Source of the DNA: Eledone cirrhosa
Lineage: Eukaryota
Length of the DNA stretch: 64,000 bases
NCBI GenBank assembly: GCA_964016885.1
Contig: OZ024743.1
Location: 13,702,001 to 13,766,000, forward strand
Direction: 5' to 3'
In this document: positions 1-64,000 of the stretch, one piece after another
How the letters are laid out: the number at the start of each line of letters is the position of its first letter
Numbering within the stretch: the first letter of the stretch is position 1
The notes under the pieces: model-generated
What the model was told of the DNA's origin: nothing
What the model saw: the letters and a program-made list of their open reading frames with translations, nothing else
Databases searched by the model: none
Made by a program: the position numbers and the translations under genes

Positions 1-2948
1 GTGGGAGCATGTCCCAGTAGAGCGGGGTGCAACAGCCTCAAAACTTTAATCGGCCAATTCCAACTGGCCGATAGGTATCGACTGGATTTCCCGACTGCAC
101 CACAGTGGACGTGGGTAAACCGCAGTGGGACATCTAGATCGTATTTAGATAGGTTCTTCATTAGAGAAAGGGACAAGGATATGTTAAGCTGTCCACGAAT
201 GCACATGGTTGCCTATTCAGATCACAAGTTAGTCGTCTGCTTAGTCAACCGTGATAGAATACATAGACAGGGTCCCGGATACTGGAAGCTGAACGTGTCG
301 TTGCCGGTACGTACAGCTTACAGTGAACGGATAAGTAAACTAGTCAAGCAACAGTTAACGGGAGCCATCGTCAACAATAGATGGTGGTACTCTCTCAAGA
401 AAGCAATTAGAATAGAATCAATAGGGTATAGCAGAGAGTTAGCCTTAGAGAAAAACAGAATAGAAAGAGAACTAGTAGCCAAGGTAGAGGAGGCACTTAG
501 AAGTGGCAACGCGGCTAGAGTGTTAGCGTCGAGAACGGCACTGGACCAGTTCTTCGATGCGAAACACGAAGGCTGCGTGGTCAGAAGCAAAACACGTGCT
601 CTAGGAAACGAAGGAGCGAAAGCTGTCAGCTGGGCCCGAGTGGCGGAGGCAAAAAGTGGCAACAAGTCCACGATTCGGTCTTTGAAAGACCAAAACGGAC
701 GCGTGCTACTTGACCCCAAGCAAATGTGCGCGGCCTTTCAGCGGCACTTTGCGCGACTGTTTGAGCAGAACGACGGTGAGCCGAACGGGGCAATGGACTT
801 TAGTTTATACCTCGACGGCCTGCCGCGTCTCTCGAACACGGACGCCGAGTTCTGCGAAAGACCGATCACGGACACTGAGATACGGGACGCTCTGGGCCGC
901 TGCGGGAAACGCAAGTCACCCGGTCTAGATGGTCTACCCTACGAATTTTACATAGGCATGCCGGACTTGTTCTCTGGCGTCCTCGAAGCCGTCTACTGCA
1001 ATTGGCAGCAGAACGGGAGAATTCCCAGTTCTGCAGGCAAGGGCGTAGTAACGCTGATCAGGAAAGACGAGAACAAGGGGGACGAAATTAACAACTTCAG
1101 GCCCATAACTCTGCTCAACACAGAGTTAAAGATTTTGGCCAAGGTGCTAGCGACGAGGTTGGCGCTTGTCGTCGAGAACCTGGTAGGGAAAGCGCAAACG
1201 TGTGCAATCCCGACCAGGTCCATACACGACAACCTCCACCTCATGCGATACATCATAGAGAGGGTGGGTAGTAAACCCGGCTTCGGTGGGGCTCTGATCA
1301 ACTTGGATCAGTCTAAGGCATTCGATAGGGTCGACCATCGATACTTGGAAGCGGTTCTCAAGGCGGCCGGTTTCGGTCTCGTGTTCAGAGGATGGATCGA
1401 GGCGATGCACACCAGCATCTGCTCGAGGGTCAAGGTGAACGGCTACCTATCGGAGCCGTTCGCAATCACGCGTTCCATTCGACAGGGATGCCCTCTCTCC
1501 TCCATTCTGTATGTATTGACTCTAGAGCCACTACTGCGGAAATTGGAGCTGTTGCAGGGCATCCCCCTAGAACCGGGACTGCGCAAAGCGGCGTCGGCTT
1601 ATGCCGACGACGTGACAGTAATGGTGTCGAGCACCTCGGAAATCGGGGTGATCGGCAACATACTGAAAGAATACGAAACGCTGACGGGAGCAAAACTAAA
1701 CCCAGACAAGTCTGTCGGTTTGCAACTCGGTACGTGGAGAGGCAAACCGATGACATCCGACAGCGTCGTTGGACGCTGGACGGACGGACCGGGGAAATTG
1801 CTCGGGGTCTGGTTCGGTCCAGACCTCCAGGTGGAGAAAAACTGGAAGGAGGTCACGGCCAAGGTGTTTGCACTCACTCAGAAGTGGGCAGAGTGCAAAC
1901 TGTCCTTGAAAGGTCGAGCGGAGGTGGCGAACACTTTCATAGCGTCCGTCATCTACTACCGCTTGACTGTCGTGCCTTGTCCCCGTGAACACCTCGCCAA
2001 GATGGAACGCATGCTCTTCCAGTTTCTGTGGAAGAAGCAGGCTCCGCTGGTGAGGAGATCCGTCTGCTGTCAGCACCCTTCCAACGGAGGGCTGGGAATG
2101 CCGTGGCTGATGATGCGCAAACATGCGCTGAGGCTGCGGTATCTCCAGGTATTCCTCACCGACCCCCAACCGGTGTGGGCACCGTTTGTGAGACAGGCTT
2201 TCCCACAGCTCGTCTCGCTAACGGAGCTGCAGTCCTGGGTGAATGCGCTCAGGCGCTCACAGTCCTCTGGCAAGCGGGCGCAGCAATCAGTGGAGACTCC
2301 ACTTCGACATTCTATAGAGGGATTGTACGTTACAAGGGCGACGACGTGCTCGGAGAGACTCTGGGCGTCGAAGACGATGAGCTCACCAGTATGTTTGGTA
2401 GGACTTTCCGCCCGGGACCTATGGACAACTTACAGAGGTCCCTGGCCTGGCAGTGCTACCGAGGAGCTCTACCGGCTCGTGACAAGATCTACAGGCACGG
2501 ACGCCCTGGCAGGGATCCTTCCAAGAGGACGTGTCCAAGATGTGCGCAGGACATTGAAACAGTTCTGCACGCAATTGTACACTGCCTGGGCGTAAGCGAC
2601 CTGTGGAACTATGCAGAACAACTGCTGTCGCGTATGGGACAAATACAGTTGACTGCCGAGTCCATAGTAAGGATCAAACCACCAGACTCTTTCAAAAACG
2701 AAAGAGAGGCGGTTTTCCTCTGTACGGTGGCTATGGTGAAAGAAGTTATATGGTGGACGAGGTTGAGAGGACTGAGGACAGATGCCTTTCTCTCCGGACA
2801 ACAATTGATTCCATTCTTTAAGTATCACTTTAGAAGGAGAATCAGGGTGGAGAGAGAGGCACTGCACCCCAGTAAATTTACTGAAAGGTGGGTGAATGAA
2901 GCGAAAATGGCCCGAGTGATTGGGCCTTCTCTGTTTATAAGCCTGTAG
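1..2948 (+). pseudogene. Tx1 ORF2 (APE-RT-zinc finger), frameshifted near 2240
   Basis: ORF 1..2595 continues in another frame as ORF 2028..2948. Relative to the family B copies, a ~34 bp stretch after QSWV is missing. Confidence 0.9.
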
Positions 2949-3181
2949 GTTGAGGAAGAGAGCAAAAGGAAGAAGGGAGCACTTGCACAACACGCTCCTT
3001 GAGTTGAGGGTTGTTCTATCGACGGGGTATTAAACAACCCATTTGTGGCGCCTCCCCCCTATTGGGGATTTCGATTGTTGAAATTGTTTGTTTTTATATT
3101 TTTTACACGACTGTATGTAAAATCCCCGGCATGTCTTTGTATTGTCCCCTTTCTTGTTGCGCCCTTGTGGCTAATAAAGAA

Positions 3182-3184
<3 letters not shown>
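1..3184 (+). mobile_element. Tx1-clade (L1 superfamily) non-LTR retrotransposon, family A; 5' part lies outside the window
   Basis: APE C-terminal motifs (SYLDRFF, YSDHK), PGYWKLN, RT motifs (KSPGLDGLP, FRPITLLN, LDQSKAFDRVDH, IRQGCPLS, AYADD), C-terminal CPRC..HAIVHC zinc finger, 3' UTR with AATAAA at 3173-3178 followed by (TATC)n. Confidence 0.93.
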
Positions 3185-3267
<83 letters not shown>

Positions 3268-3290
3268 ATATATATCCATCTATCTATCTA
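3182..3290. repeat. (TATC)n/(GATA)n microsatellite at the Tx1-A 3' end
   Basis: Direct reading. Confidence 0.97.
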
Positions 3291-3481
3291 CATATGCATC
3301 ATTATGTTATGATATTTATGAATGGTTATAAATGCGCATTCCCGTTAGTAATTGATGATGCAATAAATTAAAGCGCTCGACGTTATGCAAATCATTCATC
3401 ATAGATGTGCTATGGCATGGATGGTTATTTATAAACTACAGAAGGCCAGAGAGGAAACAGGCTTTAAAGTTTTAATTTGCC

Positions 3482-3858
3482 GAAAACACAATAGGTATTT
3501 CAATCGTCAGGTTTGATCATCCGATCAGGATGCAAGACGTAAGTGATTTCATCAGGTGTTGATTGCAATATTAATTATATAAGATAACGGTATTGCGACG
3601 AAGATAAACAGAAAACAGGATTGATTTGTTTCAGGGATGGCTCACCATTCGTTGTTAATATAACGGCAAACCATCACCGTTACAATAACAACGAATTGGA
3701 CAGCGATCAACGAAACGAATTTATCCTCTATTCTTTGTTTGTGTTTGCTGTAATCTAATATAACTAATTTTGCAATCAACGTCTGATGATATCGCCTAAG
3801 TCTTGTATCATGATCGGCTGATCAAACTGGATGCCATTGAAATACGTATATTGCTTTC
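3482..3858. repeat. Diverged inverted repeat (~110 bp arms, about 3482-3590 and 3747-3858), each arm carrying a hammerhead-like core
   Basis: The reverse complement of the right arm aligns to the left arm (gtttgatca.ccgatca.gat.caagac..ttgattgca). Confidence 0.75.
3485..3560 (-). ncRNA. Type I hammerhead ribozyme (candidate, intact core)
   Basis: Minus strand reads AACAC-CUGAUGA-AAUC...GAUU-GAAA-UACCUA-UU-GUGUU, giving a 5 bp stem I, 4 bp stem II, short stem III and an AUU triplet. Confidence 0.7.
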
Positions 3859-3959
3859 ACAAAATCAAAATTTAAAAAAAATGTTTACAGTCAGAGCTTC
3901 TGATATTTTAAAATGAGGGTACATATATATTTTATTTTTCATTTTTAACCACATATTCA

Positions 3960-4470
3960 TGAGGGGTTCATGAGAGCAAAGTTCCCAAGCACGGCGTCCA
4001 GTGGGTCCTTTTAGAAGCATCCGACTCCAACTGATCCGGCTGGATCTCCAAGCAAGACCAGCCAAACTCATGGATGCTATATAACCATCTTGTTTGGGGT
4101 CTACCCGTTGATCTGCTGCCGGTTGGTTTTGTCCATAAAATATGTCCAGCGGTTCTTTTCTAAGATATTCTAACCTCATGTACATAGTATCGGAGCTGTG
4201 ATCGTTCAATTCGGAGATATAGTTATTCTACCTGGAGTGATTCGCTGATCTCCGAGCTACGCCCTCTCTTGAATAATGTTACTACAAAGACCCTTGTATT
4301 CACAATAGTATTCCATCCGTCATTTCCCAAGCTTTATGACCATAGATTAGGGTTTGCAGGAATAGTGAATTTAAGTTATCGAGTTTTGTTGTTATACGAA
4401 CCAGCCTTCTGATTACTGAATGCTGAAACTGGTGCATTAATACACCAGCTCCAGCAATTCTTGTGTTTTG
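3960..4470 (-). mobile_element. Decayed RTE-clade LINE 3' fragment
   Basis: Minus-strand translations RIAGAGVLMHQ..TLIYGHKAWEMT and GRPQTRWLYSI..GWSCLEI resemble RTE post-RT motifs. Confidence 0.7.
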
Positions 4471-4870
4471 TACGTATATAAAATACATAATATTATTATT
4501 ATATAACTGCTCCAAATTCTTAATTTGTTGAGCAGCTCATACTGTGACCAATAATTCACGCCTCTTTCTAGCGGATACCAAGTCCAGTCGAATTTATATC
4601 CGGCGCCACTGTTAAAAGGTTCTCACAGCATGTTGTCTATGTTTTGGTCTATATTTCGGATCCCGGGAGATATAAAAGTATTTTGTACTCTATACTCTAT
4701 TGGAACTTACCCAAAGACGAATTCTCTGACGATTCTCTGATAGTACCATAAGGAAAGAAGAATTTTTCCATCATAAAGTGCGTATTTTTCATAAATATTA
4801 TGTGCTTTATATGTGGACAAAATATTATGTATTTTTCAAACGATAGTTCTTTCTCTCTCTGTACATATAT

Positions 4871-4949
<79 letters not shown>

Positions 4950-5037
4950 GTAAGACCCTCTTCCTGCTATATCAAGCGTTAACCTAATATATACCTTCCA
5001 TTTGTACCGATTGTGTTGTGTGTTCTGTTTACCTTTT

Positions 5038-5116
<79 letters not shown>

Positions 5117-5141
5117 TATCTGTGATATATATATATATATG

Positions 5142-5186
<45 letters not shown>

Positions 5187-5680
5187 AATTCTTTCAATTA
5201 GAATGTCTAGTTTTTATTTCTCTATATCTTCTGAGTCCCATAAACACCATTGTAAATTTGCTTTAAATTCTATGATTTCTGATCCGTCAAAAAGATTGAT
5301 ACACTTGAACAAGTTTGTAGAGTATGAATTATTTATTTCTCAACTCTGTCGTACTATATTAGTAGTTGTGGTATAAAAGTGCGATAAATTTCAGCTGATA
5401 TTCTAAAATGTATTTGTATACTTTAGGGATATAGCTCTGAATGTTTATATAATTCCTCACTTTCTTCTTTTATATAGTTTACATTTCTATAAAGATCCCC
5501 TGTTCTCTTAATGTTTATAAAATAGAACAATATTTCTTCACTTACGTCTTTAATTTAATAATGATACGCTTTCCTTTCTATCATATTCCATTTCTTTTGC
5601 TACGTTCTTGCTTTCTTAAATCTGATTTTCTCCCTCAATATCCCGCTATCTCTCTCTCTTACTCTCTCTCTTACCCTCTC

Positions 5681-5726
<46 letters not shown>

Positions 5727-5818
5727 TCTTTCTCTCTTTATCTTACTGTTTCTCTCACTCTCTGTTTTTAAATTTCATTTTCTCCTCTTCCCCTTGCTTT
5801 TATTATTATTTCAGTTTA

Positions 5819-6012
5819 GCGGTGGATTGGCAGTATCGGTAGAGGGTCGGACGCCATGCTTTGACACATAGAGTTACGTCCCTTGCCATACTGAGTTCAA
5901 ATCCCGCCGAGGTTAACTTTGCCTTTCATCCTCACGGGGTCGATGAAATAAAGTACCAGTAATGCACTGGGTAATTGCTGGCCTTGTGCCTAAAGTAGAA
6001 ACAATTATTATT
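5819..6012 (+). mobile_element. tRNA-derived SINE with a Nin/Deu-like central domain and (TTA) tail
   Basis: A-box-like TGGCAGTATCGG (5828), B box GTTCAAATCC (5895), central GCCTTTCATCCTCACGGGGTCGATGAAATAAAGTACCAG, TTA repeats on both sides. Confidence 0.82.
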
Positions 6013-6019
6013 TCATTTT

Positions 6020-6590
6020 AGGGTGGTGGATTGGAAGTATCTGTAGAGCATCGGGTAATGTCGGGTAACATCGGGCCCTTTACGTTATGAATTTAAATGA
6101 CGCCGACGGTATGTTTACCTTTTATTCATACAGGGTAATTCTCTAAAGCACCATTAACACACTGGACTCGATTTAATCGAGGTTCCCCATCGCTTCAAAA
6201 CACATGCTTTCTACCATAAGTAGAAACACTTATTTCTTCACTCTCACGTGCGGTGGATTTGTAATATCTGTAGACCTTCGGTTAACGTGCTGTGCGGTGT
6301 ATATTTATAACCCTTTACGTTCTGATTTTATATCCTTTCCATATCAACTATGCGTTTCATCATTACATAATCGATAGAATATAGTAAGCTTAAGTCACTA
6401 GGATCCACTTAATCATCTTTCTCTTTCCCTTTGAATAGCTTACCTAGCAACAAAAGTATTAATATTTAGTTATAAGGCAGAGTGTTGACAATACAGGAAT
6501 ACATTTATTGCTTTGATTTAAAATCCAGCGGAGATAAACTGTGCCACGTGTTTGATTACATACAGTACCGGTTCATTTGGGGGAGGACGG
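6020..6590 (+). mobile_element. Two to three further decayed head-to-tail copies of the same SINE
   Basis: Recurrent ggtggatt..tatctgtaga heads (6023, 6252), ccctttacgtt.tga and aagtagaaac tail motifs. Confidence 0.6.
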
Positions 6591-7031
6591 GTGGGGAGGG
6601 AATATAATCAGCATTTCCCATCTCCCCAATGTAGTATTATATTACTTGATTTTCCTTTGACTATTCTAACATATACATATGTATGTATGTATATACATAA
6701 TGACAAAGAGAGGCGGGGATGTGAGAGAAAAAGTGAGAAAGAGGAAGGAATATAGACAGACAAGAAAATACATATATATTTTCAATCACATATTTATTTA
6801 TTTGTTTGACCCGAATTACTTGGTCGTTTCTATGGCTATGCGGATGACGGTTTAACCATCGTCTCAGTGTGTTTGGCCTTTAACGTATGTTGTAGCTCTG
6901 GTTCGTCAGAATTATTGAGCGCTTGCCACACATCTCGGAAGTTGTTTTTCGCTAATTCCAAAGCCGAAATACGATTCTCGCTAATTTATATTTATATATA
7001 TATACATTGTATATTCACCTATATGTATGTA

Positions 7032-7104
<73 letters not shown>

Positions 7105-7144
7105 GATATTAAACAAATGGAAACTATATTTATAAAACCATATT

Positions 7145-7210
7145 TATTTCATTATACATATTTCGGGGATACCATATTACAAATATGGCATGCCTTCGTC
7201 AGATAAAATA
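7145..7210 (-). ncRNA. Type I hammerhead ribozyme (mirror copy)
   Basis: Reverse complement of the motif at 7372-7437. Confidence 0.75.
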
Positions 7211-7371
7211 CAATATATAAACAGTTTTATAAATAATTTTGACGTACCATAAATATGAGCGACCATTATGTAGTTCCTACATAATGTAGTCCCTACATAA
7301 TGTAGTTAATACATAATGGTCGCTGATATTTATGGTACGTCAAAATTATTTATAAAACTGTTTATATATTG

Positions 7372-7437
7372 TATTTTATCTGACGAAGGCATGCCATATT
7401 TTTAATATGGTATCCCCGAAATATGTATAATGAAATA
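7372..7437 (+). ncRNA. Type I hammerhead ribozyme
   Basis: UAUUUUAU-CUGACGA-AGGC AUGCCAUAUU uuu AAUAUGGUAU CCCC-GAAA-UAUGUA-UA-AUGAAAUA, giving an 8 bp stem I, long stem II, quasi-palindromic stem III and an AUA triplet. Confidence 0.8.
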
Positions 7438-7565
7438 AATATGGTTTTATAAATATAGTTTCCATTTGTTTAATATCGTATATCTACTCGAAAAACTTGT
7501 CGAGTGCTTTATATCAGTTATAAAATATTTACTTGTTGTAACCCAACAATTTTAAATAAAACTTT

Positions 7566-7709
<144 letters not shown>

Positions 7710-7712
7710 TAG

Positions 7713-7762
<50 letters not shown>

Positions 7763-8170
7763 TGAGTATCCGCTGCTGTCAAGGAATTATTACATATCTG
7801 ATATCTAGTGCTGTTTCGATGACAATACTGAAAATTTCATCCAATTGCTAGAAATATTCTTTGAATTAATCAGAACTACATCAACGTAAATGAAATTCAA
7901 ATTCGAACGTTGTCCCTTTCGCCGACGCAAAAAGAATTAATGTAAAATATTAATAAGAGAACTGGACTAGCGAAATCATTACTTGTCATGGAAAAAATCA
8001 ATAATTGAATGGAAATGATTTCTTAACGAAGAACAGATACATTATGTATGAACGTGTGCGTACATACATATATATATGTGTGTGTATGTGTGTGTTAGTG
8101 CATATATATTCTATTAAACATATATATATACACACACACACACACAATATATATATATATATATATATAT

Positions 8171-8922
8171 TAATTGATTTTTTATATGGTTAATTATGCT
8201 GATTGGCAGAGGAAATGGTATATATTTTATTTATCTAATGATTCTATAGACATGATTTATGATATATTGCTCTGATTATTTAATTTATTAATTCTTCATA
8301 GAGCCACAAAGTGACCGGCTGCAACATATATAACTTTATGTATATGTAAACCTCTATATTTAATAATCTCCCGTTAGCTGGAGATACAATTTGGCGATAT
8401 TTGGTTGCGCTTTCTAGCAACAAGCCTACCCGCCGTAAGCAACCAATCACATTCTTTCGAACTTGACCACGGCCATAATGCGGTTCTTAGCCATTTTTGA
8501 ATCTAGTTTTGGCGCGATCACTTTGGGAAACTAAGTGTCTATTTTTGAGTTTGTCTCCTGATGAATCCGAACTCTGTGGATTTCCTATTAATAGGATATC
8601 TAAAAATACGGATGAAACCATGGCAGGGATATAGTTACGGTATGTACACATTTCTTCTTAGTTTGAATTTATACCTAATTGTGTATGGTTGAATGTATAT
8701 TTAGTCAGTTTCTACATGCTGTCGAAATGTTGGATAAACACCCTATTGGGGCCACCGCGAAGAGGCCACTTTCGGTTATTTGTCGGAGATTTCTTCATAG
8801 GAGCCTTTATCCTTATAGCTTGGTCTAATTGATTTTTTATATGGTTAATTATGCTGATTGCCAGAGGAAATGGTATATATTTTATTTATCTAATGATTCT
8901 ATAGACATGATTTATGATATAT
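8171..8922 (+). mobile_element. Non-coding terminally redundant element (655 bp unit plus 97 bp direct repeat) with an internal hammerhead; retrozyme-like
   Basis: 8171-8267 matches 8826-8922 with one mismatch; flanked by (TA)n; no long ORF. Confidence 0.75.
8553..8630 (+). ncRNA. Type I hammerhead ribozyme; triplet reads GCA instead of GUH
   Basis: GUCUC-CUGAUGA-AUCCG...CGGAU-GAAA-CCAUGG-CA-GGGAU, with palindromic stem III CCAUGG. Confidence 0.7.
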
Positions 8923-9391
8923 ATATATGTATATATATATTCTTGAATGTAATACATTTTCATAAAACCTATAAAGTGTAATATCATGCATAATACATAT
9001 CTATTTCCTACATTAATAGCTTACATTCATTAGGTGTCAAGACTTGACATCAGAAACACTAAAATATATGCACATAGTAATAACATTAAAATGCATATAA
9101 TTTCTTAATAAAAACTAAGTAAAAATGTCCGTGTCTTTTCGTTGCCACACAAGGCAGCAATATGAGAACGATGGATTATAGAGATGGAATCGATATTCAG
9201 CATACTGCTGAAATTCATGTTATGGACTACTGAACAATATTCCCGCAGAACCGAGACCGGATTGTAAACTTAAAATAGAACTAAATGCTAGAAGATATTT
9301 CTTCTGGTGACTACATAATTTCTGTATATATATATATATAATCGAAGAAAATGAAGAAATAGAAGCAGGCCGTTAAAATATAATTTATATG

Positions 9392-9436
9392 GAGCTCTTA
9401 CACATGTTACGCCCAAGTTGGGCTCGTCGGAGGCTC
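9392..9436 (-). ncRNA. Degenerate hammerhead-like motif
   Basis: GAGCCU-CCGACGA-GCCCA acu UGGGC-GUAA-CAUGUG-UA-AGAGCUC; two core substitutions. Confidence 0.4.
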
Positions 9437-11214
9437 AGAGGGAAGTAAAAGGTTTAATTGTGAACACTGTATGGGTACGAATAGAATGTTCACATCAAAA
9501 TTCATATCGAGTGTTACAGAGTTAGCTGCTTAGGTTTGTGTACAAAGGGGAGTAATTCCGGTGCTAATTTTGGAGTTCTCTGCTAATATTCAGTTCCACT
9601 ATTATAGAATATTCATTTACTCCGCTGGGTCGATATACTAAATGCTAATGTGATAATGATTAGTCACACCACTTTGCAGAGGCACAATTAAGGTATGAAT
9701 ATGAGTGCACGGTAATATAATGGTCGTTGAGACTTATGTACAGTCTAATTTAGTATGAGGTAGTATATTCGACAAAGGTACAAACGCCGGAATATATATA
9801 TATATATATGAAAGTTACGGGCGAAAGAGAAAAAGTTACGGGAGAGAGAGAAAAAAATGTAAACAGACACGAAGGGTGAAGCAACGTAGAGAGAGGAAAA
9901 ATATCAAGTCAACAACTCATTTCGAGCATAAGTTCTGGCGAGTTTGACCAGAGAAAAAAGACACGTCTTCACTGTAGCCGTGTGAGCGAGAGAAGAGACT
10001 GCCGATAGTGGCGGACAAGGGTGTAAGTGAGCTAGCGGAAAGAGGGTGACTACCAGTGAGGGGGTGAGTGAAAGTAAAAGGAAGCGAGAAAGAGATAATT
10101 ATAGTGGCAGGCTAGCCGAGATAAGGTGACTAGCAGAGGGGGTGAGCGAAAGTAAGTGGGGGAAGGAGATAGAACGGGGGTGAGAGAGGATAACAACAAT
10201 AAAATGGTGAGCTGTGTGGTTGCAATTAAGTATAATGAAAATAAAGTTACGGGCGAAAGAGGGTAATATCCATCGTCAGTTGTCTGTTAGGAATCATAGG
10301 TATCTCTTCGCGTTACAGACAAGATACCTCAGCCTATTTTCACCTCCTATTTGCACATAGGCAGTACAAGTCGAAAAGCATGAGTTAGTGCCTACACACT
10401 CAATAACTTGTTCGAGTCAGAGTTGTTTAATTACGATATCAAGAGGTAAAGACCATGCATGTCAATTTCAATAGATAACAAATGAAAACGAATATGTATG
10501 TATATAGTTTATTTATAGGTTATACAATTCAACGCATGTAGTAGAATATTTCGTTTCCTGTACTCGGATGTAATTTAGCTATGAATCATTATTTATTTGC
10601 GATGGTATTCAAACTCAGAACCTAACTAAATATCGCAGAATATTTTGCCTGTCAGCAGATTCTTTTCGATTCCATTAATTTAGGAACAAAATACTTATTA
10701 TAAAATGAAAAAAAAAAAACAATTCTTAGACGAAATATTGTTTTAACCAGAAGGATGCCATTCCATTATGTAAAATGCCAAATCAGTATGCGTAATGCAC
10801 AGCCAGGAGGCCTCCTCACTAATAGAAGCTATCGCTAGAATGACCTCTAAATATATTCCAGGGAAAATATAGAGGTTTATAGAGGAAATACTTTGGAAGA
10901 TAATCTAGAAAGTAACAGGTCCATTAGAATATAAAACAAATATTTCTTTTTACTAACTTTCAGCAGGCTGCAAATTTAAATTGAGGTATACCTAATGTTC
11001 GCACTATGACTGTTTTGATATAGAACAATTTCAGCATTAACGTTCTATTATTTGAAATTTGAAGAATTTAGTTAAATTCTACACGGCAATAAGTTTTTAC
11101 ACTACAATTAAGTTTTAGAAACCTGGTCTGCAATGTGAGGAAAAAGCCCTTGGTGAAGAGGTCAGCTACCAGATGTCTACATTTTTCGATGTTTTTTTTT
11201 TGTCAGCTGTCGAA

Positions 11215-11330
11215 GCGCAGGAAAGTTGAAGTATATGAAGCCTATGAACGTACATCGTTGCTATATGGATATGAGACATGGACAATATAATGTGGGCATA
11301 TCCAACGCCTCAAACATTTCCTGCAATCAT
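11215..11330 (+). mobile_element. Small decayed RTE-type LINE fragment
   Basis: Translates to ..VYEA..TSLLYGYETWTI*CGHIQRLKHF, similar to the LLYGxETW motif. Confidence 0.55.
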
Positions 11331-12405
11331 CTAAACGTACTATGTTACCTCATGACGGAGACACCCTTTCACGATCATGGTGTTGATTTTTGGTATATAA
11401 CACCACTGCATGAGATCCTGAAGATCTCATATACGGGATACTCATGTGATGCCGAGGTGCTATATACCAAACATCCAGACTATGATCATGAAAGGGTATC
11501 TCTGTTCATGAGGTAACATAATGCGTTTAGATGATTGCAGGCTCCAACAAGAAGTATTTGATGAATAACTATTTCAAGGAAAACACCTGCAGTACGAACC
11601 ACACAGCTATCCCTAAAACGTTTATTTTCACACATTATTCATTACCTCCAGACATATTAGACATATTCTGCTGCTATCTTTGGATATACCCTGGTAGGGT
11701 ATATGTTGACATTTTATATGATTGCATTCGTGTATTTTATTTACATAGTCATACATTTTAAACACATTACGGATATTCTTGTTTGATTTAAGATAACGAT
11801 GAACTCAAACTGTCTATCGGAATGTTCACAATTAGTATAGAGTCTTCACGTTTCTATTAAATTATGGTAGTTAGTTTGATGTGGTGTAATATAGGGGAGA
11901 GAATTTTAACATAGCATCAGTCTGTCCATGTTCTTGGGAGAAATTTGCACGAAGGAAATATGTCGCAATCCGTCAGACGAATGTTACCTCTAATTGAATG
12001 GGGAAACCTGTCCCCTATCACACATACGATGATTTCTTCAGAGTGCACATACACATTAGGTAAACTTCAATGACGTTCAGTTAAACGCACACTGGACACT
12101 TATCATTTTCTGTAATACAGCATCAAATTTGAGAATATCTTTTATATAGAATATTAGTGAATACATAAGTATACCTATTAGAAATTAAATAATGATGTAT
12201 ATCCTACTTCCAGCTTTCTCACATACATGCTAATACAGGCATTGTAATATATACGTATATACATTATAACGTTTACACAAACACGTTGTACTTTGCTTTT
12301 AGAGAAATCTATTCAGGAGAAATCTATTCAGGAACATTCTTACAAATACATTTTAAAAGATAAATTTACGAAGAGCAACTGCCATCAATATTTCGCTATA
12401 CTCAC

Positions 12406-12447
12406 CAAACAATGGAGATTTATTGAAGTCAATGCTCTAAACATGGC
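12406..12447 (-). other. Candidate 42 nt host exon (alternative acceptor would give 12406-12617)
   Basis: tgttttctag| acceptor, |gtgagt donor, open phase-0 frame AMFRALTSINLHCL, in apparently unique sequence. Confidence 0.25.
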
Positions 12448-13032
12448 CTAGAAAACATAGCAATCAACTGCCCATTGTCAGGTTGTCAGCACCGATGAAG
12501 GGACCTGGTCGATAATCTGTAGAATCCTGATGCGAAATGAATAGAAATATATTTGTCTCTGTGCAATTGGAATTTTGGCGCCGGTGATGATAATGACTTT
12601 GGTCTTTGTTGAATGTGCTAGAAATGATTAAAGAAACGTTTATTTGATTGGTTTGTACATACGCTAAAATATCACCACGAACAACAATATGAACGTGGAA
12701 GGTTGCGTTACATGCCATATTTCATTTCAAGCAGGGATAAGAAATTTACATTTTCATTAATTTCCAATTTGATATGATTTCATCTCAATGATATAAACAG
12801 GCAAGACCTTTGTCATTTGCATCTAAGCTTAGTGTTCTATCAATTAGCATTTCTTTGCGTACTTATCTACGTGTTTTCTTCCTCATTTTGGATTAACAAT
12901 GAAGGGTGACTTTTAAAAGTTCAACGATGTTTCACACATGGATACAGATTATTACAACGTTGTAAAGAGACTACTCACAGACAAAATTCCTGTGCATGGC
13001 ATGTGTATGTATGTATGTAAGTATGTATGTAT

Positions 13033-15083
13033 GTTCTGCTGGTTTTATAATTTCACAAATGTTTACCAATAGAGAGAGAGTCGGTTTCTAACATAGACAC
13101 AAGACTCTCTCATTGGAATTTACACATCAACTAGGTAGATTATGTATGCATGTCTGCATGTGTAGATATGGATGTTATTGTATGTGTGGATGTGTATGTT
13201 TTGAGTTGTATGTGTGCATGTGTATATGCTTTGTACATGTTTATATGCATGTACATGTGTATATGCAGTTATTAGACGCAAAATGTTTGGAATGTTTTAC
13301 ATATTTTTACTGTTCCATTAATGGATTGTACTTGTAATTTCCTAACTAGTTGTGTTCTTTCTGTTCCTGTGAAGTCTAGCTTCTCAAGATTTGTATTGAG
13401 GCAGTTACTAACATACCACAGTGTCCCAACAATCCCAGGCATATATCTGAAGGTGTAATCAGGGTGGAGTATCTGCAGATTTCTCATCAGTTATGCCTAA
13501 ATATTCTCCTTTTTGCTAATCTTTGATATTATATTGGCATCTGCTGGGCAGCTAATTTCCACTACTGTGCATGATTTCTTCTCTCTGTCCCATATCATAA
13601 TATCTGGTCTGTTATGCCTGCATTTTATTGGGGTTTTTACTGGAACATTCCACCAATACAATTTCAGTATGTCTTCCACATTGCTGTAGTTTTAATGTGT
13701 TTATTATCGGGGCTATCCTTTTTACGAACTGCATTGTACGGTGTTTTGGCCACTACATCATCCCTCATAGGTAGATAGTACTGAAATGACATCTTTGGAC
13801 AGCTACTGATGACATAGGTGATATCCTCGATATTAGTTCTGCAGAGTCTTCACTTGTTATCACATCTAGGTGTTTGGCCTGCATCCCTATCTCTTTTGTG
13901 AATGAGGTATTTCGTGCTAATCTCCTCTTCTTGGATTTCAAAAGCGTATCCTTCAGAGTCGGAGCCAATATAGCGGTTGTTGGTCCAAGATAGACTACTT
14001 TCCTTATCTATATTACTCTCACTCTGGAGCTTCCTGGCAACATATCCATGCATGATTTTTTGCTGATAAGCATGCAGTTTTTCATCCAAGGATTCACTGC
14101 GATACTGCTGAGCGTCTTCCCTGGGTGTGAGCTTTTGATTATCACAAAGGGAATATCTCTCGAGGAGTTCCTTCTCAACTCTCATTATCTCATCTGTTTC
14201 GTGCAGATAGACTTGCTCGAGAAACGGGCTCCTACGCTTCGAGGTTCGTAGATGTTGTCGGAGAGATATAATGCGACATTCAAATGTTGTTAGGCCTCTG
14301 CCTCCGTGCTTACGTTTCAAGTAAAGGCGGTCTATGTCACTGTTGATGTGGACGTTTCCGGTGTTATTTAGTATTTTTCGCGTTCCAACATCAACTGCTC
14401 GGATTTCGTCCATCGTCCAATTGAGTATTCCAAACGTTGGTGTTAGGACAGACACAGCAAACACATTGTGAACCACTGTTTTGTTTTGCGCAGAGAATTC
14501 CGATGACCAGATCTTTCTTAATCGGGTGTAGTATTCCCTGGTTACGCGTTCTTTATTACATATACCATTATCGGAAGAAGACAACCTCTCTATGGCTCTG
14601 ACAATAATGCCTGGGACTTTAGCAAGTTGGAGGGCCTCTATCATCCAAGAGTGGGGAACAGAATCGAAAGCTTTCCTGTAGTCCAGCCAGACTGTAGCCA
14701 TATTCCTCCTAAGTTGTCGCACCTCCGACATCGCAGTTTTGTTGATTAGGTGTTGTTCAGCGCATCCCCAAACCCCTTTCTTTCCAGCTGCTTGTTCATT
14801 TGTGATGATGTTATTATTTTCACAGAGATGTTGGAGGAATAGTTCAGGTAGGCTGTATACATCTTATACATCAGGTTCTGGCATGCAATGGGTCGGTAGT
14901 TTTTTTGCCAAGTGGGTGTCTTTGTTCTTGGGGACCAGTAATATTTGTGCTAATGTCAACCATTCTGGTATAAGTCTATCTTAAGAACTTGTTGGTAGAA
15001 GTCAGTAAGATACCTCCGATAGAATATCAGTTTTTTTGTACCAATAGCCGACAATCATCTCTCTTCCTGGTGCTTCCTTATCT
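13033..15083 (-). mobile_element. 5'-truncated, decayed RLE-type (R4-like) non-LTR retrotransposon, family B, in (TACA)n
   Basis: WLDYRKAFDSVPHSW, RLYLKRKHGGRGL, HNRPDIMIWDRE..VEISCP endonuclease motif, multiple frameshifts; (TATG)n on both flanks. Confidence 0.88.
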
Positions 15084-15180
15084 TATGTATGTATTTATTT
15101 ATGTATGTATGTATGTATGTATGTATGTATGTATGTATGTATGTATGTATGTATGTATGTATGTATGTATGTATGCATGT
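15084..15180. repeat. (TATG)n microsatellite
   Basis: Direct reading. Confidence 0.97.
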
Positions 15181-15183
15181 TAT

Positions 15184-15470
15184 GTCAGGTCACCAGTTGG
15201 TGATACTGGTAACATGTATTCCAGTACAACCTGTCCCATGGTCGGGTCGTTGGCGACTAAACTGGCAACCCCACCAAGGTTTCTTGGTGAGGAGGGTGAC
15301 TTTGGACATCCTGCAGGACTAAAAACAAAACCTGTCAAAAGGCAAAGGAGCTCTTAAGAGTCAATGGCCATCCAAAATCACCGGGAGAGATGACCCCTTA
15401 GCCTTTGTCAAGGCAGAATTCTAGGAGAAGGAAAACTCTGATATAACACCTGCAACCCTGATGGTATCCA
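15184..15470 (+). mobile_element. Probable RTE-type LINE 5' UTR fragment
   Basis: Motifs aaactggcaaccccac and ctaggagaaggaaaactctgat resemble invertebrate RTE 5' leaders (from recall, not searched). Confidence 0.4.
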
Positions 15471-15589
15471 ATGATGTTGACTTGTTCTTCTTTTTGGTAA
15501 ATATCATCTTGGTTAAGAGAGTGGGACTGGCTTTGTGCAGTGCCTTTGCTCACTATAAAAGCTTCACGGCACAGGCATTGCTTTATATC

Positions 15590-15795
15590 TGGAGATCTCT
15601 CTGCATTTGTCGTCGCATGGTACCATGGGCCCAGCACTATGTGTCAATAATTGTCACAAGTGTAGTGTTTGTACCAGAGCTTTCAAGTCGCTGGCTGGAC
15701 TAAAAAGTCACACTCGTTCAGCGCATCAGTAGGGGTTCTCCTACATGGATATAAAGTAGTGGCCGTACTCGAAAACGAGTTGGCAGCCACCATGT
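15590..15795 (+). mobile_element. LINE (RTE-like) 3' end with a terminal C2H2 finger
   Basis: Translates to [23 protein letters not shown], then a short UTR with a ctcg-aaaa-cgag hairpin and a TATG-like tail. Confidence 0.6.
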
Positions 15796-15814
15796 ATGCA
15801 TGTATGCTTGCATG

Positions 15815-15849
<35 letters not shown>

Positions 15850-15980
15850 GAATTAGCCGTCGAAACGGCTTGAGCTCAGCCGTCGAAGTCTTACTTGTTC
15901 CTATTACCCACTCTACTACCCTAAGTATTGAGTACTTTGGTGCGTTATGGTCCACCTGGTTCCTTACCACATTTCCTTCG

Positions 15981-16073
<93 letters not shown>

Positions 16074-16083
16074 CATCCATGCA

Positions 16084-16149
<66 letters not shown>

Positions 16150-16154
16150 TATAT

Positions 16155-16283
16155 TTACGTGTGTTGTATAGAGGCAAATAACTTTGCGTGTACTCTGGGA
16201 TTTTAACATGACCTTACCTATTAAGTACGCTGATATGTAACCGGTACTAGCAGGGAAACCTTATGTTATTCCCCTCAACTTAG
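16155..16283 (+). repeat. Unclassified dispersed repeat; second copy at about 48548-48680
   Basis: Shared tttacgtgtgttgt..gaggcaaataact..tactctgg..cgctga.at..aaccggtact; both copies end in (TA)n. Confidence 0.65.
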
Positions 16284-16316
16284 TATATATAATATATATA
16301 TATATACACATATATG

Positions 16317-16464
<148 letters not shown>

Positions 16465-16539
16465 GGAGTATGTGTGTTTGTATATATATATATAATGTAG
16501 AGAATTACGTAAACATTTTACGTAAAAATGGCTGACAGA

Positions 16540-16690
16540 TCTTCTTCTTCTTCTTCTTCTTCTTCTTCTTCTTCTTCTTCTTCTTCTTCTTCTTCTTCTT
16601 CTTCTTCTTCTTCTTCTTCTTCTTCTTCTTCTTCATCATCATCATCATCATCATCATCCTTATCGTCATCATCATTATCATCTTCATCAT
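16540..16690. repeat. (TTC)n-(ATC)n compound microsatellite, probably the tail of the adjacent RTE
   Basis: Direct reading. Confidence 0.9.
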
Positions 16691-16699
16691 CGGCGTCAT

Positions 16700-17345
16700 A
16701 TTCCAAACTTCTCCATTTAATCCCACTGGATCTCCAAGCGGGACTATCTTTTCATCTGGGTCTCCGTCCAGTTAGTATCACCTGGGAAATCTGATTAGTA
16801 TTTATTTTCTGCGACATACTTACCACATGTCTGTAATATTGTGATCTCTCAATTCGGAGAAGTAATGTATCAATGTATTCGGAACGACACACTGATCTAC
16901 GATCTAAGCAATCTGTCGAATAACGTCACTCCTAAGAACCTAATTTGACTACTTGTATTTGCAACTGTATTCTTTCGGCAGAGGGTGATTTCAGACATGC
17001 ATTTCATATATTCGCTGCCGAGTGCTACACGACAGGAATCATTGCTGCAAAGTCTGTGACACTCATCCTCTCAAGGAAGCCTGCGCAATACATTCTACAC
17101 GTGAGTGGCCGTCCACTAAAGCAGTTGGATAAATTCAGATATTTCAGGGCCGTATTCCCGTGTGATGGAAGTCAGAAGGCTGAATTAACTGCAAGAATTT
17201 CAGGAGCTGTTACGGTAGTGCGTCCGTTTTATCATTCGTTCATCTGAAGGGAGGTGTGTGTCAAATCCGAGCTTGCTACCTGTAATTTGGCATTTGTGCC
17301 TATAGTCATGAATCTTGTGTTTTGACTGAACGAATAGGTGCGTAA
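16700..17345. mobile_element. Decayed RTE element with an inverted 5' segment
   Basis: 16976-17345 (+) encodes LKQLDKFRYF..ELTARI..YSHESCVLTERI; 16700-16980 (-) encodes the continuation AERIQLQIQ..GVTLFDR..LLLRIERSQ. Confidence 0.65.
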
Positions 17346-17495
17346 TCAACAGAAGAAATAATGTTTGAGAAGATAACACAATTTTGTATATATCAAATCG
17401 CATGAACACGCACACACAAACACACACACACACACATTGACATATAGATATTTATGTATGTTTGTGTGTTTGTTTGTTTCTTTGTCTGCCTGTAG

Positions 17496-17560
<65 letters not shown>

Positions 17561-19046
17561 CAGGCAGGCATTTCGTACACCTCTTAAACGATATTATTAT
17601 TGGAATTCAGATAAATGTATTGACACTGATTTAGTGAAATATTTACACTTATATGTTGGTGAGAAATCGAAACAAATGTCTAGTGCCTATTTGGTGTCAA
17701 AGAATCATTTAATAACAACATATATTCCACCATTTCTTCTGAAAAGGTAGACTTCATTCGATGAATAAGTAATTTATTTTATATTTATTTCTCTAACAGA
17801 AAATTTGCTTCCGTTTCTTTGTTAAAAAATATTGCTAGACGATATTTACGGACACCTTCAGTCTACCACTCTGAAAATGAAAAGAATACTGGTCATACGT
17901 TTTTATTTATATTAGTTATCGATATCTGCATTGTTTGTTTATTTTCTACACTAGACGTGAATGTTAAATTTTCAGTCGTCAAATAATATAACGGTACTTA
18001 AATTAACATCTACTGAGATATGTGATGCAATACATGAGATGCATACATACCTAGTTATGTGGATTTATTTTTATTATTTTCCAACGGAGCAAATCAGCTG
18101 TGCTTTTATCTTTTAGCTCGTATCATAAAAGATTCTTGCGAAATGAATGCTCCATTTCGTTTATTTCAGAATTTGCGTTTTATCGTTTGTGTCAAACTAT
18201 GCACTATACATAAAAAGGGTCGTTCAATATACGATTGAGAGAAAGAACTGAACCCTGCTGTACTTGTTTAAAACTTGCTTTTACAGCAGATTTCTTATTT
18301 CAATTTCTTGTAATTATTGAACCCTAATATATTCAGTATATTAGATACACTTAATCAATTTCATATTCGATCTTCTACATCTATCAGAACGCACTGAATG
18401 AATGATAAAACTTGATATAGGCGTTGGTTGAAGCCAAGATCTCCAAGGACTAAATTGAAAAATTATAATGGGTTCATCTTTGATATTCTGCTGCTTCGTT
18501 TATTTACACTACAGTCTATGAATGCAGCACTGATTAAAAATATATACCGTCTGTAAGAATAATTTATTTGCCCAATAAACATGTGCGAATGACAATACGC
18601 TGAGCATTGAACATTTTGAAAATAGAATTAGAAGCTTTCACCTCATATTGACTACACAACATAGTCTAGTATTAGGTCATATAAACACCGGTAAATGAGG
18701 AAAGTGGAAGTCTAGGGAATTGCGTTAATATATCCGGGCTATTCTGGAGTCCGGCTGAAGCTACGAAGAACTTCATACACTGGCGGTAATTAAAATGGTA
18801 CTACTAATTTGTAATCATATCACTGGCTGGTATAATAATTGAATTTTTCAGTTATAAATGTTCGGCAATTTCATGATACAGGATTTTCCGAAAAAGAATT
18901 TAAATTCCATAGCCTCCGTGTTTCAGATCTCTACAATTATTTACCTAGATACTAGTATTCAATTAGCCATATAGAAATTAGAATTATAAATGACGCTAGG
19001 ATATCAGAATTATTATTATTATTATTATTATTATTGTTATTGTTAT

Positions 19047-20293
19047 TCCTTGAATCTCAGTCATTGATGTTGGTTAACTGGAAAGTCCGTTGGATTGAAT
19101 ATCAAGCCACTACCTGCAGCCTCAGATATTCAGGACGTATCGGAGGGTTCTTGCCGTTCCAAGCAAGCATGCCTTTTGAAGCGTTCCAAAAAGCGTGAAG
19201 GGGCCGATTTTCTTTAACCATCCCTGGAAACCTTTGGAGATAGTTCCCAGTGCGCCTATGACAATCGGGATCACTTTGACTTCATGGCAGTTCCAAATCC
19301 TTTTCACCTCCCACTTTAGGTCCTGGTATCGGTTAATTTTCTCCCTCTCCTTCTCTTGCACTCTCGTGTCGAACGGGCAGGCCGCATCCACAATCAGGCA
19401 CGATCTTTTTTCTTTGTCCACAACCACCAGGTCAGGTCTATTGTGTTCCAGTTTTTTGTCCGTCTGTATCCTAAAATCCCACAGCACCTTCACCTGACTG
19501 TTCTCCATCACCGCCTCTGGCCTATGCTCATACCATTTCTCAGAATGTGGTAGTTTGTTTACTTTGCACAGGTGCCAGTGGATCACCCTGCCCATCACAT
19601 CGTGTCTCCAGCCCTTATAGTGGGTCTGGGCTAGGTGTTTACACTCGGACACAATGTGAGCCACAGTCTCCTCTCTCTCTCCACAGATCCTGCACAGTGG
19701 GCTAGCCTCCTCCTTGTAGATATGGTGCTTCAACCACTTCGTTTTGAGGGCCTGCTCCTGCGCAGCCATTAGCATTCCTTCTGTAGCCTTTTTGAGGTCT
19801 CCTCTTCTCAACCAGTTCCATGTCTGTGGATCTCTAAATTCAGTTTTCTCAAAGAAGGTACTATGAAGGGATTTTCCCTTAAGGCTGCTCTTCCTCCTTG
19901 ATGTTATTTCCTCCTTGGGTATCCCCTGGCCTACTGTCCCCTCCTTCAGTACAGCTCTGAGCATTGGCTCCTTACTATAGGTCACGTATTTGTATAGGTT
20001 GTTTTTCTCCATCTGAACACAGTCCTCTATGCTGATAAGACCTCTTCCACCCTCAGATCTCCTTAGGTAGAGTCTATCGACATCACTCCTCTTGTGGAAC
20101 ATGTTGTAGATAGTCAATAGCTTCCTAGTCTTCCTATCCATTTCTTTTTGTTCAGCAACATTCCATCTCAGAATTCCCGCACTGTACCTAATAATAGACA
20201 CAGCTCGGGAATTTACTGCGCTTATGGCATTTCTGCTGTTCAGATGTGACTTCAATACGCTCCTTACTCTCCGAATGTATTCAGTTCTTAACA

Positions 20294-20294
<1 letters not shown>
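19047..20294 (-). mobile_element. R4/Dong-like RLE retrotransposon D1, 5'-truncated, open 390 aa C-terminal ORF (19122-20294)
   Basis: CRIC..ETVAHIVSEC knuckle, RHD, RPDLVVVD..IVDAACPFD..KINRYQDL endonuclease motifs; (TTA)n on both sides. Confidence 0.93.
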
Positions 20295-20327
<33 letters not shown>

Positions 20328-20328
<1 letters not shown>

Positions 20329-21116
20329 GGGCCAGGGCCTATGGACAACTTCCAGAAATCTCTGGCCTGGCAGTGCTACCGAGGAGCCTTGCCAGTTCGG
20401 GATAATCTCTACAGGCATGGAGGTGCCGTCAGCCGGGCATGTCCGAGATGCGCGCAGGGCGACGAAACCGTCCTGCACGCACTCGTCCAGTGTCCGAAAA
20501 TTGCTGACTTGTGGGTTTATGTCGAACACCTGCTGTCGCGTTTAGGACGGATCCAGCTATCATCTGAGTCTATCGTGAGGATTGCCCCGCCCTCCTCCTT
20601 TAGCCGGGAAGGGCAGGCAGTTTTTATCTGTCTGGTGGCCATGGCGAAAGAGATAGTATGGTGGACACGTTTGAAAGGGCTGAAGACGAGCACTTACCTC
20701 TTCGGTGATGCTCTGATTGACTTTTTCAAATTTCATTTGAAAAGGAAAATCAGAGTAGAGAAGGAAGTGCTCTCTTCCCAGCATTTTGTTGAAAGATGGG
20801 TGAGAGAAGCAAGAATGGCCCGAGTGAATGGGCCGACTCTGAGTATATATCTGTAAACTAAAGGTGGAAAACTGGGAGAGGGCACTTGCCTTGGTGGTCA
20901 GGGTCATTGTGGCTTTTTACTGGGCTTTCTCCACAAATGTCCCTCCGAAGTCTCCCCCCTATTGGGGAATTTTTCATTGTTATTTTCATTGTTATTTTTG
21001 TTACATCCTCTGTTTTTGTTTTTTTACACGCAGAAATGCCCATTTGTACCGTCCTGCATTGTCCTGCACTGTCCTTAATGTCTACTTTATGTAAACCCTT
21101 GTGGTTAATAAAGAAA

Positions 21117-21118
<2 letters not shown>
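20328..21118 (+). mobile_element. Tx1 family B copy T1, 5'-truncated
   Basis: GPGPMDNFQKSLAW..CPRC..HALVQC C-terminus, 3' UTR ending ccttgtggttaataaagaaatc; (TTA)n on both sides. Confidence 0.93.
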
Positions 21119-21171
<53 letters not shown>

Positions 21172-21180
21172 CATTGTTAT

Positions 21181-21822
21181 TCCTTGAATCTCAGTCATTG
21201 ATGTTGGTTAACTGGAAAGTCCGTTGGTTTGAATATCAAGCCACTACCTGCAGCCTCAGATATTCAGGACGTATCGGAGGGTTCTTGCTGTTCCAAGCAA
21301 GCATGCCTTTTGAAGCGTTCCAAAAAGCGTGAAGGGGCCGATTTTCTTTAACCATCCCTGGAAACTTTTGGAGATAGTCCCCAGTGCGCCTATGACAATC
21401 GGGATCACTTTGACTTCATGGCAGTTCCAAATCCTTTTCACCTCCCACTTTAGGTCCTGGTATCGGTTAATTTTCTCCCTCTCCTTCTCTTGCACTCTCG
21501 TGTCGAACGGGCAGGCCACATCCACAATCAGACACGATCTTTTTTCTTTGTCCACAACCACCATGTCAGGTCTATTGTGTTCCAGTTTTTTGTCCGTCTG
21601 TATCCTAAAATCCCACAGCACCTTCACCTGATTGTTCTCCATCACCGCCTCTGGCCTATGCTCATACCATTTCTCAGAATGTGGTAGATTGTTTACTTTG
21701 CACAGGTGCCAGTGGATCACCCTGCCCATCACATCGTGTCTCCAGCCCTTATAGTGGGTCTGGGCTAGGTGTTTACACTCGGACACAATGTGAGCCACAG
21801 TCTCCTCTCTCTCTCCACAGAT
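21181..21822 (-). mobile_element. Dong-like copy D2, 5'-truncated
   Basis: Near-identical to the D1 3' end; 3' end in (TAA)n, 5' junction followed by (TTC)n then (TTA)n. Confidence 0.93.
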
Positions 21823-21917
21823 TCTTCTTCTTCTTCTTCTTCTTCTTCTTCTTCTTCTTCTTCTTCTTCTTCTTCTTCTTCTTCTTCTTCTTCTTCTACT
21901 TCTTCTTCTTCTTCTCC

Positions 21918-21958
<41 letters not shown>

Positions 21959-22166
21959 GGCAACCTACGTAGTAAATCGTATCATCGTCAGCTCCGCAAA
22001 GGTTTGTTATTTCCGTTTGTTAAAAATTGTCATTTATGGAAAATTTTATTGTTAACTGTTTATAAGCGCACATACATTGTTTTCCGAAAAGGACACCCAA
22101 AAAGATTGGGGCCTTGTGCCCAAAATTTAAACTTTTATTATTATCAAAAAAATTTCTTTGAAAAAA

Positions 22167-24136
22167 ATGGCTAATTCACCTCTGCACGAAGCAGCTGAAA
22201 GCCTTCCTCACAAAATAACACCTCACACCGACACCACCATTGTAAATGTTACTACGTTTGCCAACACAAAAGAAAATATAAGCACTAGCAATATTTTATA
22301 TTTGTCTCAGGCAGACATTCATTTCCCGCCATTACCAATGACTGCAGGTGTTAAAGCCTCCACCACCACCACCACCGCGACAACCACCACCACCACCACC
22401 ACCGCGACAACCACCACCACCACCACCACCACCGCGACAACCACCACCACCACCACCACCGCGACAACAGAAACAAAAGAAGAAAAAAATAAATTAACTC
22501 GTGATGTCGAAATGAAATCAAGCAAAATGGACTCTTCCCCACCAAAGACGACTGACGTCACCACCACCACAACTGAAACTAAAATTAATATTAACAATAG
22601 CAACAACAACAACAATGACATTATAAAACCCCCCCTCAGTTTCGCCAGAGTAGCAAAACAGTTCGAAGCATTTACGGTAACTCAGGAGGATTAAGAAAAT
22701 GCCAAACAAATGGTAAAGAAAGATGGGTACAGGGTCAGCCTCCCCCCCCCACCTAATAAAATGGAGCATCGGCGCCTATGCACCGTGTCGTATAGAACAA
22801 TAAATGTAAAATCGCGCCGAGTGGAACGGGCATCCGAGTCCCAAATCCAAAAAGCTTTGGGACATGTGTGGGCAAGAAAAACCCACATCAGACGTGGGCA
22901 AAAGTATGGAACCGTGGACGTGTTCTTTGAAACACCAGAGAGGCTAGAGAACACTCCATGGCCCCATTAAGAAGTGACGACTTCACACTCGTCCCAAGCT
23001 ATTGTGGCCAAAGACTCATAAAGATCAGGGTGACCCACGTTCCACCGGCCATCGAAATTCCCTGGCTAATAGCGGCTGTCGTCGCCGGCATCGAAGCCAA
23101 CACGAAAATAATAGCAATAGCAAAAGAAAAGCAGGAGAACTGGTCCGGATCTGGGATGGAGCTCCTGATCCAAGCGGACCAAAAAAGCATTGAGAAGATC
23201 CCAGAGGTAATAGACCTCACTGACGGCAGCCACCTCACGGTAATTGTCGAGAGCAGAAGACCTAGGTGTGTCGTTTGTGGTGAAGGAACCCACCTAAGGG
23301 CTTTCTGCCCTGAGGCTAAAAGGTTGAGGCCACCTCTCCTACCCACCCCAGTGACACAACCATCAACACCACCAGTAGCAGAGATGGCAGCAACAAGTGT
23401 AGCAGCAACAACAGATGCAACTATAACAGCAACAACCCCAGCAACAGTAGCAAAACCAACACCACCACCACCACCAGCAAAACCAACACCACCACCACCC
23501 AACGCTTCAGAACTAGCACCAGCGCCTACACCATCCACCACGCCACAACCAAAACTAACGGCTGTGGAGGATTTTCCACTCCCCGGCCTATCACAACTGG
23601 AGAAGATTGTGACGACGAGGAGTGGGAAACGATATCCGGAAAAAAAAAGAAACCAAAAAAGAAAAAATTCTCTTCCTTCCCCCTCCAAAAACAAAATACA
23701 GAGGGAAACAAATAAATTAAGAAACAAAAAAGTTAGGACAGATATGCCACCATCCACACCAGCATCACCAACCCCATCAACCCAAACACCAACACCATCA
23801 CCATCATTAACCCCAACACCACCATCACCTACACCACAAAAGTCACCAAAAGGCGAAACAGAAACAAACCCACAACAAACGCAAACAAAACAAAACAACC
23901 AAAACGATACAGACTACACAGCATTAAATTTGAACAACAAGCAATTATTACACTACATCCAACACAACACCAGCATCACAGAAAAAGACTACACAACAAC
24001 CCCAAAATTCACACCAACTCCACACATACAAATCACTCGCATCACACAGAAAACGTACATGACACTAAAACAAAAATTCCCCAAAGACATCGGAGACTTC
24101 CGACAAGCACTCTCCAGGAGGATTTATAAGCAGTGA
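22167..24136 (+). pseudogene. T2 ORF1 (gag-like, CCHC zinc knuckle); nonsense codon at 22692 and frameshift near 22950
   Basis: CVVCGEGTHLRAFC = CX2CX4HX4C; Thr/Pro-rich low-complexity flanks; three consecutive ORF pieces. Confidence 0.85.
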
Positions 24137-24213
24137 AAAGGATGGAAAAACCGTCCTTCCCCTACGAGAAGTAAGGTAAGTGGTCTTTCCCATCTTTTCC
24201 ACGCCTTCTCAAC

Positions 24214-27200
24214 ATGACCTCACTCAGAATAGGCAGCATAAATGCGCGTGGCTTGGGGTCGTCATGGAAGCAGGGCCACCTGCTCAACGACCTCAGGTCA
24301 CTAAACATAGATGTAGTGGCCATCAGCGAGACCAGAATCTCCGAAGCACAGGCTTTCGCACCGATCTTCGGCGGCTACGATGTGTACGCATCTCCCAGCC
24401 GTCCGGGATAAGGGGAGGAGTTGCTGTGCTTTTTCGGAGAGTTTTGGATCTTGCCATACGGGCCATCTTCCTGGACCCAGAAGGTAAGTTGGTGGTGCTG
24501 GACGTGACCAGCGGAGACGGGCAAGCTTTCAGGTTAGTGGCCGTCTATGCCCCGACAGGAGAAGGGCGGCCTGATTTCTTCCGGAGTCTGGAGACCTTTC
24601 TTGGAACGTCCCGCTCTTTAGTGTTAGTGGGCGACTGGAACGGGATCTTAGATGCACGCTGGGATTGTGTGGGATTAGTGGATAGGGAAGGAGGGTGCAA
24701 GAGTCTCACCAACCTGCTCAGACGTTTTGAACTGTCTGACAGGTACCGAATGGATTTCCCGAATGTACCAATGTGGACTTGGACAAATCGCATAGGGTCA
24801 TCCAGATCATATCTAGATAGAGTATTTTGTAGGGAAATAGATAGGTCTAGCATAGGCTGTCCTCAATTCAAGATAGTCAGCTACACGGACCACAAATTCG
24901 TGATCTGTGTGCTTGACTTAGATAGGCTTCATAGGCGAGGACCCGGCTACTGGAAGCTAAACGCGTCCTTACCAGCGCGCAAGGCCTACAGAGACCGGAT
25001 TAGCAAACTAGTTAAGCGGGCGTTGACGGGGGCCATCGTCAACAACAAGTGGTGGTTTGCTCTGAAAAGAGCAATTAGAATAGAGTCCATTAGGTTTAGT
25101 AAGACTTTAGCAATAGAGAAAAATAGAGCAGAGGGAGAACTAGTTAGAAAATTAGATGAGGCGCTTAGCAAAGGCATCGCGACCGACGTACTTGCGGCGA
25201 AATTGGCCCTTGACCAATTCTTCAATGCAAAGCACGAAGGCTGCGTTATCAGAGCAAGGGTGCGTGCTCTCAGACACGAGGGGACGAAAGTCGTTCAATG
25301 GGCCCGAGTGGCGGAGGCGCGTCGTGGCAACAAAGCCACGATCCGGTCTTTGGTGGACCACAACGGGCGCATGCTACTCGATCCCGGGCAAATGTGTGAA
25401 GCTTTTCAGCGACACTTCGCTCGACTGTTCGGGGGCAGTGGCGGGCCGGTTCGAGGGATGGACTTTAGTGTCTACCTCGACGGACTGCCGCGGCTTTCGG
25501 CCACTGAGGCGTAGTGTTGCGAAAAGCCGATAACAACCGCTGAAGTACGGGATGCAATGACTAGTTGCACAAGGGGTAAATCGCCTGGTTTGGATGGTCT
25601 GCCCTATGAAATTTACGTACAAATGCCAAACTTGTTCGGAGGCCTCTTGGCGGACGTCTACTGCAACTGGCAACAGAACGGGAGAATTCCCAGCTCTGTG
25701 AGCCGAGGAGCGGAGGCGCTGCTGAGAAAGGATCCGAACAAGGGGGATAACATAGATAATTTTAGGCCCATAACTCTGCTAAACACAGAGTTCAAGATTT
25801 TGGCCAAGGGGCTAGCAAAGAGGTTGGCGCTTGTCGTTGGTGGTCTGGTGGGAGAGGCACAGACATGCGCCATTCCCGACAGATCCATCCACGGCAACCT
25901 CCACCTCATGCGATACATCGTAGAGAGGGTAGCTAGGGAACCTGGCACGGGTGGGTCTTTGATCAATTTAGATCAGTCGAAAGCCTTCGATAGGGTCGAC
26001 CATCGTAACCTAGCGGCAGTCCTGAGGGCGGCTGGCTTTGGGCCCGTCTTCAGAGGCTGGATCGCTGCCATGCACAGCGACATCTGCTCTGTAGTGAGAG
26101 TGAACGGTCACCTTTCGGATCCGTTCAACATCATGCGCTCGGTCCGCCAAGGATGTCCCCTCTCGTCCCTATTGTACGTATTGACTGTCGAGCCATTACT
26201 GCACAAACTGGAGACGTTGAGGGGGGTCCCGCGCGAACTAGAATGCGGAAGATCCGTGTCAGCATATGCCGACGATGTCACCGTAGTGGTGTCGAACGCC
26301 AAACACATCGAGGCGATCGGCACTACACTAAGAGAATACGAAGCGGTGACAGGAGCAATGATCAACCAGGAAAAGTCAGTGGGCCTGCAGCTCGGCACCT
26401 GGAGAGGCAGGTCCATGCCGTCCAACAGCGTCGTCGGGCGCTGGACGGGTGGACCGGTTAAATTGCTAGGGGTCTGGTTCGGTCCAGACCTCCAGACGGA
26501 CAAAAACTGGGACGAGGTGACGAGCAGGGTGGCTTCTCTCACCCAGAAATGGGCCGAGAGGAAGCTATCCCTGAAAGGTCGAGCGGAGGTGGCGAATGCG
26601 TACATCGCATTCGTCATCTACTACCGCCTGACCGTCGTACCTTGTCCTAAGCCCCGCCTGACTGCGCTGGAGCGTTTGCTCTTTCGCTTCTTGTGGAAGG
26701 GACGCGTTCCGATGGTCAGGCGGTCCATCTGCTGTCAACACCCGCTACGTGGAGGGCTGGGCATGCCGTGGCTGATGATGCGCAGACACGCGCTCAGGCT
26801 ACGACATCTCCACCTCTTCCTCGACGGTGATCAGGTGTGGTCGCCGTTTGCTAGACACGTATTTCCCCAGCTCGTTTCCTTGACGGAGCTGCAGTCCTGG
26901 GTCAAGCGAAGACCGAGCGGGAGCGCTTGGAGACTGGAATGTCTTCAGGCGCTCACAGCCCTCGACCAATCAGGCAATGTGATCGGTGGAAACTCCACCT
27001 TGGCGCTCTATAGGGGATTAGTGGAGGGGAAGAGCGACGACGTACTTGGAGAAACTCTAGGCGTCGACGAAAATCAACTCGCCAATCTCTTCGGAAGGAC
27101 TTTCGGGCCGGGGCCTATGGACAACTTCCAGAAATCCCTGGCCTGGCAGTGCTACCGGGGTGCTTTGCCAGTTCGGGATAAACTTTACAGGCATGGAGGT

Positions 27201-27632
27201 GCCATCAGCCGGGCATGTCCGAGATGCGCACAGGGCGACGAAACCGTCCTGCACGCACTCGTCCAGTGTCCGAGCATTGCTGACTTGTGGATTTATGTCG
27301 AACACCTGCTGTCACGTGTAGGACGGATCCAGCTATCAGCTGAGTCCATCGTGAGGATTGCCCCGCCCTCCACCTTTAGCCGGGAAGGGCAGGCAGTTTT
27401 TATCTGTCTGGTGGCCATGGCGAAAGAGATAGTATGGTGGACACGTTTGAAAAGGCTGAAGACGAGCACTTACCTCTTCGGTGATGCCCTGATTAACTTT
27501 TTCAAATTTCATCTGAAAAGGAAAATCAGGGTAGAGAGGGAAGTGCACTCTTCCCAGCATTTTGTTGAAAGATGGGTGAGAGAAGCAAGTATGGCCCGAA
27601 TGAATGGGCCTTCTTTGAGTATGTGTCTGTAA
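24214..27632 (+). pseudogene. T2 ORF2 (APE-RT-zinc finger); frameshift near 24400 and TAG at 25512
   Basis: MTSLRIGSINARGL, AISET, VGDWN, SYLDR, TDHK, QGCPLS, AYADD. Confidence 0.93.
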
Positions 27633-27875
27633 ATTAAAGGTGAAAAACTGGGAGAGGGCAGTTGCCCTGGTGGTCAGGGCCACTGTGGTCTTTTAATGGG
27701 CTTTCTCCACAAATGTCCCTCGGAAGTCTCCCCCCTATTGGGGAATTTTTCTTTGTTATTTTATTTCATCCTCTGTTTTTTTTACACGCAGAAATGCCCA
27801 TTTGTACCATCCTGTATTGTCCTGTACTGTCCTTAATGTCTACTTTATGTAAACCCTTGTGGTTAATAAAGAAAA

Positions 27876-27935
<60 letters not shown>

Positions 27936-27937
<2 letters not shown>

Positions 27938-30900
27938 CTTGAATCTCAGTCATTGATGTTAGTTAAATGGAAAGTCCGTTGGAATGAATATCAAGCCACT
28001 ACCTGCAGCCTCAGATATTCAGGACGTATCGGAGGGTTCTTGCTGTTCCCAGCAAGCATGCCTTTTGAAGCGTTCCAAAAAGCGTGAAGGGGCCGATTTT
28101 CTTTAACCATCCCTGGCAACTTTTGGAGATAGTCCCCAGTGCGCCTATGACAATCGAGATCACTTTGACTTCATGGCAGTTCCAAATCGTTTTTACCTCC
28201 CACTTTAAGTCCTGGTATCGGTTAATTTTCTCCCTCTCCTTCTCTTGCACTCTCGTGTCGAATGTGCAGGCCAGATCCACAATCAGACACGATCTTTTTT
28301 CTTTGTCCACAACAACCAGGTCAGGTCTATTGTGTTCCAGTTTCTTGTCCGTCTGTATCCTAAAATTCCACAGCACCTTCATCTGATCGTACTCCATCAC
28401 CGCCTCTGGCTTATGCTCATACCATTTCTCAGAATGTGGTAAATTGTTTACTTTGCACAGGTGCCAGTGGATCACCCTGTCCATCACATCATGTCTCCAG
28501 CCCTTATAGTGGGTCTGGGCTAGGTATTTACACTCGGATACAATGTGAGCCACAGTCTCCTCTCTCTCTCCACAGATTCTGCACAATGGGCTAGCCTCCT
28601 CCTTGTAAATATGGTGTTTCAACCACTTCGTTTTGAGGGCCTACTCCCGCGCAGCCATTAACATTCCTTCTGTAGCCTTTTTGAGGTCACCTCTTCTCAA
28701 CCAGTTCCATGTCTGTGGATCTCTAAATTCAGTTTTCTCAAAGAAGGTACTATGAAGGGATTTTCCGTTAAGGCTGCTCTTTCTCCTTGATGTTATTTCC
28801 TCCTTGGACATCCCCTGGCCTATTGTCCCCTCCTTCCGTACAGTTCTGAGCATTGGCTCCTTACTATCAGTCACGTATTTCTGTAGGTTGTTTTTCTCCA
28901 ACTGAACACAGTCCTCTATGCTGATAAGACCTCTTCCAACCTCAGATCTCCTTAGGTAGAGTATATCGACATCACTCCTCTTGTGGAACATGTTGTAGAT
29001 AGTCAATAGCTTCCTAGTCTACCTATCCATTTCTTTTTGTTCAGCAACATTCCATCTCAGAATTCCCGCACTGTACCTAATAATAGACACAGCTCGGGAA
29101 TTTACTGCGCTTATAGCATTTCTGCTGTTTAGATGTGACTTCAATACGCTCCTTACTCTCCGAATGTATTCAGTTCTTAACAACTCCTTCATTTTTTTGT
29201 TCTTTATGCCATCAGCCTCCAGAACGCCCAAATACTTGTATCCTTCCTCAGAGTCAATTTCCTTTATCATCTCACCTGTTGGTATCTGGATTCCGTTACT
29301 TCTGCTCAACCTACCCCTCCTCATCACAATGAGGTGATTGATGGTAAGCTCTCCCTTTCCCAACTTGTATCCTGCTCTCACCTTTCGCAGCATAATGGTC
29401 AGGGGCATCAGGGCAAGGACAAACAACAGACGGGACAGGCTATCTCCCTGGAAGATACCTCTCTTGATCTTCACGCTTCCCAAGGATTCTCCAGTTGATG
29501 TCAACTCTGTTTCCCAGGACCTCATACTCCTGCCCAGCAACTGTCTGATGTTATCTTCCACCTTGAAGATCTCCAGGCTTTTGGTGATCCAAGAATGAGG
29601 CACCATATCAAATGCCTTTCTGTAGTCTATCCATCCCATGGCAAGATCAGTGTGTCTCCTCCTGCAATTCCCCATTACCAACTTATCAATAAGTAACTGG
29701 TCCTTTGTACCACGTGACTTCTTTCGGCATCCTTTCTGTTCGTCCGGTAGCAAGTTGTTTGTGTGGAGATGATGGCAGATTTCCTCAGACACAATGCTCG
29801 TCAGCAGTTTCCACATTACGGACAGACATGTGATAGGTCTATAGTTGGTAACATCATTACCCTTGATTCGGTCTTTCATTATCAGAACTGTGGTACCTTT
29901 TGTCAACCACTCTGGTACCTCACCTGACATCAAGCAGTCATTGAACATGGTTGTCAGTTTCGGGTGGAGGGATGTTAAATTTTTAATCCAATACCCCTGC
30001 ACACCATCTGGGCCTGGTGATTTCCAGTTGGTTAGTTTTTTGGTCTGCCCCTTAAGAGTTTCAACTGTGATACTCAAATCAGTTTGTTGGTGTGCCTGCT
30101 CACCGATCTCCCTCTGTACTGTCTCAATCCACCCTGCCTGGTCATTATGTCTAACATCCTGCTCCCATATTCCTCTCCAGAATGTTTTAGTTTGTTCCGC
30201 CTCAGGGATCAAGTCGTTGCCTCTTTCTTTCCCCTCAAGCTGTCCAAACAGCATCTTCTGGTTGTTGTCGAACATGCGGTTCTGTTTATACTGACTGACT
30301 CTGTTCTCGCATCGCCTGATTTTTGCACTCTTTGCTACAATGCGTTGCTTCAGTTCCTCTATGATAATATTTAGCTTTTTCCACCTAGTTTTGTACTTTA
30401 TTTCCAGTCTATTTTTAGTGCCTAAGTTTTTTAGTGTCCCATTCAGTAGTGACTCAAGCTTTCCAATGTCATTTCTCATTTCCCTGATTTGACCACTCAG
30501 TCGTTTCTTCCACCAAGGCTCTGCTCTTTCTTGTCTGTTGTTTCCTCTCGCTTTTATACCAAGTAGTTTCCTCACCGTATTTGCTGTTGCTTTGAGGATA
30601 TTGTTGCACTGGTGAAGGCTCCTCGCCTCAAGGTATGGGATGACGTTGTTTACCTTAGCTATTGTTTCTTTTAAATTTTTCCTGTCTACAAATCTTAGGT
30701 TCATAGGTCTACCACTATCATTGTTCAATTCATCTACCACTAAATTTAGGATGTCAACCGAATCTTGTCCTAGCCCGTCAGCATTCATCTCCTCAGTGGC
30801 CGTATCTCTGTTCCAGGTATTATTTATCTCAGTATTCAGATCATTGTCTGCTTCGGGTGGTTCCTCCGTTCTCTCGACCTCTTCACCTTCATTTCCCACT

Positions 30901-32611
30901 GGCTCGTTTGCCTGGCATACTCCACCCTCCATCTCCAAGCTAATCTCTCTGCTCAGTTCCTCCAGTTCCAGCTCGCTTATCCACCCATTAGTTCTTATTA
31001 CCCGAGCCTGCCCGGCCAATTTTTGTTCATCTAATTTAAATAGACCAATCTCGTTGCAGATGTTATGCATCCGTCTCCTATAGCCCCTCTCCTTGGGGTT
31101 ACATGTCAGGTAACATTGCATAACAGTTCTATTCAATTCTTTCGTCCAGTTGGTTCTGGTCCCTTTCCTTCTTCTTCTTCCTCCGACACCAGCAGTATTT
31201 GGTTGACAGCCAGGTTCCTGCTGTTGAGCCAGGGAGCACCTGTTGGGAGAGAGCCTGTCACATGACGTTCTAGTCTCCATTTCACCGTTATTCGAACTGT
31301 TTAGGTTCGATATTTAAACACTCTTATCGAGAATTGGCGAATATATGGTTACATAACCATCTGTGGATTCACCTCTCCGGTGGTTGCGCCGCTCCACTTG
31401 GCTCTTGTGTGCCATTATCACTACGCTGTAGACGAACACAAATAAACAAACAAACACACAGGCAGAAAAAAACCCAAAATGAATAAGCATAAGTTTCATT
31501 GTAATGTAGTGTTCGAATGTCTGACTTAGTTTTTCCCTTCTCTTCTCGGTCCGTCCGCTTGTTTCTCTCTTCATTCTTATTTTCTTTACGTTTTTTTTTG
31601 TTTTTGTTTTTCTCTGTTTGTTTTTCTCTTTTTTTTCTGTTGTTGCTGTGTTGCTTTGGTTTTGATGTTTGTTTTTTCTCTTTTTTCTTTTGAGTCTATC
31701 TATATATTTTGATGCCTTCTTCTTTTTTAGTAGGAATTCTATAATGTGGTGGCAGCAACTAGCAGGAAGCAATGGGAGAGAATAGCGGCGGTAGCGATAC
31801 TGAGACAGTGGTGGTGGTGATGTCGATACTGAGGCAGTGGTGGTGGTGATGTGATCGTATTACTGTAGTGATGGTGTTGTAGCGGTGGTAGCAATGAAGG
31901 AGTGGTGGCGGCGGTGATGGGATAGTGGTAGTAATGATGGCAGTGGTGGTGGTGTTGTGGTCGTATTACTGTAGTGATGGTGGTGTTGTAACGGTGGGAG
32001 CAATTAAGGATTGGTGGCGGCGGTGATGGGATAGTGGTAGTAATGATGGATGGGCGGCGTTGTCGTTATTGATGTCCGTTCGGTGAATCTATGCGGTTAG
32101 TCGCGTATATGTGTTGACATAAATTCCGTTAATGTTGGAATTAAACATTTTGTTAAAACTTGGGACAATAATAATAGTATTTATTATTATCATTATTATG
32201 TTGAGATTGGTTGTGGTGGTGGTGAAATTGCAATTGCCGTTATCTGGCTGTTGTGTTTAGTGTACACAGAGAGGTGATGGGGTAGGCGGTGTATCTAGTT
32301 TCTGGTGTTGGTGAGATTGGTGTTGTTTGGTTGTTCTATATAGTGTAGACAAAGGAATGGGGGGCTTCTTCTTCCATTTATAGCCCTTTTCTTTTTTGAA
32401 TATACAATGTACACTACAAAGTTGAATATTTGAATATTTGAGCCTTATAACAATATATTTTGGGTCCGAATTTTTTTGAGGCTCAAGCCGGATGCTTTAC
32501 GTAGCATTTGTACTAAGAGTTGTTATTTCACTAATGATTTAAATATGTTAAAAATTCAAAACTTATGGGAGCGATTTCATGACCTTCTACCACCTCGTGC
32601 GTCTTCTTCCC
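27936..32611 (-). mobile_element. Dong-like copy D3, apparently full length including a ~1.3 kb leader
   Basis: Myb-like N-terminus (NWTKELNRTVMQCY..GYRRRMH), RT and RLE; bounded by (TTA)n at 27877-27935 and 32612-32675. Confidence 0.88.
28011..31313 (-). pseudogene. D3 single ORF (Myb-like, RT, CCHC, RLE); start ATG>ATA, two stops, FMDD segment deleted
   Basis: ORF pieces 29019..31280, 28641..29006 and 28011..28622; comparison with D5. Confidence 0.9.
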
Positions 32612-32675
<64 letters not shown>

Positions 32676-32677
<2 letters not shown>

Positions 32678-33333
32678 CTTGAATCTCAGTCATTGATGTT
32701 GGTTAACTTGAATATCAAGCCACTACCGACAGCCTCAGATATTCAGGACGTATCGGAGGGTTCTTGCTGTTCCAAGCAAGCATGCCTTTTGAAGCGTTCC
32801 AAAAAGCGTGAAGGGGCCGATTTTCTTTAACCATCCCTGGAAACCTTTGGAGATAGTCCCCAGTGCGCCTATGACAATCGGGATCACTTTGACTTCATGG
32901 CAGTTCCAAATCCTTTTCACCTCCCACTTTAGGTCCTGGTATCGGTTAATTTTCTCCCTCTCCTTCTCTTGCACTCTCGTGTCGAACGGGCAGGCCACAT
33001 CCACAATCAGGCACGATCTTTATTCTTTGTCCACAACCACCAGGTCAGGTCTATTGTGTTCCAGTTTTTTGTCCGTCTGTATCCTAAAATCCCACAGCAC
33101 CTTCACCTGACTGTTCTCCATCACCGCCTCTGGCCTATGCTCATACCATTTCTCAGAATGTGGTAGATTGTTTACTTTGCACAGGTGCCAGTGGATCACC
33201 CTGCCCATCACATCGTGTCTCCAGCCCTTATAGTGGGTCTGGGCTAGGTGTTTACACTCGGACACAATGTGAGCCACAGTCTCCTCTCTCTCTCCACAGA
33301 TCCTGCACAGTGGGCTAGCCTCCTCCTTGCAGA

Positions 33334-33334
<1 letters not shown>
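32676..33334 (-). mobile_element. Dong-like copy D4, 5'-truncated
   Basis: RLE domain with one stop and a short 3' UTR deletion; (TTA)n on both sides. Confidence 0.92.
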
Positions 33335-33409
<75 letters not shown>

Positions 33410-33421
33410 CTTATTATTATT

Positions 33422-35130
33422 GAATGCTATGGTTGACGGAGGGTCGGCTCTGTAAGATATTGTAAATTTTGACCGCTATAACAATTGTAAATTGTTTAAA
33501 ACTTTAACCAACTTGTAGACAAAAACAACCTCCTCCTCGTGAGAGGGGTCTTTCTGCCCGTTATTTGGCCCTTCGGGGTTAAATAACCGCTTATTGGGGT
33601 TTTGTGCTCAATATTTATTTTAAACAAAAAAAAAAAAACATTGCTACGAAAAATAATTTTCATAGGTCACTCCCACTCATTCCGTCTTCTTCTTCCTCAA
33701 TCGTCACTACAGCAGAGAGAAGATTGTCTCTATCCCTCCCTTCTCTAAATGTGTCTCTCTCCCTCCCTTCTCTTTCGCAAGGGACGGCAGAAAAGAAAAA
33801 TCACGTGCAAAGCGTGCAAGATTTCTCCACGACGACGACGACAACGACGAAAAAGGTGTGCGGGAAATACGAAAACCCATTTCATTCGTCTGACGTCAGG
33901 AATAATAGCAGTTGTACCTTCTCCTAAGCCCCGCCTAACTGCGCTGGAGCGTTTGCTCTTTCGCTTTTTGTGGAAGGAACGCGCTCCGATTGTTAGACGG
34001 TTCATCTGCTGTCAACACCCGCTACGTGGAGGGCCGGGAATGCCGTGGCTGATGATGCGCAGACACTCGCTCAGGCTACGACATCTCCACCTCTTCCTCG
34101 ACTGTGATCAGGTGTGGTCGCCGTTTGCTAGACACGTATTTCCCCAGCTCGTTTCCTTGACGGAGCTGCAGTCCTGGGTCAAGCGAAGACCGAGAGGGAG
34201 CGCCTGGAGACTGGAATGTCTTCAGGCGCTCACAGCCCTCGACCAATCGGGCAATGTGATCGGTGGAAACTCCACCTCGGCGTTCTATATAGGATTAGTG
34301 GAGGGGAAGAGCTACGACGTACTTAGGGAAAATCTAGGCGTCCACGAAAATCAACTAGCCAATCTCTTCGGAAGAACTTTCGGGCCGGGACCTATGGACA
34401 ACTTCCAGAAATCTCTGGCCTGGCAGTGCTACCGAGGAGCCTTGCCAGTTCGGGATAAACTCTACTGGCATGTCCGAGATGCGCGCAGGGCGACGAAACC
34501 ATCCTGCACTCACTCGTCTAGTGTCCGAAAATTGCTGACTTGTGGGTTTATGCCGAACACCTGCTGGCGCGTGTAGGACGGATCCGGCTATCATCTGAGT
34601 CCATCGTGAGGATTGCCCCGCCTTGCTCCTTTAGCCGTGAAGGGCAGGCACTTTTTATCTGTCTGGTGGCCATGGCGAAAGAGATAGTATGGTGGACACG
34701 TTTGAAAGGACTGAAGACGAGCACTTACCTCTTCGGTGATGCCCTGATTGACTTTTTCAAATTTCATTTGAAAAGGAAAATCAGAGTAGAGAGGGAAGTG
34801 CTCTCTTCCCAGCATTTTATTGAAAGATGGGTGAGAGAAGCAAGGATGGCCCGAGTGAATGGGCCTAATCTGAGTACATATCTGTAAATTAAAGGTGGAA
34901 AACTAGGAGAGGGCACTTGCCCTGGTGGTCAGGGTTACTGTGGTCTTTTACTGCGCCTTCTCCACAAATGTCCCTCCGAAGTCTCTCCCCTATTGGGGAA
35001 TATTTCATTGTTATTTTTGTTGTTACATCCTCTGTTTTTGTTTTTTTCACGCAGAAATGCCCATTTGTACCGTCCTGTATTGTCCTGCACTGTCCTTAAT
35101 GTCTACTTTATGTAAACCCTTGTTGAAATA
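33422..35130 (+). mobile_element. Tx1 family B copy T3, internally deleted (~4.2 kb missing)
   Basis: T5-type 5' UTR and ORF1 start joined at ~33912 to ORF2 VVP(C/S)PKPRLTALERL. Confidence 0.9.
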
Positions 35131-38100
35131 AATATCAAGCCACTACCTGCAGCCTCAGATATTAAGGACGTATCGGAGGGTTCTTGCTGTTCCAAGCAAG
35201 CATGCCTTTTGAAGCGTTCCAAAAAGCGTGAAGGGGCCGATTTTCTTTAACCATCCCTGGAAACCTTTGGAGATAGTCCCCAGTGCGCCTATGACAATCG
35301 GGATCACTTTGACTTCATGGCAGTTCCAAATCCTTTTCACCTCCCACTTTAGGTCCTGGTATCGGTTAATTTTCTCCCTCTCCTTCTCTTGCACTCTCGT
35401 GTCGAACGGGCAGGCCACATCCACAATCAGGCACGATCTTTTTTCTTTGTCCACAACCACCAGGTCAGGTCTATTGTGTTCCAGTTTTTTGTCCGTCTGT
35501 ATCCTAAAATCCCACAGCACCTTCACCTGACTGTTCTCCATCACCGCCTCTGGCCTATGCTCATACCATTTCTCAGAATGTGGTAGATTGTTTACTTTGC
35601 ACAGGTGCCAGTGGATCACCCTGCCCATCACATCGTGTCTCCAGCCCTTATAGTGGGTCTGGGCTCGGTGTTTACACTCGGACACAATGTGAGCCACAGT
35701 CTCCTCTCTCTCTCCACAGATCCTGCACAGTGGGCTAGCCTCCTCCTTGTAGATATGGTGCTTCAACCACTTCGTTTTGAGGGCCTGCTCCTGCGCAGCC
35801 ATTAGCATTCCTTCTGTAGCCTTTTTGAGGTCTCCTCTTCTCAACCAGTTCCATGTCTGTGGATCTCTAAATTCAGTTTTCTCAAAGAAGGTACTATGAA
35901 GGGATTTTCCCTTAAGGCTGCTCTTCCTCCTTGATGTTATTTCCTCCTTGGATATCCCCTGGCCTACTGTCCCCTCCTTCAGTACAGCTCTGAGCATTGG
36001 CTCCTTACTATAGGTCACGTATTTGTATAGGTTGTTTTTCTCCATCTGAACACAGTCCTCTATGCTGATAAGACCTCTTCCACCCTCAGATCTCCTTAGG
36101 TAGAGTCTATCGACATCACTCCTCTTGTGGAACATGTTGTAGATAGTCAATATCTTCCTAGTCTTCCTATCCATTTCTTTTTGTTCAGCAACATTCCATC
36201 TCAGAATTCCCGCACTGTACCTAATAATAGACACAGCTCGGGAATTTACTGCGCTTATGGCATTTCTGCTGTTCAGATGTGACTTCCTACTGTTAAGATG
36301 TGACTTTAATACGCTCCTTACTCTCCGAAGGTATTTTGTTCTTATCAATTCCTTCATTTTTTGTTCTTGATGTCATCAGCCTCCAGAACGCCCAAATACT
36401 TGTATCCTTCCTCAGAGTCAATTTCCTTTATCATCTCACCTGTTGGTATCTGGATTCCGTTACTTCTGCTCAACTTACTCCCTCCTCATCACAATGACTC
36501 CACACTTACTAATACCAAATTGCATACAAATATCATTGCTGAAAATACGGACAGTGTCAACAAGCACATCCAACTCCTTCTCACTCTTCCCAAAGAGCTT
36601 AAGATCGTCCATGAAGAGGAGGTGATTGATGGTAAGCCCTCCATTTCCCAACCTGTATCCTGTTCTCACTTTTCGCAGTACACTGGTCAGGGGCATCAGG
36701 GCAAGGACAAAGAACAGAGGGGACAGACTATCTCCCTGGAAGAAACCTGTCTTGATCTTCACGCTTCCCAAGGATTCTCCAGTTGATGTTAACTCTGTTT
36801 CACAGGAGTTCATACTTTTGCCCAACAACTGTCTGATGTTATCTTCCACCTTGAAGATCTCCAGGCTTTTGGTGATCCAAGAATGACGCACCATGTCAAA
36901 TGCCTTTTTGTAGTCTATCCATCCCATGGCAAGACCAGTGTGTCTCCTCTTGCAATTCCTCATTATGATCTTATCAATAAGTAACTGGTCCTTTGTACCG
37001 CGTGACTTCTTTCGGCATCCTTTCTGTTCGTCCGGTAACAAGTTATTTGTGTGGAGGTGATGGTAGATTTCCTCAGACATAATGCTTTTCAACAGTTTCC
37101 ACATTACGGACAGACATGTGATAGGTTTATAGTTGGTAACATCATTACTCTTGATTCGCTCTTTCATTATCAGAACTGTGGTACCTTTTGTCAACCACTC
37201 TGGTACCTCACCTTACATAAAGCAGTCATTGAACATGGTTGTCAGTTTCGGGTGGAGGGATGTTATGTTTTTAATCCAATACCCCTGTACACCATCTGAG
37301 CTAGGTGATTCCAGTTGGTTAGTTTTTTGGCCTGCCCCTTAAGTGTTTCAACTGTGATACTCAAATCAGTTTGTTGGTGTGCCTGTTCACTGATCTCTTT
37401 CTTTACTGTCTTAATCCACACTGCCTGGTCATTATGTTTAACATCCTGCTCCCATATTCCTCTCCAGAATGTTTTAGTTTGTTCCGCCTCAGGGATCAAG
37501 TCATTGCCTCTTTCTTTCCCCTCAAGCTGTCCATACTGCATCTTCTGGTTGTTGTCGAACATGCGGTTCTGTTTATACTGACTGACTCTGTTCTTGTATC
37601 GCCTGATTTTTGCACTCTTTGCTACAATGCGTTGCTTCAGTTCCTCTATGATAATATTTAGCTTTTTCCTCCTAGTTTTGTACTTTATTTCCAGTCTATT
37701 TTTAGTGTCTATGTTTTTTAGTGTCCCATTCAGTAGGGACTCAAGCTTTCCAATGTCATTTCTCATTTCCCTGATTTGACCACTCAGTCGTTTCTTCCAC
37801 CAAGGCTCTGCTCTTTCTTGTCTGTTGTTTCCTCTCGCTTTTATACCAAGTAGTTTCCTCACCGTATTTGCTGTTGCTTTGAGGATATTGTTGCACTGGT
37901 GAAGGCTCCTCGCCTCAAGGTATGGGATGACTTTGTTTACCTTAGCTGTTGTTTCTTTTAACTTTTTCCTGTCTACAAATCTTAGGTTCATAGGTCGCCC
38001 TCTATCATTGTTCAATTCATCTACCACTAAGTTTAGGATATCTACCAAATCTTGTCCTAGCCCGTCAGCATTCATCTCCTCAGTGGCCGTATCTCTGTTC

Positions 38101-40180
38101 CAGGTATTATTTATCTCAGCATTCAGATCACTGTCTGCTTCGAGTGGTTCCTCCCTTCTCTCGACCTCTTCATCTTCATTTCCCACTGGCTCGTTTGCAT
38201 GGCATACTCCACCCTCCATCTCCAAGCTAATCTCTCTGCTCAGTTCCTCCAGTTCCAGCTCGCTTACCCACACATTAGTTCTTATTACCCGAGCCTGCCC
38301 GGCCAGTTTTTGTTCATCTAATTTAAATGGACCAATCTCGTTCCAGATGTTATGCATCCTTTTCCTATAGCCTTTCTCCTTGGGGTTACTCTTCAGGTAA
38401 CATTGCATAACAGTTCTATTCAATTCTTTCGTCCAGTTGGTTCTGGTCCCTTTCCTTCTTCTTCTTCCTCCGACACCTGCAGTATTTGGTTGACAGCCAG
38501 GTCCCTGCTGCTGAGCCAGGGAGCACCTGTTGAGTGAGAGTCTGTCACATGACATTCTAGTCTCCATTTCACCGTCATTCGAACTGTTTAGGTTCGACAT
38601 TTAAACACTCTTATCGAGGATTGGCGAATGTATGGTTACATAACCAACGGTGAATTACTTGTCTCCGGTGGTTTCCTCACTCCGCGTGACTTTTGTGTGG
38701 CATTATCACGTTGTAGACGAACCCAAATAAACAAAACAAACAAACAAACAGGCAGAAAATACCCCCAAAATTAATAAGCATAAGTTTCATTGTAATGTAG
38801 TGTTTGAATGTCTGACTTAGTTTTTCCCTTCCATTCTCTGTCCGTCCGTTTGTTTTTCTCTTCATTTTTATTTCCTTTACGTTTTTCGTTGTTGCTGTGC
38901 TGCTTTGATTTTGATTTTTTTTTTATTCTGACCGGGTCATCAATTCAGTCTATTTATATATTTTGATGCCTTCCTCTTTTAGTGAGAATTCTACAATGTA
39001 GCAGGGGCTAGCGGGAGAGAATAGCGGCGGCAGTTACAATGAGGCAGCGGCGGCGGCGGCGGCGATGGCGTTGCTGTGCCAGCAGCAACTAGCAGGAGGT
39101 AGTGGGAGAGAATAGCGGCGGTAGCGATAATGAGGCAGCGGCGGTGGCGATGTTGTCGTATTACTGTAGCGATGGTGTTGAAGATGGAGTAGAAATTTGA
39201 GTCGACTTGACCAGTTTTCATCGTGGCACTGGTGGTGGCACTGGTGGTGAAATTATCTTTAGGGAAATTATCATTAGTCGCGTATATTTGTTGACATATT
39301 TTCTTATTATTGGAATTAAACATTTTGTTAAAACTAAAACTCAATTTTTATTTTTTTTTTTATTTTGACCGGGTCATCAATTCAGTCTATTTATATATTT
39401 TGATGTTTTCCTCTTTTAATGAGAATTCTACAATGCAGCAGTGGGTAGTGGGAGAGAACAGCGGCGGTAGTGATATTGAGGCAGCGGCGGCGGTGGTGGT
39501 GGCGGTGCTGTGCCAGCAGCAACTAGCAGGAGGTAGTGGGAGAGAGTAGCGGCGGTAGCGATAATGAGGCAGTGGTGGTGGTGATGTGGTCGTATTACTG
39601 TAGTGATGGTGTTGAAGTTGGAGTAGAAATTTGAGGCGACTTGACCAGAGTTTTCATCGTGGTAGTGGTGGTGGTATTGGTAGTGAAATTATTTTTAGTA
39701 AAATTATCGTTAGTCGCCTATATGTGTTGACATATTTTCTTAATATTGGAATTAAACATTTTGATAAAACTAAAACTTGAGGCAATATTAATAGTAATTA
39801 TTATTATTATGCTGAGATTGGTGGTGGTGGTGGCGAAATTGCCGTTATCTGGCTGTTGTGTTTAGTGTACACAGAGGGGTGATGGGGTAGGTGGTGTATC
39901 TAGTTTCTGACGTTGGTGAAATTGCTGTTATTTGGCTGTTCTATATAATGTAGACAGAGGGGGTTTTCTTCCATTTATAACCATTTTCTTTTTTGAATAT
40001 AAAATGTATAATACAAAATTGAATATTTGAACGATATAACAATATATTATGGATTCGAATTTTTTGGGACTCAAGCCGGATGTTTTATGCAACATTTGTA
40101 CTAAGAATTGTTATTTCACAATTGATTTAAATATGTTAAAAAAATCAAAACTTACGGGAGCGATTTCTCGACCTTCTATC
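35131..40180 (-). mobile_element. Dong-like copy D5, near full length with leader; extreme 3' end deleted
   Basis: ORF pieces 37263..38600, 36475..37194 and 35155..36357; leader homologous to the D3 leader. Confidence 0.88.
35155..38600 (-). pseudogene. D5 ORF (Myb-like, RT with FMDD, CCHC, RLE), frameshifted
   Basis: [38 protein letters not shown]. Confidence 0.92.
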
Positions 40181-41334
40181 CACCCGCTACGTGGAGGGCT
40201 GGGCATGCCGTGGCTGATGATGCGCAGGCACGCGCTCAGGCTACGACATCTCCACCTCTTCCTCGACGGTGATCAGGTGTGGTCGCCGTTTGCTAGACGC
40301 GTTTTTCCCCAGCTCGTTTCCTTGACGGAGCTGCAGTCCTGGGTCAAGCGAAGACCGAGAGGGAGCGCCTGGAGACTGGAATGTCTTCAGGCGCTCACAG
40401 CCCTCGACCAATCGGGCAATGTGATCGGTGGAAACTCCACCTCGGCGTTCTATAGAGGATTAGTGGAGGGGAAGAGCGACGACGTACTTGGGGAAACTCT
40501 AGGCGTCGACGAAAATCAACTAGCCAATCTCTTCGGAAGAACTTTCGGGCCGGGGCCTATGGACAACTTCCAGAAATCTCTGGCCTGGCAGTGCTACCGA
40601 GGAGCCTTGCCAATTCGGGATAAACTCTACAGGCATGGAGGTGCCGTCAGCCGGGCATGTCCGAGATGCGCGCAGGGCGACGAAACCGTCCTGCACGCAC
40701 TCGTCCAGTGTCCGAAAATTGCTGACTTGTGGGTTTATGTCGAACACCTGCTGTCGCGTTTAGGACGGATCCAGCTATCATCTGAGTCTATCGTGAGAAT
40801 TGCCCCGCCCTCCTCCTTTAGCCGGGAAGGGCAGGCAGTTTTTATCTGTCTGGTGGCCATGGCGAAAGAGATAGTATGGTGGACACGTTTGAAAGGGCTG
40901 AAGACGAGCACTTACCTCTTCGGTGATGCTCTGATTGACTTTTTCAAATTTCATTTGAAAAGGAAAATCAGAGTAGAGAAGGAAGTGCTCTCTTCCCAGC
41001 ATTTTGTTGAAAGATGGGTGAGAGAAGCAAGAATGGCCCGAGTGAATGGGCCGACTCTGAGTATATATCTGTAAACTAAAGGTGGAAAACTGGGAGAGGG
41101 CACTTGCCTTGGTGGTCAGGGTCATTGTGACTTTTTACTGGGCTTTCTCCACAAATGTCCCTCCGAAGTCTCCCCCCTATTGGGGAATTTTTCATTGTTA
41201 TTTTCATTGTTATTTTTGTTACATCCTCTGTTTTTGTTTTTTTACACGCAGAAATGCCCATTTGTACCGTCCTGCATTGTCCTGCACTGTCCTTAATGTC
41301 TACTTTATGTAAACCCTTGTGGTTAATAAAGAAA

Positions 41335-41336
<2 letters not shown>
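40181..41336 (+). mobile_element. Tx1 family B copy T4, 5'-truncated, almost identical to T1
   Basis: Open C-terminal frame HPLRGGLGMPW..TLSIYL; shares the ttttcattgtta duplication in the 3' UTR with T1. Confidence 0.93.
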
Positions 41337-41402
<66 letters not shown>

Positions 41403-41615
41403 GAATGACATGGTTGACGGCGGCTCTGCTCTGTAAGGTATTGTAAATTTTAACCGCTATAACAATTGTAAATTGTTTAAAACTTTAACCAAATTGTAGA
41501 CAAAAACACCTTGCTCCTCGTGAGAGGGGTCTTTCTGCCCGTTATTTGGCCCTTCGGGGTTAATTAACCGCTTATTGGCGTTTTGTGCCCAATATTTATT
41601 TTAAACCAAAAAAAC

Positions 41616-43586
41616 ATGGCTACAAAAAAGAATTTTCACAAATCACTCCCACTCATTCGGGTCTTCTTCTTCCTCAATCGTCACTACACCAGAGAGAAGA
41701 TTGTCTCTCTCCTCCCCTTCTCTAAATGTGTCTCTCTCCCTCCCTTCTCTTTCGCAAGCGACGCCAGTAAAGAAAAAGAAAAATATAGTTTCTGATAGTT
41801 TCCAAGAGCACGTGCAAAACGTGGAACATTTCTCCACGACGACGACAACGACGATAATTGTGTGTAAATACGGAAACCGATTTCATTCGTCTGACGTCAT
41901 GAATAATAGCAGTAGCAGCCGTAATAACAGCAGCAGCAGCAGCAGCAGCAACAGTGACAAGGAAAACAACAGTAGCAGCAGCAACAGCAGCATAAACAAC
42001 AACAGCATTAGCAGCAACAGCAACAACAACAGCAACAGCGGCGGCGGCAGTCGTAGTACCAGTAGCAACAACAAAAGTAACAGCAGCTCTGACGAAAACA
42101 ACAACAACAACAACAGCAGCAAAGAAAACCCAATCTCGTTTGCAGGTATCGCAGAGAACCTGGAAACCATCCTTATAACAAATGAGGAATTAGAGGAAGC
42201 GAAGAAGATGGTGACGAAAACCGGACACCGAGCAATCTGCAAGGCAGCCGAAAAATATTTCGAAACCAAACAGCACTGTACGGTCACGTACCGTACAGTA
42301 AGCACAAAATCCCGTAGGGTTGAAAGAGCCACAGAGGCTCAAATACAAAAAGCCTTAGGGTCTGTGTGGCAGCGGAAAACGCATATCACCCAAGGCAAGA
42401 AATATGCAACCGTGGAGTGCTTTTTTCCACACACCAGGAGGCAAAGGCTCAATCCCTAGTGACCCTAAGGAGCAAGGAAATGGTGTTGGTGCCCTCCTAC
42501 TGCGGGCAAAAAATTAAAGGGTCAAACTGACCCATGTCCCCTCCGGGATGGTGGTCGCGTCTGTCCTCGTCGGAATCGAGGACAAAACAACTGTACTGCA
42601 AGTACAGCAAAAGTACGAGAAGATTGGGTCGGCACTTCCATTGAGATGTTAATCCAAACCAACCAGGAGTGCATCGAAGCTGCCCATAAGTGTTGAGGGC
42701 ACACGCCCGAAATGCTTTCGCTGTGGATCGAAGACTCACCTCAGGGCCTTCTGCAATGAGAAGACCCTGAGAAAGGAGAAAACCCCCCTCCTTCCGAAAC
42801 CGGCTCCACTGCGTCCAGAAACAGGACAGGCAGCAACCAGGAAGGATAGGTCCGTGGCACCCATACCCACGCCACGGAAATCAAGAACCACAGCAGCAGT
42901 GGAAGTATTAACATTGACAACAGCAATACCAACTGCAGCTGCAACAGAGACTCCACTGCAAACATCACTAACAACAACAAGTGAAAGAGTGGAGCTGCTC
43001 CCCCTCCCCGACCTCACAGAATCGGACATGGGGTGTGAGGTGGGCGAGGGATGGCAAAATGACGCAAGTAGGCACAAACGCAGAGGCAGCGCATCGTCGC
43101 TTTCGAAAAGGGAGGAAAGAAATGAAAAAAAGGGTAAAGGCTATTCCAAAGAGATTTATAGCAGCAACACCACCAACAACATCACCACCTACACTAGCAC
43201 CACCATCACCACCGGCGGCAAACTCACCTCCAACAACAACAACACCTTCAACACCACCACCACAAGCACCAACATCGCAAACACAACAACAAAACCATCA
43301 CACCCAGCAACAACGACAAGAAAATAGCAGAACCACACCCCACCCCCAGAAAAACAAATGCACAGAAATAAATACACACAACAAGAAACTAATGACTTAC
43401 ATAATTGAACACACAGACATTTCACAGCACGACTACATAATACCAGCACCAATCAAAACACCAACGAACATAAGACTGGTAAGAATAGCATAGAAACAAT
43501 ACACAAACACTAAAACGAAATTCCCCAACGCAATTGGTGATTTCAGAGATGTAGGAGGGACACTCAACCGGAGATATATTCGGTAA
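41616..43586 (+). pseudogene. T5 ORF1, multiply frameshifted
   Basis: CTVTYRTVSTKSRRVERATEAQIQKALG homologous to T2 ORF1; CFRCGSKTHLRAFC knuckle near 42713. Confidence 0.8.
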
Positions 43587-43733
43587 TACTTACAGAAGAG
43601 CCGACGACCAGCCGAAGGTACGATTCAACGGTCCCTTCACCAGACGATCAAGTGAAAAGGGATGGATAAACCATCCTTCCTCTGCGAGAAGTAAGGTAAG
43701 TGGTCTTTTCCGTCTTTTCCACTCCATTTCAAC

Positions 43734-46700
43734 ATGACCTCACTCAGAATATGCAGCATAAATGCGCGTGGCTTGGTGTCGTCAAGGAAGCAGGGCCACC
43801 TGCTCAACGACCTCAGGTCACTAAACATAAGTGTAGTCGCCATCAGCGAGACCAGAATCTCCAAAGCACGAGCCTTCGCACCGATCTTGCGCGGCTACGT
43901 GGGTACGCATCTCCCAGACGTCCTGGATCGGGGGGAGGAGTTGCTGTGCTTTTTCGGAGAGGTTTGGATCTCGTCATACGGGCCATCTTCCTGGACCCAG
44001 AAGGTAATTTGGTGGTGCTGGACGTGACCAGCGGAGACGGGCAAGCTTTCAGGCTAGTGGCCGTCTCTGCCCCGACAGGAGCAGGGCGGTCTGATTAACC
44101 GACGTCTGGAGACCTTTCTAGGAACGTCCCACTCTTTAGTGTTAGTGGGCCACTGGAACGGGATCTTAGATGTACGCTGGGACGTGTGGGATTAGCGAAT
44201 AGGGGAGGAGGGTGCAAGAGTCTCTCTCACCAGCCTGCTCAGGAATTTTGAACTGTCTGACAGGTACCAATTGGATTTCCCGAATGTGCCAATGTGGACT
44301 TGGACAAATCGTATCGGGTCATCCAGATCATATCTAGCTAGAGTATTTTGTATGGAAATAGAGAGGTCTAGCATGAGCTGTCCACAATTCAAGATAGTCA
44401 GCTACACGGATCACAAATTCGTGATCTGTGTGCGTGACTAGGATAGGCTTCATAGACGAGGACCCGGCTACTGGAAGCTAAACGCGTCCTTACCAGCGCG
44501 CAAGGCCTACAGAGACCGGATTAGCGAACTAGTTAAGCGAGCGTTGACGGGGGCCATCGTCAACAACCAGTGGTGGGTTGCTCTGAAAAGAGCAATTATA
44601 ATAGAGTCCATTAGGTTTAGTAAGGCTTTACCTATAGAGGAAAATAGAGCAGAGGAAGAATTATCCAGAAAATTAGACGAGACGCTTAGCACAGGCATCA
44701 CGACCGACGTACTTGCGGCGGAATTGGCCCTACCTAATTCTTCAATGCAAAGCACGAAGGCTGCGTTTTCAGAGCAAGGGTGCTTGCTCTCAGACACGAG
44801 GGGACGAAAGCCGTTCAATGGGCCCGAGTGGCGGAGGCGCGTCGTGGCAACAAAGCCACAATCCGGTCTTTGGTGGACCACGACGGGCGCATGCTACTCG
44901 ATCCCGGGCAAATGTGTGAAGCTTTTCAGCGACACTTCACTCAGCTGTTCGGGGGCAGCGGTGGGCCGGGTCGAGGGATGGACTTTAGTGTCTACCTCGA
45001 CGGACTTCCGTGGCTCTCAGCCACTGAGGCGGAGTGTTGCGAAAAGCCGATAACAGCCACTGAAGTACGGGATGCAATGACTGGCTGCACAAGGGGTAAA
45101 TCGCCTGGTTTGGATGGTCTTCCCTATGAACTTTACGTACAGATGCCAGAGTTGTTCGGAGGCCTCTTGGCGGACGTCTACTGCAACTGGCAACAGAACG
45201 GGAGAATTCCCAGTTCTGTGAGCCGAGGAGCGGTGGCACTGCTGAGAAAGGATCCGAACAAGGGGGATAACATAGATAATTTCCGGCCCATAACTCTGCT
45301 AAACACAGAGTTCAAGATTTTGGCCAAGGTGCTAGCAAAGAGGTTGGCGCTTGTCGTTGGTGGTCTGGTGGGAGAGGCGCAGACATGCGCCATTCCCGAC
45401 AGATCCATCCACGACAACCTTCACCTCATGCGATACATCGTAGAGAGGGTAGATAGGGAACCTGGCACGGGTGGGTCCTTGGTCAATTTAGATCAATCGA
45501 AAGCTTTCGATAGGGTCGACCATCGTTACCTAGCGGCAGTCCTGAGGGCGGCTGGCTTTGGGCCCGTCTTCAGAGGCTGGATCGCTGCCATGCACAGCGA
45601 CATCTGCTCTGTGGTGAGAGTGAACGGTCACCTGTCGGAACCGTTCAACATCATGCGCTCGGTCCGCCAAGGAAGTCCCCTCTCGTCCCTCTTGTACGTA
45701 TTGACTCTCGAGCCATTACTGCACAAACTGGAGACGTTGAGGGGCGTCCCGCGCGAACTAGGATGCGGAAGATCCGTGTCAGCATATGCGGACGATGTCA
45801 CCGTAGTGGTGTCGAACGCCAAACACACCGAGGTGATCGGCACTATACTAAGAGAATACGAAGCGGTGACAGGAGCAATGATCAACCAGGAAAAGTCAGT
45901 GGGCCTGCAGCTCGGCACCTGGAGAGACAGGTCCATGCCGTCCAATAGCGTCGTCGGACGCTGGACGGACGGACCGGTTAAATTGCTAGGGGTCTGGTTC
46001 GGTCCGGACCTCCAGACGGACAAAAACTGGGACGAGGTGACGAGCAGGGTGGCTTCTCTCACCCCGAAATGGGCGGAGACGAAGCTATCCCTGAAAGGTC
46101 GAGCGGAAGTGGCTAACGCGTACATCGCGTCTGGCATCTGCTACCGCCTGACCGTCGTACCTTGTCCTAAGCCTCGCCTGACTGCGCTGGAGCGTTTGCT
46201 CTTTCGCTTTTTGTGGAAGGGACGCGCTCCGATGGTCAGGCGGTCTATCTGTTGTCAACAACCGCTACGTGGAGGGCTGGGCATGCCGTGGCTGATGATG
46301 TGCAGGCACGCGCTCAGGCTACGACATCTACACCTCTTCCTCGACGGTGATCAGGTGTGGTCGCCGTTTGCTAGACACGTATTTCCCCAGCTCGTTTCCT
46401 TGACGGAGCTGCAGTCCTGGGTCAAGCGAAGACCGAGAGGGAGCGCCTGGAGACTGGAATGTATTCAGGCGCTCACAGCCCTCGACCAATCGGGCAATGT
46501 GATCGGTGGAAACTCCACCTCGGCGTTCTATAGAGGATTAGTGGAGGGGAAGAGCGACGACGTACTTGGGGAAACTCTAGGTGTCGACGAAAATCAAATA
46601 GCCAATCTCTTCGGAAGAACTTTCGGGCCAGGGCCTATGAACAACTTCCAGAAATCTCTGGCCTGGCAGTGCTACCGAGGAGCCTTGCCAGTTCGGGATA

Positions 46701-47152
46701 AACTCTACAGGCATTGAGGTGCCGTCAACCGGGCATGTCCGAGATGCACGCAGGGCGACGAAACCGTCCTGCCCGCACTCGTCCAGTGTCCGAAAATTGC
46801 TGACTTGTGGCTTTATGTCGAACACCTGCTGTCGCGTGTAGGACGGATCCGGCTATCATCTGAGTCCATCGTGAGGATTGCCCCGCCCTCCACCTTTAGC
46901 CGGGAAGGGCAGGCAGTTTTTATCTGTCTGGTGGCCATGGCGAAAGAGATAGTATGGTGGACACGTTTGAAAGGGCTGAAGACGAGCACTTACCTCTTCG
47001 GTGATGCTCTCATTGACTTTTTCAAATTTCATTTGAAAAGGAAAATCAGAGTAGAGAGGGAAGTGCACTCTTCCCAGCATTTTGTTGAAAGATGGGTGAG
47101 AGAAGCAAGAATGTCCCGAATGAATGGGCCTACTCTGAGTATATATCTGTAA
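43734..47152 (+). pseudogene. T5 ORF2 (APE-RT-zinc finger), several frameshifts and stops
   Basis: MTSLRICSINARGL..AYADD..; colinear with T2 ORF2. Confidence 0.92.
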
Positions 47153-47400
47153 ATTAAAGGTGGAAAACTGGGAGAGGGGACTTGCCTTGGTGGTCAGGGT
47201 CACTGTGGCCTTTTACTGGGCTTTCTCCACAAATGTCCCTCCGAACTCTCCCCCTATTGGGGAATTTTTCATTGTTATTTTTTGTTACATCCTCTGTTTT
47301 TGTTTTTTACACGCAGAAATGCCCATTTGTACCGCCCTGTATTGTCCTGCACTGTCCTTCATGTCTACTTTATGTAAACCCTTGTGGTTAATAAAGAAAC

Positions 47401-47448
<48 letters not shown>

Positions 47449-47451
47449 TAT

Positions 47452-47965
47452 TCGCTGAGAGCGTCGTATGGGTAGAGTCCTAAAATACGTTTTCCTGTGG
47501 GTCCTCTCAGAAGCATCCATTTCAACTGGTCCGGCTTCATGCCCATGTGAGACCAGCCGATCTCCTGGATGTTATCCAACCAATCTCAGACGGGGTCTAC
47601 CAAAAGGCCTCCTGTCGGTTGTGATTGCACACAAAATCTGTCCAGATATTCTTTCCTGACACAATCTAATAACCGTAGTAGTGGTGATTTCACAATTTGG
47701 AGAAGTAGCGGCTCTACCTGGAGCGTAGCTCTGATCTCCGAGATACAAACTCTATCGAGAAATGTTATTTCATAGACCCTTCAGAGGAACTCCACTTCGG
47801 TAGCTTGTATACGGGATCGTATTCCATCGGGCATTACCTAAGATTCATTACAATAGTCAAGGCCTTAATTGAAGTTAGTGAGTTAAGATTTTGCACTGCC
47901 TCCCTGCTTCTGGTTACTGAATGATGATGCATGTGTATTACTGCACCGGCTACTGAAATTCCTGA
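47452..47965 (-). mobile_element. Decayed RTE 3' fragment whose 3' end runs into the (TAA)n tract
   Basis: Minus-strand translation IRSRIQATEVEFL*RV..FLDRV..EIRATLQVEPLLLQI..GRPR..WLDNIQEIGWS. Confidence 0.75.
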
Positions 47966-48739
47966 ATTAATTCAGCTCTCTGCCTTCATCACACATGCAC
48001 CCGGCCCCGGACATATTATTGATATATAATGGATGATCGCATTTAAAGTCCGTATAAATATTCTTGGCGCTACCATTGTTACCATCGCTTTCCTCTAGCC
48101 ATGGGGCTTGGAGACATGAACCGAATGCTACCATTCTATTGTATATCAATGTGAACTGCTATTTCTAATAGCCATCTTTTCACCCCTTGATAATTTGTGT
48201 GTGAGACACGTTGGCTCAGAGCTTCTGACAGGAACTAATATGTTGATTCTTTTTAGCTTCCCGTCCCCACGTAAAATTTGTAAATCAGGGCTAGTTGAGA
48301 GATAGAGTCCTATCGGTTGCCAGTTAATCGCTTTACCGTGTCGGTTGTCACAAACAGTCATGACCGGCACGGGCCGGTGTTTGGATTATGTCGATCGATT
48401 GATTATTGATTAGGCGATACTCGCTGATGAAGCTGCAGAAGCCGATTGTGCATTGTTGCATACTATATGCAAACAGATGGTGCAGTGCACCTTACTGCTG
48501 CATTAGTGCGGCAGAAATTCGAGTCTGGGGACCTTATATGCACCCGTTTTACGTGTGTTGTGTTGAGGCAAATAACTATGTGTATACTCTGGTAATGTAT
48601 CTTACATTACCCATTGAGTGCGCTGAGATACAACCGGTACTGGCATTGATAAATATGGTGGATCCGTCAACCCTTATTATATATATATATATACACACAC
48701 ACATACACACATGGATACACACACACACGTACACACACG

Positions 48740-48804
<65 letters not shown>

Positions 48805-49145
48805 TACCCCGGCATTCGCGGTCCCGGTTATTCGCTGACATTTCATTAGAACCCAATTAACAATTCCACCACATAGTTGCGAAATTGTAAATGTCTTCTG
48901 CTATATTTATGGCATTTTTTGTGACAATATATATTTCTCACGGTTTTTAACGCTAAATTATTAATAATAAAATACCGTATTTTCTGTTTTACATCAAGTT
49001 TTGATGTTTTATGCATTTTTATGGACCACGTCCTGTATTTGCGGTCTTTAAATTTCATAGGTGCTCTAGAAAACTAACCCTAGCGAATACTGTAGGATAA
49101 GTGCATATATATACATACACACACACAGACATACACACACACATA

Positions 49146-49193
<48 letters not shown>

Positions 49194-49224
49194 TGTGTCC
49201 GTTAATAAATTGAAGACGAAAGAG

Positions 49225-49262
49225 AAACTTTTCGGGCATAAGCCCTTCATCAGGAAAAAGTT
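49225..49262 (-). ncRNA. Degenerate hammerhead core
   Basis: CUGAUGA-A-GGGC uuau GCCC-GAAA; stems I and III are not convincing. Confidence 0.35.
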
Positions 49263-50232
49263 GGTAGGAAGAGACTTCCGATGGTATGTGGGGGTGTGGT
49301 GGAAAACATAAAAAAAGGGGGGGGATATATAAAAACACATATATATATATATATAAATACATAGACTAACATACAGACACATGCAATAAAGATTTTTATA
49401 TATGTATATGCATGTTTGGCTTAATACATGTGAAGAACAGATTCTAGATTTCCAAATTTTAGACATTAAATAACGAGCATTGTGTACATTTCAAAGGCGT
49501 TTATGCGATAGTTATGTAAATTTAACTCGTCATAATCAGTCAGAATTTCAAAACGTAGGTGTTATGTAAACTATTAGAGATAATTTACCCTAAATGCACT
49601 CACCCTATAGTAACAATATCTCCATGTTTCCCTGCATGTCTTTAGGAGTCATAATGATATAGTAGTTCACCAAATGTTCTTGTGAAGCTAGGAATCATGG
49701 CATCAAACCATATCTTGCTTGATGAATTCATGTGTTGTCATCCACTCCCCACCCACCCTCAGCCCTCAACAAATGGTAATAAAATATTTTTTTACATTTT
49801 CTATATTGTTGTGTTTCAATTAATATTCTTTCTTGATGTCACCCATTTAGATATACACCAAGGATGTGATTCGTTTTAAAATTATTGAATGTTGTCTAAT
49901 TGATCATAGGTGGCTTAAATTTAGTGATATCACGATGTATATAATATAGTCTGCATATTACATTTCTGAAAATTAGTCAGTTGATGACTGGTTAGAATTA
50001 CGTAAATATCGTCTAACGCCACAGAAACGTACACAACTGTCGTTAATTACCACATTCAACTATAAAAATGTAGACGCGTGTCTTCATATTTAGAAACACA
50101 CTGATACTCTGGTGGATACCATTCTGATCATATTAGAAACTTACAACTGGATTGGGGTACTTAAGCTCATTACACTATATTACGTTGATTGCGGTGATAA
50201 AATACAACACTTCCAATCAACTAACATCGATA

Positions 50233-50295
<63 letters not shown>

Positions 50296-53200
50296 GGGGC
50301 GTGGATACGCTAATAATGTTTCGATTTGTTATATTCAAAAAATTCTGTTAAGACTAAGATTTTGATGCGCCATGAACTAAAGAGTTTTTTCACATCTGTA
50401 GGGATAAAACCGGTGCTTAATTAGGAATCGAATTAAGATATGTCATTAATAATTTGATAAAGTTCAATAGGAAATGGTACCAATGTAAAAAGCTAATGAG
50501 GAAGTGAGACAACAAACGAAGAAGAAGAAGAAGAAGAAGAAGAAGAAGAAGAAGAAGAAGAAGAAGAAGAATACCTTCAGTAATGTTTACAGAAAGAATG
50601 AATAGGCGAATTATGATTTATTATATACTCCAGTTACGTAGCACAGGACATGATAAATTGCATCTAATATATGATGAGAAAAGGAAAACTAACAAAATAC
50701 CTCTAACGAATAAATATAAAATGCACAGATAAAAACTGAAGAAATACTCATTAATGAGTTAATCATCCAGGAAGCCACTCTTTCGCCAGTGCTCTACTTC
50801 GTTGAGTTTTGAATATTAAATACAACTAAATAGCTATGTGTACAACTCTCAAGGGATAGTTATAAACGATGTTTGCTTTTTTTAAAGACATAAATCATAA
50901 CTATATTCCAAACAATACATATATATCTCTAGTAAAATGGTCGTAGACGAATGTGAAAAATTGGCTAACTGCAAAAATGTTTTTAAATGTTTAAAGATAT
51001 ATAGTTTAAAATTACGAAATTAGTACAAGCAGTATTCAACTATACAACACGATATAAAGCATGTGATGTTTAAAAATAAAATAACATAAGGATTTTAAAG
51101 ACACACTAAAGTCTTCTCGCTAGACTAAATGCTAAGAATAATGGATAAAAACACTATTGTAATTCAAATTTAATGACTATGAAAAACGATCGTATTAGAT
51201 ATAGGACCAGAGGCAACTAATGACAATAAATAGGTTAAACTAACACTTGGTAGCTATATTCATAGCTTATATTTACTTGATAATGTCATGTCTTAAGAAG
51301 TTGTAAATTTCTATCAAAAGCTGAGGAACACAACTGTATTATGATCCACATCGCAAATGCTATCAACATTAATTTAGACACTGTACCCTCACTCCACGAT
51401 CTGGATCAATCACGTGATCAACGTATTAACAAATATACACATCACCATCACCATCATAACGGCAACAACATCAAATACAAGGAAAACACTTCAACAGCAA
51501 CAACAACTCACAATAGCCAAAAAAAGGAATATAAATGCAATTATTCTCCCAGTCAAGCAGCCTGCCACATTTCCGTCTAAATATAACACGTTTTAAGAAG
51601 ATGGAAAGATCTGCTCATGTATTTTGGTTTAATTTCCCTGGAAGTTTGCAATATTCTGATTTTCTTTCTCGTTCTCTGCTATCTCAACCGCACCTCTCTT
51701 CCTTACACAAACATTGACAGCAAATCTTGGTTGAATGCTTTCATTTTCAATGATAAGATTAACGATTTGAAAGAATTGCACCTCGCCATTATTCTTTTTC
51801 CACACTTCTGTATATAACAATTTAACTATCTTACCCTAAATAGTTTTAATTATCTGATACCTCTAAGATTGTGTCTATGACATCTATCTCTTCCTGTGTA
51901 TTATTGTTTGGCAGATATCTGCCAGTTAAATGTTCTAGATTTCACTTTGAAAGATAGATGTAGGTGTGAAGAGATAAGAGGAAAATTAGTGGTTAGGGAT
52001 ATTCTTCGAGAAATACAATGATAAAAGTAGATATGGCAGGATATTTAACTAGAAGAGAGTACAAGGTATGGGCGAAAAGTATGGAATGGTTTCTAGTATA
52101 TGAACAGAGGCGTGGATATAAATAGAAGAGGATATTAAAGTATAAGTTAAAGCAAACAAGCGAAGTAAAATACCAGTTCATACAAGAGAAGTAGTGGACC
52201 GTAAGGAATGGGAAAATCATTCTTACAACATTAGATTTCCAAATTCTAAAGCAATAAAATATTCTTGATCACAGTAGAGCTGTGGCTGGGCATCTCCTTT
52301 TGCTGCTGCAGCTACTACTACTACTACTGCTACTGGAAACAGAGGGAAACAGCAACAGGAACTGCAAAAATGATAGCATCAACATTGAAAACATCACTTG
52401 AATGCTATGCTAAATCGTTGTTGCTGTTTTTGTTATAGTTGATGTAGCTGTTTCTTGTCTCACCACCGTTAGTTTGTTGAGTACTGGTGGCGAAAGAGCT
52501 GTCAGCATGTGCGTGTTTTAAGGAAAGACAAAGTGAAAGAGAGGAAATATATTTTGATGACGCGTCGTTTTTTTTTTTGTTGTTTGATTCTGTTAAAACA
52601 AATGTGTTTTGTAGTTTCTGCCCTAATATGCAGAAATAAATAAAAGCGACCGGATGCTTATAATGGGGGATGGTTTCTTTATATCACAAAAAACAAAAAG
52701 AAAACAAAATTGAAACTTTGTAGAACACCAAAACGGGTTTAAATCGATAAATACTGATCTACCTTCGATCAGAAGAAGAATGTTAAGTATATGTGAAGAG
52801 TGGGGGATTGAGGAGGGAAGTGAAGGTGACGAAAATCAGTTGTGAATGATGGTGTATTTGGTGTCGCTTCTGAGATGGGAGAAATATCGACACACGATCG
52901 AAGACTAAGAAGTTTATTTGATAATGTTGAGCATCCTAAGCAAAATCTACATAACGATGATGATTATAATGATTGTGGGGGTAATGTTGATAATGATATT
53001 GTTCTTTTGCCATTTGCTTTTTCCCAAGCATCATCTATGTTCAACTATCTGTAATGAGTGCCATAAAGAACTCTTAACTTCACTTCAAAGAGACACATTT
53101 CAATTTCAATCTGTGAAGCAATTAAGGAAATGAGGAATCATTAATTGAAACGCGTACAAATGATTTAGTTTAGCGATTTTAATAAGTTAAGGTCGGGGTA

Positions 53201-55454
53201 AAACAATGTATTACTATATATGCTTGAAATTTCAGGTGGTTTCATTACGCGTTGTAACCATTAACATATTGCTGCACATAATATAAAATGTCTACACAAA
53301 TACCTACATTCACTCGCTGTTGGAATATTTACGTAGTAATACTAGCAGTTCGGCATTTTGTGAAACTGGTGCGTTTTGGGGTATATACCAATATTCTTGA
53401 TGGTTTTATAAATTGATTGTATTATCAATTGTTTCATATGAGTTTTATTAATGTTATCCGTAAACCAGATTAATTTATAGGTATATATTAATATTTTTGA
53501 TGCACAGAGTATCAGGTAGTAATTTGATTTCGTAAATATATTAATATATTTTACTCCTAGTAGTAATTCGAGTAGAGCACTTAATTTGAAGACGCGAGTA
53601 GAGTTTTTCCCTTATTTCCCACCTCTTTTGGGCAACTTAGCAAGGGTACGATCACTTGTTTTCAGATGGGTGGCAGACTCACAAAGCTGGTGAATGTAAG
53701 CATGGAAAATGCCTGAAAAAACGTCGTAGTGTCCCCCTGTTTTGTTTAATGTACTATATCCCCTGACGAAAATATGCCGACTCCAAGATGGGAGGCAACA
53801 GACTGTTGGAATATAAACTTATTTACATATGTGACTCGAGCAGTTCAGCATTTGGTGAAACTGATACTGGTTTCGGTATACATCCTTTTTAAATTTCTTT
53901 TATTAATATTTTCGATTATTGATTGTTTGATATTAATTGTATTAATTTTATTGGGAACCCTAATTTATTTGTGGGTATATATCAATAATTCTGATATTTT
54001 TACTAATTGATTTGATGGTCATTTGGTTGTTAGTCATATTAATTATATCGATAAACCTAATTAATTCGTTCAATATTACCTTTAAACCACTGACTCTGCA
54101 AGTGAGCACTGGGCTTGCCTGAATCCTTTCAGTATGGCACAGTGTTACAATGACATATATGCACAAAGCAACTCATTGTAATGTGATTTCTGATGCTCTA
54201 GTAATATTTCCATTACTTGATGGTAAAATGTGTATCGAGGAGATGAGGTAGAATCATGTTTTCACGTATGCGTGGGACTGCATATTAAAATCAAAGTTGG
54301 TATCGAATCATTTATGACAGTATTTACCAAACAAATATCTGGTAGCCTGGATTCCCGAACAACCTTTCTACACACAACTGTGAGTAGGATCATCTGCAAG
54401 AAGGAGCCATGTAATTTTAACGATTTCAGTAATCCGAAGAAAATAGACTGGCGTGTTATCCTAATTCTTCAATTTTCCTTTTCCTTCCAACTTATCAGGT
54501 TTTTAATTTTGTTTAAAATTGTGTTCGTTTATATTTGCCTTGTTTGATACGTTTTTTTCATTTCAAAATAATAACATATGGTTGAAATTAGAGCACGAAG
54601 CTTCCATAAATGTTAGAACATCGGATTTATTAACTTGTACTATTTAGATTCTATCAGATAATTAGATTACCCTACTTAGCATTAGTAATCAAATACACGT
54701 TGAAAGAAAATGACGAAAAAAGTGTTTTGTATTCATGAGACTTCTGCATGAAATATCTTTAATATTACTGCTATCGCTTTTTCAACGAGTTTCTGAATAG
54801 ATACGTTCATATTCCATTTTAAAGATTTTTTTTTCATGTTAACAACCAAAACTACAAGCAATCAAAGTTAAGAGAAAAACAAGAAAAAACAAGAACACAC
54901 AAAAATGTCGAATCTTTAGACAGGTTGAGGTAGGCTCTTATTAATTTTTGTTGAAAAACTAAAGATAGAAAAAAATGATTATACACGAAGAATAATATTT
55001 ATGTGAGAAAACCATACTGAATTAAATCGGAGTGTGTAAATTGTGCATATGTATATGCGGTGTGTTTATACATTAAAACTAGGTGTATACACAGAGAGAT
55101 ACATGCACACAAACAAGAATAGATCCATTTCTCAGCGGTGTATACACGTTTTGATTTAACTAGTTTTGTTTCCTTCCATAAGATCACCTTTAAGTTCCAC
55201 TCATATAGAAATGTTCATATGTTCACAGACACGCTCACAGACATTCATAATATATATATATATATAAAATACAATATGTTGAGAAGGTAACACACCGGAG
55301 AGAGATATATAGTGCGTTATCAATAAGACAGGGAAAAAACCACCAGTGTATGGAATCTATAACCTATGAAAGGCAGACTATAGACACGATAATTAAAAAT
55401 ATAAATTAAAGCGTAAATAAATACCTTTATAACTATAAAACACACGTACAAATC

Positions 55455-55544
55455 CAAAGATATATTTCACCAAAACGTTTGTTGAAAGAAATGGTCTAGT
55501 CTCGGTTCATCAGCACGCTGATGAACCGAGATTAGACCATTTCT
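55455..55544 (-). ncRNA. Hammerhead core ending at a 28 bp fold-back (55487-55514 / 55517-55544)
   Basis: Minus strand CUGAUGA-ACCGA...UUGGU-GAAA-UAUA-UC; hairpin arms have one mismatch. Confidence 0.5.
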
Positions 55545-55883
55545 GACCATTTCTGACACACACAGAAACAAAATGGCGTAGGACAGAACAAAGGAGAGGC
55601 ACAAAAACAAAGAAAATAATCCCCAGTCACTGAAGAGGTCACCGAATGTGTGACGAAAGAACTTTAACAATATATAAACAACTATCTGGTTGTGGAACCA
55701 ACCAACCAACCAGAAATTTATAAATTTATAAATTCCTAAATTTATAAATTTATTATAATAAATTGAAGTGAAAGCAATGGTGCGTGTGTTTTTTATTGGC
55801 AACATGACCCTCCCAAAGTATAACAATATCGGTTTCAACACACGATTTCAGATAAAGAATCTTGCTAAACAAATTCAGAAACG

Positions 55884-55922
<39 letters not shown>

Positions 55923-56445
55923 AGGAAGTTGTTTGTTTGAAGTATTGTGTTCGGTATATAAAATTTGAAGTTTGAAGGCTAAGACAATGAGAAATAGTTG
56001 AAGATGAAAATAAGACGAAGCATGATGTACCTTATTTATTTATCTGCCCTGATCTATCGAGATAAAATCTTTTCCTCAGAGGGGAATAGCTAGGGGCTAG
56101 TCTGGGTGCGGCCACACCCGTTAGACCATGCTGCCGGAACTGATGAACATAGAGTTATATCCCTCTTTTGTATTTAATTATATTAGAGGTCTTGAGCAGT
56201 CAATAGGACACAATTGTTTCCTTTTAGATCGACACACACATATATATATATACATACACATGCAGATATGAATGCATATAAGAACCCACACTAATATGGA
56301 TACAAATACCCATTTAAATATATACATGCATATATACACACTTTCTCAAATTGAATTAACCTGAGAAATGCGTGTCTTCTTGCACAAGCAAACATGATCC
56401 CCCATATATACAAGCATACACACACATATATATATGTATGTTCAC

Positions 56446-56529
<84 letters not shown>

Positions 56530-56722
56530 TTTGATACATAAGTACGCAACCTCACGCATACATGCAGACACAGTACTCCATATAAAACGTCCTGTGGTCT
56601 TCTAAGTTAAGTATTGTTTGTGTAATTATATATTAAGTATTGTATGCTTAGTTCTAGGCTTTTACTGATGTGCAGATGTTTTATGACTATGATTATCGCT
56701 TCTTATGCTTTGACGAGAAAAC

Positions 56723-57220
56723 ACAGTCTCGATGAGGAGCAAACACTCCGAAACAATTGTTGATTGTTTTCTCTCAGTTATCGCTGAAACAAAGGATGAT
56801 GTTGGTCATCTAACACATGGTGTTAATGAGGGTGCGTCCTTGCAAACATACCGAATATTAATAATATTAATATATTATTGTTATTCATTCACGATTACAT
56901 TTAAGTAGCCACCAAGTTAAGAGCGAAAACAAAATCGCTCGGGATGCAAATTAGGCTTATCAACCGATATATGCATTTGGGAATACTATGTATTATTAGC
57001 TGTTGCAACATGTACACTGACGTGATTACACAATCTTGATGAGGAGCAAAACCTTCGAAACAATTGCCGATTTTTTTCTCTTAGTTGCCGCTTGAACAAA
57101 AGTGTGGCGTTGATCATCTAACACATTGTGTCAATTAGGCTCTCTGCAGACAAAGAAAAATTATATTAATAATGATATAATACTTTTATAATATTATTGA
57201 TGTTCACTCACGAATACATA
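56723..57220 (+). mobile_element. Diverged tandem ~307 bp units, each with a hammerhead variant (56723-56767, 57032-57072); retrozyme-like
   Basis: ACAGUC-UCGAUGA-GGAG..CUCC-GAAA-CAAUUG-UU-GAUUGU and AAUC-UUGAUGA-GGAG..CUUC-GAAA-CAAUUG-CC-GAUU; the downstream ~150 bp also align. Confidence 0.7.
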
Positions 57221-57230
57221 CTGGTATATA

Positions 57231-58325
57231 TATAAGGAAAAAGTATGAAATCGAAAATGCAACTGGAGTCTTTTTAAAAATATTTATTTGGTTCCTTTAC
57301 CGGTTTCACAGTTCTTATTCTTTTCAAAAGTAGAATTGAGATGGAGGGTTTGTGGTTTTTCTCGCATCTGGTTGGTGTTCGAATATTACTTCTGTTTCAT
57401 ATGGAAAAAAGTAATTTGGTTGGTTGAGGTTGAGACTGTTATGTGAATAAATATAATACATTTCGCGCCAGTTCGCGTTAAAAGTTCTTATTATATTTGC
57501 CTTTAAAGAAAAAAAAAAGGGGGGGGGGGGTCAGATTGTTTTGTCATATATAAGTGAAATTTGGTTGGTTGATGCAGTCACGTGAATAAGCACATCAACT
57601 TTCGCGCCAGTTTGTGTTTGAATTTCTTTTTACTTAAAAAAAGTGGCTCAAGAGGTTTTTTTAAATAAATGTAATTTGATTGGTTATAAATGAAATTATG
57701 ACTGTCAAGAAAAAAGGGATGGGTAGAACAATTCTTCCTATCCCTTTTTTCTTGACCATTATCTTTTGTTTGGTACAAAACTCTCTAAATGGCTACACAA
57801 AAATTCCCAAATACGGGCGCAACATTTAATGTATTGTTCACGTGACGGTATAATTCCATTTATAACCAATCAAATTACATTTATAAAAAAAACGTTCTTG
57901 AACCACTTTTTTTAAGTAAAAAGAAATTCAAACACAAACTGGCGCGAAAGTTGACGTGACTGCATCAACCAACCAAATTTCACTCATATATGAAAAAAAC
58001 ATTCTAAGCCCGACCCCGCTTGTTTTAAAGGCAAATATAATAAGAACTTTGTAACGCGAACTGGCGCGAAAGTTATTATACTTATTCACATGACAGTCAT
58101 CATCCAAACAAATTACTTTTCTAAAAACCTAGCATTTCGAGCCACTTTTTTCCATATAAAGCAGAGGTAACATTCGAACACTAACCAGATGTGAGAAAAA
58201 CCACAAAACCTCCATCTCAATTCTACTTTTGAAAAACACAAGAACTGCGAAACCGGTAAAGGAACCAAATAAATATTTTTTAAAAGAATCCAATTGCATT
58301 TTCGATTTCATCTTTTTTCCTTATA
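57231..58325. mobile_element. Foldback MITE / non-autonomous DNA transposon with ~475 bp imperfect inverted arms
   Basis: 57231-57707 is the reverse complement of 57843-58325; termini (TA)TAAGGAAAAA..TTTTTCCTTA(TA); no transposase. Confidence 0.85.
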
Positions 58326-58377
58326 TTTTCAATCGTGTAGGACATCTCGTTTATTTTTTCATTTTGTAGAAAACTCA

Positions 58378-63117
<4,740 letters not shown>

Positions 63118-63233
63118 TATGATGGGGTCATTCTACTGACATGGCTTTAATGAGTCCGTTTGCATAATTGCAAACGAATCGAATATTATTGATAATATTC
63201 GAAAAGCTCACATCACACACACACACACACAAT

Positions 63234-63316
<83 letters not shown>

Positions 63317-64000
63317 CAACATACGTTAACCTTGGTCTGCCTCTTCCAGTGTGTCCATGTAGAGGCTCCCACATGAGCACTGAGTGCAATGTCACCTCTG
63401 GATGTCGGTGAGCATGTCCAGCTAACCTCAATCTCCTCTGTGTCACTTTTGAGCTGACCTTTGGGAGGCTCCCATACAACTCTGAGGTTTTCATCCTCAG
63501 TGTATACTGATTAATGTTCAGAGCCATCCTCAGCGTTCTCGTGTAGCACCCATCCACCATCTGAGTGAGTTTCTTGGTCAGTGTCCAAGTCTCAGACCCC
63601 TACAGCAGCACAGACTGCACTACAGCAATGAAGAGGCGGATTTTCAGGTCTTTACGAAGGTCCGACTTCCACACCGATCTCAAGCTGTGGAACGCCGCTC
63701 AGGCTTTGCTCTTCCTCTCAACCACATCATCTTCCGTATTCCCAATCTTTGCTCCCAAATACAGGAAGTCTTCAACCAATTCTAGCAGCTTCCCGCCTAC
63801 ATTAGTTATCCCCTCTGGCTTCTCAAACATTCTCTACCAGATATTTTGTTTTAGTCTCATTCATTCTCAGCCCCACGCTCATCGACACAGACTAAACCTC
63901 CTGGATTAAATCCTCTACCTCCTTCACTGTATTTGTCACCAAAGCTATTGGAAGAGGAAGACCAATGTTAACGTATGTTGATGCCCTAAGGACAAACACT
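63317..64000. mobile_element. RTE-clade LINE with an inverted segment; runs off the window end
   Basis: 63317-63949 (-) encodes DFLYLG..VLLYGSETWTL..RLRLAGH..GRGRPRLTYV; 63950-64000 (+) encodes GRGRPMLTYVDAL. Confidence 0.8.

Follow-up and report, generated by a model that had tools for sequence, protein, structure and literature searches.

How do ten retrotransposons of two families come to form one array in which the families lie on opposite strands and share one simple repeat at their junctions? The question arises from positions 19010 to 47452 of the window, the 64,000-nucleotide stretch of DNA analyzed here (C4:13,702,001-13,766,000 of a 3.0-Gb genome).

Composition of the array and identity of its elements

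Self-BLAST, ORF, and Pfam analyses resolved the array into ten elements in the order D-T-D-T-D-D-T-D-T-T, where D stands for a Dong/R4-type and T for a Tx1-type element (Table 1). All D copies are on the minus strand and all T copies on the plus strand. A (TTA)n tract of approximately 33 to 86 bp was present at 9 of the 11 junctions, outer ends counted. Both the order and strands of the ten insertions and the predominance of (TTA)n junctions had been proposed in the original prediction, and both were borne out. Three of the nine tracts are head to head, flanked by two 5' ends, and thus form the tail of neither element. The two tract-free junctions are T3|D5 (35121/2), where the 3' ends of both elements are clipped, and D5|T4 (40180/1), with CACC microhomology at the join; both are deletions. 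The array copies diverge from each other by 1 to 9% and have distinct ends, and an uninterrupted ORF2 or D ORF is found in none of the window copies.

Table 1. Elements and repeat tracts of the array, in window coordinates.
Feature	Position	Strand	Remarks
(TTA)n tract with GTT variants, 3' tail of D1	19010..19047	.	Left neighbor is single-copy DNA
D1, 5'-truncated Dong/R4-type, CCHC and RLE end	19048..20294	-	ATT common to truncation point and tract
(TTA)11 head-to-head tract, two truncated 5' ends	20295..20327	.	
T1, 5'-truncated Tx1-type, young subfamily	20328..21119	+	
TTA tract, tail to tail	21120..21181	.	
D2, 5'-truncated	21182..21821	-	Identical over 640 bp to its second-array copy
Compound (TTC)33(TTA)13 head-to-head tract	21822..21958	.	
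T2, full-length Tx1-type, 5' type GGC...	21959..27877	+	ORF1 with CCHC knuckle; APE-RT-zf ORF2 broken
TTA tract	27878..27936	.	Unoccupied in the window; the second array has an additional full-length, intact T
D3, full-length Dong/R4-type, broken ORF	27937..32611	-	
TTA tract, D3 5' end to D4 3' end	32612..32676	.	
D4, 5'-truncated	32677..33335	-	16-bp deletion near 3' end, seen again on second-array D5
TTA tract, head to head	33336..33421	.	
T3, older Tx1-type, 5' type GAATG	33422..35121	+	Internal deletion; clipped 3' end; not in the second array
D5, near full-length, both ends clipped	35122..40180	-	5' UTR with 435-bp tandem duplication
T4, young 5'-truncated Tx1-type	40181..41337	+	Window only; CACC microhomology join to D5
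TTA tract, T4 to T5	41338..41402	.	
T5, full-length Tx1-type, 5' type GAATG, broken ORFs	41403..47402	+	
Terminal TTA tract	47403..47452	.	Right flank common to the second array

D is a single-ORF RT element in which a CCHC motif is followed by a PD..D..K nuclease at the C terminus. The intact copy L224 contains a frame of 1141 aa with RVT_1 and zf-RVT domains, and an open full-length ORF was counted by hand in about 53 of 150 scored D matches. Its RT scored 77 bits against R2 versus 42 bits against L1, and its C terminus aligned weakly with the R2 RLE (E 0.03-0.07), with the PD..D..K motif visible. The assignment of D as a Dong/R4-type RLE element is based on RT similarity, ORF layout, and target.

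Comparisons with published elements refer to the accessible parts of PMC4494074, PMC4640811, PMC3812793, PMC8967140, PMC7998251, PMC1919474, PMC7265360, and PMC13282606. As described there, Dong elements of the R4 clade (Bombyx Dong, DongAg, snail DongBg, and ostracod Dong) target (TAA)n, in molluscs as well, and consist of a single ORF with an RT, a C-terminal RLE, and an N-terminal Myb-like region (PMC3812793, PMC7998251). D has the single ORF, RT, C-terminal RLE, and (TAA)n target in common with them; for a Myb-like N terminus, an Atlas look-alike, the Rap1 Myb at 0.86, serves as a lead. Pfam detected no Myb domain in L224 or in 20 homologs of D, no N-terminal zinc finger was seen in D, and no named Dong or R4 protein was among the matches listed for it. 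D differs from Dong in nothing essential: it has tracts in common with an APE element, it often adjoins (GAA)n, and its 5' junction varies, with bases added.

T has an ORF1 with a CCHC zinc knuckle and an ORF2 comprising an APE, an RT, and a zinc finger; in the intact copy L204, the frames measure 614 and 1152 aa and contain Exo_endo_phos, RVT_1, and zf-RVT domains. The APE motifs N, E, GDWN, LDR, and SDH/TDH line up with Tx1L. An RT fragment scored 234 bits against Xenopus Tx1L (P0100) versus 124-126 bits against human L1 ORF2p and, judged by such similarity scores, T is closer to the former. A PDB search with the T APE fragment gave a best match of only E 0.86, and of 140 pattern matches to T endonuclease relatives in metagenome contigs, none was confirmed. 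T2 and T5 differ in their 5' UTR/ORF1 and share an ORF2/3' part that is approximately 94% identical; there are thus two 5' modules, GGC... (T2) and GAATG... (T3, T5), with one ORF2 common to both. This ORF2 was open over its full length in about 36 of 150 scored T matches (hand count). Intact young copies of each family outside the window indicate that both were recently active.

A sister Tx1 family at positions 1-3181 of the window, with 72% DNA identity to T, ends in (ATCT)n. Its relatives had ATCT or AT-rich flanks and not TTA, which provides an internal control for T. The APE domains of T and this sister are 61% identical.

Target tracts and orientation across the genome

Flanks were sampled from the best matches by identity among more than 1,000 candidates, so that young copies are favored. 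As a baseline, 41,912 positions of unselected DNA were sampled, and at 176 of them (0.42%) a (TTA)3 run lay in the 36 nt before the position. TTA was present at the 5' flank of all 30 T copies of the GAATG type and all 30 of the GGC type (4 of the 60 belong to the present array or its second copy), and full-length T outside the locus carried it at the 5' junction in 76 of 76 cases versus the 0.42% baseline. The register was TTATT|G in 59 of 60, where the run upstream measured 15 nt or more, and ACA|TTATTA at 28 of 30 3' ends. Intact T copies picked via the endonuclease protein had TTA on both sides in 20 of 20 cases. T 5' junctions are exact, whereas those of D contain variable extra bases. 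At 56 T 5' loci, repeat neighbors abutted the tract throughout; the neighbor was a GGCCTTGTGC-type tail at 9 loci and one of Tx1 type at 11, with one locus in both groups.

Truncated T copies gave a different picture. Among 68 loci with a T 3' end, 42 ran off the locus and 3 were internal breaks, leaving 23 to be scored; a tract was found at the 5' junction of 12 and was absent from 11. The difference between full-length (80/80) and truncated (12/23) T yielded a Fisher p of 7e-9 for sets that differ in age and ascertainment, and age, ascertainment, or a 5' tract carried by the RNA could each account for it. In the accessible text of PMC4494074, a non-LTR element is considered sequence specific when more than 20% of its flanks have one target; the shares for T were 76/76 for full-length copies outside the locus and 12/23 for truncated ones. 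The possibility raised beforehand that Tx1-type 5' junctions might mostly lack TTA was not borne out in these samples.

Several off-target T copies, L288 and L254 among them, have nothing more than TTAT(T/C) at the 3' end and show a short duplication of the target; L003 has a 16-bp target duplication with the same tract interruption on both sides. Off-target copies with a near-zero tail and a target duplication imply that the tracts are mainly pre-existing and are reused and split rather than made by the element, and that T prefers TTA with no absolute need for it. The T RNA probably ends in approximately ...CAUUA, and the preference of T for TTA is probably strong but leaky.

The flanks of D carried the complementary repeat. 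TAA was present within 30 nt of the 5' end in 24 of 30 copies, the remaining 6 having (GAA)n, a degenerate run, or a re-copied 5' end, and the opposite-strand repeat was found at none of these 30 flanks. Intact D copies had TAA in 11 of the 12 that retained the head, which was missing in 8 of 20. Truncated D had TAA at the 5' junction in 31 of 37 cases (51 rows minus 14 alignment breaks), and all 16 complete 3' ends were followed by (TAA)n.

The relative orientation of neighbors was as regular as in the array. At 130 loci outside this one, adjacent D-T pairs were opposite in 29 of 29 cases, T-T pairs faced the same way in 9 of 9, and D-D pairs in 13 of 14. Both families were present in 19 of 40 further 10-kb loci, and all 19 were in opposite orientation, so that D-T neighbors were opposite in 48 of 48 cases overall. 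These numbers speak against random orientation relative to the repeat, which had been named as an outcome that would contradict the original prediction. An inverted D pair without a tract was found at L139, and T was on both strands at L221, one of the 40 further loci. The claim that an APE and an RLE element use one microsatellite with opposite polarity was therefore supported by flanks and orientation at sites sampled across the genome; its strictness did not hold for T, given the 11 of 23 truncated copies without a tract.

These flanks might also be produced by a T nickase that is loosely AT-rich in preference, like that of L1, with targeting that is only apparent and comes from the RNA, through annealing of its UUA 3' end and maybe TTA repeats at the 5' end of full-length transcripts. 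Such a nickase would result in the same polarity. We regard this alternative as rather unlikely. It is favored by the exact 5' junctions of full-length T, with their upstream run in 59 of 60, alongside tract-free junctions in almost half of the truncated copies, by off-target T at TTAT(T/C/A), and by sister families that have nearly the same 3' terminus and different repeats after it. However, a tract at 12 of 23 truncated junctions, versus 0.4% at baseline, cannot originate in an RNA 5' end. Furthermore, in 20 full-length T copies, of which 12 had been selected on account of short 5' tracts, no target duplication was seen outside the tract; in 4 of the 20, no 3' tail lay within range, and L291 lacked a clean one. 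A required length of upstream repeat is also known on the side of the target, as SART1 needs 12 bp upstream according to the accessible part of PMC7265360.

A second array and the history of the locus

An inverted second array of approximately 58 kb is located at C4:14.58-14.67 Mb, 0.9 Mb from the window, and is about 99.5% identical; elements common to both arrays differ by approximately 0.3 to 0.5%. The polarity of D and T is unchanged throughout, the right flank is common to both, and the left half is different. Located within the T2/D3 tract of the second array is one more full-length T, whose ORF1 and ORF2 are both intact. T4 is absent there, and its place is taken by the complete D5 5' end and an 80-bp TTA tract, indicating that T4 is a recent insertion; it appears to have been joined through CACC, with removal of about 17 bp and the upstream tract. 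Filled and empty sites, suggested beforehand as a check, thus exist as pairs between the window and the second array, at the T2/D3 tract and at the T4 site.

The second array also lacks D4-T3, and its D5 has the 16-bp deletion of D4 and one further D4 allele, as would be expected from recombination between D4 and D5; the loss of D4-T3 looks recombinational. For a possible orthology between T1 and the full-length T that occupies the corresponding position of the second array, only private differences were seen. Mirrored homology was present at 50, 100, and 200 kb and gone at 300 kb, and the left flank of the window is single-copy, which places the array, by sequence comparison, at the edge of an apparent inverted duplication of 200-300 kb. 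The array seems to have been shaped by deletion or recombination as well. Growth by insertions that leave tracts on both sides, as originally predicted, is thus supported by the filled/empty pairs; the tracts are mostly reused, and deletion and recombination are also at work.

We also considered whether the array is in part an assembly product, in which two haplotypes or loci were fused at their repeats into a chimera. The inverted copy 0.9 Mb away with its different left half is compatible with this, as is the read depth in one sample: the right flank had approximately twice the depth of the left in run X1 and equal or lower depth in X2 and X3, so that the duplicated flank was at single-copy depth in two of three runs. 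Depths of this kind would fit a duplication, an inversion heterozygote, or a retained haplotype. However, the array copies are 1-9% apart and have distinct ends, and the D/T pattern is seen at over 100 loci elsewhere. Moreover, contigs of one sample carried either window or second-copy right-flank alleles in phase (9 of the 9 variants listed for X2 were of the second copy), which means that both versions exist as DNA. An assembly product is therefore improbable.

Proposed mechanism and precedents

The array probably reflects ten independent insertions by two recently active families, which likely nick opposite strands of one (TTA/TAA)n duplex and for this reason face in opposite directions. 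This explanation builds on the observed flanks, register, polarity, target duplications, filled/empty pairs, and intact ORFs elsewhere. From these we infer the nick positions, a choice of target by the endonuclease, and the order of events. Passive accumulation, in which both families insert broadly, survive in neutral repeat-rich places, and bring the tracts as their own tails, is largely refuted and barely deserves credence: both families do end in the repeat on their own sense strand and are often next to other retroposons, but the three head-to-head tracts belong to no tail, the register is exact, D-T neighbors were opposite without exception, and repeat neighbors abutted the tract at 56 of 56 T 5' loci.

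In target-primed reverse transcription (TPRT), the strand used as primer has to be complementary to the tail of the RNA. Accordingly, the predicted nick for T is in the (AAT)n strand, with priming on an RNA that terminates in ...AAGAAA(T/A)CAUUA, and that for D is in the (TTA)n strand, with priming on an RNA that terminates in ...CAAGGAAUAA(C/U). With a UUA end on the T RNA and an AAU end on the D RNA, the primer strands would be opposite, and so would the polarity. Every insertion would split a tract, and T would also duplicate about 7-16 bp. Two targets would then be left, both of which slippage may re-lengthen, and tails of other retroposons may likewise serve as landing sites. As polarity is fixed, a growing stack would consist of direct repeats, from which blocks could be lost by recombination and deletion.

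A further-reaching proposal, to which we give somewhat less than an even chance, is that a Tx1 lineage moved its APE to the complementary strand of the Dong target. This would have created a genome-wide system of two families, both recently active, whose strictly polarized arrays acquire or lose entire elements from one near-identical copy to the next and give rise to large rearrangements, among them the inverted duplication of 200-300 kb that starts inside the array. If this were true, the TTA and ATCT sisters would represent a natural domain swap for studying how APE specificity evolves.

Each single ingredient has precedent. Tx1-clade APE elements on microsatellites include Kibi on (TC)n, Koshi on (TTC)n, and crocodilian families on (TTCC)n/(TTTC)n, according to the accessible text of PMC4494074. 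T, compared by description, is likewise a Tx1-type APE element on a microsatellite; it differs in its (TTA)n target, in sharing this target with an RLE element, and in having an ATCT sister in the same genome. The TRAS and SART elements of Bombyx are two families that insert into one tandem repeat in opposite directions (PMC7265360, in part), as do D and T. However, TRAS and SART both belong to the R1 clade, encode an APE, and insert into telomeric TTAGG, whereas the enzymes of D and T are unrelated and their target is a dispersed microsatellite. Target choice in TRAS/SART was settled by EN swaps, as reported in the accessible parts of PMC1919474 and PMC7265360.

An APE/RLE pair on one site is also on record: Keno (APE) and Utopia (RLE) share one target in U2 snRNA genes (PMC4640811, accessible text). 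The targets of this pair and of R1/R2 (28S rDNA) are RNA genes, whereas that of D and T is a microsatellite. Keno and Utopia have the same 3' flank and hence face the same way; D and T are opposite, and their target survives on both sides. The original prediction that neither a TTA-specific Tx1 nor a cross-class pair had been described thus needs qualification. Cross-class sharing was known from Keno and Utopia, and a TTA-targeting Tx1 was not found in the searchable literature, a scope outside which lie Repbase, Kojima and Fujiwara 2004, and the supplements of PMC4494074. Dong-R4 and L1-Tx1 families are listed in two cephalopod repeat papers, according to their accessible text, and PMC13282606 counts the recently active ones; the word "target" is absent from the accessible main text of the latter.

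These results add (TTA)n to the targets of the Tx1 clade and describe the convergence of an APE and an RLE element on a microsatellite with opposite polarity. As intact copies of both families and a close sister with another target are available, choice by the endonuclease or by the RNA tail is directly testable. The data suggest that LINE clusters in this repeat-rich genome result from targeting and recombination, a view of cluster building that bears on maps of TE hotspots and on the assembly of such regions. Because the ingredients have precedents and the pattern is common in the genome, the locus is an example rather than a unique structure; it contributes the filled/empty comparison, a trace of recombination, and a count of leakiness.

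Inverted duplication and paired loci

From window position 21,100 onward, the sequence recurs in inverted orientation at 14.40-14.67 Mb of the same chromosome (C4 of assembly G000). This duplication extends over 200-300 kb at 97-99.9% identity, and its outer edge falls within the array of D (Dong/R4-type) and T (Tx1-type) insertions. The inverted copy may reflect duplication, heterozygosity for an inversion or retention of a second haplotype. Near-identical insertion loci were also observed in pairs located 0.2-0.6 Mb apart on the same chromosome (sampled loci L025/L026, L042/L043 and L210/L211), and the assembly seems to contain many local duplications or haplotypes that were retained.

The T family and its sister

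The T family exchanges its 5' module. Differing 5' UTR/ORF1 modules (21959-24131 versus 41403-43650) are joined to the same ORF2, and a first-look search returned more than 1,300 candidates for each of the two types. A sister Tx1 family, found at 1-3290 and in L100 (10 kb upstream), is 72% identical to T in DNA (ORF2, 69% at the protein level; APE, 61%). Its 3' terminus is (ATCT)n, and it forms a separate co-oriented array with ATCT tracts immediately left of the window. Off-target sites of some relatives are AATAT, with short duplications.

D 5' ends and other features

D 5' ends open with GGGAAGAAG and repeatedly lie at compound (TTC)n(TTA)n tracts (table); some D copies (L104, L121 and L127) have a re-copied 5' end. 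A frequent neighbour at insertion loci is a short retroposon ending in ...GGCCTTGTGC...(TTA)n, which is oriented like T and opposite to D and whose own truncated 5' ends can adjoin TTA, in the manner of a SINE whose mobility depends on a T-like enzyme. The degenerate reverse transcriptase (RT) fragment is unrelated to the array. The unit at 58409-62895 may be Penelope-like; a Pfam search with its longest broken ORF gave no match.

Features in the window and at sampled loci
Feature	Window position	Loci	Strand	Remark
Compound (TTC)n(TTA)n tract at D 5' end	21822-21917	L038, L040, L044, L045, L116, L125, L129
Short GGCCTTGTGC...(TTA)n retroposon		L035, L039, L046, L051, L052, L060, L064, L075, L108, L144
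Degenerate RT fragment	13850-14863		minus	RVT_1, E 6.5e-4
889-bp inverted repeat	58409-62895			98.6%; around broken ORFs
Broken ORFs	59434-61791			between repeat arms
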